Below, piece after piece: positions 1 to 64,000 of a stretch of DNA of 64,000 bases. Source of the DNA: a virus (taxonomy: Duplodnaviria; Heunggongvirae; Uroviricota; Caudoviricetes); the IMG/VR virus record IMGVR_UViG_2713896899_000007, positions 7,041-71,040 of that record, one strand, 5' to 3'. The translations under genes were made by a program, and so were the position numbers. Positions within the stretch are counted from its first letter, which is position 1; each line of letters begins with the position of its first letter. Under the pieces are notes generated by a model. It worked only from the letters and a program-made list of their open reading frames with translations. It had not been told where the DNA came from and searched no databases.

Positions 1-1448
1 TCCGACTCCATTCTGGCGGTATACAAAAGCCACAAACCAACTCGGTGAGCCTGGCCTCGGCTTGTACATCCAAATGCTACGACTTCTGTTTTACGCTCAC
101 CATAACGGCGCATTGCGTCCTGATCTTCAACGTACTCGATATTTTGCTTATAACCGTCCTCCTTGTTGTTGTAGGTTACGAGCGCAACGGATGGGCGATC
201 TTTACGCGCAGAACCTTTATAGGTAAACAGTCCATCTTTGACGTTGGAGTTGGTAAACATCATTACCGGATCTGATGGGCTATCCTGCATGATGTTAACC
301 ATGCCACCAGCCCAAAACACCATGCCGCGGAATGCACCGGCAATATCCTGAATTAATCGGTATGCGTCTTGTCGACTGGTGATCTGCGTATTGATTGCAA
401 AGCGTTTCTCTTTACCCCCAAAGCCATCATCGACCTCTTCGTCACAATATCGACCAATCTGGTAGAGCTGGCCGAGGTCAATCATGGATTCCGACACAAA
501 TTGCCCAAGACCATACCGAGTATTGGTAAGCAAATCGTAGAGAATCCACGCAGGGTTTGAAGAAGACAACAGCTTAAAAGTACCGTCCCATACGCCGACA
601 TAAGTATTGGTGTATTCGTTGTAGTTTGACGGTACTCGGATTTTGATACCGCGCACCAAATACGAACGGGAAGGCATTGTGCTACCAAACTGCTCTGAAT
701 TGACCTTCAAGCCAACAAGAGCAGAGTTAGGGTAGTTCATTGGCGTGTCGACAATCTCACCGATGGAATCAACCCATGTGTCGTTGTAGAGGTACTGGCT
801 ACTGTTATCATCTGTAAGACGAATTACCCTAACCTTGTATGCACGACCAGGCTTAGGCAGTTTCAGCTCATAGCTACGGTAATACACGCCGGTTTTCTTT
901 GCCGTTAGCGTGATATCAACGCTTTTCTCACCTTCTGCCACTACATCAGAAAATGTTGCGTCTCCGTTGGCGATCTGGAATTTGTACTTCACCGTAGTGC
1001 CGTTTGTATCGCCAGAGCTTTTATCAACGCTACGTAAAGAGGGGAATTTCATGATGACACGAACGCGATCAGCTTCATCGTTATCGATTGAAACCGTAAC
1101 GTCGTGTGTTTTTTTAAGCTGAATATTTACGGACTTAGGCGTTTCGACAAAATCAAAACCAGCCATTGGCGTCTGGTCTTGTGAGCCGTCACGAAAATCC
1201 CATGTAATACCGCTGAAGTTGGAAGAGCCATCTTCATTCAAGATCGGTAAATCGTCGATGAAGATCGACTTTGCGCCATTTACCAGGCCACCGATAACCC
1301 CCTCGCCAAGAAGGTCGAGGATGGCTGCCATAGCACGAGAATTGACAGTATCATCAGCTTCAACCGGTGTACGGCTGGAGCTTTTACTTTTCTTGCCACC
1401 AGCACCGGCAATAAGAAGCGGTAATTTTTTCTTCTTGAACTGTTCCAT
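1..1448 (-). CDS. tail tip / host-specificity protein, lambda J-like (N-terminal part; continues past left edge)
   Basis: My own translation from ATG 1448 (AAGGA RBS) gives MEQFKKKKLPLLIAGAGGKKSKSS...SNPAWILYDLLTNTRYGLG...AFGCTSRGQAHRVGLWLLYTA. The frame stays open to nt 1. It follows the I-like gene as in the lambda M-L-K-I-J order. It is absent from the ORF track because it has no stop in the window. Confidence 0.75.
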   Translation of the reverse strand, partial: MEQFKKKKLPLLIAGAGGKKSKSSSRTPVEADDTVNSRAMAAILDLLGEGVIGGLVNGAKSIFIDDLPILNEDGSSNFSGITWDFRDGSQDQTPMAGFDFVETPKSVNIQLKKTHDVTVSIDNDEADRVRVIMKFPSLRSVDKSSGDTNGTTVKYKFQIANGDATFSDVVAEGEKSVDITLTAKKTGVYYRSYELKLPKPGRAYKVRVIRLTDDNSSQYLYNDTWVDSIGEIVDTPMNYPNSALVGLKVNSEQFGSTMPSRSYLVRGIKIRVPSNYNEYTNTYVGVWDGTFKLLSSSNPAWILYDLLTNTRYGLGQFVSESMIDLGQLYQIGRYCDEEVDDGFGGKEKRFAINTQITSRQDAYRLIQDIAGAFRGMVFWAGGMVNIMQDSPSDPVMMFTNSNVKDGLFTYKGSARKDRPSVALVTYNNKEDGYKQNIEYVEDQDAMRRYGERKTEVVAFGCTSRGQAHRVGLWLLYTARMES

Positions 1449-1465
1449 GTCCAAAAAATCCTTGA

Positions 1466-2059
1466 TTACATAAGCTGGTCGATGGTGATAGAAGAACTCA
1501 CGACCTGTGAGCCAACTAAAATTTCCTCGCCATAGATAAGCTGTACAGGGTTCCCCTGGTTTGTTGTGTTTTGAGGTCCATCAAAGTAATAAGAGTTCGA
1601 GTTATCCGCCTGCCTCACACTTTCGTTAGTGGCTTGCGGAGATATGATTTGCGCTATACCGCCCATCATCAGTGACAAACCGAGAGGCGCAAGAGCGGGC
1701 AAGCCAAAAAAAGATGCCACCAATAAAGTGGCTCCAACAACCGTCTGAAACCACCCAAAAGCAGATCCGCCGCTTCCTCGCGGAACAGGGGTAATGCGAA
1801 TTTTGGCAATGTTTTCAGACTGCCCCATCATCTGATATTCACTCTCGTCCACAGACCACTTGTGGCCTTGTTTATTGGTGATCTGGATGTGGTATCTGTC
1901 ATAGGTTTTGATGTTGCGCTTCATCCATGCTTTAAACCCAGGCTTGTTGGCCTCAATTAAATCCAGAGCCTGTTTTGTATTGCGCACCTTTAGATGCCAG
2001 TGGCGGCCAAAATGTTTGGCCATAGGGCCGCCAAGCTGCACATGAACTAACTCAGACAC
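1466..2059 (-). CDS. tail assembly protein, lambda I-like
   Basis: 197 aa. C-terminal hydrophobic Gly-rich segment (GGSAFGWFQTVVGATLLVASFFG) typical of gpI. Sits between the K-like and J-like genes. Confidence 0.8.
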   Translation of the reverse strand: MSELVHVQLGGPMAKHFGRHWHLKVRNTKQALDLIEANKPGFKAWMKRNIKTYDRYHIQITNKQGHKWSVDESEYQMMGQSENIAKIRITPVPRGSGGSAFGWFQTVVGATLLVASFFGLPALAPLGLSLMMGGIAQIISPQATNESVRQADNSNSYYFDGPQNTTNQGNPVQLIYGEEILVGSQVVSSSITIDQLM

Positions 2060-2844
2060 GTCTCATCTCCCTTGAGCAAGTCTCTGTGACGCAAGTGATG
2101 CGTCGTATGTTTCTGATACATCCCGCCGTAATAAGCACGACAACTTAGGCGGTCGATCTGGTGATGAAGAATCATTCCATCGCCGATATAAACCGCGCAG
2201 TGGTCAGGCATTTTCCCGTATTGGATAAAGAAGATGTCCCCACGTTGAGGCTCTGTTCCGGGCGCAAGACGCACCAATCCCTCGTTACGGTAGTTCTGAT
2301 CGAGAATGTCGTTATCGCCGGTGTACCACGATGGAATATGCAGGTGTGCGTTCGGGTTTAGTTCGACGTTAAACTCACGCTTCAAATAGTCCCGACACAA
2401 CATCCAGCAATCGAATACGCCAAATACATACGGTCTGCCCAGGTATGGCATTTCGAAACCATCAGGTGTGATCACATTCATCTCGCTAAAATGGAAAGGG
2501 GCATCTCCCTCAACATTCTTGCGAATAGCCAGAATCATCCACGGAACTTCCGTCGCTTCGCAGCCTGCACGATCGGCATCAGATGCTTCTGCTGATTCAT
2601 CAGTATGTGAATGCCAGATTGCGATAACATCACCCGCATCCTCTGCCGCCATAATGTCGTCAACGTGCATTACAAAAGTGTTCTGCGGGTTCTCCGAAAC
2701 ATTCCGCGCTTCCATAAAGCGATATTTGTCGCCATTAGTTCTAACCAGAAAGCCACACGCTTCATTAGGGTAGCGATTTATGGCGCAGAGATAGATTTGC
2801 TGCATAACGTCAGAGCCAAGCTCAGGGATTGCTTTATTACCCAT
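2047..2844 (-). CDS. tail tip assembly protein, lambda K-like (MPN/JAB + NlpC/P60)
   Basis: Motifs NEACGF, HSHTDES and DCWMLCRDY...HCAVYIGDG align to my recollection of lambda K. ATG 2844 has a GGAG RBS. The ORF-track start at 2871 is a TTG. Confidence 0.8.
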   Translation of the reverse strand: MGNKAIPELGSDVMQQIYLCAINRYPNEACGFLVRTNGDKYRFMEARNVSENPQNTFVMHVDDIMAAEDAGDVIAIWHSHTDESAEASDADRAGCEATEVPWMILAIRKNVEGDAPFHFSEMNVITPDGFEMPYLGRPYVFGVFDCWMLCRDYLKREFNVELNPNAHLHIPSWYTGDNDILDQNYRNEGLVRLAPGTEPQRGDIFFIQYGKMPDHCAVYIGDGMILHHQIDRLSCRAYYGGMYQKHTTHHLRHRDLLKGDETCLS

Positions 2845-3535
2845 ACCGCGTAGCTCCAATAAATCCGCCAAAATGGATCACACCGTCGGCAAAATAATTC
2901 CGACGCGCATTACAGGCGTCATAACGTTTTGTGCAGTAATCCGCACCAGACATAGACGTCTGCTGGTTATTTTTGTCGAAATATGGACCGGTATAGCCGC
3001 ATTCTGGCCCTCGGTATTTCCACGGGCAGGTGTTTTTAATGATCTGACGATACGGCAGTTGCACCCCCATCAAATCGAACACACTGGACAATTCAAACTC
3101 GACAACCTGATGAGTTTCGAGAGTTTTCTGTTCGATAAACCACATTTCATCCGGGAAATGTTGGTTTGGATCTGCTGTTGGGTTGCCGTCTTTAAAATTA
3201 ACGGCATCGAGGAAGCGAGCCAGCGTCATCTTGCGAATAATGCGGCAGCCAACAAGATCGTCGTTTGCCTGAACTTCCGCAGAGACGGTTCCGGCAAAGT
3301 TCGACACCTGAATTTTTGGACGTGGCAACGTTCCCTGGCCAGTTTTGTCAAAGCCTGATGCTTTGATTGGCCACGGCTCGTATGTCACTCCTTGCCAGAC
3401 GACCGGTTGCATCAGTTCGTTTGTTCCGGCATGGAAGAATAGCTTCCCCCCTGAAGTTGTGTTCGACATATCCAGTACGAACAACTCAATGAGTGCAGAG
3501 GGAGATAAGCTCTGAATATCAGCTTTAATTCCCAT
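2837..3535 (-). CDS. minor tail protein, lambda L-like
   Basis: ARFLDAVNFKDGNPTADP and the Cys cluster (CPWKYRGPECGY...C..C) resemble lambda L. ATG 3535 has an AAGGA RBS. Confidence 0.85.
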   Translation of the reverse strand: MGIKADIQSLSPSALIELFVLDMSNTTSGGKLFFHAGTNELMQPVVWQGVTYEPWPIKASGFDKTGQGTLPRPKIQVSNFAGTVSAEVQANDDLVGCRIIRKMTLARFLDAVNFKDGNPTADPNQHFPDEMWFIEQKTLETHQVVEFELSSVFDLMGVQLPYRQIIKNTCPWKYRGPECGYTGPYFDKNNQQTSMSGADYCTKRYDACNARRNYFADGVIHFGGFIGATRYG

Positions 3536-3617
3536 TGTTTCATCCTTGAAATAAGTAGGCGCTAACATCCTGTCAGCGCCACAATAATAGTAAATTAGTA
3601 CTTACTTATCCAGATAC

Positions 3618-3953
3618 TTAAGCCTCAAATACTTGTCTGAATGGAGCGGTTAATACTGCGTACCCTTGATATCGCTTGACCGTATGACTGTCGCATACAA
3701 CTACAATCCGTTTTCCTCTTGGATTAACCCAATAGAACGACTCAACACCTGCTCGCTCAGTCAGGAAGTCATCGATTGCATTAATTTCGTTGTATGATCT
3801 GGTAAAGGTTAACGACCATTCTTCTTTAATACGATTAAGACCTTGAGCCTGTCGCTGCTCGTAGTCATCACCAAAATTAAGTACCGTTACATTCGGTTTT
3901 ACGCTTTTTTCAGATTCGTAATCTGGATACCAATTAAACGTTTGTCTTTCCAT
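3618..3953 (-). CDS. minor tail protein, lambda M-like
   Basis: 111 aa. FGDDYEQRQAQGLN and FLTERAGVESFYW align with lambda M as I recall it. Confidence 0.8.
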   Translation of the reverse strand: MERQTFNWYPDYESEKSVKPNVTVLNFGDDYEQRQAQGLNRIKEEWSLTFTRSYNEINAIDDFLTERAGVESFYWVNPRGKRIVVVCDSHTVKRYQGYAVLTAPFRQVFEA

Positions 3954-3995
3954 CTCACATCCTTGTGAGACAGCCCCGACCGGGGCAGTCGATAG

Positions 3996-6900
3996 TTAGT
4001 TACGTTGAGTGTTTGGGTTGAGTGATCCGCCAGGGCGTTTTTCTTGAGCGATAGTCTCAAGTACGACGGCTTTCACCCGTTTAGCAGCATTGTTCCATAT
4101 GCTTTCTGTATCGCCGGATTCTGTCGTGCTACCGTCACTATGGACGTTGATCTCAATTGATACAGGAGAAAGAACATTTCCGCCTCCACTCATACCATCG
4201 GTACTGAGCGTTACAGGGATTGTTCGGCCATCAGGCAATGGAACATACGCCTCATTCATAGAACCTTCCCCAAACAACGCTAATTGAGGTGAGTTAGCAA
4301 TACCGCCTTTCTGGTATGCCCGGAGCGGGATCACGCCGTCTTTTCCGAATATTCCTCCATTTGCAAACTTCGGGATTGCAGGAATGCCTTTAGTTCCGTC
4401 AGCCACACTGCTAGTTGCGGTTTTAGCAGAGCTTGATGTCACACTGTCGAAACCACCACCTGCCCATACTGAAACCAACCCAGATGCAACTGTCGCGCCG
4501 AAATTCAACCACTTATTACCAGAGCCGGAAGCATTAGCTCCAAGCATTGCAAACGCGGCAGACAGAGCACCGGTAACAGAGCTGAGGTTCTGCATCGAGA
4601 AGATGGAATCCTTCACTGCTTTTGTCTCAGCATCTTTGGCTTCGGTGCTATCAAATAGCCCTGATACCCAGCTACCAATCGCATTTGTTGCTGTGCCAAT
4701 TGCGCTGGTGGTCTGCTGTGTCGTTTGCCCCAATCCAGTTACCGAACTGGACGTCTCCTTCGTGGCTTCTCCTACCGACTTGTCGCCGTTAACAGTGTTG
4801 CCCATTCGTACCCCTTGATTGGCAACGGCGGAAGCAACCCCGGTCAGCAAATTACCACTCTGTGAACTACCAGCTGCGGTGGTTCCCATCCCCAACATGT
4901 TCATTAGAGGCAGCGTGATCTGCGACTTCACGACCATATTGGTGATATCTTTCAAAATGGACTGAGACAGGCTGGAGAAGCTCATCTTCCCGTTAATAAC
5001 GAAATCAGTCAGGACATCAGTTAAGCCACTAAACAAATCAGTCCAGGTGCTTTCGATCTGCTCTGCCAGGTTTTCGTATTCCAGTGCCAACTTCTGCGTC
5101 GCAGTCCCCGTCTCTTTAATAAGCGCGGTATTGCCAGCAGCAATAAGTTGATTGATTTTCTTTGTATAAAGCGCCACGACTTTAGGATCAGACGCCTTAT
5201 CACGAAGTTCTATCAACGCTTTGAGATTGCGGTTGTAGGTGTCTTCGAAATCAGCAACTTTCTCTTCACGAGACGGCGTATAGCCAGCACTAATAATGGA
5301 ATCCGCCTCCGGTGCCCAAGTGGAGATCATCTGCTCAACATTGCGGCGATTAAACATCTCGCGATATTCAGGTGTCGCATTTTTGAGGTCCTCAAGACGT
5401 TTTTTCGCCTTGTCGATCATCTCTTGAGTGATGAACTCGTTAGGAACCGCATTAGCCAAATCTGTCAGCGATTTCGTTGTATCGCGAAGAGACTGATCAA
5501 ACGATACCGTAGCCTTAGAGCTTTCACCCATTTGCCCCATAAGCTGATCGGCTTTGTCCAGAGCCTTCTGGTATCCGGCTGCCAGTTTCTGTTGCGCTGC
5601 CTGTTCCTTCTTGGCCGCACGCTGCGAGGCGTTAGCTGATCGTTGGGCTGCTTTCTCGGCAGCTGCTGCATCCTGTTCACGAGCTTTAGTCAGTGCAGCA
5701 ATGGCTGCGGCACGCTCTTCATCGCTCATTTTCTCCAGAGAGCTGGCACTGGATGCTTTCTGCAAATTAAGCTGCGTCTTGAGTTGTTTAGGCCCAATAA
5801 TCGGCTTACCTTCGAAGTCCATCATCGGAGTGCCGTCAGGCAAAGTACGTTGATAAGTCGCAGAATCCATCTGGTTTCGCATATATTGCGCCAGCGCCTT
5901 CTGAGCTGCTTTATCAGTTGTACCTAACCCCAGAACAGTCCCCTGGTTTGACATTACGCCCTTACCAGTTTTGGCAGCGTTATCTCTCTCGAACTCTGCC
6001 TGAGTCAGTTCCTGAGCGACGACTTCCAAATTCTCCTGATAACCACGAATACTGCCTTGCAGTTTCTTGATCTGCTCGGTGTTTCCTTCCTTTTTCGCTT
6101 TTTCAAGCTGATCATTAAGAGTGGCTATTTGCCCCTCGACAGCATTCTTACGAGAAGAAAGTGAATCAACCAGTTTTTGCGCAGGCTCCAGATAGCTTTT
6201 GTTTACCGTTTCACGTAACGGTGCCAATAGTTTGTTCTTTTCGTCATCAGAAAGTGAATCGTCATCATTGATTTTTTGGATCTTCTCCAGAGCCTCTTGA
6301 CGAGCTTTAGCGAATGTTGCCGCAAAGTCTCTATTCTCTTCCCGTATTTTCTCTATCTGTGATTCTGCCGCATCTTTTGCAAGACGTTTGGCTACAGCAA
6401 TGTCTCCGCGTTCAATTGCCCCAGTAGTTTTATCGCGTTTCTTACGAAGGTCATTTAGCTCATTTTCTATACGCTTACGTTCATCCTGATTAATCTTTAC
6501 TGTAGTTCCGGCCATACCCGGCCCATAAACCACCTTTTCGCCAGATTTTAACTCTTGTTCCTTTTGCGTGATTTGTTGCTCAAGACGCGCTTTATACTCC
6601 GCCATCTGTGCACGTTTGGCCGCTGTCATCGCCTCTGGTATTTTCCTAATCTCGTCAACGACCTTTGAAGTTTCGCTGCGGAGCATGGTCATGTACGTGA
6701 TTAGGCCAGCAACAGCTACAGTGGCAACTGTAAATGCTGCCCCTATAGGGTTTGCTGCAATGAACGCCGTTAATCCAGCAAAAGCGCCTTTAAGCCCCGT
6801 AATCGCCCCACGGATGGCGAAAATAAGAGAGGGGATCGGAGCCAGCCCCATACGTGCCGCACGATTGAATCGAGTTACTGCTGTAGCGCCGAGGTTAAAT

Positions 6901-8582
6901 GGAGTCTGTATGGCGGTCGCCATCGTGGCAAAGGTGCTAACCATCTGGCTGCCAGCGCCAACTCCCCCCATGATCCCTGCTCGCATCAGTTTGAACGCAA
7001 CCATCGCGGCCACGACCTTACCGAGATTAATTACCAGCTCTTGGTTCTTTGCTAACCATTGAGCAAGCTGACGCAACCCATCGATTGCCGTCGTTAACCC
7101 CGAACCTAAAGAATTGGCAAACGAAATCCCTTCGGCGCTATTCATGATTGAAGCCAGTTCTTTCATCCCCTTTGATAGAGAATCCAGATATCCGGCCTGA
7201 CCAACTCGATCAGCAAATAACGTGAATGACGTCTGAAGTTGCGCCAGCGCACCTGTGTAGGTTTGCATCATGTCTTTCGCTGCGTTCTCGTTCTCCGCAC
7301 GCAGACCAACAAACATCAGAGACAACGCCTGCTTTGCCTCAACCGTACCGCTGGCAACGGCTTTAGTTAGTTCCCCCATAGTGATGCCTGCGGCGTCTGC
7401 CATTGCCTGCATCGCGTTAGGAACGGCTTCACCTAATTGCTGACGTAGCTCTTCCATTGACACGACGCCCTTACCGGACATCTGCTGAACGGCCACAGCC
7501 GCACGTTTCAACAGCTCACTATCACCACCAAAACGAGCAACGGAGTCCACCAGCGCCTTCAGAGAACCATCGGTTGGATCTAAGCCAGCAGAACGAAACT
7601 TCACGAAGGAGTCTGTTAACGCCTGCATCGCGAACGGCGCATTTTGAGCCATGTCTACGATGTACTTCATATCATCAGCGGCAGCCTGGCCAGGGTTGGA
7701 CTTCTCCTTATTCAACCCTCGAAGCATCACCCGCATACGTTCCATTTCGGCCGCAGCTTCAACAATAGGCTTCTGCCACCCAAACATGATGTCAGTAACC
7801 GTTCTGGCTGCATCTCCGATCTCGCCAAGCAGGAAAATGTTGCCACGAAGGCCAGAGAACATACCTCCTTCGTTATTTTTACCGCTGTGGCCAGAAGCGC
7901 CGCTACGCTGCCTGCTACCGCTACCACCATCGCCACTTCCAGATGTACGAACGCGTACCGGCTTGCTAATCAGTTGCTGACGTCCGATAACTTCGTCCAT
8001 CTGCTCACGAACCTTTTTCAGTCCCTCGGCAGCCTGACTCGTTGTGACACCCCAATTACTGAGTCGCTTCGTCGTGGTATTAAGGCGCGTATTCATGCCA
8101 CTCACGGACGCAGAGGCTTCTTTGACCTCCGTACCAAAGCGGCTTGCGCTTTTGCTTGCATAGGTCGCCCAATCAGAGAAATCATTTAGCTCTGATTGCA
8201 CTTTACGTAATGACGCGGTGAGTTTATCTACTGAAGAAGTTGTCGTATCGACGCGCTCAATCAGGGCTTTAAGACCAGAATTGAGGCTGGTGATGTTGCC
8301 ACGCATTTTACGCGTAGCATCTGAAGCAAGCTCAAAACCGGCAGCTACATCCTGTAGTTTATCTGCCGTAGAATCGAGCTTGCTTTCCAGAACGCCAATG
8401 ATACGGGCGACCGAACCCAAAGAGCGTTCAAAGGTTTGGATTTTTTGAGCAGGCTTTGTTACCTGCTCACCAAATCGAGTAAGCAGTTTCCCCGCACGAT
8501 CGATTGACGCTGTAAACTGTTTGTCTTCCAGCGACAGGATAAACTCTACGTTTTGTGACATTCCCTTGTCATCCTCTGCCAA
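3996..8582 (-). CDS. tail tape measure protein
   Basis: 1528 aa, coiled-coil rich with central hydrophobic/Gly-rich segments. Lies between the chaperone genes and the M-like gene. The start is ambiguous (TTG 8582 or ATG 8561). Confidence 0.9.
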   Translation of the reverse strand: MAEDDKGMSQNVEFILSLEDKQFTASIDRAGKLLTRFGEQVTKPAQKIQTFERSLGSVARIIGVLESKLDSTADKLQDVAAGFELASDATRKMRGNITSLNSGLKALIERVDTTTSSVDKLTASLRKVQSELNDFSDWATYASKSASRFGTEVKEASASVSGMNTRLNTTTKRLSNWGVTTSQAAEGLKKVREQMDEVIGRQQLISKPVRVRTSGSGDGGSGSRQRSGASGHSGKNNEGGMFSGLRGNIFLLGEIGDAARTVTDIMFGWQKPIVEAAAEMERMRVMLRGLNKEKSNPGQAAADDMKYIVDMAQNAPFAMQALTDSFVKFRSAGLDPTDGSLKALVDSVARFGGDSELLKRAAVAVQQMSGKGVVSMEELRQQLGEAVPNAMQAMADAAGITMGELTKAVASGTVEAKQALSLMFVGLRAENENAAKDMMQTYTGALAQLQTSFTLFADRVGQAGYLDSLSKGMKELASIMNSAEGISFANSLGSGLTTAIDGLRQLAQWLAKNQELVINLGKVVAAMVAFKLMRAGIMGGVGAGSQMVSTFATMATAIQTPFNLGATAVTRFNRAARMGLAPIPSLIFAIRGAITGLKGAFAGLTAFIAANPIGAAFTVATVAVAGLITYMTMLRSETSKVVDEIRKIPEAMTAAKRAQMAEYKARLEQQITQKEQELKSGEKVVYGPGMAGTTVKINQDERKRIENELNDLRKKRDKTTGAIERGDIAVAKRLAKDAAESQIEKIREENRDFAATFAKARQEALEKIQKINDDDSLSDDEKNKLLAPLRETVNKSYLEPAQKLVDSLSSRKNAVEGQIATLNDQLEKAKKEGNTEQIKKLQGSIRGYQENLEVVAQELTQAEFERDNAAKTGKGVMSNQGTVLGLGTTDKAAQKALAQYMRNQMDSATYQRTLPDGTPMMDFEGKPIIGPKQLKTQLNLQKASSASSLEKMSDEERAAAIAALTKAREQDAAAAEKAAQRSANASQRAAKKEQAAQQKLAAGYQKALDKADQLMGQMGESSKATVSFDQSLRDTTKSLTDLANAVPNEFITQEMIDKAKKRLEDLKNATPEYREMFNRRNVEQMISTWAPEADSIISAGYTPSREEKVADFEDTYNRNLKALIELRDKASDPKVVALYTKKINQLIAAGNTALIKETGTATQKLALEYENLAEQIESTWTDLFSGLTDVLTDFVINGKMSFSSLSQSILKDITNMVVKSQITLPLMNMLGMGTTAAGSSQSGNLLTGVASAVANQGVRMGNTVNGDKSVGEATKETSSSVTGLGQTTQQTTSAIGTATNAIGSWVSGLFDSTEAKDAETKAVKDSIFSMQNLSSVTGALSAAFAMLGANASGSGNKWLNFGATVASGLVSVWAGGGFDSVTSSSAKTATSSVADGTKGIPAIPKFANGGIFGKDGVIPLRAYQKGGIANSPQLALFGEGSMNEAYVPLPDGRTIPVTLSTDGMSGGGNVLSPVSIEINVHSDGSTTESGDTESIWNNAAKRVKAVVLETIAQEKRPGGSLNPNTQRN

Positions 8583-9236
8583 ATATTTGCATCAGTTGCT
8601 CTTTGGCGTCAGGGTCTGCCTTATCCTGGCTTGGATCGTAGACTTTATCTGTTACGACTGGTCTTCCAATCCTGAGTTGCAAACCCTCCATGAACGCCTT
8701 CACAGCCTCGCCATCCGCCTGGGACGCACGGGCGACTTGTAAGTTGCGGACATCCTCTTCCGCACGCAGACGGTCTATATTGCGACTGAGCATCCAGAAC
8801 ATCGTGAGAGGTATGTTCAATAGCTCTAATGGCGACACGGCGTAGTGAGCAACTACACGACTGAAATAGAATCCGAGATCTATTGAGACGGTCCTTGTCC
8901 CGGATTCATCACGGGAAATTACTTTGCCCCTTCGCCAGCCGCTTTTTCGTTTTCTTCATCAATCACTTCCATAGCGAAGGTGAAGATCTGCTGGAGTTGC
9001 GGAACAGTCAGTTTTTCAAGAATTTCGTCAGGTACTGAAGGGATAACCTTACGAACCAGATCTGCATAAGCTGTCACTTGCTCAACAGGAGACATGTTCA
9101 TGAGATCTTTTCCTTCCATCTGCTTGATGGAAACGAACAGACCTACCGTCATTTCAACGATGGGATATTCCTGACCGCCAAATTTGATGCTTTTCTTCGG
9201 AGGCAGAATGGAATCTAGATCGAGTAATTTGGTCAT
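8569..9236 (-). CDS. tail assembly chaperone, -1 frameshift product (G-T-like)
   Basis: The -1 frame is open from the GAAAAAG site (8942-8948) through ORF 8569..8838. That ORF lacks its own ATG (its first codon is GTG). My frame arithmetic (codon low ends 0 mod 3 going to 1 mod 3) equals a -1 shift. Confidence 0.6.
8919..9236 (-). CDS. tail assembly chaperone (lambda G-like)
   Basis: 105 aa acidic protein directly upstream of the tape measure gene. AAGGA RBS. Confidence 0.7.
   Translation of the reverse strand: MTKLLDLDSILPPKKSIKFGGQEYPIVEMTVGLFVSIKQMEGKDLMNMSPVEQVTAYADLVRKVIPSVPDEILEKLTVPQLQQIFTFAMEVIDEENEKAAGEGAK
8942..8948 (-). promoter_or_regulatory. candidate -1 ribosomal slippery site GAAAAAG
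   Basis: A-rich heptamer 7 codons before the G stop. Its position is analogous to the lambda G/GT frameshift. Confidence 0.5.
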
Positions 9237-9291
9237 TGGTTAAAATCCTTTTAAAAGAGAGGCCCATCCTGAGCCTCTGCTTAATTACTGA

Positions 9292-10038
9292 TTAATCTGC
9301 GGGGTTAATCGTTACTGACTTAGTTGCCTTCTTACCACCGCTATTGCTGGTGAAGGAGATATTTGTAGAACCCTGCGCCACACCACGTACCAGACCCGTT
9401 TGATCTACCGTGGCCTTTTCCTGGTCTTCGGATTCCCAAACACCGGTTTTGTCTGCGGCATCAGCTGGAGTGATTTCGGCTGTCAGTTGCACAGTTTCTC
9501 CAGCTTTTACGGTTGGAGATTCCGGTGAGATCGACACAGTTTTTACCGGTTTAGGGCCGCTCATTCTTCCCAGAACGCCTTCGTCATCAGGGTACGCACT
9601 GAACTGAACAGAGAACACACGAACATCATCAGACTGGTAAGTCATGGTGAAGTTACCTGCGGTCGCAGCTTTCGGGATAGTCAGAACGTAGTCGGTAGTG
9701 TCCTGCGGAGTCAGAACCAGCTCTTTGGCTACGTCGATCAGGTTGACACCCTGTGCGGAAGTGATGGTCACCGCATTGTCGTCTTCGTTCAGAGTAGACC
9801 CCGGCATCAGATCGACCATATTTTTCAACACAGACTCGGCCAGCGGCGCAGTAATGGTAATGTTACGACCCTGCACCAGCTCGGACATAATTGTCTGGCC
9901 GTGCTGGTCGACGGTGACTTTCAGCGTTTCAGTGGCTACTTCAACCTGAACACCACCTTTGGTGTAACCCAAATCCACACCACCAAACGACACCTTACAG
10001 GCACCAAGTTTGATGTTTTTTACATGGGTATTAGACAT
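9292..10038 (-). CDS. major tail protein with C-terminal Ig-like (Big_2) domain
   Basis: The C-terminal VSISPESPTVKAGETVQLTAEITPADAADKTGVWESEDQEKATVDQTGLVRGVAQGSTNISF is a Big_2 pattern. ATG 10038 has a GGAG RBS. Confidence 0.85.
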   Translation of the reverse strand: MSNTHVKNIKLGACKVSFGGVDLGYTKGGVQVEVATETLKVTVDQHGQTIMSELVQGRNITITAPLAESVLKNMVDLMPGSTLNEDDNAVTITSAQGVNLIDVAKELVLTPQDTTDYVLTIPKAATAGNFTMTYQSDDVRVFSVQFSAYPDDEGVLGRMSGPKPVKTVSISPESPTVKAGETVQLTAEITPADAADKTGVWESEDQEKATVDQTGLVRGVAQGSTNISFTSNSGGKKATKSVTINPAD

Positions 10039-10112
10039 TGATGGAAAACTCCTTTTTCCGTTAATTCTACGCATTCATTGCGCTAATGGTAAGTATATAC
10101 TTACCGATTAAC

Positions 10113-10496
10113 TTAATTCAATAAATAGCCAGCAAATTCAACAGGAATGCCTGCTTCTATTAATGCCCCATCATTTTTGGGATAAATGATTGGCATCGCC
10201 ATCGGTCGTACAAGTCGAAAATAAACACCACCAGATTCCGTTTCCTCTACTGGAAGCATCTCAATGATTTTATTGGCTTTCTCAACCGTCGTAGTGATTG
10301 ACGAACCACGCACAATGATTGTGAATGATTCGTGATAAAAGCCCTGTAGCTCATGATCGATGCTGATGCCGGTATTTGGGTTAATAAGCAGGACGCCAGA
10401 TTTCACATTGGCAGGCAAGTAGTGACAGAAAATGTCAGTCCCGACCGTGCCAATCTTTGCCTTCTGCATCAAACTTGCAAACGCTTCGATAAACAC
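10113..10496 (-). CDS. tail terminator / completion protein (position of lambda U)
   Basis: Called by synteny only. GTG 10496 has a GAGG RBS just after the upstream stop. The longer ORF overlaps the upstream gene. Confidence 0.5.
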   Translation of the reverse strand: MFIEAFASLMQKAKIGTVGTDIFCHYLPANVKSGVLLINPNTGISIDHELQGFYHESFTIIVRGSSITTTVEKANKIIEMLPVEETESGGVYFRLVRPMAMPIIYPKNDGALIEAGIPVEFAGYLLN

Positions 10497-10497
10497 A

Positions 10498-10971
10498 TTA
10501 ACCTCTCGTAAAACCGGCTTTTCTGGCAGCCTCAAGAATCGCTTCTGAGAACTGCTTCTCGCTAATTTCCACCGCTCTTTCCAGAAAGTGTGGCCCAACA
10601 CGGGGTTTAACACCGGCAATTGGTGGGTTTGTCACGTTCTTCATTCGAGAAAGATAACCGAGTCGGTATTTACCCAGCTCCATGTACTTAGCATAGTCAC
10701 CTACTTCTACGCCCGGATGCCCCTGACGTGGTTTTGCTCCAGACACAGAAAGCTCAATACGCAGCCCTGAATAACCTTCTTTAATCACCCTGGCAAAGAT
10801 GGCTGTCTCCAGAGATCCGGTTTCCAGCGGGGCCATTGCACGGCTGAGACGCTCAACCAAACGCGCCAGCTTTTCCATGTCCCGAATAAGATATCGCTTA
10901 AATGCTTTCTGGCTGTTGTTGAGTCGATTCCCCGCACGTTTGAACTGATGCGCATCGTATTTCAGACCCAT
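10498..10971 (-). CDS. HK97 gp10-like tail completion protein
   Basis: 157 aa. Called from the family-like N-terminus and its position between the connector genes and the tail genes. Confidence 0.6.
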   Translation of the reverse strand: MGLKYDAHQFKRAGNRLNNSQKAFKRYLIRDMEKLARLVERLSRAMAPLETGSLETAIFARVIKEGYSGLRIELSVSGAKPRQGHPGVEVGDYAKYMELGKYRLGYLSRMKNVTNPPIAGVKPRVGPHFLERAVEISEKQFSEAILEAARKAGFTRG

Positions 10972-11306
10972 ATATTCGCCCCTACTTCAAGATGCCCTGG
11001 TCTTCCTCGTAGTCCCCAGCGGCGATGAACACTGGACACCTTTAATTTTTGACCTTCAAGGATCAGTACATCATCAAGTTGTACAGCCGCTCCCAAAGGG
11101 ACAACTAACACAGCATCAAACAGCTCCAGACTCGCCTTACCACGACTACCAGAGCTATCAGCACGAACTGACGATTTCTCATTACTCTGTTCGAACTTAA
11201 CCACGCCGACATTCGTCTTCCTGACGAATTGTAATTGCGCCTCACCGTAAACGTTCTTTGCGCCAAAGCGGTAGATCGCAATTTCTGTTTGCCATGAAAT
11301 ATTCAT
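10962..11306 (-). CDS. head closure / head-tail joining protein
   Basis: ATG 11306 has a GGAGAG RBS. About 114 aa. Called from synteny. Confidence 0.5.
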   Translation of the reverse strand: MNISWQTEIAIYRFGAKNVYGEAQLQFVRKTNVGVVKFEQSNEKSSVRADSSGSRGKASLELFDAVLVVPLGAAVQLDDVLILEGQKLKVSSVHRRWGLRGRPGHLEVGANIWV

Positions 11307-11385
11307 GCTCTCTCCCTGTTGTTGTCGGTCGCTCTCATTACTGGCCAAAAAACCTTTCGACCAAAAGTAAATAATGCGACTGGCG

Positions 11386-12219
11386 TTACGCACGGCGAAC
11401 AATCATACGGTTGTTGATGTAACTGACCAGCAAGCGCCAGGTACTGCGAGCCACATGCACGTTTGCAGCTTTGCCGGTACGGTACATGTTGGTTGTTTCA
11501 CCGATGGACTCTGACAAAATGCCATCTTCTCGTGCTGCGGCAACATCATTGCCATTTGCGATCTCACACGCTTCGTTGACAACGGCAAGCATCAACGCTT
11601 CTTTGAAGTAGTCAGGGAACTCTTCAAACTTCTCCTGCGTCATCTTTTCCCAATCGACTAAATCATGCCGGTACGCTCCATCTGCTCCCCACGGAATGTC
11701 ATACACATTCAGCATATTTTGAGGGCGATCGTATCGGTCAAAGTCGATACGTAGAATTTTGCGGATTGAGAACGGTAAAGTTTTAATTCGTCTGGTAGCC
11801 TCAATGAGACGCTTGCGCATTAAGCCTTCACCATCCGACAGCAAAGTGTCCCCATTCAGCATATCGATCGCCTGCATTTGAGCATCAGCGACAGTTGCAA
11901 ACGACTGTTCTGGTATCGACAGTTCAAAACTATTCAGCAGAACATACATTTGCCGCTCTTCATGCGTCAGACCCGATGCAACAGCCTTCACAATGACGTA
12001 CCGCAGATCGCGTTCTTTCTCAGAGAGCTGGTTATATTCAGCCGACACGACAACCGGAATCGACATTTGACCGCTGGTAATTTCTAGCGGCTCGCCATCA
12101 ACGAGAATAGCCCCGGTGCTGTCCTTTACTGTGTAGGTGGCAGATTCGATATCCAGCACGTTGAAGGCAAATGAAAGAGAAACAGCTTCACCGCTACGAT
12201 ACGAGTCGATCTGCGCCAT
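11386..12219 (-). CDS. putative head-tail adaptor / head completion protein
   Basis: 277 aa ORF in the head-to-tail junction block. No motif recognised. Confidence 0.45.
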   Translation of the reverse strand: MAQIDSYRSGEAVSLSFAFNVLDIESATYTVKDSTGAILVDGEPLEITSGQMSIPVVVSAEYNQLSEKERDLRYVIVKAVASGLTHEERQMYVLLNSFELSIPEQSFATVADAQMQAIDMLNGDTLLSDGEGLMRKRLIEATRRIKTLPFSIRKILRIDFDRYDRPQNMLNVYDIPWGADGAYRHDLVDWEKMTQEKFEEFPDYFKEALMLAVVNEACEIANGNDVAAAREDGILSESIGETTNMYRTGKAANVHVARSTWRLLVSYINNRMIVRRA

Positions 12220-12653
12220 TACTCACCGCCTTGTGCTTTCAGGATGCCTTCAATCATCTCGACAATTCCTTTCGCTTTGACACCAACCTGATTACCAATC
12301 ACACGTAGACCGGCAATGCCTTCATTGTCTGCAATTGACTCCAACTCTTCTCGTGTGAAAGTCTGGATCTGTTTGGCCGGTTCATCTGGTGTCCCACGTT
12401 TCATTGGCACAATGTCAGGTGCTGCTGGCTCGGTAATCAGGTCTGCGGTCAACTCGCCACGATCACTGTATGCGGCAGACGGAGAAACATTTTTGCCCTC
12501 GACTGTTGATGCTCGCATTGAGGCACAAATCCTTTGCTGATCGATAAAAGGCAACTCCGCTACGGACACCCCGTTCTCGAACTGAACGCCGCACAACATT
12601 CCCGAATAACCGGAAAATTGCGGTTCTAATAAAACAATTTTTGCTGGTTTCAT
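12219..12653 (-). CDS. hypothetical structural-module protein
   Basis: 144 aa. ATG overlaps the downstream start. Lies in the head module. Confidence 0.5.
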   Translation of the reverse strand: MKPAKIVLLEPQFSGYSGMLCGVQFENGVSVAELPFIDQQRICASMRASTVEGKNVSPSAAYSDRGELTADLITEPAAPDIVPMKRGTPDEPAKQIQTFTREELESIADNEGIAGLRVIGNQVGVKAKGIVEMIEGILKAQGGE

Positions 12654-12697
12654 AACGCATTCTCTCTACATGGGCGGCTTTCGCCGCCCAATATTGA

Positions 12698-13618
12698 TTA
12701 TTCCTTTGCAGCAGTGACTTCTACGGTCGCTGTCGCTTTGTGGCTACCATCTTGGGTAGTAACCTCGATTGTGGCAGTACCAGCCGCAACGCCAGTTACA
12801 ACACCGGTTTCGCTATCCACCGTTGCAAATTCGGTATTTTTGGATTCCCAAGTAACGGTTTTATTTGTTGCTCCTGCCGGCTCGACATTTGCGGTCAGCT
12901 GAACAGTTTTGTTTGCCTCAACGGTTGTGCTATTTGGGTCGATTTCGACGCCGGTAACAGCCACAACAGGCGCAGTTACTTCCACCGTTGCAGTTGCCTT
13001 TTTGCTGCCATCTTGGGAAACGATCTCAATCGTCGCAGTGCCAACTTCTACACCAGTAACGTTCCCGCTCTGGTCTACCGTTGCCTTATCTTCATTTTTG
13101 GAAGACCAGGTAACAGTCTTATTCGTCGCATTTGACGGCTGAACATTCGCTTTCAGACTGACTGATTTCCCTTTCTCAACAGAGGTTGAGTCTGGCGTTA
13201 CCGTTACGGATTGAACGGCTACCGGATTTACGGTGACTTCCACTGAAGCGGAAAGCTGGGTTTCCTGATCAGTTGCAGTAATTTTTACTTTGCCTGGGGC
13301 TACGCCAGTTACTAATCCAGTGCCGTTAACGGTTGCAATTTGATCATTGGCTGACTTCCAGGTGAATGAACTGGCACTCTTACCCATACTAATACCTGCA
13401 CTAAGTTGAACAGTTTTCCCAACCAAAACTGATGGTGAAGCCGGAGTTATGTTTACGGATTGGGAGAGGGGAACCGCCTGCAAACAAGCAGATAGCTGAC
13501 TTTGTTGCCGCTCGGTTAAAGGTTCATCGGAGATAGAATTGGTAAATCCGGCACGGCACATATGCCCCGTAAAATCCGAAAATGCCTCTTCCGTAATCTT
13601 CATCTTTTGTTCTGGCAT
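12698..13618 (-). CDS. Ig-like (3x Big_2) head decoration-type protein
   Basis: Three repeats of the ...V.P.S..V..GK.V.L.A.V.P..ATNKTVTW.SKN...ATVD..G.VTGV..GTATI pattern, each ending ATATVEVTA. Directly downstream of the capsid gene. Confidence 0.75.
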   Translation of the reverse strand: MPEQKMKITEEAFSDFTGHMCRAGFTNSISDEPLTERQQSQLSACLQAVPLSQSVNITPASPSVLVGKTVQLSAGISMGKSASSFTWKSANDQIATVNGTGLVTGVAPGKVKITATDQETQLSASVEVTVNPVAVQSVTVTPDSTSVEKGKSVSLKANVQPSNATNKTVTWSSKNEDKATVDQSGNVTGVEVGTATIEIVSQDGSKKATATVEVTAPVVAVTGVEIDPNSTTVEANKTVQLTANVEPAGATNKTVTWESKNTEFATVDSETGVVTGVAAGTATIEVTTQDGSHKATATVEVTAAKE

Positions 13619-13625
13619 TTCTCGC

Positions 13626-13660
13626 TCCTACAAAAAGGGTGGGCGTATAGCCCACCCTTT
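13626..13660 (-). terminator. rho-independent terminator after capsid gene
   Basis: Stem aagggtgggc/gcccaccctt followed by a T-run on the minus strand. Confidence 0.7.
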
Positions 13661-13691
13661 AACATAGATAACTACCTATCTACTACACTGA

Positions 13692-14567
13692 TTAAATTTT
13701 TACATTGGTCAGTGCAGCGATAGCCTTATCGTGCTTATTCGCCAGAGAGCAGTACCACTTCACACGGGTACGTACTGCGTCTTTGTTCTGTACAGTACCA
13801 ATGTTTTCAACAACGATACCTGCGTTGTCGCCGCCATACAGACCAGTAACGCCGTTCTCTTCTGACAGATGCAGGCAGTAGATGCTTGCTTTGCCAGCAT
13901 CGGTCGGGATGAAGTCGTTGATGATGAACGGAACGCCGTTATGACACAGCATCGGACGACCGAAGTTCTCCATCATGATTTCAGACGGACCTACGTTTAC
14001 TGTACGCAGCAGCGCACGGTAAGCACGAAGGTGCTCTGAACGCATCATGATGCAGTCAGCACCAAGATCTTTCACCGCATCGACCAGTTCGTCGAACATA
14101 GAGAAAGTCATAGATGCACCGGCGATATCGATCTTCTGATCTGCGTGCATCAGGCGTGGAATGCCGTCAAACGCTTTGTTGTTGGTGCTGGAGTCACCCA
14201 AAATCAGATTGCGACGGAACGCACGAGCCAGACCTTTAACTTTCTGACGAACCTGAATAGCCAACTGGTTATTGGTGTCGGCCATAGTGGTCGCCAGGAA
14301 TTTATCAACGTCTACGTCACCAGCCAGAATACGCAGTTTCGCAACGCATTCTTCGAAGGTTGCTGCACCTTCCGGGATGGTGTCGTTAACGTCGATGAAG
14401 GTAGCTTCACTCAGCGTTTTTTCACGGTTGTACAGATATGCCTTTGAATTAATTTTCATAAAAGGCAGGATGGCAAACAGGTCATCGCGATCAATGATAG
14501 TTTCGATCACACCCTGTTCGAGTTCGTTGTTAGACAGCTTTTCAGCTTCTTCACGCAGTAATGGCAT
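13692..14567 (-). CDS. major capsid protein
   Basis: 291 aa. Sits after the scaffold and portal genes and is followed by a strong terminator. Composition is typical of HK97-fold capsid proteins. Confidence 0.8.
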   Translation of the reverse strand: MPLLREEAEKLSNNELEQGVIETIIDRDDLFAILPFMKINSKAYLYNREKTLSEATFIDVNDTIPEGAATFEECVAKLRILAGDVDVDKFLATTMADTNNQLAIQVRQKVKGLARAFRRNLILGDSSTNNKAFDGIPRLMHADQKIDIAGASMTFSMFDELVDAVKDLGADCIMMRSEHLRAYRALLRTVNVGPSEIMMENFGRPMLCHNGVPFIINDFIPTDAGKASIYCLHLSEENGVTGLYGGDNAGIVVENIGTVQNKDAVRTRVKWYCSLANKHDKAIAALTNVKI

Positions 14568-14592
14568 CTATCAATTCCCTTTGATTTAGATG

Positions 14593-15480
14593 TTACTTAA
14601 GTCCAATTTTCCCCAGACCGGAGGCCAACTTATCCATAGTCGACTTGTTCTTCGGTTGGGATATTGTGTAGGTCGATTTGGAATGTGAGCCTACACCCTG
14701 CTTGGCTTCGCTACGCATCAATGCGTCAGCTTCCGGATCTGCCCGCACAATGCGTTCAATCGCGGATTCAAACGGCAACGGCTTACCTTCACCGTCAACC
14801 AGAACAGCTCGTTCTTTATGACCTGCCGGTTTGTCATAACCCACTACGCTACCGTCTTCACCCACTTCAAAATGAGAACCGTAGATCACGCGGGCTTTTG
14901 CCGGAGTCATCAGAACTTTGTCACGTAGGAAGAGAGAGTTACTGAAGGAAGCGCCCACGGTCATCTCGACTAATTGAGATTTCAGTGATGCGTTTTCACT
15001 TTCCAGTGCTGCATAACGTTCGTCACGCTGTGCCAGCTCTGCCTGGTGTGCTTCGATCATCTGTTTTTTAACAGCATCGAACTCACCACGACGCTCCAGT
15101 TCAGCTTGCTCCGCCTCACGACGTGCGTTTTCTGCGGCCTGTTCAGCTTCTAAAAGCTGGCGAGCACGCGCCGGATCGATATCACCGTACTGAGCAAGCT
15201 GATCGGCCAATGTGCGCTCTTTCTCTTTGCGCTTCATGTTCTCCTTCAGCAGTTCAGCACCAGCTTTCTTGGTTTTACGAAGTTCGGCCAGTAACTCTTC
15301 CTGAGTCATGCCAGCGTATTCGTCATCGCCCTTCGGCTGCTCTTTTTGTTCACCCTGTTTGTCAGGATCTTGTGTACTCTGCTCATTATCAGCAGCTACA
15401 CCGCCAGCGCCTCCACGCTCATGCGCCTCAGCGACATCCATCAGACCACGACGGGCCAAAAGCATTTGCCACAGATTCAT
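14593..15480 (-). CDS. scaffolding protein
   Basis: Highly charged coiled-coil (EQAAENARREAEQAELERRGE...) between the portal and capsid genes. Confidence 0.7.
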   Translation of the reverse strand: MNLWQMLLARRGLMDVAEAHERGGAGGVAADNEQSTQDPDKQGEQKEQPKGDDEYAGMTQEELLAELRKTKKAGAELLKENMKRKEKERTLADQLAQYGDIDPARARQLLEAEQAAENARREAEQAELERRGEFDAVKKQMIEAHQAELAQRDERYAALESENASLKSQLVEMTVGASFSNSLFLRDKVLMTPAKARVIYGSHFEVGEDGSVVGYDKPAGHKERAVLVDGEGKPLPFESAIERIVRADPEADALMRSEAKQGVGSHSKSTYTISQPKNKSTMDKLASGLGKIGLK

Positions 15481-15501
15481 AAAAATTCCTTTTGTTACTT
15501 A

Positions 15502-17076
15502 TCACTCGTTCTCTTGAGTAGATGAGTCCCCATTCCCTCGGGGTTGATCTTGCCCGCTTTCTTGGGCTGCACCACGATCATAAGTAAGTGCTGACTTATT
15601 TTCAAGGGTATTTAGATCATTTTTTGGCGGAAAATTCAAGAGATCTTTATCAAATTCCTTTTTCATCGCCTCAGTAATGTTCGGGAAAATCTTCTCAATA
15701 AGCATTTCCATCTGGTGACGACGTACAGAGTCCGGTGCCTGAAGTAATGACAGTTTCTCGGCAACAGAAAATTCATCTGTAAGGCCACGAATATCGAAAC
15801 TTTCTGGATACGCTATTAAAGAGTGGTCTTCGTCCAGATCTACCCCCATCCATTTCGCAACCAGTAGCATGATTTGGCGTTCAGCCCTTTCCAGACGCTC
15901 TGCTTTTGTGACAAGCAAGCTATTTACACGCTGGAAGTCATACATTTTTGCGGCACCAGATGAGTTATCGATTCCCTGTGCGTTGTCCTGCTTCGTTCGC
16001 TCACCAGCTACACCAACTGAATGGTAGATTTCGTTAATCACCGTCTTAATCGTAGTGATGATCATCTGAGCTTGTTTCGGGTCTGGTGACAGATAAAACG
16101 GCTGGTTTCCACCTTCAGAATCGTAGGTGAAGACTCGCTTTGTGCCCATTTCAAGCACTTTAGTGTGGTTTTCATCACCAGGTAAAAGCGACTGTACCGG
16201 TATAGCCAACTGGCTAAATGTCTGATCCTGAATAATGGCATCAAGGTTTGACAGATAGTTTGCAACCGCACGATCAAGATAAGCGATATCATCGATCAAC
16301 GATGGGCTGAAATACGGTGATTCACTTTCTCCAATACAATCAACAGGAAACACAGGAACTACGCCGAGATTATGCTCACCGCTATCCTCTAAAATAACTT
16401 TTGCCTGACGGCGACCTGCTCCACCAGCGCCCTTCTTCACTTCCTCACGGAACAGATACCACTCGTTTTGTGTCCACAGACGATAACGTTGGTATTCCTG
16501 ACCTGTAGAAGTAAAAGGATCTGCGTCATCACGAGCGACTTCCACAATTAACGCCCACAACATATTCCCGTCGTCGTCCCATGCCACATCCAGCATTTGC
16601 TGAGGTGAAATCCAGTAGGCGTAGGCGCGAGCATCTTTCTTTTTCTCGTCAGCTACTGACTCAACATCACCACTCATCGTGCTATCGACAACAACCCATA
16701 TGCGACCGTAAATAGACGACTGCAAATCAATAGCGGCCATAAATGAGTCAATAGAGGCATTCTGGCGAGTCGCACGTTTCCAGAAATTGCGGATCTGCTC
16801 TGGTGCCTCTTCGATATTTCTATGAATGTCTTCTTTAAAGAGATATTTGTTGATGAGGTTTACCACCTCACGAGTGTGGTTGAAGCGATAAGCACGCTCA
16901 ACTCGCTCCTTAAACTCCTGATCTCCCTCTTTAAAGTAACGAAAGATATTGTCTGTAAACCAACCACGCCCGCCAGCGTAAGTGCTGGCGAGGAAGTCCC
17001 AATGTTCTTTTTTCTTTTCGTATTCCGGGTGGCGTCGCGCCACCAGATCCTTAATTTGTTTGTCGTTCAATTCCAT
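15502..17076 (-). CDS. portal protein
   Basis: 524 aa, immediately downstream of the large terminase. Confidence 0.8.
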   Translation of the reverse strand: MELNDKQIKDLVARRHPEYEKKKEHWDFLASTYAGGRGWFTDNIFRYFKEGDQEFKERVERAYRFNHTREVVNLINKYLFKEDIHRNIEEAPEQIRNFWKRATRQNASIDSFMAAIDLQSSIYGRIWVVVDSTMSGDVESVADEKKKDARAYAYWISPQQMLDVAWDDDGNMLWALIVEVARDDADPFTSTGQEYQRYRLWTQNEWYLFREEVKKGAGGAGRRQAKVILEDSGEHNLGVVPVFPVDCIGESESPYFSPSLIDDIAYLDRAVANYLSNLDAIIQDQTFSQLAIPVQSLLPGDENHTKVLEMGTKRVFTYDSEGGNQPFYLSPDPKQAQMIITTIKTVINEIYHSVGVAGERTKQDNAQGIDNSSGAAKMYDFQRVNSLLVTKAERLERAERQIMLLVAKWMGVDLDEDHSLIAYPESFDIRGLTDEFSVAEKLSLLQAPDSVRRHQMEMLIEKIFPNITEAMKKEFDKDLLNFPPKNDLNTLENKSALTYDRGAAQESGQDQPRGNGDSSTQENE

Positions 17077-17102
17077 TTGAATAACCTTAGATAATTACTT
17101 AC

Positions 17103-18359
17103 CTATCTAGAACCACCAAGAATAACACGGTTTTTGACTGGATACCTACGATGTACTGGATAGCCCAATGCGTCTGCACTATGCTCAATGCCACCTGTCT
17201 TATCCATATCTCGTGTTCCAGGCTTGTAGATGACTTTTTCCAGTGAATCAATCAAATGCTTGCACTTCGGATCGATATACAACCGGATATCTCCAGATGC
17301 GGTCATCAGCATTCGGTTAACAGCATTAACACGATCCGCAATTGGCGGGTGCTTTTTCGAATAATCGACACGTAAGAATCCCTTCTCTTTGAAAATGTCG
17401 ACGTCAGACTCCCCGCGAGCATGTTGGCGATAAGCACCTGCCGGATCTGGAAATACCGTTATCTGTGATTTCCAGCGCCAGAAGCGTCTCTCAAGCTCAT
17501 CACAAACCTCTGCCGTGTTAGAGGAAAAGAGCACCAATTCATCAATTGCCCATAGCTCACCATTTGGCTGAGGTTGCAAAATTACTGAAGACATCGGGTC
17601 AATGTTGAAGTCCTGCCCTACCCATATAGGCAACCGAGGGTTGAACTGAAGCGGTTTTACATGCACGTTACGATCGAACGGGTAGTAAACGCGCCCGGAC
17701 ATGTTCTCAAAGCTCGCCAGGTACTCCTGAGCGAACGATTTCGGGTCCATATCGTTCTTAGCAGCTTCAATTTCCGCCGTAGGTACAAACGGAGAATCGG
17801 CAGTTACAAACTGCCAGCTCTTCCACTGTCCCTTTCTTTGCAGCTCTACGTTCTGGCCTATAGTCCACAGTTTGTGAAATTCCGAGAAGCCTTTTGGCGT
17901 ACCAATGATCAGTGCACCGCCGCGTGTCGATGAAAGAGTAGGTCGTAACACCTTGTACCAGGTGTCAGCCTTCATATCCTGAAATTCATCAAGCACTACA
18001 AAATGCAACGCTACGCCGCGCAGAGTGTCAGGCTTATCAGCACCTTTGAGGGCGATCTCCGAACCGTTCTTCAACACGATTGTCATCGTGGTGTCGTTCT
18101 TTTTCCTAACCCACTTACGAGGCAGAACTTCCTGTAGATCGTCCCACAAAATCTGGCGAGCCATCTGGTAAGTAGGAGCGACATACCAGACTCTTTGCTT
18201 TTTTTCCTTTGCCGCCGCACGAATAATAGTGGAGATCGACAACCGGGATTTTCCCCAGCGTCGACCAGCACAAACAACTTTAAATCGATGCGGAGACTGG
18301 AAGACTTTCATCTGTCCAGAATGCAGTTGCACAAGACTGAGCGAGGACGGGATTGCCAT
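17103..18359 (-). CDS. terminase large subunit
   Basis: Walker A GRRWGKS and Walker B HFVVLDEF, with a C-terminal nuclease-like half. ATGA overlap with the upstream gene. Confidence 0.9.
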   Translation of the reverse strand: MAIPSSLSLVQLHSGQMKVFQSPHRFKVVCAGRRWGKSRLSISTIIRAAAKEKKQRVWYVAPTYQMARQILWDDLQEVLPRKWVRKKNDTTMTIVLKNGSEIALKGADKPDTLRGVALHFVVLDEFQDMKADTWYKVLRPTLSSTRGGALIIGTPKGFSEFHKLWTIGQNVELQRKGQWKSWQFVTADSPFVPTAEIEAAKNDMDPKSFAQEYLASFENMSGRVYYPFDRNVHVKPLQFNPRLPIWVGQDFNIDPMSSVILQPQPNGELWAIDELVLFSSNTAEVCDELERRFWRWKSQITVFPDPAGAYRQHARGESDVDIFKEKGFLRVDYSKKHPPIADRVNAVNRMLMTASGDIRLYIDPKCKHLIDSLEKVIYKPGTRDMDKTGGIEHSADALGYPVHRRYPVKNRVILGGSR

Positions 18360-18991
18360 TATTCGTCCTCCCCTTCACTTCCATCATCTGTCGCATCAAA
18401 TTCGCTTAGAGCTTCTTCTTCCAACGTCTCAAGCAATTCGTCATCGATGATTTCAGGCTCGTCGTCTTCCTGACGTAATTTCGCCACCTGGGAAGGCGTA
18501 AGCTCACCAAATACCAGGTTCGGAATTTCTTCCTCGTCATTTTCAGCATGATCCATGCCCAATGCTTTGGACGAAACTTCAAAGCATTTTGCAAGGGTAT
18601 TACTGGCTCTCTGTAAGCTCTTGAGAGAATCCTCAATCGCCCCTAAAGGCTTACCATCACGTTTGGCCGTAGTGACTTCGACCATCACCATCTGCCCCAA
18701 CGCATACGCCCAGCCGTCATAACGTGTACGACGTTCTTCTATCTTTTCCGCACGGGCTTTAGCGCGAAGCTCTGCGTCAGATTTAAGAGACTCACGAACC
18801 ATCTTCCCAACAGAGTCCGCGCCTTTCTCTAATCCTCGCTTTTTGAAATGTCTGGAGAGTGTTTCACGACGAATGCCGTACTCTTCCTCCAGCTTTGAGA
18901 GTGTATATTCGCCTGACGTCCATTTGGCTTCAGCTTCGGCCCACTCCGCTGGTGTCAGGCGAGTTTTTACCTCGTCTTTTTCGACCGTCAT
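18359..18991 (-). CDS. terminase small subunit (HTH, acidic tail)
   Basis: N-terminal HTH-like YTLSKLEEEYGIRRETLSRHFKKRG and an acidic C-terminus. Translationally coupled to TerL. Confidence 0.65.
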   Translation of the reverse strand: MTVEKDEVKTRLTPAEWAEAEAKWTSGEYTLSKLEEEYGIRRETLSRHFKKRGLEKGADSVGKMVRESLKSDAELRAKARAEKIEERRTRYDGWAYALGQMVMVEVTTAKRDGKPLGAIEDSLKSLQRASNTLAKCFEVSSKALGMDHAENDEEEIPNLVFGELTPSQVAKLRQEDDEPEIIDDELLETLEEEALSEFDATDDGSEGEDE

Positions 18992-19086
18992 AGATCCCTC
19001 TAAAACACACAGAGCGCGTCCATGCGCTCTAAAACAACTTGTTTACTGCGTATGCTAACCAACTTGTTTTCTGGGGTGTTTAATTA

Positions 19087-19185
19087 GGTCTGGGCATGTC
19101 TTACTAAGCCTGCTTCCGTATATATTTAATAAGTTACTTATTATTTATATATACGGAAGCAGGTCTTTAAATAAGCTCCCAGACC
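19087..19185. repeat. nested inverted repeat (17-bp perfect arms inside 8-bp outer arms)
   Basis: cctgcttccgtatatat (19109-19125) pairs with atatatacggaagcagg (19147-19163). Outer arms are ggtctggg (19088-19095) and cccagacc (19178-19185). A second copy lies at 50158-50210. Confidence 0.85.
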
Positions 19186-19187
19186 GA

Positions 19188-19454
19188 TTACATCACCAGT
19201 AACTTCGCTTTGGCTCGACCTAAAGTGGTTAACCCAAGAGTCCGGCGGTGATAGCGATTGTCACTGCGTTGGCGCGTATGCCCTTTCTCCACCAGCCCCT
19301 TTTTTATCAGAGCGCGAATTGAGAACTGAATACTTTGCTTGGTTGTCTTGTACGGCAAAACTTCAAGCAATTCGTCCAGATCAAGTAGATGACCTCGCTC
19401 ATAACCGAGATTGAGCGTTTTGATGATGTCCTTTTGTTTATCGGTTAACGTCAT
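19188..19454 (-). CDS. small winged-helix-like DNA-binding protein
   Basis: 88 aa. TTKQSIQFSIRALIKKGLVEK resembles an HTH-wing. Last gene of the ParB operon. Confidence 0.5.
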   Translation of the reverse strand: MTLTDKQKDIIKTLNLGYERGHLLDLDELLEVLPYKTTKQSIQFSIRALIKKGLVEKGHTRQRSDNRYHRRTLGLTTLGRAKAKLLVM

Positions 19455-19463
19455 GGCAAATCC

Positions 19464-20354
19464 TTATGCCGGTAAAGCAATTTCTAACGGTTTATCCAAA
19501 GGTTGTTTGTCGAATGCCAGCAGTGGCAGCGTGTCAGGCAGTCGACGACCAAAGTCAGGGTTTCGATACACACCATACAACGGAGACGTAAAGCTCAGGT
19601 TGTGAATGTCCTTGAGCAGCTTCACAATGCTGGCCTCGTCCACCAGACTGTCGGCAATGTCCTGAATCGTCGTGCCACGATTCCGCCCAGCTTTTGCCAG
19701 GGAACTGTTCTTGTGGTAGTCCGCCACCAGATCACGCAGTGCACGGCGACGACGAGACTCGCTCATTGCGAACAACTCTTTGACGATCGCCTCGTTATCA
19801 CCCGGGTCAGAACGGAAATGGCGCTGGAATACACGCAGTGCACTTTCATAGCTCTTCGGTCGCTCAGGGCGGATGAACTTAAACCCCGCTTTCATGGCGA
19901 AGGGATTGTATTTGCTCATCGAGGACTGGATCTCAATGATTGGCCGGTCATGCATCCTGCTAACCAGGTTAATCATTCGATAAGAGACGCCTACGCCACG
20001 ATACTGAGTATCCACAACTGAGCGACTGATCACCGCAAAGTTGTTATTCACGTACCGACCCCAGTACTGGTTAGCCACGGTGGTATTAGTGGTTGGTTTC
20101 AACTTAGGAAACATGCGGTGGCGAGGTGCCAACAGTAGTTTCGGGTAAGCCATAACCACGACGCCCACCAGACGGTCATCAAGTTCGCAGCGATAGTAAG
20201 TTGGCGCGAAAGGTTTGCCGTCTGTTTTGTAGTGAAGCGACTTAAGAGCGTGCCAGTCCTCTACAGTTCCCTTTGTAACAGTCATTCGCTCCAGAAAGTC
20301 CAGATGACGCGGAAACTCTTCAGGGCGGTAGCGTTTAATGATGATGTCCGTCAT
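19464..20354 (-). CDS. GNAT-like acetyltransferase-domain protein
   Basis: VVDTQYRGVGVSYRMI fits the GNAT Q/RxxGxG/A acetyl-CoA loop. 296 aa. ATGA-coupled to the upstream ATPase. Confidence 0.5.
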   Translation of the reverse strand: MTDIIIKRYRPEEFPRHLDFLERMTVTKGTVEDWHALKSLHYKTDGKPFAPTYYRCELDDRLVGVVVMAYPKLLLAPRHRMFPKLKPTTNTTVANQYWGRYVNNNFAVISRSVVDTQYRGVGVSYRMINLVSRMHDRPIIEIQSSMSKYNPFAMKAGFKFIRPERPKSYESALRVFQRHFRSDPGDNEAIVKELFAMSESRRRRALRDLVADYHKNSSLAKAGRNRGTTIQDIADSLVDEASIVKLLKDIHNLSFTSPLYGVYRNPDFGRRLPDTLPLLAFDKQPLDKPLEIALPA

Positions 20355-21016
20355 GAATGGACCTCATCGTGACTACCATTGTGATATTCCACCTTCACGC
20401 GTTCTTTGTAGTGCTTGGTGATCTGCATATCCGGGCGCAGCGCGTTCTTCAGGTCTTCGTGAGTCGTCGCCACCATTACCGTCGCACCAACCTTTCGAGC
20501 GGCACGCTGGAGGTTAGACGCCACAACCTGAGCGGTTACACGGTCGAGAACAGCGCCGAACTCGTCAGCAGCCCACACTTTAGCGTCTGACTCAATCAGT
20601 TTGGCAATCTTGAGACGATATTTCTGGCCGTCTGACATTTCAGAAGGCTTGCGAACAAACAGATATGCATCGTTCAGACCAGCCATAGATAACAACCCAA
20701 GCGCATCACTGGTCGTTTTGCCCAACTGATCGATGACGTTAACCTCATTATCGAAGGTAAAATCATCGATGGAGGCTACAGACAGCCCTTCATCCTTCAT
20801 CTGTCGTTGCAACTCGCGCAGCACAACGGATTTGCCGGAACCGGATTGGCCGGTGATGTACACCACATCGCCCTGCTTCACTTCCAGCTCCAGATTGTCG
20901 TAAAGCGTCCACTCTTTTTCGTCCAGGCCAAGCCCGAACGACTCAGCGATTTCCAATGTGCGCGTGGTTTTATTTACGCGTGTCTGAAACGATACGTTGA
21001 TGATGTATTTGCTCAT
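20351..21016 (-). CDS. ABC-type ATPase (stand-alone nucleotide-binding domain)
   Basis: Walker A GQSGSGKS, signature MSDGQKYRL, Walker B VWAADEF. Confidence 0.8.
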   Translation of the reverse strand: MSKYIINVSFQTRVNKTTRTLEIAESFGLGLDEKEWTLYDNLELEVKQGDVVYITGQSGSGKSVVLRELQRQMKDEGLSVASIDDFTFDNEVNVIDQLGKTTSDALGLLSMAGLNDAYLFVRKPSEMSDGQKYRLKIAKLIESDAKVWAADEFGAVLDRVTAQVVASNLQRAARKVGATVMVATTHEDLKNALRPDMQITKHYKERVKVEYHNGSHDEVHS

Positions 21017-21681
21017 GCAGCCATCTCCCCGGAAGAGATCTTCTCCGCATATGCCACAAATGCGTCTACCCCGCTTTCTCCCGTCATTTCTTCCATGTGG
21101 GCAAGCAAATCACCAACAACAATGGCAGAGCCAGCAGGGAGCGTTTTAAAGCCCAATACGTCGACAACACGTACTTCTTCCGCTGCAACTTCACGACTGA
21201 TCTCGGTGTGTTCATCCTTCTGTCGTTTAGTTTCTTCGCCAAGATCGATAACTAGCGAGTCGGTGTCCATTTCTTCTGTCATACTGCCAACGAGAACATT
21301 CAACTCACGCTCTTCAAAGCCGAAAACCTCGATATCGTCCAGAACAAGCGACTCAAGCTCTTTCTGTAGCTTAATTGCATCGTAATCAATGCTGGCAAGT
21401 CGGTTATCTTCAAGGCGCTTCGCACGAACCTCGTCATCACTGAGATCATCGCGAACAATAACCGGTACGCGCTCAAGTCCAGCAAAAATTGCAGCCTCAC
21501 GGCGGCCGTGGCCAGTAATAATTACGTCGTTCTTATCGACCGTAATTGGCTGGTCAAATCCGCGCTTTTTAATGGCTGCGGCTAGATCTCGGATCTGCTG
21601 TTCATCATGCTTTTTGGCATTCATCTCATAGGGAATAAGATCTGCCGGGTCGCGATATACGATTTCAAACTTTTTGGTCAT
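21013..21681 (-). CDS. ParB-like nuclease (ParB/Srx) domain protein
   Basis: ITGHGRREAAIFAGLERVPVIV motif. ATG 21681 overlaps the upstream TAA (TAATG). Confidence 0.8.
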   Translation of the reverse strand: MTKKFEIVYRDPADLIPYEMNAKKHDEQQIRDLAAAIKKRGFDQPITVDKNDVIITGHGRREAAIFAGLERVPVIVRDDLSDDEVRAKRLEDNRLASIDYDAIKLQKELESLVLDDIEVFGFEERELNVLVGSMTEEMDTDSLVIDLGEETKRQKDEHTEISREVAAEEVRVVDVLGFKTLPAGSAIVVGDLLAHMEEMTGESGVDAFVAYAEKISSGEMAA

Positions 21682-22361
21682 TACATACGCTCCTTGTAGT
21701 AGTCGACCAGCCACACCAGAGCCTCACCAGCGTTCTCCATTTCATTACCGGTGTTAATAGCCTGCTCTTTGATGATGTTTTTTATGGTTTCTGCAACACG
21801 ATCTGACGCATCGAAAGTTACTTTGAAGCGCATGGTCTGATGTTCCGCACCCACACGTTCGGTTTTCTCCCGTTTGTCGGTATCGACAGGCTCATCACTA
21901 CCACGAGACAACGCCTCCAGTGCTTCAAGGTCGATTGCCGCCTCTTTTGCTAAAACCATCGAGATTTCGTCGTCATACGGGGCGATTTCAGACAGTTGAT
22001 AGTCAAGTTCTGACTGAATTTCTTCAATGAAGCGTTGCAATGCGATTTGGTCGTCTTCACCGTATCGCTCGTTGTCCACCAGTGACATCTGTTTTGCCAC
22101 GACATCGCTAATTTTGCCCACAGAAAGCACCGGAACCGTTGAAATTCCTTGCTCAATAGCAGCACGCCAGCGATGTTCGCCGCCGAGGATTTCAAAAAAT
22201 CCATCTTCAAGTTCACGAGCCAAAATTGGCTTAAAAAAGCCCAATTTTTCGATAGAACCTTTCAGTTTTTCAAAATTCTGCGCACCAACCGAATTGGTGT
22301 TCCAGGTATTCGGGCGAAGGTTGGCAACATCAACCTGCAAAATCGTGATTTTTACATCCAT
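21681..22361 (-). CDS. ParB-like nuclease (ParB/Srx) domain protein
   Basis: ILGGEHRWRAAIEQGISTVPVLSV motif. ATG 22361 is preferred over GTG 22379. Confidence 0.8.
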   Translation of the reverse strand: MDVKITILQVDVANLRPNTWNTNSVGAQNFEKLKGSIEKLGFFKPILARELEDGFFEILGGEHRWRAAIEQGISTVPVLSVGKISDVVAKQMSLVDNERYGEDDQIALQRFIEEIQSELDYQLSEIAPYDDEISMVLAKEAAIDLEALEALSRGSDEPVDTDKREKTERVGAEHQTMRFKVTFDASDRVAETIKNIIKEQAINTGNEMENAGEALVWLVDYYKERM

Positions 22362-22379
22362 TTTATTGCTACAATCCAC

Positions 22380-22397
22380 TAAGTAACTGCTTACTTA
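22380..22397. promoter_or_regulatory. TAAGTA-type palindrome in divergent promoter region
   Basis: TAAGTAActgcTTACTTA is immediately followed by TATAAT (22397-22402), between the parB-like gene and the helicase gene. Confidence 0.6.
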
Positions 22398-22443
22398 TTA
22401 TAATAGCCAAATAACATACAAAAGGCACTAAGGAAAGAGGTTT

Positions 22444-24003
22444 ATGACTGTTCGGATTGTATCTAACGCAGTTAATGCGCTTATTTCTGGCGCAGATGAC
22501 AAGGTAAAGCAACTGGTGCAGCAAATGTTGAGCTACGAAGTCGAGACTGGCGACTGGAAGGGCACAAGCACGATGTTCAACTGGAGTAAAAACTCGTTCC
22601 CTGCTGGCTTTGCCAAGCCTGTAGCGGCGAACTTGAACAAGGCGGGCATCAAATGTGTTCATATCCGCAAAGACAAAGCCCCGGCGCTTGGTAAACCAAA
22701 TCCGGCGGTTAACCCATTCCCATACAATCCTGATTATGCGTATCAGGATCAGACTGTGGAAACACTGGTTCGAGAGGGAATGATGATTGCGCAGATCGCT
22801 ACTGGTGGCGGGAAATCTAACGTTGCCTGCAAAGCAGCTGCACGTATCGGTCGAATGACATTATTTTTAACAACCCGCTCTGTTCTGATGTTTCAAATGG
22901 CCGAAAACTTCCAGAGATCCATCGACTACCGCGCCGAAAATGGCGAACCGTGGTTAAAAGACCAAAAGGTTGGAGTCATTGGCTCGGGTGAGTTCCAGGT
23001 ATCACGACATATCAACGTCGCTACAGTTCAAACTCTTGCAAGTTTCCTCGAAGAACCACCACGCGATGCAACACCAGATAAGAAAAGCTACCACCTCAAA
23101 CGTCGGGAGTTGGTGAAACGCTTCCTTTCAAGTGTCTCTCTTCTTATTCTGGAAGAGGCGCATGAGTCTTCAGGCTCAAATTTCTATGACATCGCCAGAT
23201 TATGTGTGAACGCAGACTATCGTCTGGCGCTTACAGCCACGCCGTTCATGAAGGATTCGACGGAAGCCAACATGCGCCTGATGGCGGTGGCCGGGCGAAT
23301 TGAAATTAAAGTCACAGAAAAGTACCTGATTGATCGAGGCATTCTGGCAAAGCCGTACTTCCTTTATCATAAAGTTGCCTACAAACCAGACGAGGCCAGA
23401 ATCAAGGCAGAACTTGCCAACAAACACCTCAATTTTAGAGTAGGTATGAGTACTGCCTACCAAAAGGCTTATCAGTTGGGGATCGTGTATAATTTGGGAC
23501 GTAACGAGGCCATTGTTCGCGAAGCATTGCTCTATAAGCAACATTCTCTCAATTGTATGACTCTGGTTCGCCTTAAACGCCACGGGCAAATCCTGATGGA
23601 AATGATGAAAGAGTCCGGCCTTAGAGTTGACTTCATCTATGGGGAATCTAACCAGGCGACAAGGCAAGCAAAGCTGAACAGTTTAGCGTCTGGAGAAATA
23701 GATGTTTTAATAGGCTCGACTATTCTGGATGTCGGTGTTGATGTGCCAAGCGTTGGTGCGGTCATTCTTGCTGGTGGTGGGAAAGCAGAAGTTGAAATGA
23801 GGCAGCGTGTCGGTCGTGGCTTACGAGCCAAGAAGAATCAGGCAAACGTGTGTTTTATCACTGATTTCATTGACACTAGCAACAAATACCTGTTGTCTCA
23901 CTCTTATGAGCGAAAACACATCATCGACACCACACCTGGCTTTGCAGAAGGTGTATTGCCTATTGATGGCGCATTCGATTTTGGAGTTCTGAAACGAGAT
24001 TAG
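22444..24003 (+). CDS. SF2 DEAD/DEAH-box helicase
   Basis: Motif I ATGGGKS, motif II LILEEAHE, motif III LTATP, motif VI QRVGRGLR. AAGGAAAGAGG RBS. Confidence 0.85.
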   Translation: MTVRIVSNAVNALISGADDKVKQLVQQMLSYEVETGDWKGTSTMFNWSKNSFPAGFAKPVAANLNKAGIKCVHIRKDKAPALGKPNPAVNPFPYNPDYAYQDQTVETLVREGMMIAQIATGGGKSNVACKAAARIGRMTLFLTTRSVLMFQMAENFQRSIDYRAENGEPWLKDQKVGVIGSGEFQVSRHINVATVQTLASFLEEPPRDATPDKKSYHLKRRELVKRFLSSVSLLILEEAHESSGSNFYDIARLCVNADYRLALTATPFMKDSTEANMRLMAVAGRIEIKVTEKYLIDRGILAKPYFLYHKVAYKPDEARIKAELANKHLNFRVGMSTAYQKAYQLGIVYNLGRNEAIVREALLYKQHSLNCMTLVRLKRHGQILMEMMKESGLRVDFIYGESNQATRQAKLNSLASGEIDVLIGSTILDVGVDVPSVGAVILAGGGKAEVEMRQRVGRGLRAKKNQANVCFITDFIDTSNKYLLSHSYERKHIIDTTPGFAEGVLPIDGAFDFGVLKRD

Positions 24004-24005
24004 TT

Positions 24006-24284
24006 ATGAGCGAAAAGAAAACAACTTATTGCCAAGTGGCATTGTCTGATAAGGCCAATGAAAAACTTGGAAAATTTCAAATAAAACTCAAAGAGAAAAA
24101 AATCAAGATGTCTAAGGCTGAAGTTATCAATGCCATTCTGGAGACGATGACTATGGCTGAATTTGACAAAGTCACATCTGCCGTTGGGGTTTCCGCTAAG
24201 ACGCGTGAGAAAATCATGCGCATCTATGAAAACTCCAATATGACAAAAAAAGATCTAGAGGAAATACTGAGCAGGTTGCCGTAA
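24006..24284 (+). CDS. small hypothetical protein (possible ribbon-helix-helix)
   Basis: 92 aa. Starts 2 nt after the helicase stop. KMSKAEVINAILE resembles an RHH helix. AT-rich. Confidence 0.4.
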   Translation: MSEKKTTYCQVALSDKANEKLGKFQIKLKEKKIKMSKAEVINAILETMTMAEFDKVTSAVGVSAKTREKIMRIYENSNMTKKDLEEILSRLP

Positions 24285-24349
24285 CATTTCATATTTACCC
24301 CCTATCAACTAATTCTATGATGTGCTCACTTGTTAGAAAGGAGCACATC

Positions 24350-24916
24350 ATGAGTTGGTTAAAAGAATTATCATTTGTTGACACCACTGGCGCTAAGAAA
24401 AATCATTCTTTCTGGAAAGTCAGCGATCCTTCTGATTTTCTTGTTGGTGCTAATGCTGCTTTTGAATTGCTTAACTTTTATCAACGTTATCCTGAAATGA
24501 AACACAGTCCACTCCTGTACAGAATAACAAACGATATGAATAGGTCTGGTTTATTATCAAGTGAGTCAGCGAAAGGCTTTTTTAGCAAAATTACGCCACA
24601 CATATCATTCGATGCAGCAAACGAAATTGATTGTCTATCCACGAAACCTCAAGAACAATTATCTGTACCACCTGAGAAAAAACAAAGACGAATTGCCAGC
24701 ATTGAAAATATATCGAAAGAGCTTCGCACAACAACGTTGAGGCTGCTGAACTTTCTTACGCTACTTAATTGGATAGATGATCAAACATTGATTCCATCAA
24801 CCGATGCGTTGGATAACAGAGTACTTAGGCTGAACAAAAAATCGCAATTTGGTTTTGTGTTCACCAAAAAAGGTGAAGATTTAATCAAAAGAAAATATAG
24901 ATTATTGAATGATTAA
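24350..24916 (+). CDS. hypothetical protein
   Basis: ATG 24350 has an AGGAG RBS. Followed by hairpin acatgcaggtg...cacctgcatgt. No recognisable domain. Confidence 0.55.
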   Translation: MSWLKELSFVDTTGAKKNHSFWKVSDPSDFLVGANAAFELLNFYQRYPEMKHSPLLYRITNDMNRSGLLSSESAKGFFSKITPHISFDAANEIDCLSTKPQEQLSVPPEKKQRRIASIENISKELRTTTLRLLNFLTLLNWIDDQTLIPSTDALDNRVLRLNKKSQFGFVFTKKGEDLIKRKYRLLND

Positions 24917-25061
24917 TAGTCTACATGCAGGTGTATGAGAGCACCTGCATGTGATATTCATCACATTTTTTGAAGTACACACCTCCGGCTGAAAAAATTT
25001 CTTGATTGGCAGAACGATATTTGTAGGCTTTTCAATTGATAACTAAGGTCGGATACTGTAG

Positions 25062-25550
25062 ATGAGTATTTCCATAAACAAAATAATTAACTCTTTACGA
25101 CATAAAATATCACATGGAAAAGATGTTCTTTTTAAAGACAAATATTATCTATTCAACCTAGAGTTGTACAAATGCACAAAATTTTATATCACTCGGAACC
25201 GTAAATATTCAGCTTCAATCACAAAAGACATGAAGAAAATCTCTTCAGAAGAGTACTTCATATCACATATTTATATCTACCCATTTAAATTAGAACCATT
25301 AAATATAATTCTTCCAACAATAAAAGGGGTTGAACTTGAAGGTTATACTTTAAGCTCTAACTTTAATGATATGGGTGTACAAAAACCAGGGACAAGGTCA
25401 TACTACGCCTACAAAGTAAAATGCAATAACTACAACGCACTTAACATGCTAATCAGCAAACTTGAAACGGAGATAGTCGAAGGAAATCTAAATGATGATC
25501 ATGAAAAATTAGAACAAATAGAAAAACTTAGAAAGTGTGATGTTAAATAA
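25062..25550 (+). CDS. hypothetical protein (Lys/Asn/Ile/Tyr-rich)
   Basis: 162 aa ORF, first gene of a 3-gene AT-rich operon. Confidence 0.5.
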   Translation: MSISINKIINSLRHKISHGKDVLFKDKYYLFNLELYKCTKFYITRNRKYSASITKDMKKISSEEYFISHIYIYPFKLEPLNIILPTIKGVELEGYTLSSNFNDMGVQKPGTRSYYAYKVKCNNYNALNMLISKLETEIVEGNLNDDHEKLEQIEKLRKCDVK

Positions 25551-25565
25551 TTGGATTATCATGAT

Positions 25566-26165
25566 ATGAAAATGAAAATTTCGTTACTCCTTGCTTGTAT
25601 ATGCCTCCCGGCGTTTTCCGCCAACGCATTATCAGATTTCGTCTCTGACATGCAAAAAACGTACAGCATGTTTACCTCCGAAGACGTAGTAGAATACAAA
25701 TCACGAGGTCTGAATCAGCCAGTTTGGTTCAGATTCTCAGACAACGCAGAAGAAACAATACTTAATGGAGGAAAAGAAAGATTACGGTTGCAAATTAACG
25801 GGACCGCTGTACCAGAAAACGTTAATGTAAACTCTGACGAAGCCATGAAGCCATCTGGAATTGTTTTAGAAGTTCAAGACGGCACACTTTACTGTGATGA
25901 AATGGCTACAACAGGTTGCCAAGTAAACATTAGGGTTGGCAATGAAGAGCCTATCGTTACTTACGCCAAGGCTGAAGGGAATACAAGTGGAAAGGTATTG
26001 TTTATCGATGAAAATATCTCAAAACGTATCGTTCGTGACATACAGAAAACAGCTAACTCTAAATCCGTCGATAAAAAAATCTATGTTGAGGTTCCCTTCT
26101 TTGTCGTTGGTAACAAAGAATTTAAATTTGGGTTGCTGAAAACACCTCTAAGAGTATCAGAATGA
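25566..26165 (+). CDS. secreted/periplasmic hypothetical protein
   Basis: The N-terminus MKMKISLLLACICLPAFSANA looks like a Sec signal peptide. ATG 25566 is preferred over TTG 25551. Confidence 0.6.
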   Translation: MKMKISLLLACICLPAFSANALSDFVSDMQKTYSMFTSEDVVEYKSRGLNQPVWFRFSDNAEETILNGGKERLRLQINGTAVPENVNVNSDEAMKPSGIVLEVQDGTLYCDEMATTGCQVNIRVGNEEPIVTYAKAEGNTSGKVLFIDENISKRIVRDIQKTANSKSVDKKIYVEVPFFVVGNKEFKFGLLKTPLRVSE

Positions 26166-26686
26166 GAACATTGGACATCACCTACGGCATACCGGCTGAA
26201 GTCTGGCCGCGAGACTACGAACATGCTGAAAACATACTTATGTTCTGGCGGAAGAACAACATTCCTGTAAGAGTCACGCTTGAAGACGGTCAGGTGTTTT
26301 GCATGTACGTTCAGGGGACAATGCCTTCCCGCAATAAGCTAGATTTATGCCCGCTTCCATATGATAAAGAAAATCGTATAAGACTCCCACTTGAGCGCAT
26401 TAGCACAATTGAATCAGGTGTAATCGATGGCATTGCTCGCGAGTTCAAAGGTAGGCTAACAATACATCCAGACTATGTTGACAATCAGCCATCACGCCGT
26501 GACTTTTTTGCGATATGTCGCAAGGCTTATCAAAACGACCAATCTATAAGGGTCTACATGGCAGACGGTCGTGAAATTGAAGGGGTGTCAAGAGGCGTTG
26601 ATGCTTGCCAGGTCACTCTTAAGTTAGAAGACGGCAGAAAAATACTTGTTTTCTTCGATTGGGTTGAACGAATCCTTCCATTTTAA
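26162..26686 (+). CDS. hypothetical protein with two Sm/LSm-like repeats (pattern level only)
   Basis: ATGA overlap with the upstream gene. VRVTLEDGQVF..YVQG and IRVYMADGREIEGVSRGVDACQVTLKLEDGRKILVFFDWVERI fit the Sm-fold pattern V.V.L.dG..i.G...g.D...l.L. Confidence 0.5.
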   Translation: MRTLDITYGIPAEVWPRDYEHAENILMFWRKNNIPVRVTLEDGQVFCMYVQGTMPSRNKLDLCPLPYDKENRIRLPLERISTIESGVIDGIAREFKGRLTIHPDYVDNQPSRRDFFAICRKAYQNDQSIRVYMADGREIEGVSRGVDACQVTLKLEDGRKILVFFDWVERILPF

Positions 26687-26697
26687 ATCTATAAGGG

Positions 26698-26728
26698 TAA
26701 TAACCGGCTAAGCCCGGTTATTATTTTA
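26698..26728 (+). terminator. rho-independent terminator
   Basis: gtaataaccgg / ccggttattat stem followed by a T-run. Confidence 0.75.
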
Positions 26729-26878
26729 CATGCCATTCATTTAAAACTCTTTCAATGCCACTCTGTATAAATATATAAGGTTAAAGGCCCGAATTGATTA
26801 TTTATTTAGGGAACACCTTCGACGATCTCGCTTTTATTTCTAGGACTTTCACCCCTGCAAAAAATTTAAAAAAAACAC

Positions 26879-26906
26879 TTGCAATCTTTTTTCACGTATC
26901 GATAAT
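26879..26906 (+). promoter_or_regulatory. sigma70-type promoter (TTGCAA-16 nt-GATAAT)
   Basis: Read directly from the sequence. About 70 nt upstream of the 26982 start, in an AT-rich gap. Confidence 0.55.
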
Positions 26907-26981
26907 TGAACTCGTCGAAAGCGAGCTGGCTAACGACAGTAAAAAATAAATTCATTTTAATTTTTCGTAAGGATGTCCATC

Positions 26982-27632
26982 ATGGCTAACATTATCATTT
27001 CTAAAAAATCCATCATTGAAGCTGCTTCCATTGTATCCGATGAACTGCGCGAAAAAGCAGATCTGGCAACTCAAACATATAACGAACATTATAAAAATGG
27101 TACGCACACTAAAGCAGACAAAGCAAATATGCAAGCTGCGACCACTAAACTTGCTTACTTCATCAACAACGTCGTAAACGCAGTAGAAGACGAAAAATTA
27201 TGCTCTGTTTTCTACTATGCGATTAAAGCAAGCAAACAAGCGCCAGAAGTATTTTTCCGTGATGCTATGACTAATAGTTATTCACTGGAAAAACTGGTTT
27301 ATCTGGTTAAATCCATTAAAGCTGGTAAATGCGTTTATTCCGTCGCTGATATGTCAGGATCTCGTGTATTCGCTTTAATCGATATGATTAACGACGAGAT
27401 CGACACGTTCACCAATGGCGCTGTTTTCGATTTAATGAATGAAGCTAAAAAAGCGTGCGAAATTAAATTGGACGCTGGCTATACTCAAGCCAACCAGTTG
27501 ATCAATCTTTGCGAACGTCTCGGACTTGTTGAAAAAGTCAAAGGAGCTGGGAGCGCCAAAGCTGGTACGCAGCAATATCGCTTCATTAAAAATGATTTCT
27601 ACAATTATTTAGCTGATGCTTTTAAAGCGTAA
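26982..27632 (+). CDS. hypothetical protein (possible C-terminal winged helix)
   Basis: ATG 26982 lies 8 nt after AAGGA. 216 aa. YTQANQLINLCERLGLVEKVKG is HTH-like. Confidence 0.55.
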   Translation: MANIIISKKSIIEAASIVSDELREKADLATQTYNEHYKNGTHTKADKANMQAATTKLAYFINNVVNAVEDEKLCSVFYYAIKASKQAPEVFFRDAMTNSYSLEKLVYLVKSIKAGKCVYSVADMSGSRVFALIDMINDEIDTFTNGAVFDLMNEAKKACEIKLDAGYTQANQLINLCERLGLVEKVKGAGSAKAGTQQYRFIKNDFYNYLADAFKA

Positions 27633-27681
27633 TTAATGAAATCAAGCGCCCACTATGGGCGCTTTAAAGGAGCTTTCAAAA

Positions 27682-27885
27682 ATGGTCAGCTATGACAAGA
27701 TCCGCGCGGAATATCGCGCAAAGTATCGCGCTTATAAACTGGAATTAATCGACGATTTGATCGCGCAACGCGACCAATTAAATTTTACGTTTTCTGATTT
27801 GCTTAACAGTAAACGAGATTGTAAGCGTAAGCGTGAATATTTACGTTTAAGCGCATTAATCGGAAAACTTCAAAATTCTATTTAA
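27682..27885 (+). CDS. small basic coiled-coil hypothetical protein
   Basis: ATG 27682 follows an AAGGAG RBS. The track start at 27655 lies inside a hairpin. Confidence 0.45.
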   Translation: MVSYDKIRAEYRAKYRAYKLELIDDLIAQRDQLNFTFSDLLNSKRDCKRKREYLRLSALIGKLQNSI

Positions 27886-27905
27886 TTTTTTTAAGGAGCT
27901 TAATC

Positions 27906-28133
27906 ATGGTTATTTTCATCTCTGGCGTAAATATCAATAATCATACTCTTGTTTATGATATTGCTGGTTTAGCTGGATATGCTCTAAGTTCTGAAGTGGT
28001 TGATGAAACAACGTTTAAAATAAACATCAATGACGTAGAACATAGAGCGCGCGTAGGAATCAATGAAGCTGATGTTACTTTAATGCTTCAAGAATTTTTA
28101 AACGCTGGCTTTAATATTCACTTAGAAAAATAA
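27906..28133 (+). CDS. small hypothetical protein
   Basis: 75 aa, AAGGAG RBS, followed by a strong terminator. Confidence 0.5.
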   Translation: MVIFISGVNINNHTLVYDIAGLAGYALSSEVVDETTFKININDVEHRARVGINEADVTLMLQEFLNAGFNIHLEK

Positions 28134-28140
28134 AAACAAT

Positions 28141-28165
28141 AGCGCCCACTATGGGCGCTTTTTTC
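28141..28165 (+). terminator. rho-independent terminator (agcgcccactatgggcgct + T6)
   Basis: Perfect hairpin plus a T-run. The identical 21-mer also occurs at 27643-27663. Confidence 0.8.
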
Positions 28166-28625
28166 GTTTACAATACACCCACCATAACGCGCCAATAATG
28201 GCGCTTTTTTATTGTCTTTAACTCACTCCAACAACATAAAAATAAGCGCCAAAATAACGCCATAGACGCGCTTTTATATCCTTGTCAGTACATACCCATT
28301 ACTTAACACATTAACGCGCTTAAAATGCGTTATATTGCGCTATAACGTATGGCTAATCATTAATTTTTATTCTTGCTATGTGATCCGCGTTTAATTGTCG
28401 GCGCGGATCGGCATTTTGTTTTGTTCCGTATCCGCTCGCGTATTATGTGCGCGTGATTTTTCACATAATCACACCACTTAATCACGTATGTGATTATGCT
28501 ACGAAAGAAATCTGGATGTCTCAGGCGACGAAAGTCATCATAATTTTCCCCGCTCACCTGTCCGACAACCGCTGGTTGGATTCCACCAGCTTCCCGATGT
28601 TTTTTCTACATAAAGGCGAATGCAG

Positions 28626-28738
28626 CCGTTTCCCGAAAAAATCCTGGCCGTTTCCCGTCGGCTCATGAATGCGTTCCTTGCCGTTTCTGAAAATTTCCCT
28701 GCGGCAGCTGGTGGCTATAGAGAAAGGGCCGTTTCTGG
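28626..28738 (+). repeat. iteron cluster A (CCGTTTCCCGAAAA-type)
   Basis: Copies at 28626, 28648 (22 bp apart) and 28681. A further copy at 28729 lies inside a hairpin. Confidence 0.6.
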
Positions 28739-28750
28739 CCCTCTTCTCAG

Positions 28751-29233
28751 TTACACGCCATCAAGGATGTGGATGCGGTTGCTTGCGTATACATTCAGCA
28801 TAAAGTTAGCGCAAAACAGTTTCCATGTATCAACGCCAGCGGTATACGTAATGTTTTTGCATTTAATTGCATTGTTGGCGATCTGCGTAGCCAGTGATAT
28901 GGCTTCATGGTCAGTAAAGCCGTATGACGTTTGGGTCTTCATCCAGACAGAAATCTGCGTAGCGAACTCAATCAGCTTGGACTGGCAGAATCGCCCGGAG
29001 CGCACCGGAAAGACGAACGTTCCGAATCCAGAATTTACCACATACGCTTTCTCAAATACCCGAGAGTAACGACGATTGCCAATGATGTCGCGTGCAATAA
29101 TGCATTTTTCTTGTTCTGACAGTTCTACCGTCTCATTGTGACGCCAGGCACCAAGTACTCGTTTTTCAATGTCAGAGAACGTTACAGCGATATTGCCATG
29201 TGCGGGTGCGTTTACAGTAGCGATAAAATTCAT
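28751..29233 (-). CDS. hypothetical protein
   Basis: 160 aa. Has its own conserved promoter (29251-29287) and a hairpin terminator (28726-28743). Confidence 0.6.
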   Translation of the reverse strand: MNFIATVNAPAHGNIAVTFSDIEKRVLGAWRHNETVELSEQEKCIIARDIIGNRRYSRVFEKAYVVNSGFGTFVFPVRSGRFCQSKLIEFATQISVWMKTQTSYGFTDHEAISLATQIANNAIKCKNITYTAGVDTWKLFCANFMLNVYASNRIHILDGV

Positions 29234-29250
29234 GATTAATTCCTTATCGT

Positions 29251-29287
29251 AAATAACAAATTGTTTTCTTGTTGGCGTTAATTATCG
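29251..29287 (-). promoter_or_regulatory. conserved early promoter/leader element
   Basis: Minus strand reads CGATAATTAACGCCAACAAGAAAACAATTTGTTATTT, a member of the roughly 10-copy family. Confidence 0.55.
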
Positions 29288-29438
29288 TTGTACGAATAAG
29301 GCGTCAAAGTGGAAAGTTGCGGTAGCCGGACGGGAACAGGTGGGTTTGTCGGTTGCCTGGAGGTAAGAGGTTGGTGTTTTTAGCCTGCGGGGAACAGGAT
29401 GGTCATTTAAGGCCACCAGCGTTAACTGGTGGCGTTTG

Positions 29439-30137
29439 TCATGCTGGAATCATATCTAATTGAAAAGATTCCATTATATATGTTGGTTCATCGATGTAGT
29501 CCTTCAGCCTATTGTCAAATGACTCAAGCGGATTGTATGGCGGATGATGCCGCTCCGAGTATTCATTTAAAAGATGCCCCATTATCAGTTCGATACCCAT
29601 CTCTACTCCTGAAACTCCGAACCATACATTGTGCGTTAGTTGCTGGGCGTCTGTATCCAGTACGCGAACGCCATCAACAAGATTTATTAGATTCCTGTGG
29701 TTTTCGTGTACTGTAACCTCTCCGCTGGTTAAGTCTATTTCAGCGAGAAAATATGGTCTTTTGCTTCCGTCGGACTTTTTGAAATGACCGTCATAAGCGA
29801 TAGCAAACCACGCTTTACTAAAGTCCTTGTTGGCGTAAGTGGTGCACATACAACTAGGATAATCATCAATGTTAAACCAATCAGGAAACGGATCATCTTT
29901 AGACGAGCCAGCAAAATCATCAGCTAGTTCGTAGCTAATGTCTGGGTTGTACTTGCTGACAAAATCATCTACATCCTCTACATCCTCAACACCTTTCCAA
30001 ACTTTACATCTCTCCGACCAAAAGAATCTCGCAATATCCGAAATGACTGGGAAACGTTTTTCAATTGAATTTATCAACTCTGCATGTTCTTTAAGAGATT
30101 TACGCTTGTTGATAAGCTTCTGAAGATGCGTACTCAT
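29439..30137 (-). CDS. hypothetical protein
   Basis: 232 aa ORF. GATAAT-type promoter at about 30165 with an upstream palindrome at 30188-30210. Confidence 0.6.
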   Translation of the reverse strand: MSTHLQKLINKRKSLKEHAELINSIEKRFPVISDIARFFWSERCKVWKGVEDVEDVDDFVSKYNPDISYELADDFAGSSKDDPFPDWFNIDDYPSCMCTTYANKDFSKAWFAIAYDGHFKKSDGSKRPYFLAEIDLTSGEVTVHENHRNLINLVDGVRVLDTDAQQLTHNVWFGVSGVEMGIELIMGHLLNEYSERHHPPYNPLESFDNRLKDYIDEPTYIMESFQLDMIPA

Positions 30138-30251
30138 TTTTAATTCCTCGTTTGTTTTTGATGTGATAATTATCGCAGTCAGATTAAGGCAGAAAACAAA
30201 TTGTTATCGGGCATAAGAAAATGGCGCGGTTTACGCGCCATTTAAAGAGGA

Positions 30252-30647
30252 TTAAGCGAATACGCTTTCAGGGATTAAGGTGTCAGCAGGAATGCCGGAG
30301 GTAATACGCAGACCGTACTGACCAATCCAGGTGGTGCTGGTGTTCAGGCTGGAGGTGAATACGGAATTAACCATATTCATCATGGTTTCAAACACCTCTT
30401 CATCAACCTGGCGGAAGTAGTTCTCGATTTTCAGCAGCAGCGGGTCAGTTGCATCGAGAATGGACTGGTATTGCGTCGCGTACTCGCCGCCGGAGGCATC
30501 ACCTTTACGCACGATCGTACTGGCCTGTACTTCGGCACCAGTTTCGGTGTTGTACGTAACAACGGTGATTTTTGCCACATTCTTACCTTCGGCGGTTTCA
30601 GAGGCATAGTAAACATCAACTGTCAGTTTTTCGCGTTTAACGGTCAT
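30252..30647 (-). CDS. hypothetical protein
   Basis: 131 aa ORF followed by hairpin aatggcgcg...cgcgccatt (30221-30243). Confidence 0.6.
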   Translation of the reverse strand: MTVKREKLTVDVYYASETAEGKNVAKITVVTYNTETGAEVQASTIVRKGDASGGEYATQYQSILDATDPLLLKIENYFRQVDEEVFETMMNMVNSVFTSSLNTSTTWIGQYGLRITSGIPADTLIPESVFA

Positions 30648-30690
30648 TTCACTCTCCGTAGTGTCTTGGTTATTTTTCTATTTTATAGCC

Positions 30691-30706
30691 GTAAGTATGT
30701 ACTTAC
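30691..30706. repeat. TAAGTA-type palindrome GTAAGTAtgTACTTAC
   Basis: Perfect 7-bp arms, upstream of the 30647 start. Confidence 0.6.
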
Positions 30707-30773
30707 AATACAAAAAAGCCCCGTAAGGATGGCGGGGCTGTCGTACTGTCGACTAATTACCACTTGCACATTA

Positions 30774-31085
30774 TCAGGCTATTGCCATCACTGATGCTCT
30801 CTGAATTTCTTGTTGGGCCACGCGGTTAACTTCCATCAAAGCCAGTTCGAGCTGATGTTCCGGCCACATTCTTTGAAATGCCACCCAGCCTTTTCCACGC
30901 TGGCGACGAACATTCATTACATAACGAGTAAAGGTGTTTTTATCGAAAGACACCGCTGTTTCACGGAACAGACGAATAGAGGTTCCATTGGCAACGATGT
31001 CCAGCAAAGTTAATTGAGCAACTAGCGCAGGCTTCTCTTTTCGCTTCTGGTCTTTGTCCAGACCAAGAACCAATGATTTTTTCAT
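30774..31085 (-). CDS. hypothetical protein
   Basis: ATG 31085 has a GGAG RBS. About 103 aa. Conserved promoter at 31095-31131. Confidence 0.55.
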   Translation of the reverse strand: MKKSLVLGLDKDQKRKEKPALVAQLTLLDIVANGTSIRLFRETAVSFDKNTFTRYVMNVRRQRGKGWVAFQRMWPEHQLELALMEVNRVAQQEIQRASVMAIA

Positions 31086-31094
31086 CACAACTCC

Positions 31095-31131
31095 GTAAAC
31101 AACTTGTTTTCTCAATGGCGTAAATAATACC
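31095..31131 (-). promoter_or_regulatory. conserved early promoter/leader element
   Basis: Minus strand reads GGTATTATTTACGCCATTGAGAAAACAAGTTGTTTAC. Confidence 0.55.
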
Positions 31132-31238
31132 AGTAAGAAAACGGCTACAAAGCATAATGATCAGGTGCATGATCGATATGCAGGTTCCTCCCTGCGGCTA
31201 TAGAGAAATTAAGCCAGCATTGCTGGCTTTGGTTGAGG

Positions 31239-31568
31239 TTACGCGAATACTTCAAGAAACTCCTGAACGTCCCAATGCTGGACAAGGTGAAGATAGACCT
31301 TAGAAATCACGTCATTCTCGCTATCGCATGTGAAGTAGTACTTCTGGCTGCGGTTGTATGTGTCCACACAAAATTCGCTCATATCCATAAAGTCAGCATC
31401 TTCTCCCATGTCGCAAATCATCAAAGCAGGTGCGTCATCACGAGTCATCAGCTCAAGCACCCACCGCGAATTGATCAGAGTGGAAGACCAACCTTCCAGC
31501 TCACAGAACTGGTCAAACTCTTTTTGAGTCAATTTCTTAATTTGGTTGATGTCGATATGTGCAAACAT
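31239..31568 (-). CDS. hypothetical acidic protein
   Basis: ATG 31568 has a TAAGGA RBS. ATG 31589 lies inside the promoter motif. Confidence 0.55.
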   Translation of the reverse strand: MFAHIDINQIKKLTQKEFDQFCELEGWSSTLINSRWVLELMTRDDAPALMICDMGEDADFMDMSEFCVDTYNRSQKYYFTCDSENDVISKVYLHLVQHWDVQEFLEVFA

Positions 31569-31578
31569 AAAGCAATCC

Positions 31579-31614
31579 TTAAACAACATGTTTTCTTATT
31601 GGTGTTATTATCGC
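31579..31614 (-). promoter_or_regulatory. conserved early promoter/leader element
   Basis: Minus strand reads GCGATAATAACACCAATAAGAAAACATGTTGTTTAA. Confidence 0.55.
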
Positions 31615-31928
31615 AATAACGCACAGGCGAAAAAGGATTTTATTCCGGTGAATGTGGTTTTGGCAGTGAGTTTTCAGGTTCAGTACCGAGTACACTTTTT
31701 ACATTATTCTGATTTAGTGGCCGAAGATGGCTGGTGGGCAGAATAATCCTCTCCCCGAAAACCTACTGAAATCGATTGTGACCCGCTGGCTGTCTGGCAC
31801 AATTACGCTGTAGCTGGGCATTCAGAGGGAATCCAGCGGTAAGTTCGCCTGCACGTGAGCGCCTCTCTTCTTACCGCACATTACAGGTGGGTAGCCGCAA
31901 CTCTCCCTCACGCTATACCGGTACGCCA

Positions 31929-32060
31929 CCGTTCCTGAACCGGCATCGAGCCTTTTCCCGAAATCCACACAGGCAACTCTACCGTTTCCCTGAAAATCCC
32001 CAGCCGTTCCCCGAAGGCAACCCAGCCGTTTCTGTAGCGGGATGCAGCCTTTCCCTGTAT
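31929..32060 (+). repeat. iteron cluster B, six copies phased at 22 bp
   Basis: Copy starts at 31929, 31951, 31982, 32004, 32026 and 32048. Consensus is cAGCCGTTTCCCtGAAAA. Confidence 0.75.
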
Positions 32061-32119
32061 GGACCGAAGGCTGACCGTAGGGGTGTTACGGGGGATAAAA
32101 TCAGGAGTTGAATAAATAC

Positions 32120-32990
32120 GAAAAAGGAGGCGACACCCCTACTTCCCTCTCCACTTATACATACCAGGCTTCTTCGCTATACATGTTGTGTTTTCTTCGT
32201 GTTTTATCTGTCTCAACCTCTCTATAGGCGTTAATGCTCACTCCTACCAGAACGTTCTATACGGCGACTATTTCTGTTGGTGGATTAGGTGTGTTGTTTT
32301 CTCTGTCGGTGTATGTGGTTTCGTTCGTTTTGCGGTGGTTCTTCTATGGGGTGTTCTCGTCGTTTTGGTGATTGTTCTTCTCCGTATATGGAGTAATGGC
32401 AGGTGGGCGATTGCTTTCGTTATTGTGTTTGAGTTGTTTGTCTGGAGTGTGTGAAAGGCTTTTGTAGTTATTCGTGTATTGGGTAATGGCGTTTCCCGTG
32501 ATTGTTATGTTTCGTGTCTTTTGGGATTGAGAGAAACCTTGCGGTTACAGGCTTCGTTGGGGTTTCAGTGATTCTGGTGTTTCTTCGCTGTTTGGGGAAT
32601 GGCGTGTCGTGGGTATCGCGCGTGTGAATGTTTTCGGATTGCCTGTGAAAGTTAGGTTGGTTATCCGGTAGCCTGGGAAGAAGAGGTGGGTCTTTTCGGT
32701 AGCCTGCCATAAAGAGGTTGGTTGTTTTTGGGAATGGCATGTGTGTTATTTAGTTGTTTTGTTATGCCTGAAAATAAGTTGTTTATATGGTTGTGTAACG
32801 CAACGGGAGCGATTTTGAGCGTGTGTTTTTGTTGGTAGTGTGTTGAGTCGTCTGTGGTGAAAATTGGACGCTGTGGAGCTGTCTGCTGCGTAGGATTACG
32901 GGTATAAGAAGTGATGTGTGAAAACGTCAATTTTTTAGACCAAATCGGGAGAAAGCGTTGATGTTTCGTTGATCTGTTATTTAGTTGTTT
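32120..32990 (-). ncRNA. candidate long C+A-rich untranslated transcript (hypothetical)
   Basis: A family promoter at 32974-33006 points into a stretch with no credible ORF. The plus strand is 72-85% G+T in the three 60-nt lines I counted. The ends are not defined. Confidence 0.25.
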
Positions 32991-33006
32991 TCTTATTGGT
33001 ATAAAC
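32974..33006 (-). promoter_or_regulatory. conserved early promoter/leader element with no downstream ORF
   Basis: Minus strand reads GTTTATACCAATAAGAAAACAACTAAATAACAG. A partial second copy lies at 32745-32765. Confidence 0.5.
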
Positions 33007-33136
33007 AACTGTAACCTATTGATATTTAAGGATGTGATTGCAGGCATGGAAGGGGAGTAGTGGCGATCAACGGATTCTTATAGAAAAGAATCAAATTGTG
33101 ACCGCCATTATCAACGGTTTGAATATGTTTGCAGAT

Positions 33137-33436
33137 TTACCAGTTCCAGCACTCAAGCCCTTCAACGACCGGCGCACCACAATCAAAATGTACAGAGTCA
33201 AAGCCTACATCAAGTACTTTCTGAATGTTAGCAATCGCGCCTTCGGATATACCATATCGACGCAAGTCGTCTTTCCAGACATCATCCTGTAACCCGGCGT
33301 GGACAATACAACCGCCATCAATTTGTGAAACCCAATCCAGCTCATTGCTTGCGATCATGAATCGGCGAGCATCTTCCTCTGATGTATGAGATGAACTGAT
33401 CAATGCCACCTGGTAGGCTTGGGTAATGTTCAACAT
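33137..33436 (-). CDS. DUF5983-like small protein (recollection of plasmid/prophage family)
   Basis: The ALISSSHTSEED...VHFDCGAPVVEGLECWNW pattern (ISTSH...HFD....L.G...W end) fits the family as I recall it. ATG 33436 has a GGAG RBS. Confidence 0.55.
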   Translation of the reverse strand: MLNITQAYQVALISSSHTSEEDARRFMIASNELDWVSQIDGGCIVHAGLQDDVWKDDLRRYGISEGAIANIQKVLDVGFDSVHFDCGAPVVEGLECWNW

Positions 33437-33447
33437 TTCAACCACTC

Positions 33448-33517
33448 CAAAACAAGTTGTTTTCTTATGTGGCTTATTATCTCTAACAACAAAAGGCAGA
33501 AAACAAATTGTTTTAGG
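33448..33517 (-). promoter_or_regulatory. early promoter with two AAAACAAnTTGTTTT palindromes flanking GATAAT
   Basis: Minus strand reads CCTAAAACAATTTGTTTTCTGCC...GAGATAATAAGCCACATAAGAAAACAACTTGTTTTGG. Confidence 0.6.
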
Positions 33518-33636
33518 TACTGTGTAAATCAGAAGGGATTGTGTCTATATGAAAATGCCCGGCGTGTTGCCGGGCATTGCGAAGAGAGGTTGTTTAATTA
33601 CTTAACCTGGTGGCCAGGTTTAGCACCGGCATCCGG
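33496..33636 (-). repeat. diverged copy of metG 3' end (12 codons + stop) + terminator + phage palindrome
   Basis: Aligns without gaps to 34364-34504 with 18 mismatches. The remnant encodes [12 protein letters not shown]. Confidence 0.9.
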
Positions 33637-34315
33637 CTGCAGGATGGGAGGTTACGTTCGCGCTATGTTGATATTCTGATTGACGCCATTTGTGCCAAAT
33701 CATCTCCTTATAGGATTCATATTGCGTTCGGTACTCTGGCTTCAAGTCAGATATGCCTTTATTCACTACCGCTCGTACGTTTACTAATAATTCGTGCTCA
33801 ATGCCTTTACTCTCTAAATATTCTACAACACCAGCATCGGGGCCAATTGCCCTGCCGTTAAAGACCATTTCCAGCATAAGCTCTGTTTCAGCAAAATAGA
33901 TAGGTGAGGAACCAGGTGCACACAGCTTAATAGCAGTAAGATTGTCCAACAGGTCGGCCAATTTAATCATTCGCGTCTGCATATCCAACGTCTTTTGCAA
34001 TTCGCGAACATTAATAATGAATCTCGCAAGACTATCGCCGTCGTCTGGTTTGGCAACGTTTGCCAGCGCCAGTACCATCTCAGCTACACGATTCCCGAAA
34101 TACTCGCGTACCATTTCGATAGTGATATGGGTATCTTCAATAACACCATGTAATAATGCAGCAGCCTGCATTTCGACAGTGCCTCCGTGCCAAGCAACAA
34201 TCTCACGCACAGAAACTGGGTGTGTAACGTAGTCTTCCCCCGTATATCTACGCTTCTTACCTACACCACCATACACTCCAACGGCAAACATATGAGCTTT
34301 ATCAACAATCGACAT
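33620..34315 (-). CDS. HD-domain (SpoT/Mesh1-like alarmone hydrolase family) protein, HD motif changed to HG
   Basis: GEDYVTHPVSVREIV...AALLHGVIEDT. Paralog of 42687..43328. ATG 34315 has a GGAG RBS. The C-terminal tail runs into the metG remnant. Confidence 0.75.
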   Translation of the reverse strand: MSIVDKAHMFAVGVYGGVGKKRRYTGEDYVTHPVSVREIVAWHGGTVEMQAAALLHGVIEDTHITIEMVREYFGNRVAEMVLALANVAKPDDGDSLARFIINVRELQKTLDMQTRMIKLADLLDNLTAIKLCAPGSSPIYFAETELMLEMVFNGRAIGPDAGVVEYLESKGIEHELLVNVRAVVNKGISDLKPEYRTQYESYKEMIWHKWRQSEYQHSANVTSHPAAGCRC

Positions 34316-34363
34316 AATTTGCTCCATTATTTTGTTAATACTGTTACTCTAACTGATAATAGA

Positions 34364-34504
34364 ACGCAGAAAACAAATTGTTTTAGGGGCTGAGTAAATC
34401 AGAAGGGATTGCGTCTATATGAAAATGCCCAGCAATACGCTGGGCATTGTGAAGAATGGTTGTTTAGTTACTTAACTTGGTGGCCTGGTTTAGCACCAGC
34501 ATCC
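34364..34504 (-). repeat. phage palindrome + metG terminator + metG 3' end (partner of 33496-33636)
   Basis: See the alignment for the partner repeat. The terminator stem is aatgcccagc/gctgggcatt (34422-34446). Confidence 0.9.
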
Positions 34505-36501
34505 GGGCTTAACAGGAAGATATCTTTCCCGCCGGGGCCAGCAGCCATCACCATGCCTTCGGAGATACCGAAGCGCATTTTACGCGGAGCCAGGTTAGCC
34601 ACCATAATTGTGTGACGACCAATCAGTGCCTGTGGGTCTGGATAAGCAGAACGGATGCCTGAGAAGACATTACGCTTTTCACCACCGAGATCCAGTGTCA
34701 GGCGCAACAGTTTGTCAGAACCTTCAACAAACTCCGCGTTTTCAATCAGCGCCACACGCAGGTCAACTTTGGCGAAGTCGTCAAAGGTGATGGTTTCCTG
34801 AATCGGGTCGTCAGCCAGTGGGCCAGTAACTGGCGCGGCAGTAGCTTTCACTTCTTCTTTGGATGCTTCCACCAGTGCTTCCACCTGTTTCATATCGATA
34901 CGGTTATACAGTGCCTTGAACGGATTCACTTTATGGCCCAGCAGCGGTTGCTGGATACCATCCCAGGTCAGTTCTGTATTCAGGAATGCTTCTGCACGTT
35001 CAGTCAGTTTCGGCAGTACCGGTTTCAGATACGTCATCAGCACGCGGAACAGGTTAATGCCCATAGAGCAAATCGCCTGCAGATCTGCATCGCGACCTTC
35101 CTGCTTCGCCACCACCCACGGAGCCTGTTCATCGACATAGCGGTTAGCCAGGTCAGCCAATGCCATGATTTCACGGATAGCTTTACCAAATTCGCGGCTT
35201 TCCCATGCTTCGCCAATCACTTCAGCGGCATCAGTAAAGGTTTTGTACAGTTGCGGGTCAGCCAGTTCGCTTGCCAGCACGCCGTCAAAACGCTTGTTGA
35301 TAAAGCCTGCATTACGGGAGGCCAGGTTAACCACTTTGTTAACAATATCGGCATTCACTCGCTGAACGAAATCCTCCAGGTTGAGATCGATATCATCAAT
35401 GCGCGAAGAGAGTTTCGCAGTGTAGTAGTAACGCAGGCTGTCAGCGTCAAAATGATTCAGCCAGGTGCTGGCTTTAATAAAGGTGCCGCGAGACTTGGAC
35501 ATCTTCGCACCGTTCACCGTCACATAGCCATGAACAAACAGGTTGGTCGGCTTGCGGAAGTTGCTGCCTTCCAGCATGGCAGGCCAGAACAGACTGTGGA
35601 AGTAAACGATATCTTTACCGATGAAGTGGTACAGCTCGGCGGTGGAGTCTTTCTTCCAGTATTCATCGAAGCTGGTGGTATCGCCGCGCTTGTCGCACAG
35701 ATTCTTGAAGGAACCCATGTAGCCAATCGGTGCGTCCAGCCAGACGTAGAAATATTTACCCGGCGCGTTCGGAATTTCAAAACCGAAGTAAGGTGCGTCG
35801 CGGGAGATATCCCACTGTTGCAGACCAGATTCAAACCACTCCTGCATTTTGTTTGCCACCTGCTCCTGCAACGCACCGCTGCGGGTCCATGCCTGCAACA
35901 TTTCGCTGAAAGAGGGCAGATCAAAGAAGAAGTGTTCAGAATCACGCATTACCGGGGTAGCACCAGAAACCACCGATTTCGGCTCGATCAGTTCAGTCGG
36001 GCTGTAGGTCGCGCCACAAACTTCACAGTTATCGCCGTATTGATCTGGCGCTTTACATTTCGGGCAGGTGCCTTTCACAAAACGATCCGGCAGGAACATG
36101 CCTTTTTCCGGGTCGTACAACTGAGAGATAGTGCGGTTTTTAATAAAACCGTTCTCTTTCAGGCGAGTATAAATAAGCTCAGACAGCTGGCGGTTCTCTT
36201 CGCTGTGCGTCGAGTGATAGTTGTCATAGCTGATGTTAAAGCCTGCGAAATCAGTCTGGTGTTCCTGACTCATTTCGCCAATCATCTGCTCCGGTGTGAT
36301 ACCAAGTTGCTGTGCTTTCAGCATGATCGGCGTACCGTGGGCATCGTCGGCACAGATGAAATTAACCTCGTGGCCGCGCATTCGCTGGTAACGAACCCAG
36401 ACATCAGCCTGGATGTGCTCCAGCATATGGCCGAGGTGGATTGAGCCGTTAGCGTACGGCAGCGCGCACGTCACCAGAATTTTCTTCGCGACTTGGGTCA
36501 T
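34468..36501 (-). CDS. metG: methionine--tRNA ligase
   Basis: 677 codons from ATG 36501 ([25 protein letters not shown]...KMSKS...). Near-identical to E. coli MetG as I recall it. The 43-codon upstream extension in the track is spurious. Confidence 0.97.
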
Positions 36502-36658
36502 AGTAGGCATTACTTCTTTGTAGTGAAAAGGGGCTTGATAGTAACAAAATGGCCTTATGTCTGCCATGTGATAACAGCATTTCTCATAAATGATTAAATG
36601 TCGTAGCTGGAGTACACTACAAGGCGACAATTGCGCAAATTAAAATAAAGGAGACGGG

Positions 36659-37759
36659 ATGAGCGAGTCCAAATCGCCGGATGCCCTGAGAGCAATGGTA
36701 GCCGGTACGCTGGCTAATTTTCAGCACCCAACCCTGAAACACAACCTGACTACGCTTAAAGCGTTACACCATGTTGCGTTGATGGATGACACACTGCATG
36801 TCGAACTAATCATGCCTTTCGTGTGGAATAAGCCTTTTGAAGACCTGAAAGAGCAATGTAGTGGTGATCTGCTCCGTATCACTGGCGCAAAGGCTATTGA
36901 CTGGAAGCTGTCGTACAACATTGCCACGCTTAAGCGCGTCAAAAACCAACCAGGCATTAATGGTGTTAAGAATATTATCGCCGTAAGCTCAGGCAAGGGC
37001 GGTGTAGGCAAATCGTCCACAGCAGTAAACTTGGCACTGGCGTTGGCTGCTGAAGGTGCGAAAGTTGGTATTTTGGATGCCGATATCTACGGGCCATCAA
37101 TACCAACCATGCTGGGCGCGGAAAACCAACGTCCAACCTCACCGGACGGTACTCACATGGCACCTATCATGTCTCATGGCCTGGCAACCAATTCAATTGG
37201 CTATCTGGTCACCGACGACAATGCAATGGTGTGGCGTGGACCGATGGCCAGCAAGGCGCTGATGCAGATGTTGCAGGAAACACTGTGGCCTGATCTGGAC
37301 TATCTCGTTCTCGATATGCCGCCGGGCACTGGTGATATTCAGTTGACGCTGGCGCAGAACATTCCTGTAACTGGTGCGGTTGTGGTAACTACGCCGCAAG
37401 ACATCGCGCTGATCGATGCGAAGAAAGGCATTGTGATGTTCGAAAAAGTCGAAGTGCCAGTACTGGGTATCGTTGAAAACATGAGTGTGCATATTTGCAG
37501 TAACTGCGGTCATCACGAGCCAATTTTTGGCACCGGTGGCGCACAGAAACTGGCCGAGAAATACAACACGCAGTTGTTAGGCCAAATGCCACTTCATATC
37601 TCTCTTCGTGAAGATCTGGATAACGGAACACCAACCGTTATTAGTCGTCCAGATAGTGAATTTACGGCTATTTATCGTGACCTCGCAGATCGCGTTGCTG
37701 CCCAAATGTATTGGCAAGGTGAAGTAATACCTGGCGAAATCGCATTCCGCGCAGTGTGA
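36659..37759 (+). CDS. apbC: Fe-S cluster carrier ATPase Mrp/ApbC
   Basis: AVSSGKGGVGKSS P-loop and a CSNCGHH motif. Divergent from metG as in the E. coli chromosome. Confidence 0.95.
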   Translation: MSESKSPDALRAMVAGTLANFQHPTLKHNLTTLKALHHVALMDDTLHVELIMPFVWNKPFEDLKEQCSGDLLRITGAKAIDWKLSYNIATLKRVKNQPGINGVKNIIAVSSGKGGVGKSSTAVNLALALAAEGAKVGILDADIYGPSIPTMLGAENQRPTSPDGTHMAPIMSHGLATNSIGYLVTDDNAMVWRGPMASKALMQMLQETLWPDLDYLVLDMPPGTGDIQLTLAQNIPVTGAVVVTTPQDIALIDAKKGIVMFEKVEVPVLGIVENMSVHICSNCGHHEPIFGTGGAQKLAEKYNTQLLGQMPLHISLREDLDNGTPTVISRPDSEFTAIYRDLADRVAAQMYWQGEVIPGEIAFRAV

Positions 37760-37762
37760 TAA

Positions 37763-37787
37763 AAAGGTGGTGCATTGCACCACCTAA
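37763..37787. terminator. bidirectional hairpin between mrp and humD-like gene
   Basis: aggtggtgca t tgcaccacct. Confidence 0.6.
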
Positions 37788-37796
37788 ACAGTTCTC

Positions 37797-38186
37797 CTAC
37801 ATCACAGGACAATCATCAAACTCGCCACTTCTTGCGTCGTTGATAATGTGAGTGATCACACCAAACACGGCATTGCTGCCCGTGCATCCATCGTCATCCT
37901 TTGGCAATGCTTCCTTCTTACCAGTTCTTAAATCCTCCAGATGCTGACGTGGATACTTCCGGTATCTTTTTACGCGATATTCCCCATCCAGAGCGCATAC
38001 AAGCAGAGAACCATCAACCGGGGTAAGTGAGGAATCGACCACCAGCAATGCGCCCTGCAATATTCCCTCACGATGATGGCTGTCAGCCGCTCTCATGAAG
38101 TAGGTCGCTGAAGGATGTCTAATTATCTGCTGATCAAGAGAAATACGGCTCTCAGCATAATCCGCCGCAGGAGAAGGGAAGCCCAT
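37797..38186 (-). CDS. humD: UmuD'-like S24 peptidase-fold protein lacking the cleavable N-terminus (phage P1 HumD-like)
   Basis: Starts MGFPSPAADY, which aligns to the residues just after the UmuD Cys24-Gly25 cleavage site. The Ser (ADSH) and Lys (VKRY) positions are retained. A LexA box lies upstream. Confidence 0.8.
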   Translation of the reverse strand: MGFPSPAADYAESRISLDQQIIRHPSATYFMRAADSHHREGILQGALLVVDSSLTPVDGSLLVCALDGEYRVKRYRKYPRQHLEDLRTGKKEALPKDDDGCTGSNAVFGVITHIINDARSGEFDDCPVM

Positions 38187-38202
38187 AGCGTTTTGCCCTC
38201 AA

Positions 38203-38222
38203 TACTGTTCATTTATACAGTA
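38203..38222 (-). promoter_or_regulatory. LexA (SOS) box TACTGTATAAATGAACAGTA
   Basis: Perfect CTG-N10-CAG with TA-rich spacer, 17 nt upstream of the humD-like ATG and overlapping -10-like TATACT/TATAAA. Confidence 0.8.
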
Positions 38223-38358
38223 TACATGAAAGAAGCTCACTCAGTGCAACTGATCGGTACATAGCACCAGACAAAGGAACATTATTTTCTCGAACAAGAA
38301 AAGGTAGAAAACAAATTGTTTAAGGCCACAGCTAGTGGCCTTAATGGAGAAGGGATGC

Positions 38359-38883
38359 TTATTGGCTATGGCTAAAAATCAAATGAGACACTTCATTTGG
38401 TTGTAGCTCGTCAAGATCCGGGGCCACAAAACCTTTTCCGAAAGACTTCACAAGTGATTCACCTGCCGCATCATTGTCACCTATTACGCGAAAGTCATAC
38501 GGCAGCATTGCCAGTTGACGACGTAATCCTGCTGAGAAAGTCGAACCTAACAGCGCCCACGAATTTCCGCCCGCGTTGTGCACTGCTGCACTTTTAAAAA
38601 TCGACTCAGTTATCCATATCGGTCCATCTTTTAAAGGAAGATAGGTTCCCCATAGTAGCTGTCTGCCGTGCGCACGTGTGAAATACCGGGCCATCTTCGG
38701 ATTGCTATGCTGCTTAGGAGCGCCTGGTCTGTATGTCTGATACCCGGCCAACATCCCATCAAACCTGTATAGAGGGAATGTAACAACTCCTTCGCTTTCA
38801 TCGATCCACTGTCTATATGGATGCACATCATGGCGGTAGTTACGAGTTAGCAAATGAGCTTCCAGCTTTCCAAATTTAGTCAT
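38359..38883 (-). CDS. Toprim-domain protein
   Basis: The ITESIFKS...VIGDNDAAGE pattern (E...DxD). ATG 38883 has a GAGGGA RBS. Confidence 0.6.
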   Translation of the reverse strand: MTKFGKLEAHLLTRNYRHDVHPYRQWIDESEGVVTFPLYRFDGMLAGYQTYRPGAPKQHSNPKMARYFTRAHGRQLLWGTYLPLKDGPIWITESIFKSAAVHNAGGNSWALLGSTFSAGLRRQLAMLPYDFRVIGDNDAAGESLVKSFGKGFVAPDLDELQPNEVSHLIFSHSQ

Positions 38884-38896
38884 AACTTCGCATCCC

Positions 38897-39751
38897 TCAT
38901 AACACTTCCCATTTATCACCATATTTCTCCATAGCTCTTAGCCAATAAACATGGCCACTAGGCATAGTGATGTGAGGCTCGCCAAACTCTTCTCCATGCA
39001 CATCAAAGATGTCCCCAACAGAGAATTGGGGGATTTCTGTGCCGTTTTCACCTATATGCGTAATTCGTATACGTTTCGGTTGAGATTCGCCCCCTTTGAG
39101 CGAGTTGTTCACGGCTCTTGCAATCTTCTCCCGCAATTGCTGCGTTCCGTGATACGTAACCGCAATATCCCTCAACTCGTTCACCAGTTCTCGAATCTGG
39201 TGATCTTTAAGCTCATTATTTGAGTGATTGGCAACAACTCTGGTTAATTCACCCTTGTCTTTTGCTCTTACGTATGCAGCTCTTGTGCATTCGACCCATG
39301 TATTACCGCCTACATTAACTTCGTAGATTAGGCTGGACTTATCTGTCAATTCGGAACAAATACGGGCCGTGGTCTGGCAACTAGAGCATTCGCAGTTATC
39401 GCGGAAACCGTGGTCTACTGGCTTCGGTTTCACATCATCAACTTTTTCTACCCTATTGGAATTTAAATACTTCGAAGCCTTGCTATGCCAATCGCTGGTT
39501 TTAGGATCTTGTCCATCCATCAAACGCCAGGCTTCAGCGATTAACTCATAACTAGTGACTGTAGCTTCCTGAGCATCACCAATAAGTCGTGTAATCTCTC
39601 TTTCAAGCCGACCGCCTAACTCCGTTTTAGTGCAATGTTCTGACCAATCGCCAGCCTCAAGAAGCGCGAGAATGTTTAAAATATCGTCCAATAGAACGGT
39701 AGTATTTTCGACTTCCTTCTGAAGCTCTCCGGCTGCTGATTTATGCGTCAT
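38897..39751 (-). CDS. hypothetical protein
   Basis: 284 aa ORF in the early operon. Confidence 0.6.
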   Translation of the reverse strand: MTHKSAAGELQKEVENTTVLLDDILNILALLEAGDWSEHCTKTELGGRLEREITRLIGDAQEATVTSYELIAEAWRLMDGQDPKTSDWHSKASKYLNSNRVEKVDDVKPKPVDHGFRDNCECSSCQTTARICSELTDKSSLIYEVNVGGNTWVECTRAAYVRAKDKGELTRVVANHSNNELKDHQIRELVNELRDIAVTYHGTQQLREKIARAVNNSLKGGESQPKRIRITHIGENGTEIPQFSVGDIFDVHGEEFGEPHITMPSGHVYWLRAMEKYGDKWEVL

Positions 39752-40002
39752 TCATCATCCTCATCACAGGTTGAGAGTAGTGGGTTAGTCATTCGTCCTA
39801 CTTGAGTGGCGTAGCCACGCCGACAGAGATTGCGCAGCACACTGTATATTTCGAACATCTCGGTTCGTTCATCGCCAACATCAAGCTCAGATGCCATAGC
39901 GTGGCATTCAGCCGCGAGAGCCGATATTTTCTGAAATAACTCTGCTTTATTCACTGTTCGACTCCTGCGGCGGTTCTGGTAGTGGCATCCAGTGTGTGAC
40001 AT
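39748..40002 (-). CDS. hypothetical protein
   Basis: 84 aa, ATGA-type overlap. Confidence 0.45.
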   Translation of the reverse strand: MSHTGCHYQNRRRSRTVNKAELFQKISALAAECHAMASELDVGDERTEMFEIYSVLRNLCRRGYATQVGRMTNPLLSTCDEDDE

Positions 40003-40246
40003 TGCTAATCAGACCATATTCATTAGTTTGAGGATGATTGCCGTTATCGTCTCCGTATTTAAGACTCTCCATAAAGCCATAATGCCTATCACCATTAACG
40101 CTCACAAAGCCGTAATAAGCAGGTATAACGCCGATCTCACACGTAACCAGCAAAGGAAAACTAGTTCTCCAATTTAGCTCGCCGATTACAGGCATCTGCT
40201 CACTACAGCTTATCCAACCATCAGGAGTAACCGGATAGTTGCGCAT
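39947..40246 (-). CDS. DUF551-like protein
   Basis: The C-terminal ...VTHWMPLPEPP motif is typical of DUF551 as I recall it. Confidence 0.6.
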   Translation of the reverse strand: MRNYPVTPDGWISCSEQMPVIGELNWRTSFPLLVTCEIGVIPAYYGFVSVNGDRHYGFMESLKYGDDNGNHPQTNEYGLISNVTHWMPLPEPPQESNSE

Positions 40247-40545
40247 TGCGACCTTAAATGCCTCATTTTCAGATTATTGAACTGACGCCCGTTTAGAGGG
40301 CCATGTTCTGTCAACATGTTGTGTAATTTCCATGCCGCGTCGTTAACTTCGTTGGATGATCTGGGAGGCAACTTGCAAGTTTGGCTTACAGGTTCTGCAC
40401 TATCAGCTTCGCGCCGCTTCTGTAGCTCTGCTGCCATCGCTCTCACGACTTCAACTGGTGCCCTTGCAGCAAACTCTATGTTGGTGATCAGCTCATTAAG
40501 ATATTGCTCGCCTGGATACTGTTTCTTATCGGTTATAGTAGTCAT
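40210..40545 (-). CDS. hypothetical protein
   Basis: ATG 40545 directly follows the upstream stop. Confidence 0.5.
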   Translation of the reverse strand: MTTITDKKQYPGEQYLNELITNIEFAARAPVEVVRAMAAELQKRREADSAEPVSQTCKLPPRSSNEVNDAAWKLHNMLTEHGPLNGRQFNNLKMRHLRSQCATIRLLLMVG

Positions 40546-40546
40546 A

Positions 40547-40969
40547 TCACTCTCCTTTTCCCTGAAGCATAGCGGCACGGCAGGCGTTCCATCCATCTGC
40601 GTAACAATCTCTGTGCGTCTTGAAATTTGTCACCGCTCTTGGTACATCCTTTACATCTATTTCATCAGGCACAATCGGCGCTGGAGGGGCTGCGTAGACC
40701 TCAATAACTCCATTATCAATAGGCCACTCCCCATCCTTGATGTAGTCACTTGTGCCGTCAACTTGCTGTTCTGCAATGTGGAATGCACCTATTGGTTTTG
40801 CTTCCAGCGAGGCCAGTGCAATTCGTGCCAGTTTTAGATCTCGTTCAACCATCTCAATAACAACTTTGCAGTCCGCACCTTCTTTACTAACACGTCCTTT
40901 CAAGTCTTCCAGATAACTAACGCTTTCGCGTGCATGGGAGATTAACTGTTCTTTGGTTAAGGTGGTCAT
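40547..40969 (-). CDS. ead/Ea22-like protein
   Basis: Coiled-coil N-terminus and a C-terminal ...CYADGWNACRAAMLQ motif common in lambdoid Ea22-region proteins (from memory). Confidence 0.5.
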   Translation of the reverse strand: MTTLTKEQLISHARESVSYLEDLKGRVSKEGADCKVVIEMVERDLKLARIALASLEAKPIGAFHIAEQQVDGTSDYIKDGEWPIDNGVIEVYAAPPAPIVPDEIDVKDVPRAVTNFKTHRDCYADGWNACRAAMLQGKGE

Positions 40970-41154
40970 TAGGCAGCTCTCTCAACAACAAGCAATTCGT
41001 CGTAGTCATAATCAGTTTCGGAACCATCCGTACCGAACAGAGTCACTTTGTCATCTTCCATCCAAAAAGATTTAACCGCACATTGTTGACCTTTAGATGT
41101 TATGAGCACATCACCAGGGATTACGTCTTCAGCGCGAACTTCTAGTGTTCTCAT
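40969..41154 (-). CDS. hypothetical protein
   Basis: 61 aa, coupled starts and stops. Confidence 0.45.
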   Translation of the reverse strand: MRTLEVRAEDVIPGDVLITSKGQQCAVKSFWMEDDKVTLFGTDGSETDYDYDELLVVERAA

Positions 41155-41696
41155 CGTGCTGACCCCTCTTTGGTTAAAATGCCTGCTGCAATGCTGTTTA
41201 TGATGCTGTCAGTGCATGGAGTAGAAAGCTGGGCATCTCCAGCAATTTTCATGACTTCGACATCCGCATATCGAATACCGAGGTGTATCAGACCTGCTAT
41301 ACCTGACTTAAGTCGAACATTTTCCATAAACAGATCCTTTTCCCGCTGTTTAACGGTCTCCAGCTCAACACGCAGTTTCTCAAGCGTTAGGGCCATCTCT
41401 ACGTTCTCCTGCTCAAGACGTCGGATGTGTTGCTGTCTTTTATCCATTTCGTCCAGCAGTGCAATCACATCGGGATCACTATCATCAACTACTGTTACGC
41501 GTGATTTTTCATAATGTTCGTCTGCAAAAGTACGCCCTATCTTAAAATATCCGTCATCACCCTCACCGGAACAGGCATAAACAACATGTGCTCCAGATAT
41601 GCGCTGTATTGACATTTCCTCGCCACAAACAGAGCATTTAGGCGCTGGTTTTGGTGAATAACGTTCACGTAACGTCAGGTAGTAAATCTCGCTCAC
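41151..41696 (-). CDS. ead/Ea22-like protein (zinc ribbon + coiled coil)
   Basis: CSVCGEEM...YAC followed by a long heptad region. Confidence 0.55.
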   Translation of the reverse strand: MSEIYYLTLRERYSPKPAPKCSVCGEEMSIQRISGAHVVYACSGEGDDGYFKIGRTFADEHYEKSRVTVVDDSDPDVIALLDEMDKRQQHIRRLEQENVEMALTLEKLRVELETVKQREKDLFMENVRLKSGIAGLIHLGIRYADVEVMKIAGDAQLSTPCTDSIINSIAAGILTKEGSAR

Positions 41697-42148
41697 TGTT
41701 TATTTCCTTTGCGAAGATCAGCGGCGAAGGCTACTGCGTGATCATGATGTTCAAGTGTGTATGCACACTCAGCAAACATCTCCACGCCCTGCGCACGTAC
41801 TTCAGCCAGAAAAGCATCGGTGGCTGGAGTCTCCGTTAATTCGCTAACCCAATTATCTCCGTGTTCCTCGGCACACATCGCATCGAATGCTCGCTCAGAT
41901 TCTTTCAGGGCTGCATTCTCCGCCGCTAATGCGTCTCTCTGCGCCCGCAACTTCTCAATTTCGGCAGCCATGTAGTAACCAACCATAGCGAAAGTGGCGA
42001 AAGGGTAGTCCGAATCATCAGGAGATACGGAGGCCATTAGCAGACCATCGTGCATGTTCTGGCTTCCATCAGTGATAGATACCGCATAAGAATCGCTGGT
42101 TTCCCGCTTATACAATACGACGACCGGGTTCTTGATTTTCTCTCTCAT
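41693..42148 (-). CDS. ead/Ea22-like protein
   Basis: ETPATDAFLAEVRAQGVEMFA motif. Confidence 0.55.
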   Translation of the reverse strand: MREKIKNPVVVLYKRETSDSYAVSITDGSQNMHDGLLMASVSPDDSDYPFATFAMVGYYMAAEIEKLRAQRDALAAENAALKESERAFDAMCAEEHGDNWVSELTETPATDAFLAEVRAQGVEMFAECAYTLEHHDHAVAFAADLRKGNKQ

Positions 42149-42690
42149 TACGATGCCTCTAACTTGTCTAACTCTTTCAGCCCTTCACGTACCGCGTTCA
42201 CAATGCGTTCCAGATACTGGTATTTCGGGTTTGGTACCGTTGGCCAGTCGGCATACCACGGATCATCACCAAAGAGATTCAGTAGTTTGTTACCGACGCC
42301 GAAACAGCAGCAGCTTTCTTTTACGTCATCGGCGTTTTCCGCCTCGTCCCACATTTCGCGAGCCAGTACGGCGTCTATTTCTCTCTCTCTTCGTAACTTT
42401 ATGATTTCTGACTTCACGAAAAGCAGATTTGCATCGTTGTCATCGTCGACCGTGCTTCGCAGTTGAGGGTCGAAATAGCCGATTAGATACTCGTTGCTGA
42501 CCCGCTTAATGAACGTCTGCACATCATCACCGCCCATAGCAAACCAAGCCGCAGTCCACGCTTTTCCGTAGCAGGTGATGGTGATTCTTCCCTTACCAGG
42601 TTCGTAGTTTTCAATCATCACTCGAACCGGATCGAGGCGTTCCAGATCCGTCAGCACAAAGGAAAGAACATCTATTTTTTCGATCTTCAT
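42148..42690 (-). CDS. hypothetical protein
   Basis: ATG 42690 overlaps the HD gene stop (ATGA). GGGAGG RBS. Confidence 0.55.
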   Translation of the reverse strand: MKIEKIDVLSFVLTDLERLDPVRVMIENYEPGKGRITITCYGKAWTAAWFAMGGDDVQTFIKRVSNEYLIGYFDPQLRSTVDDDNDANLLFVKSEIIKLRREREIDAVLAREMWDEAENADDVKESCCCFGVGNKLLNLFGDDPWYADWPTVPNPKYQYLERIVNAVREGLKELDKLEAS

Positions 42691-43328
42691 GCAGCCTCCC
42701 ACGCGCTCCAGATCAGCGATTTGTGTTTTTCATAACGTTTGATGTGTACCGGTTTCAGAAGCGCAATACCTTCAGTGACTTTCGCCATTGCGCTTAATAA
42801 CAACGGGTGTTCTATACCTATCCTCTCCATGTACTCGACAACATCAGCGTTGGCACCAATCTCCTTCCCGTTAAAAAGTACGTCCAGCATCAGCTCTTTC
42901 TCTGCAAGGTAGATAGCTGAAAACTCAGGATCGCGACTCACGATAGAAGAGGTATTGTCGAGCAGGTCAGCCAGCTTGATCATGCGCGTCTGCATGTCGA
43001 GATTTTGCTCCAGCTCCCGGACATTGATGATGAAACGCTGTATTCGATTGCCGTCTTCTGGCCTTGCGATGTTGGTCAGAGCCTGAACCATTTCAGCTAC
43101 GCGCTCACCGAAGTGATCACGAACCATCTCTATGGTTACATTGGTGTCTTCGACCACATCATGCAGAAGCGCCGCGATTTGCATCTCCACGGTTCCGTCA
43201 TGCAATGCAACAATCTCTCGGACAGCAACCGGGTGGTTGATGTAGTCTTCGCCGGTATATTTTCTTTTCTGACCAACGCCACCATGAGCGCCAGCGGCGA
43301 ACATATGTGCTTCGGAAATACTAGACAT
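42687..43328 (-). CDS. HD-domain (SpoT/Mesh1-like small alarmone hydrolase family) protein
   Basis: GEDYINHPVAVREIV...AALLHDVVEDT...RMIKLADLLDN. The HD dyad is intact. Confidence 0.8.
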   Translation of the reverse strand: MSSISEAHMFAAGAHGGVGQKRKYTGEDYINHPVAVREIVALHDGTVEMQIAALLHDVVEDTNVTIEMVRDHFGERVAEMVQALTNIARPEDGNRIQRFIINVRELEQNLDMQTRMIKLADLLDNTSSIVSRDPEFSAIYLAEKELMLDVLFNGKEIGANADVVEYMERIGIEHPLLLSAMAKVTEGIALLKPVHIKRYEKHKSLIWSAWEAA

Positions 43329-43447
43329 TCTTAACTCCGTTGTTTTCTAGTTGTGGTTATTTTCACAAATAAGAAAAGGTAGAAAACAATTTATTTAAGG
43401 CCACAACTTATGGCCTTTATTTATTCATGCAGAAGAATTTGTAGCGT

Positions 43448-43828
43448 CTAATTGCCGGATAAAATGGGGTGAGGTGCTTGCCAGTAGGCTCCACCGTTCC
43501 ATGTGAACCCCATGCGAATAAGAGTGTTTATTGCGGCTTTGGTAGACTCCGATTCGACACTGGCTTTTCGAAACTCTTGAACCTCTTTCGCCAACTTGTA
43601 TGTAATTGTGCAGGGTACGATTGCAGCCCAGCCTTTCTCATGACTGTTAATGACCATCTGGATGTGACCATCCAGAATAGGTTGATCAGGCATGTTATTG
43701 AAAACGTCTGCCTGTTTTTGAATGTGAAGAAAAAGCCTTGCCAGCTCCATTTGCTCACTACGAGACAAGGGATTATCAAGAGGGCTTTTTGCAAAAGCGG
43801 CTATACGCTGTGCGTCAATGCCAAACAT
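43448..43828 (-). CDS. hypothetical protein
   Basis: 126 aa ORF. Confidence 0.5.
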   Translation of the reverse strand: MFGIDAQRIAAFAKSPLDNPLSRSEQMELARLFLHIQKQADVFNNMPDQPILDGHIQMVINSHEKGWAAIVPCTITYKLAKEVQEFRKASVESESTKAAINTLIRMGFTWNGGAYWQAPHPILSGN

Positions 43829-44532
43829 CAGCGCACCTCACCATCTTTATGGCTGGAGTTAACTTCCGCCATTAAATGTCTGACGTAATCGACAAGAGAG
43901 CCACCTGGTGGAATCTGGCATTCCTCAACTAACTGGAAGTAGATATCCGCTGCATTACGTGTATTGCTACCCGCGCATATTCTTTCTTCCCGAAGTGCAT
44001 GAAGCTCGTTGACCAAACGGTCACACTCTCCGTTACGCTGATCCACAACGGCCTCAAGCTCTGCGACGCGTTCACCTGGCGTCTTACCTTCTTTGCGTTG
44101 GATGGTAACGACGAAATCGCCAATTGCAGGGACGTTGTAATCCAGCTCAAGGTAGTTTTTGGCACCGCTGCGGACGAACTCACCCGCGAACATGGTGGCG
44201 AACATCGCAGAGGCCACTTCGCCGTTGAAAAGTGACTCCAGATCTAACGGAGTCCCGGCAGCAATAGCCTCTTTTGCTGTATCCATTGCATCCATGAACC
44301 GATCAAACTCACTAGCGCGCTTTTCCAGGTCTTTCCATTGCTCGCTCCAACGTTTGGCAACGAAGTCTATGAATGTTTTCGCGGATTCATCAAAATTCCC
44401 CTCAAACTTAACGATGCCTTTATCAATAATGATCTGGCCTACCGCATCCTCTGCATAACCTTTCAATGTAAACTTGAAAGGAAAATCAGAATGGCCTGTG
44501 ACGTTAAAATGCTCTAACTGGAGGTCGTTCAT
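43828..44532 (-). CDS. hypothetical protein
   Basis: 234 aa ORF. Confidence 0.55.
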   Translation of the reverse strand: MNDLQLEHFNVTGHSDFPFKFTLKGYAEDAVGQIIIDKGIVKFEGNFDESAKTFIDFVAKRWSEQWKDLEKRASEFDRFMDAMDTAKEAIAAGTPLDLESLFNGEVASAMFATMFAGEFVRSGAKNYLELDYNVPAIGDFVVTIQRKEGKTPGERVAELEAVVDQRNGECDRLVNELHALREERICAGSNTRNAADIYFQLVEECQIPPGGSLVDYVRHLMAEVNSSHKDGEVR

Positions 44533-44593
44533 GTGTTTTTCTCTTATCGTTTAGTTACTACATTCTTACACAAATTAAGTAAGTATTTACCTA

Positions 44594-46279
44594 TCATTTA
44601 ACGCGTTTGAAAACGTATACGCTGACTGTGATCCCTGTGTCTTCAAACTCGTTGGTAAACGACTTCCCTCTGGCATAAACGTAATTATCCATCGTCATCC
44701 AGTCCAGTATTGGCGCAGTGCCCGGCAATACTGCTACAAGACGCCCGCCGACTTTCAGATGCCCCAGCGCAGCCATCGTGTGCTCTCTATGACGACCAAG
44801 CGAGTACGGCGGGTTCATAACGATTTTGTCGAACTGATAACCTGCGTTGTCCTCAGACCACTTTATGAAGTCGCAGCAAATCGTGTTCGTATACCCTTTT
44901 CCACGCAGGATATCAGCGAAGAGAGGTGCGATTTCTATGCAGGTAACATCTTCCAGATCGGCGTTAATATAGGCCAGAAGATCCCCACGTCCGGCTTGAG
45001 GCTCCAGCAGCTTCTCACCAGGCTTCAATTCAGTGGCTCTGGCAACGTACTCAGCAATCAAGCGTGGGGTAGGGTAGAACTGGTGTGATTTTGTATCCGG
45101 TATTAAACCGGTAGCCACAATCGTATTTAGCGTATGGCCGATGTCATACGGGAACTGCCAGTGCTTTTTCTCCTGCACGCCGCCAATGAAGCTCAGTGTG
45201 CGCTCAAGCTCTTCCACCTGCGACTTCTGGAGAGCTGAATCAGAGAAGTACCATACGCCTTTGTCTTTGCTCAATCGCCCGTCACGAAGCGCAGTGCGAA
45301 CCGGCACGGAGATCGTCTTCTGGATTAACCCGAACTGCTTTGGTGCCCGTGTTTTTGGCGCAGTGCGGCATGGCGCGGGGATTGCAGCAGGCATACTGTA
45401 AGCCAGCACCTCATTCAACTTCCAGGCCACGTCAGGATGTATTTCAAAGTGAACGTTGCCGTTCTTGAACATCTTCACGCGCATCAGATTTCCATCGACG
45501 TTCATCCAGTCACCGGTCTGGCAGTCGTTTGCCCGATACGCAGCTGATAGCACCTCAGCAGTGCGGTTGATGGTAATAAATTCTTTGTGCGCGAAGAAAT
45601 GAAGCAAGACACGCAGATCGTCGATGTAGTCCTCTTTGCGATAGTTCACGCTAACGCTGTCCCGCCAGAAATCAGAAATGCAGTCAGCGATTATCAGCCG
45701 CTCGCTGAAACCGTTTGTCTTATTCGTCTTGTGCGCAGGACTCAGCGCCTTAAACAAGCCATACACGCGCTCAGAGAGATATTTGTGCCTGTCATTCAGC
45801 AAATTAAGCATCGTGGGTATGACCGTTTCTGCTTTGAACTCCGGTACACCAACGAACTCTTTAACCTTCATCTGGTAGCCGGTTCTGTCAGTTTTGATGA
45901 CTTCCTGTTTGCCCTCTATAAACTGCTCGCGCCACTCATCTCGACGGGAAGCTGGCATGATCAGCAAAACGTTAGTCATGTCCGTGACCTTCCTCCAGTA
46001 CTCGGCCCAAATATTCTGTTTCACCCATTCCAGATCGACTTTATCCAACCAACCTCGATTTAAACGCGAGCGATCTTCATCTGGTCGATGGTTTAGTCGC
46101 AGCAGGCGATTAATCATGTTGTGGCGTTCGTCGCCATAAACGAAGTCGTGTACCTGATACATGAAGGCGATCTCTTTCTCGCACTCGGCCACGATTTCGT
46201 GGATGACATTCATTTCCTGACGATAGTCGATAGCCGTGTTTGAGCTGGCATCGTCGATGATGGAAAGGGCTGTATTCAT
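44594..46279 (-). CDS. N6-adenine-type DNA methyltransferase with large N-terminal domain (DUF4942-like)
   Basis: Motif I LEPQAGRG and motif IV NPPY in the C-terminal third. Confidence 0.7.
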   Translation of the reverse strand: MNTALSIIDDASSNTAIDYRQEMNVIHEIVAECEKEIAFMYQVHDFVYGDERHNMINRLLRLNHRPDEDRSRLNRGWLDKVDLEWVKQNIWAEYWRKVTDMTNVLLIMPASRRDEWREQFIEGKQEVIKTDRTGYQMKVKEFVGVPEFKAETVIPTMLNLLNDRHKYLSERVYGLFKALSPAHKTNKTNGFSERLIIADCISDFWRDSVSVNYRKEDYIDDLRVLLHFFAHKEFITINRTAEVLSAAYRANDCQTGDWMNVDGNLMRVKMFKNGNVHFEIHPDVAWKLNEVLAYSMPAAIPAPCRTAPKTRAPKQFGLIQKTISVPVRTALRDGRLSKDKGVWYFSDSALQKSQVEELERTLSFIGGVQEKKHWQFPYDIGHTLNTIVATGLIPDTKSHQFYPTPRLIAEYVARATELKPGEKLLEPQAGRGDLLAYINADLEDVTCIEIAPLFADILRGKGYTNTICCDFIKWSEDNAGYQFDKIVMNPPYSLGRHREHTMAALGHLKVGGRLVAVLPGTAPILDWMTMDNYVYARGKSFTNEFEDTGITVSVYVFKRVK

Positions 46280-46289
46280 AATTACACCA

Positions 46290-46325
46290 TTAAATAATTT
46301 GTTTTCTTATTGGTGTAATTATCGC
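46290..46325 (-). promoter_or_regulatory. conserved early promoter/leader element
   Basis: Minus strand reads GCGATAATTACACCAATAAGAAAACAAATTATTTAA. Confidence 0.55.
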
Positions 46326-46420
46326 AAACTTGAAAAGGCATAAAAGCTGCATTCATAGGCGTTACAGCAGATTTAAGGCGTAAAAATGGGGGCTTTCGCC
46401 CCCTGTCGACTGGTGCAGTA

Positions 46421-46987
46421 TTAGAGTGCGTATTGCGTTTTGTGCGGCTGCTTATTCAAGTCATGGCGATGCGTGAGCTCCCGCATCATGTCTTCAAGGC
46501 GACTCTTTGTGTCGTCGAGCTGGTCGGCCATTGCACCTAAAAGCTGGCGAACGGCCATCGGATTGTCGCTGTTTAGTGATGGCATTTTATAACCTGCTTT
46601 AGAAGACATAAGGTTAATTGCAGACATCAACATCGTTAGAGAGGATTTAAGCCCGGCAATTTCACGATCTTTGCTGGCAATAATCGTCTCACTTTTGTTA
46701 CCGTCATGAGTTCCTTGAGTCTCGCTCACCATATCCAAAGTCGCTTGCAACTTATCGGCTCTCTCTTTTTCAGCAAGGTAATGAACGCCGAAATGATGTG
46801 CTAAAGCTACAACCTGAGTTGGTTCTTCAAAGGTGGAATTAAAATTAAGTACTGTAAACAGTCTCTCAAATATGGAAACGTCTTCTGTTCCCCGAACAAT
46901 GCCTAACATTTTGACAAGTTCATTAGCATCCATTTCTTCGAATAGGGCGTTTTGTTCATCAGCTATTGCTTTGCATTTCTCGCACAT
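46421..46987 (-). CDS. hypothetical protein
   Basis: 188 aa ORF. Promoter element at 47004-47037. Confidence 0.55.
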   Translation of the reverse strand: MCEKCKAIADEQNALFEEMDANELVKMLGIVRGTEDVSIFERLFTVLNFNSTFEEPTQVVALAHHFGVHYLAEKERADKLQATLDMVSETQGTHDGNKSETIIASKDREIAGLKSSLTMLMSAINLMSSKAGYKMPSLNSDNPMAVRQLLGAMADQLDDTKSRLEDMMRELTHRHDLNKQPHKTQYAL

Positions 46988-47126
46988 GTGTTTTCCTTAA
47001 TGCTTAAACAAGTTGTTTTCTTATTGGCTTTATTGTGATGTGGCATATAAGGGGAGCAAGCTAAACGTAAAGGTGCAAACTCTCTATTTTGGTCAACGAA
47101 ACACAAGGGCCATTTGGCCCTTGTCA

Positions 47127-47285
47127 TTAACACTTTGCTTTACGGACTAGCGGATAGGCGAAGTAGATCGCCAAACCAATGAGGACGCCATCAGAAATGA
47201 CAGACATCATCTTTCCCGTAAAATCCACCAACACCGCCATCACCAGAAGAGCAATGACGGTCACAAGCCGGAATCTCTCAAGCAT
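47127..47285 (-). CDS. small two-TM membrane protein (52 aa, not in ORF track)
   Basis: My translation gives MLERFRLVTVIALLVMAVLVDFTGKMMSVISDGVLIGLAIYFAYPLVRKAKC. The ATG overlaps the TerB stop (TAATG). Followed by hairpin 47103-47124. Confidence 0.4.
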   Translation of the reverse strand: MLERFRLVTVIALLVMAVLVDFTGKMMSVISDGVLIGLAIYFAYPLVRKAKC

Positions 47286-47710
47286 TAGAGATAAGCATCC
47301 AGTGACAACTGAAGCGCCTGGGCGATCTTTTTCAGTGCCTGCTCTTCTTGTTCACCAATGCCGTCCTGGTCGGCAATATCAAGGCACAGACACAGAACAT
47401 CGACCGCCTCTGGAGTGCCCGCAATATCAGCCAGCTCACGCATAGCCTGTGCATTAGCGGAACGAGGGGACGCTTCGTAACGAGCACGGATATTGGCGCT
47501 CATTTGGGCAATCTCACCAGCAAACGGAGAAAACGCAGGCAGAGCTGCAATTGTCTTCTCAAGAATGGCAATTTCTTTTGCGTCACATGTGCCGTCGGCA
47601 TAGGAGATCATGTACGCGCCCCACACGGTGGCCTCAACCGCATCACGGTTCTCCATTTTTTTGACTTCGATAACTGCTTTACGAGTTTTCTTTTTGAAGA
47701 AACCTAACAT
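47285..47710 (-). CDS. TerB-like (tellurite-resistance family) protein
   Basis: 141 aa. ADGTCDAKEIAILEK...DQDGIGEQEEQALKKIAQAL shows the two-repeat TerB pattern. Confidence 0.65.
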   Translation of the reverse strand: MLGFFKKKTRKAVIEVKKMENRDAVEATVWGAYMISYADGTCDAKEIAILEKTIAALPAFSPFAGEIAQMSANIRARYEASPRSANAQAMRELADIAGTPEAVDVLCLCLDIADQDGIGEQEEQALKKIAQALQLSLDAYL

Positions 47711-47803
47711 GTGTTTTCCTTTTGTTATTTGTCAAAACAAGTTGTTTTCTAGTTAAATAAATTGCTTACGCAAAGACGGTCAATGCATATGCACTAACAA
47801 CCG

Positions 47804-47992
47804 TCAGAAGTAACCAAGTACCGAACCGACTGGAAAAATAAAAATCCCAACTACACGAGCCAAGGTCATGCCAGCCTGAAACTGGAGATCGCCAGAGCAA
47901 ACAAGTTTTATAATGTTCGATACCCAACCGGCGGCCATGAGGGCCAGAATTGCCAGCCAAATTTTTCCAAAGTGATTTGAAAACCAGTTCAT
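47804..47992 (-). CDS. small membrane protein (2 TM)
   Basis: TAAGG RBS 7 nt upstream. Hydrophobic segments IWLAILALMAAGW and VVGIFIFPVGSVLGYF. Confidence 0.5.
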   Translation of the reverse strand: MNWFSNHFGKIWLAILALMAAGWVSNIIKLVCSGDLQFQAGMTLARVVGIFIFPVGSVLGYF

Positions 47993-48001
47993 ACAACCGC
48001 C

Positions 48002-48496
48002 TTAGTCACAGCATGATCCTGAGTAACTGGATGAATTTGAGGTATCGCATCCACCGCCATCCCATCCAGAGTGACAGGACGCTCCACTGGAGTGGTGGTA
48101 ATTGTCGTCGACGAAGGTGTGGTGATGGATGAATCCGGCATCAAAAGGCTCTGACCGGCTGGAACTGCTACCGTCGCCAGTGAAACTATAATGAGAACGT
48201 AGGCCATTGGTTTCAGCCTCTTTCTTTGAAAATTTTCCATTCGAACTGTCCTTGTTGTTTTTCTCCTTCACTAAAGGCCGTGCATTTTTCGCTTCGCGTG
48301 AAGAACCAGAGGCAACAATCGCCCCCACGTTCGCAACAACTGACGCTTGATTATCTAAACGTTCATTCAGCAACCGAACGGTAGTCTCTAGTTCATCAAG
48401 ACGTGACATAACACGACCGCTAAATAATTCGGCCAAAATTTGACGTAAAGAACGAGGACGTTTAGTTGCAGAAGTGAAATAGGTTTGACGTGCCAT
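48002..48496 (-). CDS. hypothetical protein with Cys/His/Ser/Gly-rich C-terminal tail
   Basis: GGAG RBS. Coiled-coil N-terminus. The tail reads HHHTFVDDNYHHSSGASCHSGWDGGGCDTSNSSSYSGSCCD. Confidence 0.45.
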   Translation of the reverse strand: MARQTYFTSATKRPRSLRQILAELFSGRVMSRLDELETTVRLLNERLDNQASVVANVGAIVASGSSREAKNARPLVKEKNNKDSSNGKFSKKEAETNGLRSHYSFTGDGSSSSRSEPFDAGFIHHHTFVDDNYHHSSGASCHSGWDGGGCDTSNSSSYSGSCCD

Positions 48497-48644
48497 GTGG
48501 ACTCCATCCAGTGTCAGAAAGAGTTGCGGCTGGCGATTGCCAGCCGCCTTTCTCGTTCCATCCTGGAACTGTGTCTTACCGACACATTGTCATCCTGACG
48601 CCGATAAGATACATGATTTAAAATAATAGGTAAATACTTACTTA

Positions 48645-49235
48645 CTAATTGTTATAAACAAAACCAATATCTTTCTTGTGAGGCATATCTGCTGCTGAAA
48701 AAGCTGCGATCTTCGCGAGTCGATCACATATTTCATTTTCACGATGCCCGGCGTGACCTTTAACCCACTTCCAGCGAACATTATGTCGACTTGCGGCCTC
48801 ATCCAGACGCTTCCACAGATCAACATTCTTTACCGGTTTTTTGTCAGAAGTCATCCATCCATTGCGTTTCCACCATTTCATCCACTGTGTCATGCCGTTT
48901 TTCAGATACTGGCTATCAGAGTGCAAAATAACGTTGCATGGATATTTCAAACGCTCCAGCCCGATAAGTGCCCCCATCATCTCCATGCGGTTATTGGTGG
49001 TGCTATGAAAACCATCTGAGAACTCGCGTTCCTCACCACGATACTGGAGAACTATACCGTAACCGCCCGGGCCACCCGGATTTTTAAGGCAAGAGCCATC
49101 ACTGAAGATTTTCACGGTTTTAAGCTGGGGATTGAACTCTACGACAGGCGTTGTGGGATTGGTGCGGGGAGAATTTTTGTTTTTGTCTTTTTTGCGAGTT
49201 TTTGCTTGCGATCGGGCTGGTGTCTTCGACGTCAT
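48645..49235 (-). CDS. rnhA: ribonuclease HI
   Basis: The SDGSC...NNRMEMM...HSDSQY...[18 protein letters not shown] motifs. ATG 49235 has an AGGAG RBS. Confidence 0.9.
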
Positions 49236-49399
49236 ATAAACTCCTGAATCAAGCGCCGCGCCGATTTTTTTCCTCGCGCGTGCGCACACGCGTGCGTGTA
49301 ATAATTATTAAAATAAACAAATTACTTCCCAGTACAGGTTTTTATAAACCTGAACTGAACGAACGAAGTGAGTGAAGTTCACCTCGAACGAAGTGAGAG

Positions 49400-49700
49400 G
49401 TTGTCTTTTCAGGTAATACTCTCCCAGGGAGGTGAGTATAAAATTCCTCACCAACCTGGTCGTTTCATAACCTGAAAAGCTATGGTCTAAGTCTACTGCC
49501 AGCTTAGACTTGGGAAGTTATGGATGACAGCACCCCAGAACCGAGATCTTCCCACACTTTATGAAGGGGAGTACTGGATTCAACCTCTCGAAACACCCCA
49601 GACTCGACAATCATAAAGTGACCCTTGTCTCTGCTCACTTTGGTTCCCCCTTCCCCGACACCTAAACGGCACCGGTTCTACGCTGGTAGTGAGCTTTTTT
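49400..49700 (+). ncRNA. candidate structured RNA (hypothetical; strand uncertain)
   Basis: Nested helices: 49405-49414/49470-49479 (10 bp), 49555-49564/49611-49620 (10 bp), 49537-49543/49671-49677. A further helix, 49633-49639/49688-49694, is followed by T6. Confidence 0.3.
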
Positions 49701-49817
49701 AAACCTGACGCCAGTGACGCTTACCCCCACCCATCAGGTCGAGTCTCCAGTCTATGACTGGAAACTATCAGATCTTAGCACTTACAATTCATCTTATGAA
49801 TAGTTTGTACTTATCTA

Positions 49818-50048
49818 TCATTTCGATTGATTATTTTCTCGACCATGTAGTTGAACATTCAAGGCAAACACCTCGTTGATCAACTCACCTAAAAGCTGTT
49901 CAACAAGTTCGCGATGCTCCCCAAGATGCAAGCACTTAATTGCCCATTCGTACAAGTTGAAAGCCTGCTCGCGATCTTTCATCATTTCACGAGCCTTAGC
50001 CAGAAAATCGCTCTCTACGAGCGCAACAACATTGGTCGGGTATGACAT
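49818..50048 (-). CDS. hypothetical protein
   Basis: 76 aa ORF. Confidence 0.5.
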   Translation of the reverse strand: MSYPTNVVALVESDFLAKAREMMKDREQAFNLYEWAIKCLHLGEHRELVEQLLGELINEVFALNVQLHGRENNQSK

Positions 50049-50157
50049 GTTAGTTTTCCTTAAAGTGGTTCATAAAATCGATTTTAAAGCGTCTGAGAAG
50101 GGGTTCTAGTGGATTCTGTAGTGGTGTTCAGGTCTGGGAGTCTCTGATACAAAACAG

Positions 50158-50210
50158 CCTGCTTCCGTATATTAATAATTAATATGTAGTTATTTATATA
50201 CAGAAGCAGG
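50158..50210. repeat. second copy of the cctgcttccgtatat inverted repeat
   Basis: 15-bp arms with 1 mismatch. ggtctggga lies upstream at 50131, as in the first copy at 19087. Confidence 0.8.
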
Positions 50211-50233
50211 TTAATTACACTCGCCAGAACAAA

Positions 50234-50827
50234 CTAAGCAGCCTTCTTTGATGGTCTTTTTTTCCTGACCACATTCGCAGGATCATACCCTCCCAGACTT
50301 TTCATTACGTCCAAAGGGATCTTGCTTATAGAGTGCCCAGCGTCCTGACAGAATCCTCGAAAAACAACGAGCATACTGCCACCGGGGTTGATGTTTACTT
50401 CTACCTGACCCAAATTGACGTCAGGCTCGACAAACGCTACGCGGCCACCAGACAGAATAATCGTCTCATTCGCATACTCTGTTGCACGCTCATACCACTT
50501 TGTATCGAGGGATTGAGGAATTAGCATCACTGTTGTAACTCCGCGAGCCTGCTCACGTATAGCAGCATCAATCCAGGGGGAGATTTTGGAGTAGGGTGGA
50601 TTGAGGAAGGCAATTGTACCTGGCTGTCCCCATTCAGATTTCAAAGCATCGCGCTCAACGCCTATGAAATTAGGCAGCTTTGCATTGTCCTTGTTGCAGG
50701 CAACGTCAACATCAAATGTCACTCCAAGATAACGTTGAATGGCAGAAAACAGCCAATCAGGTGTTCTCCAGAGGTCACGAAGAGAGTTGTCGCGCTTTCG
50801 CTGTTTGATTTTTTCGGCTGCAATCAT
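50234..50827 (-). CDS. phage-type DNA N6-adenine methyltransferase
   Basis: WRTPDWLF and FLNPPYS motifs. 197 aa. Confidence 0.85.
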   Translation of the reverse strand: MIAAEKIKQRKRDNSLRDLWRTPDWLFSAIQRYLGVTFDVDVACNKDNAKLPNFIGVERDALKSEWGQPGTIAFLNPPYSKISPWIDAAIREQARGVTTVMLIPQSLDTKWYERATEYANETIILSGGRVAFVEPDVNLGQVEVNINPGGSMLVVFRGFCQDAGHSISKIPLDVMKSLGGYDPANVVRKKRPSKKAA

Positions 50828-50837
50828 CTTCTTTCTC

Positions 50838-50857
50838 GATAGGTAAGTGATTACCTA
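50838..50857. repeat. TAAGTA-type palindrome ATAGGTAAgtgaTTACCTAT
   Basis: Perfect 8-bp arms directly upstream of the MTase start. Confidence 0.65.
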
Positions 50858-51009
50858 TTTTTGCATTTGATTTTATGTATGGCAATCAAATAAAACACGC
50901 CAGAAATGCGAACAAGAAGCTCTCTGGCGCGTTTTTGTGGTGCTGGGTATGGGTTAGCTTACCCAGCACTATAAAGCTCTCTATGGGCTTTATTTTCAGT
51001 AGGGGAACG

Positions 51010-51819
51010 TCATCCAATAGTGTACTCCGCGACAAACTTCTTAACGATCGGTGATTCTTCGTTCAATGTTAGATTTCCACCGTCTCTAACAGCAATTCCT
51101 GTAGCTGGAAATACAGCCATCATTTGCCCAGCCTGAGTTGACGCAGTGTTAAGCGGATACGGTTTTTCTGGATTGCTCATTAAAGCAATCTTAATACTAT
51201 TACTTGTAGCCTTCCTTTCTGTGAGAAGGTGTCTCATGGAAATTACCGTGTAAACACTAATATCTGGACCTCCGCTAAACCAATTAAGAAGGTTTAATAT
51301 CTTATCCTTTGCTTTGACAGGCGCGTTTTCGTAAGCGTCTAAGAAAATATCTTTTTCTAAGCCTGCTTTATTGAAAAACGAATCATCTTTATCACTTAAA
51401 GTAAAACGAGGACCTCTTGCAGTACGAGCTTTTTTATTTGTATTGCTATCATTTGACTGTTGAACTTTTAATTCATCATTAACCTCAACACAATCTTCAA
51501 CCTCAATAAATCCCAATTGTTCTGGCTCGTTTTCGGCAGCTTCACCACTTTCAGTGTTAATTACGTTTATAGGCTCATGCGCTAACTCCAACTCATTTAA
51601 AGCGGAGCTGAAATCACCTGCTTTTTCTTCATTGAACAGTTCTTCGGCAACATCATCAGAACTCATGGCTACGCCAGCATCGAGGCCTAGAAGCAGATCG
51701 TCAATATCATCAGTATTCTCAACCTGTGCAGCTTTTTTTACCGGTTCATCAAGTGATTGCAACATAGCTGTCAGTTCGTCCAGATCATCATTTGTCATTA
51801 CATTTTCAACCGAACTCAT
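51010..51819 (-). CDS. hypothetical protein with highly acidic N-terminal half
   Basis: 269 aa. The first 110 or so residues are D/E-rich. Confidence 0.55.
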   Translation of the reverse strand: MSSVENVMTNDDLDELTAMLQSLDEPVKKAAQVENTDDIDDLLLGLDAGVAMSSDDVAEELFNEEKAGDFSSALNELELAHEPINVINTESGEAAENEPEQLGFIEVEDCVEVNDELKVQQSNDSNTNKKARTARGPRFTLSDKDDSFFNKAGLEKDIFLDAYENAPVKAKDKILNLLNWFSGGPDISVYTVISMRHLLTERKATSNSIKIALMSNPEKPYPLNTASTQAGQMMAVFPATGIAVRDGGNLTLNEESPIVKKFVAEYTIG

Positions 51820-51979
51820 GTAAGTCTCCTTCTGTTTGGTTACATTTGCGTTTCGATGGCTACATTTTGACTAAACCTATCAGGCGGAAAAGTATTAAAT
51901 ACAGGCAGGAAATGATTGAAAGGCGACTGTTCTTTAAAAGAAAGCCTACTTTAAACTCTCTTTAAAGTAGGCTTTTGCT

Positions 51980-52537
51980 TTACACAATTTCAGAGGGTAA
52001 TTTAAAAAATCCGTACTTATTACGTGCCTTAAAGAAGCATTGCATCATTAAGTTTGTGTCATATAAGGCACTATGTGCTTTGGCATGATCGTATATAAAG
52101 CCAAGAGAGAAGGCCAACTCTTCAAGGCGGGGACGTTTACCGTCTTCTGTGGCCCACAATCCCGATAACATAGTATCTATAACAGGAACGTCTGGCAGTC
52201 TTACTCCATACCCTGAAAACTCGTGTCGAATAAATGGTATATCAAACGCTTCACCGTTATGAGCAATCCACGCACTACATGCCCCCATATAAGCGCCAAT
52301 TTCGCTGGCATGATTTGACAACAAAGGTTCAGCTGCGAGCTGTTCCAATGAAATGCCATGAACGGCTTGAGCTTTCGGATCTATGTTTCTGCGAGGGTTA
52401 AAACGCATCTCCAGACTATCAATATGTCTCTGTGTCTCCAGTTCATAGCGGGTAATTGCGATTTCAATAATTTTATGACCAGCAAGGAAATCCAGTCCCG
52501 TAGACTCGATATCGATGCCTGCAACAATCGTTGTCAT
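51980..52537 (-). CDS. DnaQ-like DEDDh 3'-5' exonuclease
   Basis: GIDIESTG, HNGEAFDIPF and HSALYD motifs. Confidence 0.8.
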   Translation of the reverse strand: MTTIVAGIDIESTGLDFLAGHKIIEIAITRYELETQRHIDSLEMRFNPRRNIDPKAQAVHGISLEQLAAEPLLSNHASEIGAYMGACSAWIAHNGEAFDIPFIRHEFSGYGVRLPDVPVIDTMLSGLWATEDGKRPRLEELAFSLGFIYDHAKAHSALYDTNLMMQCFFKARNKYGFFKLPSEIV

Positions 52538-52546
52538 CAGAACTCC

Positions 52547-52966
52547 TTACAACTTCTTAGCGCCCTTAAGTAGTGCGCTACGTACAAATTGAGCCGCTTT
52601 TTTCAAAGTTTCTTCACTGGTTTCACAGACAATCGGATCTTTCCACTTACCTGACGCAGTGTTGAGAATATTGATTTGGTTGCTATCCAGACAAACAGAG
52701 ATATAAAGCACCGTGCCACCAGCCAGCATCAAATGCATAGGAAACAGAGGCTTTTTACTGTCTTCACTGAACTGAGACATGGCGATGTTAATGGCTTCAC
52801 CTACTTGTGCGCCAACAAGCCCCTGCGCAGTTTCGAATATGGCACGAATAGCCAGACGAGCCTCTCGATCGGTCATAAGCGACCGGGAATGTTCGTCCGC
52901 TACACGAATCAAAGCCTCTGTTGTTTTCCGATCCAGTTCATCTTCAAGCAACATTTCACTAAACAT
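52547..52966 (-). CDS. hypothetical protein
   Basis: 139 aa ORF. Confidence 0.5.
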   Translation of the reverse strand: MFSEMLLEDELDRKTTEALIRVADEHSRSLMTDREARLAIRAIFETAQGLVGAQVGEAINIAMSQFSEDSKKPLFPMHLMLAGGTVLYISVCLDSNQINILNTASGKWKDPIVCETSEETLKKAAQFVRSALLKGAKKL

Positions 52967-53027
52967 TTTTTATCCTTAACCCATTTTGAGAGTTTTATTG
53001 TCGCAATGTCGAAGAGGCGAACAATTT

Positions 53028-53672
53028 CTAATGAACGGTTACTCGGCCACAGAACCGGTTTTCTATCTTTTCTACAGCGTTATCTAGCATTCTCATCACT
53101 GATCTGGCTCTTGCTTCAACCGTGCGATATCGGTTGGAAACGACGAAGGTTTGCAGATCTCCCCTTTGCGGATGCAGGTGAATTTTTGTCAGTTCCCCGC
53201 ACATCAACGCATCAATACGAGCGACATACAGACGGTCTAATGATGCTCGTTGTGATCGCAAGTAATCTCGCTCTGAGAGAGCGACTCCCGGGCGTAAGCC
53301 AGCAATGGCGTTAAAGTTTGAAATAGCAGTTTTGTGGCAAAACTTTTCGATATCGAGGGCTAACTCAATACACCGATCTTCATTTGTATGGCCGACCAAA
53401 TCCAACGTGTAGGCCATAACATCAGCAGGTGTGCGATCGATAACAAAGCCTTCAACACCACGCGTAAGTAGCTCTATATGCTTTGCTATTTCCATTTGAA
53501 TCTGAAGCCGCTCATATAGAGGCATAGACTCACCTACTCGAACACCGAGGCGGCTCATCAAACTTCCGACACCAGCATCCACGTAAGGGATTCCGTAATG
53601 TTTGTCGATATATTTAGCCAGGGTTGTTTTCCCACTGCCCTGAGCACCAGTGATCCCAATCCGGTAATCCAT
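53028..53672 (-). CDS. P-loop nucleotide kinase-like ATPase
   Basis: GAQGSGKTT Walker A at the N-terminus. Lies in the nucleotide-metabolism operon. Confidence 0.6.
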   Translation of the reverse strand: MDYRIGITGAQGSGKTTLAKYIDKHYGIPYVDAGVGSLMSRLGVRVGESMPLYERLQIQMEIAKHIELLTRGVEGFVIDRTPADVMAYTLDLVGHTNEDRCIELALDIEKFCHKTAISNFNAIAGLRPGVALSERDYLRSQRASLDRLYVARIDALMCGELTKIHLHPQRGDLQTFVVSNRYRTVEARARSVMRMLDNAVEKIENRFCGRVTVH

Positions 53673-54148
53673 TACGACCTTCTGTATACGATCTGCGAAA
53701 AGCCAGGCTCTTCCTCGCTGGCTCGTTGGGTATAAGCTGTTTCAACAGGCACAAAGCCTAAGTTACGCATCATGCTTGCCGGGAAGAATGCATCGGCGTT
53801 TGGTACATCAACGCCGATGTGGGAGAGCCAAATCTCTTCAACATGCGGCATGAATAGCGAGTAAATTTGTTCCCCGCCAATCACCCACACAGGCTCTGGT
53901 AATCGCAACACATCATCCACACCAGCAGGGTAGAATCCATTTGGTACAAAGCCATGAGAGCGCGTCAAAACGAGGTTATGACGCTCTGGAAGAGGGCGTT
54001 TGAGACTTTCCATCGTTTTACGCCCCATAACGACAGTGGCGTTTTTGGTGAGTCTCTTAAATAGCTTCAGATCGGTAGAACAACGCCAGGGCAGTTCGTT
54101 CGCTATGCCGATCTCATAGTTACGGCCAACAGCAGCTATCATCTTCAT
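53672..54148 (-). CDS. folA: dihydrofolate reductase
   Basis: MIAAV...LPW...VVMGRKT...VIGGEQIY pattern. 158 aa. Confidence 0.9.
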   Translation of the reverse strand: MKMIAAVGRNYEIGIANELPWRCSTDLKLFKRLTKNATVVMGRKTMESLKRPLPERHNLVLTRSHGFVPNGFYPAGVDDVLRLPEPVWVIGGEQIYSLFMPHVEEIWLSHIGVDVPNADAFFPASMMRNLGFVPVETAYTQRASEEEPGFSQIVYRRS

Positions 54149-54558
54149 TTGCTCACCTCATAGATGACCGGTCTATGATGAGAGTCAGCTAAAGCGGCAC
54201 GGAGTCGAGGATCGTGCACCAGCGCAGCGATAAGCAGATCGCCTTTATGCTCCGCTAATGTGCGCTTAATATGCTTCTCATAACTGGTGCCATTCGGTAC
54301 AAGATGAAGCCAGTCGTAATCAACGCCAAAATCTTTCAGCCATCGTTTAGTGGGCGCTTCAAGAGTTTCAGAGCGGCTACTGATAAGCACCACTTCAGCC
54401 CCTGAGCGAGCAAAACCACGCAACATACGGCTGGTGGGGAAAATGAGTTCATCACCGGCAATGAGCTGGCCTGCATCCGCGTCAGATACAGATTTACGAT
54501 GGCTGGTATTTGCCAGCACACCTTCAATTTCGCATAAGACATACATACCTCTTGCCAT
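54145..54558 (-). CDS. hypothetical protein (HAD-like N-terminus with Glu in place of Asp?)
   Basis: MYVLCEIEGVLAN resembles the HAD motif I DxDGVLA. ATG 54558 lies 1 nt after the thyA stop. Confidence 0.4.
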   Translation of the reverse strand: MARGMYVLCEIEGVLANTSHRKSVSDADAGQLIAGDELIFPTSRMLRGFARSGAEVVLISSRSETLEAPTKRWLKDFGVDYDWLHLVPNGTSYEKHIKRTLAEHKGDLLIAALVHDPRLRAALADSHHRPVIYEVSK

Positions 54559-54559
54559 A

Positions 54560-55663
54560 TCACACCGCCACTGGAACCTTGATCCACGGTAGAGGGTCAT
54601 AGCCAAGAATCAGAATATCGTCCCATTTGAAATCATCCAGCTCAGACCATTCATGAGGGAAAATAACGACCGGATCTGAATGCTCTGGAGCCTGTCGTTT
54701 CATTAGCTCACACACACTTTCCATGTGGTTATTGTATAAATGCACGTCAAAGCCAAAATGCACAAATGCACCGGCCATGTGACCCGTAATCTTCGCGAGA
54801 AAATGAGTGAGAATGCCATAGCCAGCAATATTGAATGGCATACCAACAAAAGTGTCTACGCTACGCTGTACGAGGCAGGAGTTGAGGATGCGTTTGGGGA
54901 TTCCAAGTTCATCCAGTTCAGTTTCAGTAACACTGCCGTCCATCTCCAGATCGTATAGCATCTTGGTGTAGATAGACTCGTAACCGAGGCGACTGTGTTG
55001 AAGACCAATGTCTGTTGCCATCGTTAAACGAGTTTCAAAATCAAGCTCACGACTCCACAAAGAGAAGGCAAAGTGGCAAGGTGGCAGTTTCATATCCTCA
55101 AGCTCGCCTACGTTCCATGCGTTAAGCATGATGCGACGATCGGTAGGGTTCGTGCGCAGTGTATCGACAATACGCTGTAGCTGATCGATTTCACGGGACA
55201 GCACTACGCGATCTTCACTGATACCCAGGTATCCCTCGACTTTGTACCCGCGTTCACGGAAAGTATCGATCTTGCTCAGATATTCACTATGGCTCACGAT
55301 GCGGGTATCTTCCCATCGACGCCACTGCTTACCGTAAACCGGCCCCAAATCGCCATTCTCATCGGCCCATGCATCCCAAATTTTAACGCCGTTATCCTTG
55401 AGAAATTGGATGTTGCCCGTGCCTTTCAGATACCACTCAAGTTCGACAAGTAGTGGCTTAAGATTTACCGCCTTTCCAGAAATAAGCGGCACAGTCCCAC
55501 CAGTAAGCATGTAGTAAGAGGGAACGTAGCAGGTGCTTAAAGTACCAGTGCCTGTGCGATCATCAGCCTGCACGCCGCTTTTAAGCACCGTCTCAATAAC
55601 TTTTGCATACGATGCGTTTGTTACCTGACCGTTCGTATGCTCACGATTCAAAAGGAGTGACAC
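54560..55663 (-). CDS. thyA: thymidylate synthase family protein with two large insertions
   Basis: DRTGTGT, GDLGPVYGKQWR, LPPCH and GMPFNIAGY motifs. The start is uncertain (GTG 55663 with a GAGG RBS, or GTG 55690). Confidence 0.8.
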   Translation of the reverse strand: MSLLLNREHTNGQVTNASYAKVIETVLKSGVQADDRTGTGTLSTCYVPSYYMLTGGTVPLISGKAVNLKPLLVELEWYLKGTGNIQFLKDNGVKIWDAWADENGDLGPVYGKQWRRWEDTRIVSHSEYLSKIDTFRERGYKVEGYLGISEDRVVLSREIDQLQRIVDTLRTNPTDRRIMLNAWNVGELEDMKLPPCHFAFSLWSRELDFETRLTMATDIGLQHSRLGYESIYTKMLYDLEMDGSVTETELDELGIPKRILNSCLVQRSVDTFVGMPFNIAGYGILTHFLAKITGHMAGAFVHFGFDVHLYNNHMESVCELMKRQAPEHSDPVVIFPHEWSELDDFKWDDILILGYDPLPWIKVPVAV

Positions 55664-55834
55664 AAAAACCTCACAAAGATAAGTAACCACTTATTCATTG
55701 CGTGAGTTTACATTCATTGAGAGAACAAGACCAGACAGATAAAAAAATGGTGGCCATAGGCCACCAAAAACGAATAGTTGTTTCAGAAATTTAACGCGCC
55801 AACGCAATATACACAGATAGATAACTACCTACAA

Positions 55835-56704
55835 TTATTTTTTGATCATTCCGTACATTGCTGAGGCTTTAGCTTGCTCAACAAAGGAGGATAAATCGAC
55901 ATCACTATAGGTTGGAGACTTCAGAATCTTTCCATCGGAAATTCGAAAACCGATCATCTTATCGGTGCCATCAGCATGGCGAAATCCCAGGTCAGAAGAG
56001 TCGTATTTGCAGTTGGCCACAGCATGGCGACGCTCTTCGGCATCTGCAGGCCATAATTTTGTCATGTTGGACCGATGAATTTCGCCAACCAGCTCGACGA
56101 CATTGATACCGAGGAAATCAGCCAGTCGATAGGTCATCATGCACGCCACATAGATTTTGTTCATTACACGGCGCAGTTCCTGAATCAGCTCAGAATCCTT
56201 AACAGTCTTGTTCTCAAGTTTATCTGCCAGCTCTTCGAGCATACATGACGCCTCACGAGCTTCCTGAAATGGCATTGCCATATCATCGAAAACAGTGTTA
56301 CCAGGCACAAAAATTGTCTGCATAAAGCGATCAATGCTCTGTTCCTGCGTGTAATAGGTCATGCCGGTAGAAATACCACCTTTGATGGCGACCATCGTAC
56401 CAACACCAACGTATAAAAAGTCGGCCATTGCATCCAGCAGTTGCTCAATATCCCCATTCATTGCGGCTGGAATACCTTCCACTACAGCTTCTTCATGAAT
56501 CAGGCTTGCACGGAGACGAAGCAGCTCTGGTGTCGGCATAACGCGTCTCGGATGCTGGAAGAGTTCATGAAACTGATCGACCATCTTGTAAATACTTTCA
56601 GTGGCTACACCATGGCCTTCATGCAACTCATATGGTTCTGGCTTAAATCCAATGAGTCGATCGGTGGCAAGTTTCAGGTGGTCAGTCAGTTTGGTAAAGT
56701 TCAT
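55835..56704 (-). CDS. all-alpha NTP pyrophosphohydrolase (MazG/HisE-like)
   Basis: LIHEEAVVE...DAMADFLYV and IHRSNMTKL motifs. Confidence 0.55.
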   Translation of the reverse strand: MNFTKLTDHLKLATDRLIGFKPEPYELHEGHGVATESIYKMVDQFHELFQHPRRVMPTPELLRLRASLIHEEAVVEGIPAAMNGDIEQLLDAMADFLYVGVGTMVAIKGGISTGMTYYTQEQSIDRFMQTIFVPGNTVFDDMAMPFQEAREASCMLEELADKLENKTVKDSELIQELRRVMNKIYVACMMTYRLADFLGINVVELVGEIHRSNMTKLWPADAEERRHAVANCKYDSSDLGFRHADGTDKMIGFRISDGKILKSPTYSDVDLSSFVEQAKASAMYGMIKK

Positions 56705-56781
56705 GCTAGTTTTGTTCCTTCTTAATTCTTGTGATCCATTGTGGCCCAGCGTTGCCAGGCCACATAATGCTTTGTATCGGT

Positions 56782-57924
56782 TTACAGGTCTGCAAACTGG
56801 CTTAGAGAAGCCTTATCCACAGTAGAATCGATCTGACCTACCAGATATGTGCTTTGCTCTGCCTCTTGTGGTGCAATTTGCAGTGTGTCGGTTAACAACC
56901 ACTTGTTCATCCAGACCAGCGGATCGGTGGTAACCTCTGGAAATAAAGCCTTCAGGCCAAGACGATTCATAGCCAGATTGGTGCGGTATTTTACATAGGT
57001 CTTCAGAATATCCGCGTTTAAACCAATCATCGAACCGTCTTTGAAGAGATAGTCTGCCCAGTTCATTTCTTGTTCGGCGACTGATTTCATGGTGTCGTAA
57101 ATGACGTTTTCTTCATCAGCAGCAATCTCTTTCCACAATAAACCTTCGCGACCGGTACGCATGAAGCGGATCATGCGTTCAGTTCCTTCGCAATGCAGAG
57201 CTTCATCACGGGCAATAAAGCGCATAATTTTGGTGTTACCCTCAAGCAACTTCCGTTCGCCAAAGGCAAACGTACATGCAAAACTTACATAGAAACGGAT
57301 CGCCTCAAGCGCATTAATGGACACCAACGTGCGGAAAAGCTGACGGTGCAAAGGGTATGGCTCCCAGCCATATTCATTTACGTACAGACGTTCAAACTCC
57401 TTCTCACCTAACGACTGGCGCTCGCAGGTCATCCCATAAAGCCTGTCATATTCAGCAGAGATACTGATCGCTCGGTTGATGATTTCTTCATCCGTAACAA
57501 TACCGTCAAAAACAATGCTCGGATCGTCCACCATGCCACGAATAATGTGGGTGTAGCTGCGGCTATGGATAGTCTCAGAGAAAGACCATGTTTCAACCCA
57601 CGTTTCCAGTTCAGGAATAGAGATAAGCGGCAGCAACGTTGCATTTGGGCTACGTCCCTGAACTGAATCGAGTAACGTTTGATAACGGAGATTGCTCAGA
57701 AAAATGTGACGTTCGTGGTCCCGCAGCTTCGTGTTGAAGTCGATACGATCGCTCGAAATATCAACTTCTTCCGGCCGCCAGAAGAAAGACAATTGACGTT
57801 CAATCAACTTTTCAAAATCACGGTATTTTTGCTGATCGTAACGTGCCACGTTGACAGATTGTCCGAGGAACATAGGCTCTTTGGTTGCATCATTAGCACC
57901 CAAACGGAACGTTGAATATGACAT
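56782..57924 (-). CDS. nrdB: ribonucleotide reductase class Ia beta subunit
   Basis: [34 protein letters not shown]... closely parallels E. coli NrdB. ATG 57924. Confidence 0.95.
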
Positions 57925-57950
57925 GTGTTTTTCCTTTTGCTTTTTGATGT

Positions 57951-57987
57951 GTTTAAACAAGTTGTTATCTTATTTGTTTAAACAAGG
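57951..57987 (-). promoter_or_regulatory. conserved early promoter/leader element
   Basis: Minus strand reads CCTTGTTTAAACAAATAAGATAACAACTTGTTTAAAC. Confidence 0.5.
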
Positions 57988-58029
57988 CTTACAAATCAAA
58001 GAGAAGGTGGGGATATACCCCACCATATG

Positions 58030-60345
58030 TCAGATTTTGCAGGCTCCGTCGCACTCATCTTCTGGCTCGACGGCAACAGCTTGCGTAAGTGGATTCTTCG
58101 GTTCGTCGTCATCACGCTTTCCTGCCCCATCTCTGGTGTTGTGGTAGTAAAGCGTTTTAACTCCCATCTTGTAGGCGAGAAGCAAATCTGACAGTAGCGT
58201 CATCATTGGGACTTTATCGCCTTCAAAGCGAGAAGGGTCATAGTTGGTATTGGCTGAAATAGCCTGGTCAAAGAACTTCTGGATGATCGCCACCTTTGTC
58301 AGATAGCCGCGGTTGTCCGGCATATCCCACAGGTATTCATACTGTTCCTTCAGTTTTTCAAACTCAGGCACGACCATCTTAACGATGCCGTCCTTAGAAG
58401 ATTTCACCGACACCGGTCCACGAGGCGGTTCGATGCCGTTGGTGGAATTAGTGATCTGGCTGGAAGTCTCGCATGGCATTTGTGCCGTCAGTGTGGAGTT
58501 GCGAAGACCGTATTTTGCAATACGTTCACGCAGTTCTTCCCACGGCATCTTTAACTCAAAGTTGGTTTCGCCACTTTCGTCTAATGAAGAACGGTAATGG
58601 TCGATCGGCAACTGACCAATTGCGTACTTGGTCTGCTCAAACCAGTCACACTCACCTTTTGCTTCAGCAAGTCGGCAGCTGGCATCAAGAAGGTAATACT
58701 GGATAGCTTCGAACGTTTCATGCACCAGTTTATTGCCAGCGGTATCAGAATAACGAACGCCATTCTTTGCCAGGTAATAAGCAAAGTTGGTTACACCGAT
58801 TCCCAGGCTACGACGAGCTTTGGCAGGCACTTCAGCTGCCTCCATCGGATAGTCTTGATAATCCAGTAACGAATCCAGTGCAGCAACGGCATAGAACGCC
58901 ACCTCTTTAAGAGACTCCAGTGAACGGATGGCTCCGAGGTTAAAAGCAGATAGAGTACACAACGCGATCTCACCGTTCGGGTCGTCGGTAAATGTCAGTG
59001 GACGGGTGGGTAGGGTGATCTCCATACACAGGTTTGACTGGCGGACAGGTGCAAGAGCAGGAATGAAAGCGCCATGCTCGTTAATATGATCGACGTTCGC
59101 AATATAAATTCGGCCCGTGGACGCTCGTTCCTGCATCAGAGATGAGAACAGCTCAATGGCAGGTACTGACTTCTTGCGAATTGAATCATCGGCTTCGTAT
59201 TTATGGTACAGCTTTTCAAACAGATCCTGGTCTGTGAAGAAGGCTTCGTACATATCAGGCACATCATGCGGGCTGAACAGAGTGATGTTCTCGCTTCTGA
59301 CGAGTCGACGGTACATTAGACGGTTACTCATGACGCCGTAATCAAGATGGCGAACGCGGTTTTCATCAATACCACGGTTATTTTTCACCACCAGCAGACT
59401 TTCAACTTCAAGATGCCAGATCGGGTAAAACGCTGTTGCTGCGCCACCACGAACACCACCTTGCGAACAAGATTTAACAGCAGTCTGGAAATGCTTCAGG
59501 AATGGAATAACTCCGGTATGGGTGGCTTCACCATTGCGGATCTCGCTGCCAAGCGCACGGATACGGCCAAAACCAATACCAATTCCAGCACGACGTGAAA
59601 CGTAGTCGATAATTGCGGCTGAAGCTGCACTAATACCTTTCAGACTATCGCCAGACTCAATCAGCACACAACTGGAGAACTGACGGGTTGGAGTACGGAC
59701 GCCGGCCATGATTGGTGTGGGCAGAGACAGTTTGAACGTACTTGTAATGTCATAGAAACCTTTGACCATCTCCATACGTGTTTTGCCCGCGCAGTCGTCT
59801 TCCCAATTCTGGAACAGACACATGCCAACCAGCATATAGATATGTTGCGGACCTTCGTGAATCTCACCAGTAACACGGTTTTGTACGAGATATTTGCTTT
59901 GCAGCTGCACCGTAGCCGCATAGCCAAAAAGATCGTCACGTTTAGGCTTAATGTAATTGCCGAGTTCTTCGATCTCTTCAAACGAATAATGTGTCAGCAA
60001 ATCCTTGTCATAAACGCCCTTGTTAACGTTCTTGACAATGTGTTGGTAGAAGTTCGGATAGTCGTAACGACCGAAGGCATCTTTGCGGATTTTAAAAATG
60101 TTCAGGCGGGCAGCCACCTGTGAGTAATTTGGTGCTTCTGGTGAGATCAAATCAGCGGCAGATTTAACCAAAGCCTCATGCAACTGGCTGGTGGTCATCC
60201 CATCAAAAATGCTGGCCACAGCTCCCATTGCTACAGCGGATGCGCTTACGCCACGAATGCCTTCTACGCCATACATTACGACGCGGTTGTATTTTTCTTC
60301 GGATAACGGCTCTGTTTGGCCGTTACGTTTTACGATGCTTATCAT
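58030..60345 (-). CDS. nrdA: ribonucleotide reductase class Ia alpha subunit
   Basis: 771 aa with an ATP-cone N-terminus, the NLCMEI motif and a C-terminal CDGACKI. Confidence 0.95.
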   Translation of the reverse strand: MISIVKRNGQTEPLSEEKYNRVVMYGVEGIRGVSASAVAMGAVASIFDGMTTSQLHEALVKSAADLISPEAPNYSQVAARLNIFKIRKDAFGRYDYPNFYQHIVKNVNKGVYDKDLLTHYSFEEIEELGNYIKPKRDDLFGYAATVQLQSKYLVQNRVTGEIHEGPQHIYMLVGMCLFQNWEDDCAGKTRMEMVKGFYDITSTFKLSLPTPIMAGVRTPTRQFSSCVLIESGDSLKGISAASAAIIDYVSRRAGIGIGFGRIRALGSEIRNGEATHTGVIPFLKHFQTAVKSCSQGGVRGGAATAFYPIWHLEVESLLVVKNNRGIDENRVRHLDYGVMSNRLMYRRLVRSENITLFSPHDVPDMYEAFFTDQDLFEKLYHKYEADDSIRKKSVPAIELFSSLMQERASTGRIYIANVDHINEHGAFIPALAPVRQSNLCMEITLPTRPLTFTDDPNGEIALCTLSAFNLGAIRSLESLKEVAFYAVAALDSLLDYQDYPMEAAEVPAKARRSLGIGVTNFAYYLAKNGVRYSDTAGNKLVHETFEAIQYYLLDASCRLAEAKGECDWFEQTKYAIGQLPIDHYRSSLDESGETNFELKMPWEELRERIAKYGLRNSTLTAQMPCETSSQITNSTNGIEPPRGPVSVKSSKDGIVKMVVPEFEKLKEQYEYLWDMPDNRGYLTKVAIIQKFFDQAISANTNYDPSRFEGDKVPMMTLLSDLLLAYKMGVKTLYYHNTRDGAGKRDDDEPKNPLTQAVAVEPEDECDGACKI

Positions 60346-60390
60346 GTATCACCAAATAAAGAGGGCCACTAAATATAGTGGCCCATGTTA

Positions 60391-60410
60391 ATAGATAAGC
60401 ACTTACCTAT
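60391..60410. repeat. TAAGTA-type palindrome ATAGATAAGcaCTTACCTAT
   Basis: Near-perfect arms between the RuvC-like stop and the nrdA start. Confidence 0.55.
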
Positions 60411-60418
60411 CAATGAAA

Positions 60419-60988
60419 TCAAATGAGAGACTTAAGAACATCGCGCACCTGGCGGAACTGATCCGTTTGCATACCGGTATGGATGGCAGCCACCGCATCA
60501 GCCAAATGTTCGTTTTTGTTCACGAGAACATCCTGTCCAGATTGCTTACGACGCAGCCACGGTGCTTTAGGGTGTTTTTTCGTAGCCCACTGGATAATCT
60601 CTTCTTTCGATGTAGTAAGTTTATTGCCGACAAAATGCTTAATTTCGTTTGGAGTAACCTGGATCAATGGCTTATCCACACACGCAAGTACACCGATACA
60701 AATACCGTAAGACGTCTGCGAACGAGAGTTTTGGCTCCCAACCGGTAGCTCACAAAAAACCATATTTGCCTTATCAATGATTGGCTTCGCAACACGCCAT
60801 ATTTCACTGGCCCGGCGCAGATCGTCACTGTTCACACGAACGGTCTTTTTGTTACTCCCCGCTTTAGTCTCAACAAGAGTAAGGCCGTTAATCTCAAGTT
60901 CGTCCGTCTCAAGGTCTAAAGTGCCCACAGCAAGCCCAAAGTTGCTCATTGAGGGATCAACACCAACTACGCTGATTTTTTTACTCAT
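60419..60988 (-). CDS. RuvC-like Holliday junction resolvase
   Basis: VGVDPS..., ...CELP... and NEHLADAV acidic motifs in RuvC order. Confidence 0.65.
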   Translation of the reverse strand: MSKKISVVGVDPSMSNFGLAVGTLDLETDELEINGLTLVETKAGSNKKTVRVNSDDLRRASEIWRVAKPIIDKANMVFCELPVGSQNSRSQTSYGICIGVLACVDKPLIQVTPNEIKHFVGNKLTTSKEEIIQWATKKHPKAPWLRRKQSGQDVLVNKNEHLADAVAAIHTGMQTDQFRQVRDVLKSLI

Positions 60989-60997
60989 ATAGTCTCC

Positions 60998-61741
60998 TTA
61001 CCATGTTCCCCATATAGGGTTTTCCAATAATCTCGCCTCCAACGAATTGGCTACTATTGCCGTTTGCAACGTTGGTTGGGGATAGTTTGTAAAACCTGAA
61101 TACTCATTTTCCTGCGTGACAAGTTTATCTGCGGCATGTTTAACGCCACTTGCTATGAAATGACGCATGATACCCAACAGCCTCCGACTGTCTGCACTAT
61201 CGTTTGCTAAAACATGAGGGAGCTGAAGTTCGATTTCTACCATTTCTCCATACTTACCAATAAACTGTAGTTTGTCCGCACTGTACTTTTTATCCCTCCT
61301 TTGGATAAGGAAATCAGTAAAAGCATCACCTGGCGATGCCAAACTATCCACCCGCTTATTGGCAAGTCGAATAAGGTTCGTGAAAGCCATACAGTGATGC
61401 GCCCCCATTCCCCCAAAGAACCCTTCGCTATTAATGTTAAGATCTTCAGTTTCATGGGATGCAATAAACCCAGGCCCGACGTTGGGAAGATATCCCCCCT
61501 CAACAAAAGGATTAATCAGGATCGGCGCAATACATCCAGGTGGTAGTGATTTCAAACTTTGCATCAATGGTGTCTCGGATATTAGACCAAGCAACGCGGC
61601 GAATTGTACTCCGTCAATATTGTTGCTGCCCCACAGAATACGTGGAGCCGCACCATTGGAAGTATGCCCATTGATCAGTTTTATCGACTGCATCACTGCA
61701 AATACCTGCAAAAACTGCGAGCGGCTTAATTTAAACGACAT
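60998..61741 (-). CDS. hypothetical protein
   Basis: 247 aa ORF overlapping the upstream stop. Confidence 0.55.
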   Translation of the reverse strand: MSFKLSRSQFLQVFAVMQSIKLINGHTSNGAAPRILWGSNNIDGVQFAALLGLISETPLMQSLKSLPPGCIAPILINPFVEGGYLPNVGPGFIASHETEDLNINSEGFFGGMGAHHCMAFTNLIRLANKRVDSLASPGDAFTDFLIQRRDKKYSADKLQFIGKYGEMVEIELQLPHVLANDSADSRRLLGIMRHFIASGVKHAADKLVTQENEYSGFTNYPQPTLQTAIVANSLEARLLENPIWGTW

Positions 61742-63647
61742 AGCTGCGCCCCTCTTTAACTTCCAGCGTAATAGTTTCCCGGAACCATGACTTCATCTCT
61801 TTATGGGAGATAATCAGCACAGTACCTCGCTCGCGAGCTTTGGACTCCAGAATACCCATGAGGCGTTCAAGACCGGCTGTATCGAGTGCATCGTCAATTT
61901 CGTCGCCGATAAACAAATCGATGTTTTTACTCGCCCGGTTACTAACCAGATCCTGCAATGCCAAAGAACACGCAATGCGAACCTTCCGCTTCTCACCACC
62001 AGAGAGGGTCTGGAACGACTTACTTGAACCTTTCTTCTGCACACTAATGTTGAATTTGTCGCGATACTCACCTTTTTTAGTGACATCCATCGTCGACCAC
62101 TCAGCAGTAATATTCCCGTCAGACAACGTATTGAGATACTCAGCTGTACGTGTATTCAGGAAAGGCGTAACAGACGTCAAAATATGAGAACGCCCCCCGG
62201 CAGGAGAGTAGACCTGACGAGCTTTTTCCAATAGCAACGTTTGTTCCTGAATAGCCTTCAACTCATCTTTTAAGGACTTGAAGGTAGACTTACTGGATGC
62301 CAGGTTATCTTCGTGTCTGGCGATAAGTGCAATAAACGGATTAACCTCTTTTGAGATACGATCTACCTCTGCACGAGCACGAGTAACAAGAGACTCAATA
62401 GCAACAACCTCCTTCTCACGATGACGCAAAGATGAGAGTTGTTTAGTAAGCTCCTCAATCCGGGCAATGATAGCCGTTACATCAGGTGTCGTTTTAACAA
62501 GGGCAGACTCAATGCTTAACGCTTTCTCAAGATTCGTTTTGTGTTTAGCCATTGCCTCTGCAAGTGTCTTCGCCTGACCAATTTCCTGACGTGCTTGTTC
62601 AATGAAATTCTCCTTCACCGTTGATAGATCTTCTTCGCAGTAGGCTTTGCCACAAGTAGGGCATGGCGATCCCACTTTAGTGCCAACCTCTTCTGCTTTA
62701 GTCTTAAAATTGCGCGCGCGGCTCATTGCATCAGCCTGACTATTTTCTGTAGCTTTGATGCTTGCCCGAATATCAGTTATCGCACCACGCACTTTGAGCA
62801 ACTTGGCGTCATGTTCTTCTTTTGAGGCTAACTTTTTGCGCTCACTTTCGATTGCCTTCTCGGTATCACGGATCTGTTCGGGAAGAGTGCGGATCTCAAG
62901 TTCAACTTCCGTTAACTCAACTTCGGCACTTGCCAGCCCAGCCAAGGCATCGTCATAACGTTTAGAACGCTCTTGTTCCCATGATTCAGAGGAGGCTTTC
63001 GCGGACTCAATTTCTGACTGTGTTGCCTCAATGGTCGAGATTGTCGACTCCAATTTGGTTTTAACCACATCCATACGTGCGGCAGCTGCATTAGCTCGCT
63101 CACGAGCAATAGCGTAGGCGCGTGTCAGTCTGTCAACGCCAGCGGCTTCTTCTACGATGGTTTTGAGGTTTTTGTCGGACATTCCAGGTAAATCTGGCAT
63201 AGCTTCTTGGCTCGCATAGATGGAAGCCATGAAAACCTCTTTAGATGCACCGATCAGACGCTCGACGAACTCCTGCGTCAGCGCATCTTTGCCTTTCGTC
63301 ATATCGCCATCTTCACCACGAACGATAAGACGATTTTTGAACTCTTTGTGTTTACGGTGACGAATGATCGCATATCTCTTGCCTTCATCCTCGATGGTTA
63401 CTGCAACACGACAGTTCTTTTCATGGTCGGTAGACAACACATCGTCACCCTTCACACTATGAGCTGTTTCGCCATAAAGACACCACATCAGGCTATTCAT
63501 TAGAGTTGACTTTCCAGAGCCATTACTTGATGCGGAACTATCATCACTATTAACGCCCTGAATTAGCACTAAACCACGCTGATCTAACTCGACCTCCGCG
63601 CTGGCGATAGCCATAAAATTCTCAACCTGGAGCTTTAAAAACTTCAT
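61731..63647 (-). CDS. Rad50/SbcC-like recombination ATPase
   Basis: Walker A NGSGKST, long coiled coil with a CPTCGK zinc hook, signature LSGGEKRKV, Walker B LFIGDEID. Confidence 0.85.
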   Translation of the reverse strand: MKFLKLQVENFMAIASAEVELDQRGLVLIQGVNSDDSSASSNGSGKSTLMNSLMWCLYGETAHSVKGDDVLSTDHEKNCRVAVTIEDEGKRYAIIRHRKHKEFKNRLIVRGEDGDMTKGKDALTQEFVERLIGASKEVFMASIYASQEAMPDLPGMSDKNLKTIVEEAAGVDRLTRAYAIARERANAAAARMDVVKTKLESTISTIEATQSEIESAKASSESWEQERSKRYDDALAGLASAEVELTEVELEIRTLPEQIRDTEKAIESERKKLASKEEHDAKLLKVRGAITDIRASIKATENSQADAMSRARNFKTKAEEVGTKVGSPCPTCGKAYCEEDLSTVKENFIEQARQEIGQAKTLAEAMAKHKTNLEKALSIESALVKTTPDVTAIIARIEELTKQLSSLRHREKEVVAIESLVTRARAEVDRISKEVNPFIALIARHEDNLASSKSTFKSLKDELKAIQEQTLLLEKARQVYSPAGGRSHILTSVTPFLNTRTAEYLNTLSDGNITAEWSTMDVTKKGEYRDKFNISVQKKGSSKSFQTLSGGEKRKVRIACSLALQDLVSNRASKNIDLFIGDEIDDALDTAGLERLMGILESKARERGTVLIISHKEMKSWFRETITLEVKEGRSYVV

Positions 63648-63927
63648 ATAACACCTTTGATACCGTGTGTTAGCTTTTGACCTTCTTTCAATCTGAACTC
63701 CGTATGCGCCGGGAAGGATCTGCGTCTCAATACGCCTTTTCTTGTTAACCTTCCAAGATAAAACGCTACGGGATTTCCTTGTGGCGGGTAGGGCTTGTGA
63801 AACATCACCGTCTGGCCTCGTTCAAGTCTTTTCATCGTGATGGCAAAGTCTCGAAAGCTCCCATAACGACTTTGCCTCACACAGCCTCCGAACTCTCCGC
63901 TTCGGTGAGGATTTCCTGACACAAAAT
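63644..63927 (-). pseudogene. 3' fragment of a gene truncated by IS insertion (position of the SbcD/Mre11 partner)
   Basis: The reading frame is ATGA-coupled to the Rad50-like start. It has only a GTG at the junction, and the IS end begins at 63928. Confidence 0.5.
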
Positions 63928-64000
63928 GGATTTGCCCCTATATTTCCAGACACCTGTTATCACTTAACCCATTACTGGCCTGCTGCCGCAGATATTCCCG
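63928..64000. mobile_element. IS2-like (IS3 family) terminal sequence, runs off right edge
   Basis: tggatttgcccctatatttccagacacctgttatcacttaacccattac...ctgccgcagatattcccg matches my recollection of the IS2 end with a few mismatches. Confidence 0.7.

What the first reader, a model, noticed from the sequence alone, without database searches (positions are those of the whole stretch)
26879..28165. Second AT-rich cassette with its own strong promoter; its two small genes are bracketed by an identical 21-nt hairpin
The promoter TTGCAA-16-GATAAT (26879-26906) drives 26982..27632 (HTH-like C-terminus), 27682..27885 and 27906..28133.

The hairpin agcgcccactatgggcgcttt occurs identically at 27643-27663 and 28141-28161. 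It flanks the two small genes as a 498-bp direct repeat unit. This suggests cassette duplication or insertion, or attenuation between the first gene and the other two.

The iteron/IR zone follows directly. A small Rep-like DNA binder plus a cis site is one possible reading.
Basis: partly seen in the sequence, partly recalled or inferred. Interest (0 to 1): 0.5.

Follow-up and report, generated by a model that had tools for sequence, protein, structure and literature searches.

The report
Terminator hairpin bounds swappable gene slot
In an SSU5-like phage-plasmid of E. coli, one exactly conserved 19-base terminator hairpin is repeated on both sides of two small genes, and relatives show these genes being lost, gained or swapped precisely at the hairpin; this is a neat but not unprecedented way for phage genomes to shuffle accessory genes.

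Summary
AGCGCCCACTATGGGCGCTTT occurs exactly twice, at 27645-27665 and 28141-28161. The first coordinate given was off by 2, and the spacing is 496 bp, not 498.

The window is plasmid p009_B of E. coli strain 9, an SSU5/pHCM2/pMT1/Cyrano-type phage-plasmid.

In 72 distinct related loci, a hairpin copy with at most 3 mismatches (mostly exact) follows the conserved 216-aa gene in all but one. The segment behind it is polymorphic:
- empty, with one hairpin: 9 loci
- a 67-aa gene: 23
- a 75/76-aa gene: 14
- both genes: 16
- two 75/76-aa paralogues, each followed by its own hairpin: 2
- tandem hairpins 44-48 nt apart: 4

Breakpoints fall exactly at the hairpin base or at a repeated ribosome-binding site. 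One relative lacks precisely 27645-28140. The last copy always keeps 4-6 T. Internal copies have 0-3 T and run into an RBS.

Best reading: an intrinsic terminator that also serves as the crossover point of a promoterless accessory-gene slot. It works like the PeSL cassettes of T4-type phages but is not a member of that family.

Interest is moderate to low.

The parts
26879..26906 (+). Sigma-70-type promoter candidate TTGCAA-16-GATAAT of the unit, preceded by an A/T-rich tract
   Evidence: 9 of 12 consensus positions; both hexamers are about 90-100% conserved in 72 relatives. The homologous unit is silent in the Cyrano lysogen, so the promoter is probably repressed or weak in the plasmid state.
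26982..27632 (+). Conserved anchor gene: 216-aa protein (phrog_1513) with N-terminal long helices and a C-terminal winged helix-turn-helix
27645..27665 (+). Hairpin copy 1 (internal): AGCGCCCA-CTA-TGGGCGCT plus TT, 12 nt after the stop codon; its T-run is truncated and it runs straight into the RBS of gene A
   Evidence: In 72 relatives, internal copies have 0-3 leading T in 64 of 68 cases. It is the left breakpoint of the 496-bp absence in L003.
27667..27672 (+). RBS AAGGAG of gene A; part of the repeated AAGGAGCTT motif that also serves as a breakpoint
   Evidence: Read from the sequence. The L004 deletion of gene A spans 27677-27902, between the two RBS copies.
27682..27885 (+). Cassette gene A: 67-aa helical protein (phrog_6145; the 'MIT/CorA transporter' label is an inherited misannotation), promoterless
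   Evidence: Present or absent independently of B in relatives. No informative family or PDB match.
27893..27898 (+). RBS AAGGAG of gene B, preceded by a T7 run that looks like the remnant of a terminator tail without its hairpin
   Evidence: Read from the sequence. The same T-run plus RBS follows a hairpin copy directly in L007, L031 and L067.
27906..28133 (+). Cassette gene B1: 75-aa protein (phrog_1585) with a ferredoxin/ACT-like fold; this is the rarer allele, and most E. coli relatives carry the 45%-identical B2
28141..28169 (+). Hairpin copy 2 (terminal) with a full T-run (TTTTTCGTTT): an intrinsic terminator, probably bidirectional because the upstream A-rich tract gives a U-run on the minus strand
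   Evidence: (listed on both strands). The last copy has 4-6 leading T in 72 of 72 relatives. Identity to relatives resumes exactly at 28141.
28189..28210 (+). Second terminator-like hairpin GCGCCAATAATGGCGC plus T6, 46-48 nt after copy 2; a diverged sister of the main hairpin, equivalent to the identical tandem copies 44-48 nt apart in other lineages
   Evidence: (D3, 84% identical in register at 46-nt spacing); stems conserved and loop variable; tandem identical copies in L027, L057, L032 and L098.

Best explanation
The 19-nt perfect hairpin plus T-run is the Rho-independent terminator of a conserved transcription unit (promoter, 75-nt leader, 216-aa winged-helix protein) that is silent in the lysogen of a close relative. 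The same element marks the boundary and crossover point of a small accessory-gene slot. Promoterless modules of the form [RBS - small ORF - hairpin] sit behind the anchor gene. The families seen are A (67 aa), B1/B2 (75/76 aa) and, rarely, C (215 aa). Every hairpin copy that precedes a module has lost most of its T-run. It can therefore act only as a leaky terminator or a 3'-end stabiliser, letting the anchor promoter drive the modules. The last copy keeps the full T-run and ends the unit; it probably also blocks convergent transcription. Modules are gained, lost, duplicated and exchanged between phage-plasmid lineages by recombination or replication slippage across the identical 19-21-nt hairpin, and across the repeated AAGGAGCTT ribosome-binding site. 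Shown here: the repeat, the polymorphism, the exact breakpoints, the T-run asymmetry, and the silence in a lysogen of a relative. Inferred: termination and read-through, and the recombination mechanism (short-homology recombination, possibly helped by the element's own UvsX/RecA-, UvsY-, gp32- and UvsW-like genes, or slipped-strand events at the palindrome).
For: The repeat is exact and unique in the window. It has terminator geometry and folds at about -14 kcal/mol. In 72 distinct protein-anchored loci, a hairpin copy with at most 3 mismatches (mostly exact) follows the 216-aa gene in all but one. The architectures are A 23, A+B 16, B 14, empty 9, A+tandem 4, B+72 nt 3 and B-hairpin-B 2. The last copy has 4-6 T in 72 of 72 loci; internal copies have 0-3 T in 64 of 68. 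Empty sites occur in at least five lineages with 48-99% protein identity. Pairwise profiles give exact breakpoints. L003 lacks 27645-28140. L004 lacks 27677-27902, between the RBS copies. Against L006, identity is about 98%, falls to about 55% over gene B, and returns to about 97% at base 28141. The hairpin is specific to this element type: only 10 stretches in 596 Gb of genomes, of which 6 are SSU5-like and 4 are unrelated singletons, against about 4 expected by chance. Loop flips (CTA to TAG) occur in 19 of 72 arrays across several lineages, which shows that the palindrome itself is recombinationally active. The unit is at background in the Cyrano lysogen. Cyrano's annotation lists UvsW, UvsY, a gp32-like SSB and RecA.
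Against: There is no experimental 3'-end or read-through data for this locus; the only RNA-seq is near the noise floor. The A-B junction in the window has no hairpin, and some breakpoints lie at the RBS, so the hairpin is not the only crossover site. Nineteen to 21 nt is below the usual minimum for RecA-dependent recombination in E. coli. The polarity of events (insertion or deletion) was not reconstructed on a tree. The stem core is invariant without compensatory change, which a pure terminator does not require; but the neighbouring FljA-gene terminator and the second hairpin are equally conserved, so this argues only weakly for an extra function.
Confidence: 0.68

Rival explanations
1. A dedicated, site-specific cassette system. 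The hairpin is recognised, perhaps as folded single-stranded DNA, by a recombinase that excises and inserts [ORF-hairpin] units downstream of a common promoter, as integron attC sites are by IntI.
For: Promoterless ORFs lie behind one promoter. In L078 and L031 a hairpin follows each cassette. Junctions sit exactly at the hairpin base. The hairpin sequence is identical across lineages whose anchor protein is only 48-62% identical. Loops flip.
Against: No recombinase gene lies next to the locus; the element's tyrosine recombinase is about 50 kb away. The 19-nt perfect palindrome lacks attC features such as a 57-141-nt length, imperfect arms and extrahelical bases (from established knowledge of attC). 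There are only two copies in 64 kb, at one locus, and only three or four cassette families. Some breakpoints are at the RBS, and the A-B junction has no hairpin. All cassettes share one orientation.
Confidence: 0.07
2. The hairpin is primarily a double-stranded palindromic binding site (operator, roadblock or centromere-like repeat) for a dimeric DNA-binding protein, possibly the adjacent 216-aa winged-helix protein. Copy number would then matter for binding, and the terminator-like look would be secondary.
For: It is a perfect 8-3-8 palindrome whose GCGCCCA/TGGGCGC core is 99% conserved without compensatory change. It always lies 6-12 nt behind a wHTH gene. Tandem copies occur with a 44-48-nt period in some lineages, which recalls the 43-bp repeats of F sopC (recalled from memory, not tested).
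Against: The last copy always carries a T-run and follows a stop codon, the signature of a terminator. Loop flips and copy numbers of one to three are tolerated. An ordinary neighbouring terminator is just as conserved. The protein is not made in the lysogen of Cyrano, so it cannot serve plasmid maintenance there.
Confidence: 0.1
3. One reading: the 216-aa protein is a small Rep-like initiator that acts on the repeat zone at 28.4-28.75 kb. A revised version would make it a lytic-phase origin-binding or early regulatory protein acting on the four GCCGTTTC repeats.
For: It has a winged-helix DNA-binding domain. Four direct repeats GCCGTTTC(C/T) at 28625-28737 lie in a strongly conserved non-coding block about 1 kb downstream. 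Silence in the lysogen fits a lytic-phase function.
Confidence: 0.1
4. A trivial tandem duplication or an assembly artefact with no biological consequence.
For: Direct repeats flanking a segment can arise from a single duplication event.
Against: The two flanked genes are unrelated to each other and to the anchor gene. The same architecture and its variants occur in hundreds of independent assemblies from six or more genera.
Confidence: 0.02

Closest known systems
PeSL (promoter-early stem-loop) regulatory cassettes of T4-type phages (Arbiol et al. 2010, PMC2839356; Comeau et al. 2014, PMC4122927)
   Same: A short, conserved regulatory stem-loop (terminator) is repeated on both sides of small non-essential ORFs of unknown function. 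Insertions, deletions and replacements between close relatives have their breakpoints in the repeats. The host genome encodes T4-like recombination functions (UvsW, UvsY, gp32-like and RecA/UvsX-like in Cyrano's annotation).
   Different: PeSLs are composite (a strong sigma-70 early promoter plus a stem-loop) and occur many times across several hyperplastic regions. Here the repeat is the terminator hairpin alone, the cassettes have no promoter, and the repeat is confined to one slot with one to three copies. Mini-circles were not tested. The host is a siphovirus-type phage-plasmid, not a T4-like myovirus.
Intrinsic (Rho-independent) terminators, including tandem and bidirectional terminators
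   Same: A G+C-rich 8-bp stem, a short loop, a T-run and a position a few bases after a stop codon; the terminal copy meets all the sequence criteria on both strands.
   Different: The internal copy lacks most of the T-run. The primary sequence is conserved far beyond what pairing alone would need. The element also serves as a recombination breakpoint.
Phage morons (Juhala/Hendrix concept: an extra gene with its own promoter and terminator, expressed from the prophage)
   Same: Small accessory genes of unknown function, with deviant (A+T-rich) composition, inserted between conserved genes and followed by a terminator.
   Different: Genes A and B have no promoter of their own. The unit is not expressed in the Cyrano lysogen and is absent from that paper's moron list (PMC9928086, Table 1).
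Integron gene cassettes (ORF plus attC downstream of Pc)
   Same: Promoterless ORFs, each followed by a palindromic element, arrayed behind one promoter, with variable content between relatives.
   Different: No adjacent integrase, no attI, and a 19-nt perfect hairpin instead of a 57-141-nt imperfect attC. The cassette repertoire is tiny and sits at a single locus.
Intercistronic REP/stem-loop mRNA stabilisers (for example in malE-malF)
   Same: A stable hairpin between cistrons without an efficient T-run could protect the upstream message and set the ratio of upstream to downstream gene products.
   Different: It is not a genome-wide repeat family, and there are no data on mRNA decay here.

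Membership tests
Intrinsic terminator | G+C-rich stem-loop of adequate stability just downstream of a stop codon | tested here: met
   An 8-bp stem with 6 G-C pairs and a 3-nt loop, about -14 kcal/mol, z about -3 against shuffles; it lies 12 nt after the 216-aa stop and 7 nt after the gene B stop.
Intrinsic terminator | Run of T (U) immediately after the stem | tested here: met
   Terminal copy: TTTTTCGTTT; 4-6 T in 72 of 72 relatives. The internal copy does not meet this: TT then AAAGGAG, and 0-3 T in 64 of 68 relatives.
Intrinsic terminator | Transcripts end there in vivo | not testable with these tools
   Only gene-level RNA-seq near the noise floor is available for Cyrano.
PeSL cassette | Composite motif: a strong sigma-70 early promoter joined to the stem-loop | tested here: not met
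   No promoter-like hexamer pair adjoins either hairpin copy. What follows an internal copy is an RBS.
PeSL cassette | Many copies spread over hyperplastic regions of the genome | tested here: not met
   Two copies in 64 kb, both at this locus; one to three copies at the same locus in relatives.
PeSL cassette | Indels and replacements between close relatives are bounded by the repeats | tested here: met
   Exact breakpoints at the hairpin in L003, L006, L078 and SSU5.
PeSL cassette | Circular excision products | not testable with these tools
   Needs inverse PCR or long-read data from phage or plasmid DNA.
Integron / attC cassette array | Integron integrase and attI adjacent to the array | tested here: not met
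   The neighbours are a FljA-like gene and hypothetical genes. The only tyrosine recombinase is at record 18627-19730, about 50 kb away.
Integron / attC cassette array | attC architecture (imperfect palindrome of 57-141 nt with extrahelical bases) | tested here: not met
   A 19-nt perfect palindrome. The attC criteria are from established knowledge; no attC model was run.
Integron / attC cassette array | Promoterless ORFs expressed from a common upstream promoter | tested here: inconclusive
   No promoter precedes A or B, and each has its own RBS. Co-transcription was not shown.
Moron | Own promoter and terminator; expressed from the repressed prophage | tested here: not met
   No promoter of their own. 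CYRAN_112 and CYRAN_113 are at floor level in the lysogen.
Iteron-type plasmid Rep (WH1-WH2 initiators) | Sequence or fold membership: two winged-helix domains, Rep_3/RepA-type profile | tested here: not met
Iteron-type plasmid Rep (WH1-WH2 initiators) | It is the replicon's initiator, expressed in the plasmid state, with iterons adjacent | tested here: not met
   The RepB-family initiator is at 110063..1095. The Cyrano homologue is silent while RepA is expressed. Direct repeats exist about 1 kb downstream, but nothing links them to this protein.
Winged helix-turn-helix DNA-binding proteins (ArsR/SmtB/MarR-like fold) | H-b-H-H-b-wing-b topology with significant structural similarity | tested here: met

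The most novel reading that the evidence does not exclude
The hairpin is the recognition site of a dedicated cassette-exchange mechanism in SSU5-like phage-plasmids. In this reading it would be a minimal, integrase-distant analogue of an integron: [RBS-ORF-hairpin] units are excised and inserted at the folded hairpin during replication, and loop flipping is a by-product of the reaction. A milder version is that the 216-aa winged-helix protein binds the palindrome and/or the downstream GCCGTTTC repeats as part of a lytic-phase control or origin module.
Probability: 0.08. Interest if true: 0.75.

Novelty: new variant of a known kind. Interest (0 to 1): 0.36.

Why it matters
SSU5-like phage-plasmids (pHCM2 of S. 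Typhi, pMT1 of Y. pestis, pLF82/Cyrano, and many Klebsiella and E. coli plasmids) are common in clinical Enterobacterales and are known to pick up accessory and resistance genes. This locus shows at base-pair resolution how one of their variable slots is built. A conserved terminator hairpin is reused as the seam along which promoterless small genes are added, removed, duplicated and swapped between lineages. That extends the PeSL-type 'regulatory repeat as recombination seam' idea from T4-like lytic phages to a temperate phage-plasmid. It does so in a simpler, terminator-only form, and it offers a compact natural system (a 496-bp deletion, loop flips) for measuring short-homology or palindrome-driven rearrangement. 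It also corrects two annotations: the 67-aa protein is not a CorA/MIT transporter, and the 216-aa 'hypothetical' is a winged-helix protein private to this element type. It does not reveal a new kind of machinery.

Tried and rejected
- Rfam scan of 26600-28800 at E up to 1: only sub-threshold chance hits (STnc350 at 24 bits against a gathering score of 60; Phe_leader; bxd_5), so no known RNA family.
- Pfam, NCBIfam, PADLOC and PDB sequence searches of the three proteins: nothing significant. The PHROG label 'MIT family metal ion transporter' for the 67-aa protein is implausible for a soluble helical peptide and traces to the SSU5 annotation.
- The afdb50 fold library was unavailable.
- BFVD fold search of the 216-aa model: no full-length match.
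- Exhaustive profile search for remote relatives of the 216-aa protein: only about 6 full-length clusters, all of the same family.
- The idea that the invariance of the hairpin stem proves a special sequence-specific function was weakened by a control: the FljA-gene terminator, the promoter hexamers and the second hairpin are equally conserved.
- Concerted evolution of the copies: rejected, because rare stem variants are not shared between copies of one genome.
- Mobility of the cassette to other contexts: the one chromosomal B homologue lies in the same SSU5-like locus. The exact hairpin in an unrelated phage (L010/L096) and in four unrelated MAG contigs is at the level expected by chance.
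- The integron/attC paper that mentions SSU5 says nothing about this locus. No paper describing the slot was found.
Full report
**Identity of the window.** Bases 26700-28800 are 100% identical to plasmid p009_B of E. coli strain 9 (NZ_CP048306.1, 110,182 bp). Window position 1 corresponds to record position 43985. The record carries tail, capsid, terminase, DnaE, DnaB-like, RecA, nrdAB and thyX genes together with a RepB-family initiator. Its relatives are Salmonella phage SSU5, Escherichia phages Cyrano (pLF82), PhiR41_1 and CMS-2020a, and Klebsiella phage-plasmids. It is therefore an SSU5-like phage-plasmid. The locus occurs in 240 of 5,426 complete E. coli genomes, always on plasmids. It also occurs in 768 PLSDB plasmids from Klebsiella, Escherichia, Enterobacter, Yersinia, Salmonella, Citrobacter and Cronobacter.

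**The observation.**
- The 21-mer AGCGCCCACTATGGGCGCTTT occurs exactly at 27645-27665 and 28141-28161. There is nothing else within three mismatches in the window, and none of 100 shuffles gave a match.
- The element is an 8-bp perfect stem (AGCGCCCA/TGGGCGCT) with a 3-nt loop, folding at about -14 kcal/mol.
- The three genes have the coordinates given and match the PGAP annotation.
- The promoter-like site TTGCAA-16-GATAAT is present at 26879-26906. It matches only 9 of 12 consensus positions, in a region where such matches are no more frequent than in shuffles.
- The segment is moderately A+T-rich, at 34-41% GC against 43-50% in the flanks.

I fetched annotated relatives. I also collected 93 IMG/VR stretches holding the exact 19-mer and 80 loci found through the 216-aa protein, independently of the hairpin. 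Among the 72 distinct protein-anchored loci:
- In all but one, a hairpin copy with at most 3 mismatches (mostly exact) lies 6-12 nt after the stop codon of the 216-aa gene. In the exception, L150, the first hairpin has a 4-nt loop.
- What follows the hairpin is polymorphic:
  - nothing, with a single hairpin: 9 loci
  - gene A (67 aa) and a second hairpin, spacing 247: 23
  - gene B (75/76 aa), spacing 271-274: 14; with an extra 72 nt, spacing 307: 3
  - A plus B, spacing 493-499: 16
  - two B paralogues, each followed by its own hairpin: 2
  - A followed by two hairpins 44-48 nt apart: 4
- In more distant relatives, where the anchor protein is 48% identical, two or three identical hairpins stand in tandem at 44-nt spacing with no gene between them (L027, L057).
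- One E. albertii plasmid (L005) has a 215-aa gene in the slot. It is a distant paralogue (26% identity, E = 3e-13) of the window's own gene at 29439-30137 on the minus strand.

**Breakpoints are exact.**
- Against pAVS0747-B (L003), the window has an extra 27645-28140.
- Against L004, gene A is missing between 27677 and 27902, that is, between the two copies of the ribosome-binding motif AAGGAGCTT.
- Against L006, identity is about 98% up to the start codon of gene B, about 55% across B (allele B1 against B2), and about 97% again from base 28141, the first base of the hairpin.
- Against SSU5, gene B is missing from just after the gene A stop to just before the hairpin.

**Asymmetry of the copies.**
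- The last hairpin of every array is followed by 4-6 T (72 of 72 loci).
- Hairpins that precede a gene are followed by 0-3 T and then an RBS (64 of 68). The four exceptions are the gene-less tandem copies.
- In the window, copy 1 reads hairpin-TTAAAGGAGC and copy 2 reads hairpin-TTTTTCGTTT.
- Copy 2 is scored as a terminator on both strands, because an A-rich tract precedes it.
- A diverged sister hairpin, GCGCCAATAATGGCGC plus T6, follows 46-48 nt later at 28189-28210. It corresponds to the identical tandem copies of other lineages.

**Conservation.**
- In 58 distinct contexts the stem is 99% conserved and the loop 80%. The last 60 nt of the anchor gene are 78% conserved, and the 25 nt after the hairpin 58%.
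- Stem variants are rare and mostly affect the outermost A-T pair. One is compensated to G-C. They are not shared between copies of one genome.
- This is not unique to the hairpin. The terminator of the upstream FljA-like gene (26693-26728), the promoter hexamers, several blocks at 26769-26925 and the second hairpin are just as invariant. I therefore do not read the invariance as proof of an extra sequence-specific function.
- The loop occurs in both orientations (CTA or TAG, all three bases changed). This affects the first or the second copy in 19 of 72 arrays, across lineages with 62%, 85-87% and 99% anchor identity. These are small inversions of the loop, the expected product of template switching or cruciform processing in a perfect palindrome.
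- The exact 19-mer is nearly private to this element type. In 596 Gb of bacterial genomes it occurs in 10 stretches. Six are SSU5-like (Kluyvera, Y. pestis pMT1, Buttiauxella and a misbinned contig). Four are unrelated singletons, close to the roughly 4 expected by chance.

**The proteins.**
- The 216-aa protein (phrog_1513) has no Pfam, NCBIfam, PADLOC or PDB sequence match.
- An exhaustive profile search of 1.84 billion representatives finds only about six full-length clusters.
- Its AlphaFold model (pLDDT 84.6) has long N-terminal helices (residues 8-114) and a C-terminal winged helix (124-215).
- The plasmid's initiator is a RepB-family protein at 110063..1095, about 38 kb away.
- So 'HTH-like' is right and 'Rep-like' is not supported.
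- Gene A encodes a helical 67-aa peptide whose 'CorA/MIT transporter' label is an inherited misannotation.
- Gene B folds confidently (pLDDT 87.8) into a generic ferredoxin/ACT-like beta-alpha-beta-beta-alpha-beta unit with no diagnostic neighbour.
- The functions of A and B remain unknown.

**Expression.** In phage Cyrano, the 216-aa gene is CYRAN_113 and its single cassette gene B2 is CYRAN_112. Published RNA-seq of the LF82 lysogen puts both at the floor value in LB. They rise only slightly after 6 h in macrophages, together with lytic genes. RepA, the toxin-antitoxin genes and the putative repressor are clearly expressed (PMC9928086, Table 1 and S1 Table). The unit is therefore not a lysogenic-conversion moron. 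Its promoter is repressed or weak in the plasmid state, and it most likely belongs to the lytic programme.

**Interpretation.**
- The most economical reading is that the hairpin is the intrinsic terminator of the anchor gene, and that its identical copies, together with the repeated RBS, are the seams along which promoterless modules are exchanged.
- Unequal crossing-over or slippage between copies gives deletion (the empty site), duplication (B-hairpin-B, tandem hairpins) and allele replacement (B1 against B2).
- Insertion in front of the T-run turns the upstream copy into a hairpin without an efficient U-tract. That lets the anchor promoter read into the modules.
- This is how the PeSL cassettes of T4-type phages work (PMC2839356, PMC4122927). 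Like those phages, this element encodes UvsW-, UvsY-, gp32- and RecA/UvsX-like functions.
- It fails the defining PeSL features of a joined promoter and genome-wide multiplicity, so I class it as working like a PeSL without being one.
- Integron-like, operator/centromere-like and Rep/origin readings are not excluded, but each lacks its defining features (see the membership table).

**The downstream zone.**
It is real and conserved, especially the four direct repeats GCCGTTTC(C/T) at 28625, 28647, 28680 and 28728, and the flanking inverted repeat CCACCAGCTTCC/GGCAGCTGGTGG.
- It is separated from the cassette by two terminators, and nothing ties it to the 216-aa protein. It deserves its own analysis.

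**Verdict.**
- The cassette interpretation is supported and sharpened.
- The Rep interpretation is not supported.
- This is a new, simpler variant of a known kind of phage genome plasticity. It is moderately interesting as a clean natural example in a clinically widespread phage-plasmid family, but not surprising to a specialist.

Noticed in passing
window, about 17 sites: 19029-19072, 29251-29269, 30191-30209, 31094-31112, 31581-31596, 32769-32784, 33447-33516, 34368-34386, 38306-38321, 43381-43396, 46292-46307, 47006-47021, 47732-47750, 57955-57970: The palindromic motif AGAAAACAAnTTGTTT gives 27 matches at up to 2 mismatches against 0.5 expected. Nearly all are in intergenic regions ahead of minus-strand gene blocks. 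Some lie within 40-70-nt repeats that also hold a terminator hairpin (AAGGCCAC..GTGGCCTT at about 38325-38345 and 43400-43420, families D5 and D6). It looks like the operator of a global regulator and/or PeSL-like composite regulatory cassettes for the variable minus-strand genes. None lies in the 26.7-28.75 kb unit.
   Followed up: partly
window 28560-28750: A strongly conserved non-coding block with four direct repeats GCCGTTTC(C/T) (28625, 28647, 28680, 28728), bracketed by the 12-nt inverted repeat CCACCAGCTTCC/GGCAGCTGGTGG (28583/28703). The repeats persist, with varying number and spacing, in relatives down to 62% anchor-protein identity. They are candidate protein-binding iterons (lytic origin or regulatory array); function unknown.
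   Followed up: partly
window 28381-28498: Further conserved structures in the same non-coding zone: a hairpin TGATCCGCG..CGCGGATC with a T-rich tail (28381-28410), and a perfect 10-nt inverted repeat CATAATCACA/TGTGATTATG (28464-28498).
   Followed up: no
window 26769-26925: The 295-bp region between the FljA-like gene and the 216-aa gene holds several blocks that are about 90-100% conserved in 72 relatives: AAATATATAAGGT; two similar elements ATTTATTTAGGGAAC and TTTATTTCTAGGAC 32 nt apart, upstream of the -35; and a small hairpin CTCG-TCGAAAG-CGAG right after the -10. These are probably operator or activator sites that keep the promoter off in the lysogen.
   Followed up: no
L001, L015, L020, L047, L060, L065 (first copy); L012, L017, L024, L033, L061, L083, L087, L093, L095, L099 (second copy): The 3-nt loop of the hairpin is inverted (CTA to TAG) in one copy of the array in many independent lineages, but never in both copies of a two-copy array in this sample. 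A flipped copy shortens the direct repeat to 8 nt, which might stabilise the cassette against deletion; that is speculation.
   Followed up: partly
L027, L057 (tandem 44-nt units); L032, L068, L077, L098 (hairpin-A-hairpin-hairpin): In distant SSU5-like lineages the unit 'hairpin + TTTTTGTTTCC..CCACC' (44-48 nt) is repeated head to tail two or three times with no gene between the copies. This shows that the terminator unit itself duplicates.
   Followed up: partly
L005 (CP043247.1) 2539-3186; window 29439-30137 (minus strand): A 215-aa gene occupying the slot in one E. albertii plasmid is a distant paralogue (26% identity, E = 3e-13) of the 232-aa gene in the window's neighbouring minus-strand variable block. 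Genes therefore move between adjacent variable slots.
   Followed up: partly
window 26162-26686: The gene just upstream is a full-length homologue of FljA, the repressor of phase-1 flagellin (PF03614, E = 5e-81). It is conserved in all SSU5-like relatives and is expressed above the level of CYRAN_113/112 in Cyrano (CYRAN_114). This suggests a possible effect of the phage-plasmid on host flagellin expression.
   Followed up: no
L010 12915-12933 and L096 1472-1490 (IMG/VR contigs unrelated to SSU5): The exact 19-nt hairpin also ends a small gene next to a tail or baseplate-like gene in an unrelated phage type. Given the size of the collection, this is compatible with chance or convergence.
   Followed up: partly
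window 34474-37765 and 53688-54164 (record 78458-81749 and 97672-98148): The element carries host-like metG and apbC genes and the trimethoprim-resistance gene dfrA51 next to thyX and nrdAB. The record also has four tRNA genes outside the window. dfrA51 in phage-plasmids is already published (PMC12217456, listed).
   Followed up: no

What the first reader, a model, noticed from the sequence alone, without database searches (positions are those of the whole stretch)
28134..28750. 600-bp convergent gap packed with hairpins, AATCAC/GTGATT inverted repeats and the second iteron cluster
The gap lies between the end of the plus-strand island and the stop of the minus-strand gene 28751..29233. It contains:
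- five GCGC-core hairpins (28141, 28189, about 28245, 28312, 28382);
- an 18-bp palindrome TAATCACGTATGTGATTA (28479-28496), with further GTGATT (28453) and AATCAC (28467) half-sites;
- iterons at 28626, 28648 and 28681;
- a terminator whose stem itself contains ccgtttctgg.

This is far more structure than two convergent terminators need. It suggests a cis-acting site such as an origin, an incompatibility locus or a partition locus.
Basis: seen in the sequence. Interest (0 to 1): 0.55.

Follow-up and report, generated by a model that had tools for sequence, protein, structure and literature searches.

The report
Conserved iteron-bearing gap in phage-plasmid
A 617-bp stretch without genes in an SSU5/pHCM2/pMT1-type phage-plasmid is as conserved as its flanking genes; it holds transcription terminators and one of four arrays of a short repeated motif, probably docking sites for an unidentified DNA-binding protein, and it is neither the plasmid's known replication origin nor next to its partition genes.

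Summary
The window is E. coli plasmid p009_B, an SSU5/pHCM2/pMT1-type phage-plasmid. The gap 28134-28750 is real. It keeps its size (590-690 bp) and sequence in 785 plasmid records, and is as conserved as the flanking genes. It has no conserved ORF and no Rfam hit.

Confirmed beyond chance:
- hairpins at 28141, 28189 and 28382;
- the AATCAC/GTGATT inverted repeat;
- GCCGTTTCY repeats at 28625, 28647, 28680 and 28728;
- the minus-strand terminator.

The hairpins near 28245 and 28312 are not above chance. The 18-bp palindrome exists only in the closest E. coli relatives.

The repeats are invariant across the family. They recur as a six-copy, 22-bp-spaced array at 31929-32054. An inverted relative of the motif forms arrays at 29323-29403 and 32639-32727. 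These four arrays are the only ones in the 110-kb plasmid.

RepA and its different iterons lie 37 kb away. A ParA-type locus lies 40 kb away.

Best reading (confidence 0.4): tandem terminators plus an array of sites for an unidentified protein that regulates the bracketed 160-aa gene and small-gene operon. A second, phage-mode origin is not excluded (0.2).

The parts
27906..28133 (+). Last gene (75 aa, phrog_1585) of the AT-rich plus-strand island; left border of the gap
28141..28166 (+). Hairpin 1, AGCGCCCA-cta-TGGGCGCT plus a T6 run. It is an intrinsic terminator that can act in both directions. A copy lies at 27645-27663.
   Evidence: z -4.7. Stem invariant and loop variable in 49 relatives.
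28189..28212 (+). Hairpin 2, GCGCCA-ataa-TGGCGC plus a T6 run; second plus-strand terminator in tandem with hairpin 1
   Evidence: z -3.2. Stem invariant and loop variable.
28213..28378 (.). AT-rich conserved block (GC 0.32-0.40) with weak GCGC inverted repeats near 28245 and 28325 and the conserved words AAAAATAAGCGCCA and GTACATACCCATTAC. Function unassigned.
   Evidence: z -1.25 and -0.67: the hairpins are not significant
28379..28414 (+). Hairpin GATCCGCG...CGCGGATC with a T-rich tail. It is present in the E. coli clades only. The GTGATCCGCG left arm is conserved everywhere.
   Evidence: (z -3.7)
28420..28560 (.). Mosaic central segment that differs between clades. It holds GTGATY sites (28380, 28453, 28467, 28480, 28491), the 18-bp palindrome 28479-28496, and TGTGATTAT on the minus strand (28473-28465), which resembles an extended -10 promoter element.
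   Evidence: (34 of 49 relatives)
28602..28617 (.). Conserved word TTTTCTACATAAAGGC, which abuts the first iteron. It is unique in the plasmid.
28625..28690 (+). Array A2: three iterons with core GCCGTTTCY at 28625, 28647 and 28680 (spacing 22 and 33 bp). Consensus cCTGGCCGTTTCCcGAAAAttt.
   Evidence: The core is invariant in 49 relatives.
28718..28748 (-). Intrinsic terminator of the 160-aa gene. Its stem and loop (GGGCC-GTTTCT-GGCCC) carry a fourth copy of the core.
   Evidence: z -3.8
28751..29233 (-). 160-aa gene (phrog_1641), found only in SSU5-like elements. It is bracketed by arrays A2 and B1, which makes it the candidate binder. This is inferred, not shown.
29323..29403 (-). Array B1: three copies of the inverted relative of the motif (ACCnaCCTsTTnCCnnCAGGCTA). 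It lies between a terminator hairpin (29433-29412) and a TTGACG/GATAAT promoter-like pair (29307-29281).
   Evidence: (conserved in all relatives including pMT1)
31929..32054 (+). Array A1: six iterons, with spacing 22, 31, 22, 22 and 22 bp, in the same orientation as A2. It lies upstream of the small-gene operon.
32639..32727 (-). Array B2: three B-type copies spaced about 31 bp apart
   Evidence: (B1 against B2: 77% identity over 64 nt, E = 5e-7)

Best explanation
The gap is a composite non-coding module with three parts.

1. Left end. Two tandem intrinsic terminators (28141, 28189) end the AT-rich plus-strand island. The first can also stop minus-strand transcripts.

2. Right end. The terminator of the minus-strand 160-aa gene is followed directly by array A2, three phased iterons. 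A2 is one of four arrays of one motif family: A2, B1, A1 and B2. A arrays point one way and B arrays the other.

I infer that these are docking sites on double-stranded DNA for one sequence-specific protein of the phage-plasmid. The bracketed 160-aa ORFan protein is the first candidate. Bound arrays would act as operators or insulators. B1 sits just upstream of the -35 element of the 160-aa gene. A1 sits upstream of the small-gene operon. A2 lies behind the terminator, where it could pair with B1 by looping or block read-through into the convergent island.

3. Centre. This segment is swapped between clades and carries GTGATY sites and clade-specific palindromes. It looks like a second operator set with exchangeable specificity, possibly with a leftward promoter.

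Shown: the anatomy, conservation, phasing, uniqueness and positions. Inferred: protein binding, the identity of the binder, and the regulatory outcome.
For: - Repeats far above chance, and 22-bp phasing, which is two helical turns.
- Cores invariant across 49 gap sequences that are otherwise 61-96% identical.
- Both A arrays are conserved in SSU5, pHCM2, Klebsiella, Enterobacter, Citrobacter and Salmonella Anatum.
- B arrays are the inverted relative of the motif and occur nowhere else in the plasmid.
- B1 lies between a terminator hairpin and a conserved TTGACG/GATAAT pair upstream of the 160-aa gene.
- pMT1 has lost A1 and B2 but keeps B1, the gene and A2 intact.
- The gap is as conserved as the flanking genes. 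For SSU5 against Klebsiella the identities are 0.88 (219-aa gene), 0.88 (gap) and 0.74 (160-aa gene).
- No conserved ORF.
- Terminator stems are invariant while their loops vary.
- Outside coding DNA, only the RepA arrays and this gap hold exact 8-mers repeated three or more times within 200 bp.
Against: - No binder is identified. Neighbouring proteins have no Pfam, NCBIfam or functional PHROG assignment.
- A2 lies downstream of its gene, which is unusual for an operator.
- A1 is about 300 bp from the nearest promoter-like site.
- The promoter assignments are only consensus matches.
- Constant spacing could simply reflect origin by tandem duplication.
Confidence: 0.4

Rival explanations
1. The arrays belong to a second origin, used in the phage (lytic) mode or as an alternative replicon, with its control locus. 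They would bind a so far unrecognised initiator, with iterons flanking its gene as in P1 oriR-repA-incA or mini-F ori2-repE-incC. Here the arrangement would be B1, 160-aa gene, A2.
For: - The repeats are iteron-like in length and 22-bp phasing, and each unit carries an A-tract.
- Arrays lie on both sides of a small conserved gene in opposite orientation.
- The left half of the gap is AT-rich.
- The element encodes its own helicase, primase, Pol III alpha, ligase and SSB, and no lytic origin is described.
- No other iteron-like array exists in the plasmid.
- True origin iterons of lambdoid phages share the 8-mer CCGTTTCC at 22-bp spacing.
Against: - No Rep-family domain is found in any neighbouring gene.
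- The 160-aa model shows no winged-helix match.
- DnaA boxes are not enriched.
- The site is where transcription converges, not where it diverges.
- There is no GC-skew turn at this position.
- RepA with its own arrays already accounts for plasmid replication.
Confidence: 0.2
2. The arrays are centromere-like partition sites, bound by the 117-aa partner of the small ParA or by the ParB-N-domain proteins encoded 6 kb to the left.
For: - Centromeres of type Ib and type II partition systems are arrays of short repeats, sometimes in two sets. This rests on established knowledge of pB171 parC1/parC2 and R1 parC (PMC2241845, listed).
- I saw no obvious repeat array in the 180 bp upstream of parA.
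- pMT1 retains A2 and B1.
Against: - The ParA-type operon is about 40 kb away.
- The ParB-N-domain genes show no copy of the motif in their own control region.
- pMT1 has a P1/P7-type parABS next to repA (from my own knowledge of Youngren et al. 2000; I did not read the paper here).
Confidence: 0.1
3. The elements act in RNA. On minus-strand transcripts the A units read GGGAAACGG, giving GGA motifs of the kind CsrA binds, and the B units read CCUGUUUCCCG, which is complementary to the A units. They would then form a sponge, a leader or a long-range pairing system. Alternatively, the centre of the gap encodes a small RNA transcribed leftward from TGTGATTAT.
For: - There are several GGA-containing units per array, and B is complementary to A.
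- An extended -10-like TGTGATTAT is present in 34 of 49 relatives.
- Minus-strand terminator-like hairpins lie at 28261 and 28159.
- The gap as a whole has strong folding z-scores.
Against: - No conserved structure beyond the terminators is seen in a 49-sequence alignment.
- The stems within units are no better matched than in permuted controls: 3.21 against 3.19.
- A2 lies behind a strong terminator.
- There is no Rfam hit.
- Y. pestis RNA-seq lists only two pMT1 small RNAs, and both lie elsewhere.
- Conservation extends over the whole 9-nt core, more than CsrA would need.
Confidence: 0.12
4. The gap holds nothing beyond terminators. The rest is a conserved linker, kept by recent common descent or because it serves as a homologous-recombination boundary for swapping modules.
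For: - The element is clearly a mosaic. The central segment, and the genes between the arrays, are swapped between clades while the flanks stay the same.
Against: - Conservation holds across genera at the same level as coding DNA.
- The repeat cores are invariant, whereas the spacers between them vary.
- Four phased arrays of one motif family cannot be explained by descent alone.
Confidence: 0.1

Closest known systems
Iteron arrays of theta-replicating plasmids and prophages (P1 oriR/incA, mini-F ori2/incC, RepFIB, R6K gamma origin)
   Same: - Direct repeats of about 20 bp, phased at 22 bp.
- More than one array.
- Arrays on both sides of a small gene.
- High conservation of the core.
   Different: - The sequence is unrelated to this plasmid's own RepA iterons.
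- No Rep-family gene lies between or beside the arrays.
- DnaA boxes are not enriched.
- There are four arrays of alternating orientation spread over 4.1 kb.
Operator arrays of plasmid global regulators that double as centromeres (omega protein heptads WATCACW of pSM19035; ParR and ParG sites)
   Same: - Short repeats in direct and inverted orientation, placed at several transcription units.
- The GTGATY/AATCAC word of the central segment even matches the omega heptad. This comparison is from my own knowledge.
   Different: - Omega heptads are contiguous at 7-bp spacing. Here the GTGATY sites are 13-70 bp apart.
- The hosts are unrelated.
- No ribbon-helix-helix protein was identified.
Origin iterons inside lambdoid phage O genes
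   Same: They share the 8-mer CCGTTTCC at 22-bp spacing (loci L020, L030, L039).
   Different: - Lambdoid units are dyads (ATTCGGC-N6-GCCGAAT type) lying inside an O-like gene, next to GATC-rich 13-mers.
- The SSU5-type units have neither feature, and the flanks show no homology.
- This is a chance overlap of a short word.
Tandem and bidirectional Rho-independent terminators at convergent gene ends
   Same: Hairpins 28141 and 28189 and the hairpin 28718-28748 have GC stems followed by T runs. Their stems are invariant and their loops vary.
   Different: These account for only about 100 of the 617 bp.

Membership tests
Iteron-type plasmid or phage replication origin | Tandem direct repeats of 17-22 bp in helical phase | tested here: met
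   Spacing is 22 and 33 bp in A2, and 22, 31, 22, 22, 22 bp in A1. There are 5 pairs at exactly 22 bp, against 0.013 expected.
Iteron-type plasmid or phage replication origin | Cognate initiator (Rep) gene adjacent, or identifiable elsewhere in the element | tested here: not met
   No Rep family is found for any gene from 25551 to 31589 in Pfam, PHROGs or NCBIfam. The 160-aa model has no winged-helix match. The rest of the plasmid was checked only through its annotation.
Iteron-type plasmid or phage replication origin | AT-rich unwinding element and DnaA or IHF sites next to the iterons | tested here: inconclusive
   The AT-rich block 28200-28380 lies 250 bp from A2. DnaA boxes are not enriched: there is one relaxed match at 28457, and it lies in the clade-specific segment.
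Iteron-type plasmid or phage replication origin | Supports autonomous replication | not testable with these tools
   This needs a mini-replicon assay or marker-frequency analysis.
RepA (IncFIB-type) incompatibility or copy-control locus | Repeats have the same sequence as the iterons of the RepA origin | tested here: not met
   The RepA iterons read AAGTATGCTGYCAGCGGTG and flank repA at record positions about 110062 to 1563. The gap motif is GCCGTTTCY.
Partition centromere (parS or parC) | Lies adjacent to its parA/parB operon | tested here: not met
   The ParA-type gene is at record positions 32236-32904, about 40 kb away. The 366-aa 'MinD' protein is Mrp/NUBPL.
Partition centromere (parS or parC) | Bound by the centromere-binding protein; stabilises a plasmid in cis | not testable with these tools
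   This needs a binding assay and a stability assay.
Rho-independent terminator | GC-rich hairpin followed by a U run, with the stem conserved | tested here: met
   Met for 28141 (both strands), 28189 (plus strand) and 28718-28748 (minus strand).
Small regulatory RNA gene | Promoter, terminator, conserved structure or a known family, and a detected transcript | tested here: inconclusive
   A promoter-like TGTGATTAT is present in 34 of 49 relatives. There is no Rfam hit and no conserved structure. No small RNA is listed at this locus in Y. pestis pMT1 RNA-seq.
Lambdoid O-protein origin iterons | Dyad-symmetric units lying inside an O-like initiator gene | tested here: not met
   Only the 8-mer is shared, with no dyad partner and no O gene.

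The most novel reading that the evidence does not exclude
The unit B1 array, 160-aa gene, A2 array (about 28625-29403) is a self-contained module that pMT1 retains on its own. In it, an ORFan protein with an unrecognised fold binds inverted iteron arrays on both sides of its own gene. It would serve as the initiator and copy-control module of a second, phage-mode replicon of SSU5-type phage-plasmids. That would make it a new initiator class, with A1, the GT-rich spacer and B2 as its origin proper.
Probability: 0.12. Interest if true: 0.8.

Novelty: new variant of a known kind. Interest (0 to 1): 0.5.

Why it matters
SSU5/pHCM2/pMT1-type phage-plasmids are among the most common phage-plasmids of Enterobacterales. 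They include plasmids of the plague and typhoid bacilli and carriers of resistance genes. How they switch between plasmid and phage modes, and how their early genes are controlled, is not described in the papers I could search.

A four-array motif system that is invariant across genera marks where an uncharacterised regulator or initiator acts. It gives a precise, testable handle: about 20-bp sites, one 160-aa candidate protein, and a natural partial deletion in pMT1.

If the arrays are a second origin or a centromere, they would also matter for incompatibility typing and for copy-number-driven resistance.

Tried and rejected
- **Rfam.** Gathering threshold on the whole window and E-value mode on 27500-33500: nothing credible. 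No tRNA or tmRNA.
- **Hidden protein gene.** Open frames differ between clades, and none is conserved.
- **Conserved RNA structure.** Alifold on 49 sequences, both strands: only the three terminators survive. The test for hairpin covariation within units was negative.
- **DnaA boxes.** Not enriched.
- **Same motif near repA.** Absent; the RepA iterons are different.
- **Viral-contig scan with CCGTTTCC-N14-CCGTTTCC.** About half of the loci listed are SSU5-like. Of the 20 unrelated loci I inspected, most are lambdoid O-gene origins that merely share the 8-mer.
- **Genome scan with the 15-mer GCCGTTTCCCGAAAA.** It returned only scattered single hits, as chance predicts. This scan was wasted.
- **The 131-aa protein.** No PDB sequence hit.
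- **'MinD' as a partition ATPase.** It is Mrp/NUBPL.
- **Y. pestis small-RNA lists.** The two pMT1 small RNAs map near ymt, not to this gap.
- **Other site families, compared by eye only.** Xer/dif-like, Tus/Ter, sigma-54, sigma-28, CRP and Fur sites: no convincing match, not pursued.
- **Papers I could not read.** Lindler 1998 (pMT1 sequence) and a 2026 preprint on heteroresistance mediated by phage-plasmids.

Full report
**Identity of the window.** The window is 100% identical to E. coli plasmid p009_B (NZ_CP048306.1, 110,182 bp). Window position = record position - 43,984. It is 92-95% identical to Escherichia phages Cyrano, PhiR41_1 and CMS-2020a. It is related to Salmonella phage SSU5, Klebsiella SSU5-like phages, S. 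Typhi pHCM2 and Y. pestis pMT1. It is therefore an SSU5-type phage-plasmid.

**The gap is real and conserved.**
- A 75-aa gene ends at 28133 on the plus strand, and a 160-aa gene ends at 28751 on the minus strand.
- The same unannotated interval of 590-690 bp separates the same two gene families in every relative examined.
- 785 plasmid records match the interval.
- Nucleotide identity of the gap equals that of the flanking genes. For SSU5 against a Klebsiella plasmid it is 0.88 for the 219-aa gene, 0.88 for the gap and 0.74 for the 160-aa gene.
- Open reading frames in the gap differ from clade to clade, so no protein gene is hidden there.
- Rfam and ARAGORN find nothing.

**Check of the observation.**
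- *Hairpins.* Those at 28141, 28189 and 28381 are significant (z -4.7, -3.2 and -3.7). Those near 28245 and 28312/28325 are not (z -1.25 and -0.67). The whole gap folds much better than shuffles on both strands (z -5.9 and -5.1). Terminator-like sites are enriched: 16 against 6.0 +/- 2.4.
- *Terminators.* Hairpins 28141 and 28189 have invariant stems, variable loops and T runs in 49 relatives. They are tandem terminators of the AT-rich plus-strand island. The first is duplicated at 27645 and can also act on the minus strand.
- *Inverted repeat.* The AATCAC/GTGATT inverted repeat is exact. GTGATY is strongly clustered: 5 sites in 117 bp. The 18-bp palindrome, however, is confined to relatives that are about 95% identical. 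The segment 28420-28560 is swapped between clades. Other clades carry a different palindrome there, and still keep three GTGATY sites and, in 34 of 49 sequences, TGTGATTAT on the minus strand.
- *Iterons.* The repeats at 28625, 28647 and 28680, and the copy in the terminator at 28728, are confirmed and far above chance.

**What the iterons belong to.**
- In the whole plasmid, the core CC[GT]TT[TC]C clusters only twice. One cluster is in the gap. The other is at 31929-32054, with six copies spaced 22, 31, 22, 22 and 22 bp on the same strand.
- Both arrays are conserved in SSU5, pHCM2, Klebsiella, Enterobacter, Citrobacter and Salmonella Anatum plasmids. pMT1 has only the gap array, because an IS element and a deletion removed the other.
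- The core is invariant while the spacers between cores vary.
- A second repeat type reads ACCnaCCTsTTnCCnnCAGGCTA on the minus strand. It occurs only at 29323-29403 and 32639-32727, three copies each, spaced 28-31 bp.
- Its core CCTGTTTCCCGCAGG is the inverted relative of the gap core CCGTTTCCCGTCGG. One A1 unit even fits the B pattern.
- The order along the plus strand is therefore: A2 (in the gap), the 160-aa gene, B1, four small genes, A1, 580 bp of GT-rich non-coding DNA, then B2.
- B1 is conserved in all relatives, including pMT1. It lies between a terminator hairpin and a TTGACG/GATAAT pair upstream of the 160-aa gene.

- RepA lies about 37 kb from the gap (Cyrano 60633-61688). In p009_B it spans the record start. 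It is flanked by arrays of AAGTATGCTGYCAGCGGTG, the classic origin plus incompatibility layout, and that sequence is unrelated to the gap motif. A published analysis of pKPHS1-type plasmids, which resemble SSU5, also places the predicted iterons next to repA (PMC6735626).
- A 222-aa ParA-type ATPase with a 117-aa partner lies about 40 kb away. The 'MinD' gene near the region is Mrp/NUBPL.
- DnaA boxes are not enriched.
- No neighbouring gene has a Rep, ParB or other DNA-binding family assignment.
- The gap is therefore not the RepA origin, not its incompatibility locus, and not adjacent to the par operon.

**Mechanism.**
- Invariant 9-bp cores, helical phasing (about 21 and about 31 bp), arrays in both orientations, and B1 placed directly upstream of a promoter-like pair all fit best with binding sites on double-stranded DNA for one dedicated protein. 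That protein would control the 160-aa gene and the small-gene operon. A2 behind the terminator would serve as a looping partner or a roadblock.
- The candidate binder is the bracketed 160-aa protein. Its family occurs only in these elements. Its confident AF2 model matches no known fold, so this step is inference only.
- RNA-level readings were tested and found weak. There is no conserved structure and no matched stems within units. A2 lies behind a strong terminator. No small RNA is reported at this locus in pMT1.
- A second, phage-mode origin remains a serious rival. The layout of array, small gene and inverted array resembles the origin, rep gene and incompatibility locus of P1 and F (this comparison is from established knowledge). 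No other iteron-like array exists in the plasmid.

**Novelty.** I found no description of these arrays in the searchable literature. In kind they are iteron or operator arrays. They do not fit any defined family, because they lack a Rep gene, differ in sequence from the RepA iterons, and form four arrays of alternating orientation. I therefore rate them a new variant of a known kind, of moderate interest.

Noticed in passing
window 29323-29403 and 32639-32727: A second repeat family reads CGGTAGCCTG..AGAGGTKGGT on the plus strand, with three copies in each array. It is the inverted relative of the gap iteron. Its CGGTAGC-TG core also resembles the RfaH ops element GGCGGTAGCGTG (from my own knowledge), but it lies on the strand opposite to the local genes.
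   Followed up: partly
window 31590-33143, especially 32150-32900: A 1.57-kb stretch with no gene in the PLSDB gene table, which omits pseudogenes and RNA genes. It shows extreme strand asymmetry: GC skew +0.305 and AT skew -0.35. It is GT-rich on the plus strand and CA-rich and G-poor on the minus strand. Arrays A1 and B2 bracket part of it. It could be a Rho-loading leader or an R-loop-prone region.
   Followed up: partly
window 26162-26686 (+): A 174-aa protein is a full-length member of PF03614 (FljA, repressor of phase-1 flagellin; E = 5e-81), with a weak Hfq/LSM-like C-terminus. It is conserved in all relatives 1.5 kb left of the gap. This means a phage-plasmid encodes a likely post-transcriptional repressor of host flagellin.
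   Followed up: no
window 29255-29287 and 31582-31613: The 160-aa gene and the first gene of the small-gene operon share a 33-nt promoter and leader segment, GATAAT...CCAAYAAGAAAACA (85% identity).
   Followed up: partly
window 24000-28400: An AT-rich island (GC 0.35-0.40, against about 0.47 elsewhere) on the plus strand. The same GCGC-stem hairpin AGCGCCCACTATGGGCGCT lies between its last genes (27645) and after them (28141).
   Followed up: partly
window 54738-54771: AAATGCAC occurs three times within 34 bp (54738, 54756, 54764). It is one of the very few other short tandem motif clusters in the plasmid.
   Followed up: no
p009_B record positions about 110062-110134 and 1096-1563 (outside the window; loci L015, L016): The repA gene is flanked on both sides by arrays of AAGTATGCTGYCAGCGGTG iterons, the P1/RepFIB-type layout of origin plus incompatibility locus.
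   Followed up: yes
window 33620-37759: A block of auxiliary host-like genes: an HD-domain protein, methionyl-tRNA synthetase, and an Mrp/NUBPL iron-sulfur carrier ATPase that some records annotate as MinD.
   Followed up: partly
IMG/VR loci L020, L026, L030, L033, L039, L042 and others: Unrelated lambdoid phages carry origin iterons (ATTCGGC-N6-GCCGTTTCC, 22-bp period) inside O-like genes, next to GATCTGT repeats. They share the 8-mer CCGTTTCC with the SSU5-type motif.
   Followed up: partly

Follow-up and report, generated by a model that had tools for sequence, protein, structure and literature searches.

A 15-base near-palindrome recurs about 15 times in the promoters of an SSU5-type phage-plasmid

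The stretch of DNA analyzed here (64 kb, referred to as the window) is a piece of an SSU5-type phage-plasmid, in the promoters of which a 15-base near-palindrome is found in about 15 copies. On balance, we favor the view that these copies are DNA operators within a family of sigma-70 promoters, bound by an element-encoded putative repressor that controls a genome-wide regulon. The window was ~95% identical to the Escherichia phages PhiR41_1, Cyrano and CMS-2020a; the term prophage, used in a preliminary description of this DNA, is to be replaced, as the element is a phage-plasmid and not an integrated prophage. Copies of AAAACAAnTTGTTT(T/A) amounted to 15 full sites and 2 half-sites, all of which were intergenic. 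When the window was searched for AAAACAANTTGTTT with at most 1 mismatch, 26 strand matches were detected compared to 0.27 expected, a number reached in 0 of 100 shuffles. All 15 coordinates previously listed as a family of repeated palindromic elements were found to be true copies. The full palindrome was present at most of these, but only AAGAAAACAAC was kept at 32974 and 43337, which are half-sites. Two further copies, arranged in tandem before the small-terminase gene, were found beyond the range of the preliminary description. With a 25-nt weight matrix built from the window's own sites, the copies scored 22 to 34 bits (13.7 bits for the degenerate copy), and 1.64 Mb of enterobacterial chromosome from around flagellin genes, unrelated to the element, had no match reaching 16 bits.

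Table 1. Copies of the 15-base site and candidate regulator genes in the 64-kb window. Class a sites lie downstream of the -10 element and class b sites, inverted, over the -35 region. Scores are those of the 25-nt weight matrix.
Feature	Position	Strand	Site centre	Score (bits)	Remarks
Class a, first of two tandem copies in terS leader (AAAACAAGTTGGTTA)	19056..19070	-	19063	22.4	Kept in Cyrano and SSU5
Class a, second tandem copy	19031..19045	-	19038	29.7	25 bp from first; 3' of it a conserved hairpin and T-run (19030-19002), then terS ATG 18991
Class a, leader of ORF 28751-29233	29253..29267	-	29260		GATAAT -10 12 nt upstream
Class b, -35 region of ORF 29439-30137 promoter	30193..30207	+	30200	30.6	11 nt past intrinsic terminator
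Class a	31096..31110	-	31103	28.2	TGGTATTAT extended -10 upstream; SD GGAG and ATG (31085) directly 3'
Class a (AAAACATGTTGTTTA)	31580..31594	-	31587	31.4	Left-half change uncompensated; TGCGATAAT at 31615-31607
Class a, degenerate copy, left half only (CCAATAAGAAAACAACTAAATAACA)	32977..32991	-	32984	13.7	Same half-site in SSU5 L007 (12761) and L233 (19129); no gene start behind; heads gene-poor stretch with A- and C-rich minus strand
Complete dual module driving ORF 33137-c.33436	33449..33514	-	33456 (a), 33507 (b)	32.8 and 32.3	Class b 33500-33514, CTGCCTTTT, GATAAT 33481-33476, CCACATAAG, class a 33449-33463; centres 51 bp apart
Class b, after metG terminator, before HD-domain gene 33620-34327	34370..34384	+	34377	34.0	Coincides with homology breakpoint (34363 / 34382 / 34387)
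Class b, 5' of UmuD/HumD-like gene 37797-38186	38308..38322	+	38315	33.7	Abuts hairpin 38344-38320
Dual module driving HD-domain gene 42687-43328	43332..43397	-	43339 (a), 43390 (b)		Full class b (43383-43397) and class a half-site (43332-43346, AGAAAACAACGGAG); centres 51 bp apart; same layout in SSU5 L007 17641/17692
Class a (right half TTATTT), leader of DUF4942 methylase gene 44594-46279	46291..46305	-	46298	30.0	After TGCGATAAT
Class a, leader of ORF 46421-46987	47005..47019	-	47012	33.3	
Class a, leader of TciA/TerB-like gene 47285-47710	47734..47748	-	47741	27.2	
Class a, leader of nrdB (56782-c.57924)	57954..57968	-	57961	27.8	Kept in SSU5 and pJN2-26
88-aa protein, weak winged-helix similarity	19188..19454	-			Candidate trans factor; adjoins tandem terS sites
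Conserved 92-aa protein	24006..24284	+			Candidate trans factor; same operon as FljA-family gene
FljA-family protein (PF03614)	26162..26686	+			Candidate trans factor; strand opposite to motif-bearing genes

The true palindrome was limited to positions ±1 to ±6 of the site (AAACAAnTTGTTT), in a 6+1+6 arrangement. Outside of it, A was found at both -7 and +7 (A at +7 and not T), and AG at -9/-8 was present on one side only, proximal to the promoter. The left half of the site was better preserved than the right, and across related elements the core was unchanged while its flanks had drifted. The sites are thus oriented and asymmetric, a form that a plain symmetric homodimer does not predict. A non-palindromic CCAAYAAG block 5' of the class a sites was conserved to the same degree as the palindrome and could reflect a constraint at the RNA level or at the start site; this block and the GATAAT -10 had both been given correctly as class a flanks. 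An RNA hairpin or riboregulator was ruled out: the hairpin of the site amounted to only -0.7 kcal/mol, leader folding gave z-scores of ~0, half-site changes had no compensatory partner, and no Rfam match was obtained at gathering score.

Each class a site begins 12 nt downstream of a GATAAT -10 that often has an extended TGn, with a predicted span of about +6 to +20 on the transcript (centre +13). The earlier suggestion of a shared 5' leader is therefore true in a descriptive sense. The end of the site was separated from the ATG by a variable 9 to 31 nt, rather than the 10 to 35 nt proposed previously. Since the distance to the -10 is fixed and that to the ATG is not, class a sites are placed with respect to the promoter rather than the ribosome site. 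Class b sites are inverted and lie over the -35 region at about -46 to -31 (centre near -38), with a CTGCCTTTT flank and a preceding hairpin or terminator, as expected from the reported upstream copy that follows the terminator of the preceding gene. Because they come after terminators and lack, except at 34377, a -10 of their own at the distance seen in class a, class b sites cannot act via the mRNA of the gene behind them. For the same lack of a -10, their use as leaders of divergent plus-strand transcripts was generally ruled out; at 34377, TTGTTA-17-GATAAT was found by promoter scan.

In dual promoters, the site centres were always exactly 51 bp apart, despite differing sequence between them. 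This spacing was observed in five genomes, namely the window (both modules of Table 1), Cyrano, SSU5 (three cases), pJN2-26 (two) and L234, and, at about five helical turns, would place both operators on the same face of the DNA. The dual-operator architecture for a dimeric repressor, as put forward in the preliminary description, is thus upheld in its layout (one copy over the -35, one just 3' of the -10, an invariant 51 bp and a fixed distance to the -10) but not in its symmetric dimer, as the sites are asymmetric and no helix-turn-helix (HTH) repressor could be assigned.

Consistent with sigma-70 promoters, almost all class a sites of the six genomes compared were preceded, at 12 nt, by GATAAT, TATTAT or GAAAAT. 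By our own reading of the alignment, TGn preceded the -10 in about half of the class a promoters (TGCGATAAT, TGAGATAAT, TGGTATTAT), compared to ~6% expected, and was absent from the rest. The -35 positions did not approach TTGACA at 16-18 nt, as is typical of this promoter type, and read TTTTAC, TTGGAC or TTTTCT, then GCCTTTT; these weak -35 elements account for the failure of a consensus promoter scan to call these promoters. Conservation extended over the whole block from about -35 to +22, beyond the palindrome alone, and the palindrome was also found at -38 by itself, in inverted form and with no other part of the module. At many operons the repeated site overlapped core promoter elements, as do the operators of a repressor regulon.

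The same element with the same flanks was detected in SSU5, in Klebsiella pJN2-26 and in more distant Nissabacter- and Enterobacter-type relatives. The core was invariant across Escherichia, Salmonella, Klebsiella, Nissabacter-type and Enterobacter-type elements, the proteins of which are only 53-57% identical. The designation of these promoters as early proved too narrow: copies were also found ahead of the small-terminase (late) operon and in front of parA, the replicative helicase, cobT and nrdB; the parA promoter of both Cyrano and SSU5 has a strong class a copy. An overlap with recombination junctions was found in part: of 12-18 homology breakpoints between relatives, 3-5 were at most 60 bp away from a site. 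The link is modest (P 0.009-0.03 compared to uniform placement, with breakpoints favoring intergenic DNA anyway). An inserted HD-domain gene is flanked by a duplication that comprises the 3' end of metG, the metG terminator and a class b site, and each of the two HD-domain paralogues (33620-34327 and 42687-43328) lies behind a class b site.

Expression of motif-bearing operons was assessed per gene from RNA-seq of lysogens of Cyrano, a 95-98% identical relative (PMC9928086 supplement; background ~3.3 log2). Most of these operons were at background, the parA operon and two others being exceptions (PMC9928086). Operons with dual or only class b sites were at log2 2.3-3.6 in broth and ~5.5 inside macrophages, terS was at ~3 log2, and most operons with only class a sites were at 2.3-6 log2 (PMC9928086). 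Promoters with a good extended -10 were still at background. The parA operon, which has a strong class a site, was nevertheless at log2 8-10, and CYRAN_111 and CYRAN_105 were at ~7.5 log2 (PMC9928086); repression from a single site is thus at best partial.

Alongside the sites, their geometry, their conservation and the low expression of most motif operons in lysogens of a close relative, which were observed, we infer that the sites are occupied, that binding represses, where transcription starts and which protein is responsible. In the mechanism that we propose, each promoter would combine a weak -35 with a GATAAT -10 that is often extended by TGn, and would have one operator at about +6 to +20; the tightest promoters would add an inverted second operator at about -46 to -31. 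An element-encoded regulator would bind roughly 20-26 sites per genome and, once bound, block the binding or escape of RNA polymerase. Accessory, nucleotide-metabolism, helicase and late (terS) operons would in this way be held low during plasmid life, with control that may be partial at a single class a site and tight at dual sites.

The protein that acts at these sites was sought among the genes of the element. Within the window, we detected no HTH repressor that is conserved across the family. The leading candidate for this role is the FljA-family protein, the gene for which gave a full-length PF03614 match (E 5e-81) and is kept in essentially all SSU5-like elements. Its Cyrano orthologue is expressed in lysogens at log2 7-8 (PMC9928086). 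A tandem Sm/Hfq-like fold is predicted for this protein, and such an internal duplication would fit a palindrome of incomplete symmetry. It is conceivable, though we regard it as doubtful, that this pseudo-dimer without helix-turn-helix reads the slightly asymmetric palindrome in its DNA form at the -38 copies and in either DNA or RNA form in the leaders, and so is the global regulator of SSU5-type phage-plasmids. Salmonella FljA, the sole known target leader of which has the same CAAGTTGT core, would then be a domesticated copy of such a regulator. If the regulator is an FljA-family protein, the origin and fold of the flagellar phase-variation repressor would be explained. The orthologue of the 92-aa protein, CYRAN_117, is the highest-expressed conserved gene of the counter-strand operon in Cyrano lysogens (PMC9928086). 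A ribbon-helix-helix fold, suspected for this protein from CQVALS...MSKAEVINAILE, was not confirmed, with an AlphaFold pLDDT of 49, no match in Pfam, NCBIfam or PDB, and an hhalign probability of 1.4% against CopG. The orthologue of the 88-aa protein was near background in overnight LB cultures of Cyrano lysogens (PMC9928086). CYRAN_45, annotated as a putative repressor in Cyrano, was dismissed as the cognate factor: the integrase-bearing insert in which it is located is missing from SSU5, where the motif is kept, and the CYRAN_45 promoter region has no motif site. The ParB-like pair is an unlikely lysogenic repressor, as both genes are silent in Cyrano lysogens.

Other explanations were weighed against a DNA operator. 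An FljA-family protein may instead bind the shared mRNA 5' leader (AAYAAGAAAACAAnUUGUUUAAGG) and block translation or destabilise the message, which we consider unlikely. FljA-type proteins are reported to prevent translation of fliC mRNA in Salmonella (PMC2652032), and the window encodes a full-length, conserved member that is lysogen-expressed in Cyrano. Class a sites are predicted to be transcribed, and by our own reading the leader can be divided into ARN triplets in its A-rich left part and is U-rich on the right. Among flagellin-leader types, only the Salmonella/Citrobacter type, the fliC leader of which has CCAATAAC...CAAGTTGT, was significantly similar to the element leaders by gapped local comparison (P about 0.003); with the ungapped site matrix, by contrast, the fliC leader scored -8.6. 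Class b copies, moreover, are 5' of promoters, in opposite orientation and behind terminators, and so outside the regulated mRNA; the site keeps a constant distance from the -10 but not from SD/ATG; and nothing at the RNA level would call for the mirrored C/G of an exact 6+1+6 palindrome, with neither a stable structure nor compensation. The mRNA levels are already low in lysogens, though mRNA decay could do likewise. It is less probable still that a promoter-leader module without a dedicated factor was spread by recombination and kept for good transcription and translation, the palindrome being incidental or a patch of homology. Conservation of the whole block, the proximity of breakpoints to sites, the duplication around the inserted HD-domain gene and the class b sites before both HD-domain paralogues are all consistent with such a cassette. 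The solitary inverted palindrome at -38, the 51-bp spacing, the invariant core with drifting flanks and the background expression of good extended -10 promoters in lysogens argue against it.

At the dispersed SopB sites of phage-plasmid N15 and for KorB of RK2, binding is reported to silence nearby promoters. If the copies were centromere-like and bound by a partition (or ParB-type) protein that likewise silences nearby promoters, this would accommodate the strong copy in the parA promoter, the two ParB-N-domain proteins encoded at 21013-22379, the 6+1+6 form shared with the KorB operator and a class b centre near -38, as in KorB class I operators. The sites, however, have no sequence match to the KorB operator, both ParB-like genes are silent in Cyrano lysogens (log2 2.3-3.7), and a centromere has no need of ~20 promoter-embedded sites with strict geometry, which leaves this reading highly improbable. 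Even more remote is the binding of a transcription factor of the host that is conserved in Enterobacterales. Elements from at least five host genera have the motif in unchanged form, but no copy of 16 bits or more was found in the 1.64 Mb chromosomal sample and, to our knowledge, the motif matches none of the IHF, Fis, CRP, FNR, LexA, PhoP and Fur consensus sequences.

SSU5-type phage-plasmids are common and include pHCM2 of Salmonella Typhi and many Escherichia, Klebsiella and Enterobacter elements, some with resistance genes. In a literature search, no paper was found that links FljA to phage-plasmids or describes this motif, and nothing was found on how SSU5-type phage-plasmids choose between plasmid maintenance and lytic growth. 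A 15-bp site at fixed promoter positions, with ~20 copies per genome across genera, provides an experimental handle that defines a regulon and can serve as a probe for its regulator, and the site map predicts which accessory genes are silenced in carriers.

The arrangement has counterparts in known systems. The C1 repressor of P1 has more than 17 dispersed operators, which are 17-bp asymmetric sites (ATTGCTCTAATAAATTT). As in P1, a phage-plasmid has one short putative operator at many promoters, by which a single protein would hold lytic and accessory operons down in the plasmid state; unlike in P1, the site is a 6+1+6 palindrome at fixed +13 or -38, and the P1 operator had 0 matches in the window with up to 3 mismatches. 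Streptomyces phage phiC31 similarly has many near-identical early promoters with a repeated inverted-repeat operator, bound by its repressor, across its genome, but differs in host, promoter type and sequence, and its repressor is known. In KorA-KorB of RK2/IncP-1, palindromic operators at set positions (-10 or -39/-40) exert graded control over many operons, including partition. Here, by contrast, the downstream operator lies near +13 rather than over the -10, and the ParB-like genes are silent in Cyrano lysogens; the KorB operator TTTAGCSGCTAAA gave 1 match with 2 mismatches in the window, inside a coding region, compared to 1.5 expected. Salmonella FljA-fliC is similar in that the same protein family is encoded here and that CCAATAA...CAAGTTGT is present in both the fliC leader and the element leaders, but FljA has one known target compared to ~20 putative sites here, a third of them outside any regulated mRNA. 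The stoperators of mycobacteriophage L5 (cluster A) are likewise tens of short, oriented, intergenic repressor sites, some inside transcribed leaders (PMC6550527); unlike these asymmetric 13-mers that act on elongation, the site described here has a palindromic core that is locked to promoter geometry.

A family of 15-base near-palindromes was found to recur in the promoters of the window. When AAAACAANTTGTTT was searched with at most one mismatch, 26 strand matches were detected compared to 0.27 expected, and 15 full sites scored 22-34 bits with a 25-nt weight matrix that gave nothing above 15 bits in 1.64 Mb of unrelated enterobacterial DNA. The preliminary description had proposed about ten such elements; all of its coordinates held when the sites were read in context, and the sites it listed are real copies, although those at 32974 and 43337 are the left half only. 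Two extra copies were found in tandem ahead of the small-terminase gene (terS). The promoter-embedded site family is real, strongly non-random and conserved.

The sites were found to be of two classes. Class a sites have the same orientation as the downstream gene and begin 12 nt past a GATAAT-like -10 element, with a consensus over six genomes of TTkaCGCCtTTT - about 9 nt - (TGn)GATAAT - wAmr - CCAAYAAG - AAAACAAnTTGTTTA - aGG, in which TGn precedes the -10 element in about half of the promoters as read by eye from the alignment. Since the -35 elements of class a promoters are weak, a consensus promoter scan does not call them. If transcription begins about 7 nt past the -10 element, the class a site is predicted to cover approximately +6 to +20. 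Anything from 9 to 31 nt separates it from the ATG, so its position is set by the promoter rather than by the ribosome-binding site. Class b sites are inverted and followed by CTGCCTTTT. They overlie the -35 region, with a centre near -38, and are found 0-40 nt past the preceding gene's hairpin or terminator. In dual promoters, which carry both classes, the two centres are always exactly 51 bp apart while the intervening sequence varies between cases (Table); the arrangement described earlier, of one copy at -35 and another downstream of -10, is thus correct and has a constant spacing. In profiles of non-redundant sites (36 of class a, 18 of class b), the palindrome is limited to positions ±1 to ±6, A is present at both -7 and +7, and AG is found at -9/-8 on the promoter-proximal side of both classes, with the left/right difference being partly due to selection as site orientation was picked by matrix score. 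All 18 upstream sites were in the same orientation.

Window bases 29000-48000 were 95-96% identical over 74-82% of the length to Escherichia phages PhiR41_1, CMS-2020a and Cyrano, with Salmonella phage SSU5 and Klebsiella phage-plasmids as more distant matches. Taken together with the Cyrano annotation, these matches indicate that the window belongs to an SSU5-type phage-plasmid and not to an integrated prophage as had been supposed. The element recurs, its flanks included, in several relatives: at about 20 sites in the 100 kb of SSU5, at 15 sites in 48 kb of Klebsiella pJN2-26, and in two remoter ones with FljA-like proteins 53-57% identical to that of the window. In Cyrano, sites outside the region of the window precede terS, parA, a DnaB-like helicase gene, cobT and CYRAN_58. 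The earlier label of 'early promoter' is therefore too narrow, and the element appears to mark a regulon spread over the whole genome, with the start of the late operon (terS) and the partition operon (parA) among its members.

Coordinates of features in the window and of paired sites in related elements
Feature	Position	Strand	Remark
Tail and head genes	1-19 kb		Cyrano annotation
ParB-like/ATPase operon	19-22 kb		Cyrano annotation
Opposite-strand block, UvsW-like helicase first	22.4-28.1 kb		Cyrano annotation
Long run of accessory, nucleotide-metabolism and recombination genes	28.7-64 kb	minus	Cyrano annotation
88-aa protein	19188-19454	minus	
92-aa protein	24006-24284	plus	
FljA-like protein	26162-26686	plus	
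Tandem sites before terS	19038, 19063		
Dual pairs, 51 bp apart, window	33456/33507 and 43339/43390		
Dual pair, 51 bp apart, Cyrano	15209/15260		
Dual pairs, 51 bp apart, SSU5			three promoters
Dual pairs, 51 bp apart, pJN2-26			two promoters
Dual pair, 51 bp apart, Enterobacter kobei-type element			
HD-domain gene	33620-34327		
Duplicated flanks of HD-domain gene	33495-33640, 34360-34480		metG 3' end, terminator, class b site
Paralogue of HD-domain gene	42687-43328		
Second palindrome copies	22380-22397; 3591, 15581, 19123/19130, 44576, 48627, 50840, 55680		
53-nt palindrome	19110-19162		arms CTGCTTCCGTATATAT / ATATATACGGAAGCAG
terS leader hairpin	19002-19030	minus	
Gene-poor stretch	~31650-33130		about 1.5 kb
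A/C-rich, G-poor stretch	~33020 to 32180	minus	
Terminator-like hairpin	32140-32125		
GGAAAMGGC-like repeats	32080-31940		about six

Expression was examined by use of per-gene RNA-seq of Cyrano lysogens of E. coli LF82 (PMC9928086 supplement), given as log2(5+FPKM) with a background of about 3.3. In broth culture, the dual-promoter genes CYRAN_101 and CYRAN_93 were at 2.8-3.4 and 2.6-3.1 and the b-only gene CYRAN_108 at 2.3-3.6; these three reached about 5.5 within macrophages. The terS gene, with two class a sites, was at about 3. Genes with a-only promoters were at 2.3-6 (CYRAN_58, _47, _32, _106, _87, _85 and _70) or up to about 7.5 (CYRAN_111 and CYRAN_105), and the parA operon, with a strong class a site, was at 8-10. 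This pattern is consistent with, and not proof of, repression that is graded and becomes tight only where two sites are present. The conserved opposite-strand block was on in the lysogens, with UvsW at 7.4-8.3, the 92-aa protein (CYRAN_117) at 8.6-9.9 and the FljA-like protein (CYRAN_114) at 7-8.

The sites are best explained as operators through which a repressor controls a genome-wide regulon in SSU5-type phage-plasmids, a reading that we judge somewhat probable and in which a protein would bind double-stranded site DNA at positions blocking RNA polymerase. The main rival, a leader-RNA mechanism acting through a FljA-family protein, is considered unlikely. FljA-type proteins are described as blocking fliC mRNA translation (PMC2652032), and when flagellin leaders from 105 genomes were compared with the element leaders, that of Salmonella/Citrobacter fliC (GCCCAATAACATCAAGTTGTAATTGATAAGGAAAAGATCATG) was the sole type with significant gapped similarity (P about 0.003); the ungapped site matrix scored this leader negatively, and we take the similarity as a lead to FljA, not a demonstration. 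As RNA, the site palindrome has a folding energy of only -0.7 kcal/mol, whole leaders have no folding advantage over shuffles, an Rfam search gave no match, and natural variants of one half (CAT at 31587, TTA at 46298, TGG at 19063) are uncompensated in the other. Class b copies are located 5' of their promoters and downstream of terminators, and only the copy at 34377 has its own -10 element at the distance seen in class a; with this exception, they can therefore act only as DNA. The lack of RNA structure and compensation, the class b placement and the strict 51-bp phasing thus favour protein binding to double-stranded DNA.

Among candidate trans-acting factors, the FljA-like protein is a full-length match to Pfam PF03614 ('repressor of phase-1 flagellin', E 5e-81), with homologues almost only on 105-111 kb contigs, i.e., SSU5-like elements, of at least six genera. 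Its AlphaFold model (pLDDT 83) has two tandem units, each of one helix and five strands, with a conserved PRDY or SRRDFF motif ahead of each. Based on this model, two tandem Sm/Hfq-like domains without a helix-turn-helix are predicted; a sequence search for a relative of solved structure found none. Such a pseudo-dimer would suit an incompletely symmetric palindrome, and the site family would be of greater interest if a tandem Sm-like protein of the FljA family were its regulator. A literature search outside the original FljA papers returned nothing that links FljA with phage-plasmids or describes the site motif. The 92-aa protein gene always adjoins the helicase gene and has the FljA-like gene near; a ribbon-helix-helix fold suggested by its sequence pattern was not borne out, with a poor model (pLDDT 49) and no support from profile methods. 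The 88-aa protein has weak winged-helix similarity, and its gene was near background in overnight LB Cyrano lysogens (log2 about 3) and at 4.2-6.6 in other conditions. The genes of two ParB-like proteins were silent in Cyrano lysogens. CYRAN_45, annotated as a putative repressor, was set aside; it lies in an integrase-bearing insert absent from SSU5.

The arrangement of sites resembles in function the C1 operators scattered over P1, the set of early promoters and inverted repeats that is conserved in phiC31, and the KorA/KorB regulon of RK2. When searched in the window, the P1 operator was absent and the KorB operator was absent as a site family. Functional resemblance is also found to the stoperators of cluster A mycobacteriophages (PMC6550527).

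The elements had also been said to coincide with recombination junctions. Breakpoints were defined as the ends of local BLAST blocks between window 29-48.5 kb and Cyrano, SSU5 and pJN2-26 (12-18 per comparison). About 4-5 block ends were within 60 bp of a site compared to 0.9-1.3 expected (P 0.009-0.03), an excess that supports the claim only modestly because the null ignores the preference of breakpoints for intergenic DNA. The clearest case is the HD-domain gene with its duplicated flanks; another class b site precedes its paralogue, which shares roughly 70% identity with it.

A second palindrome family, TA(A/G)GTAA-N4-TTAC(T/C)TA, independent of the first, had 9 matches in the window compared to 0.19 expected; the genomes of Cyrano, SSU5 and pJN2-26 have 6-18 copies each. 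It is mostly intergenic, immediately abutting a -10-like element, and a perfect copy lies on the promoter (TTATAAT) of the lysogen-expressed UvsW/92-aa/FljA-like operon. This family suggests a second regulator, possibly an autoregulatory one. A 53-nt palindrome separates the 88-aa gene from the terS promoter, at about the start point of the linear SSU5 and Cyrano GenBank records; it could be a terminator or a site with a role in packaging. The terS leader has a conserved hairpin (AGAGCGC-N6-GCGCTCT, then GTGTGTTTT) located 3' of the two tandem sites and directly 5' of the SD and ATG, its stem kept and its loop variable in SSU5 and pJN2-26. This hairpin has the look of a terminator within the leader; if it is one, the late operon would be under antitermination control. 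A bioRxiv report on E. coli phage-plasmid-mediated heteroresistance (10.64898/2026.08.19.745698) names SSU5 and pHCM2, uses 'promoter' 49 times and may bear on regulation.

The annotated starts of CYRAN_105 and CYRAN_110 (Cyrano 12575, 10477; window 31589) fall inside or upstream of an operator site and are probably mis-called; in CYRAN_105, 21 nt downstream (window 31568), there is an ATG that is in frame and has a proper SD. A gene-poor stretch, 68-72% identical in SSU5 and pJN2-26, includes A/C-rich, G-poor sequence that has a half-site leader at its start and ends at a terminator-like hairpin, beyond which are spaced repeats resembling iterons (Table). This stretch may represent a non-coding RNA and/or an origin.
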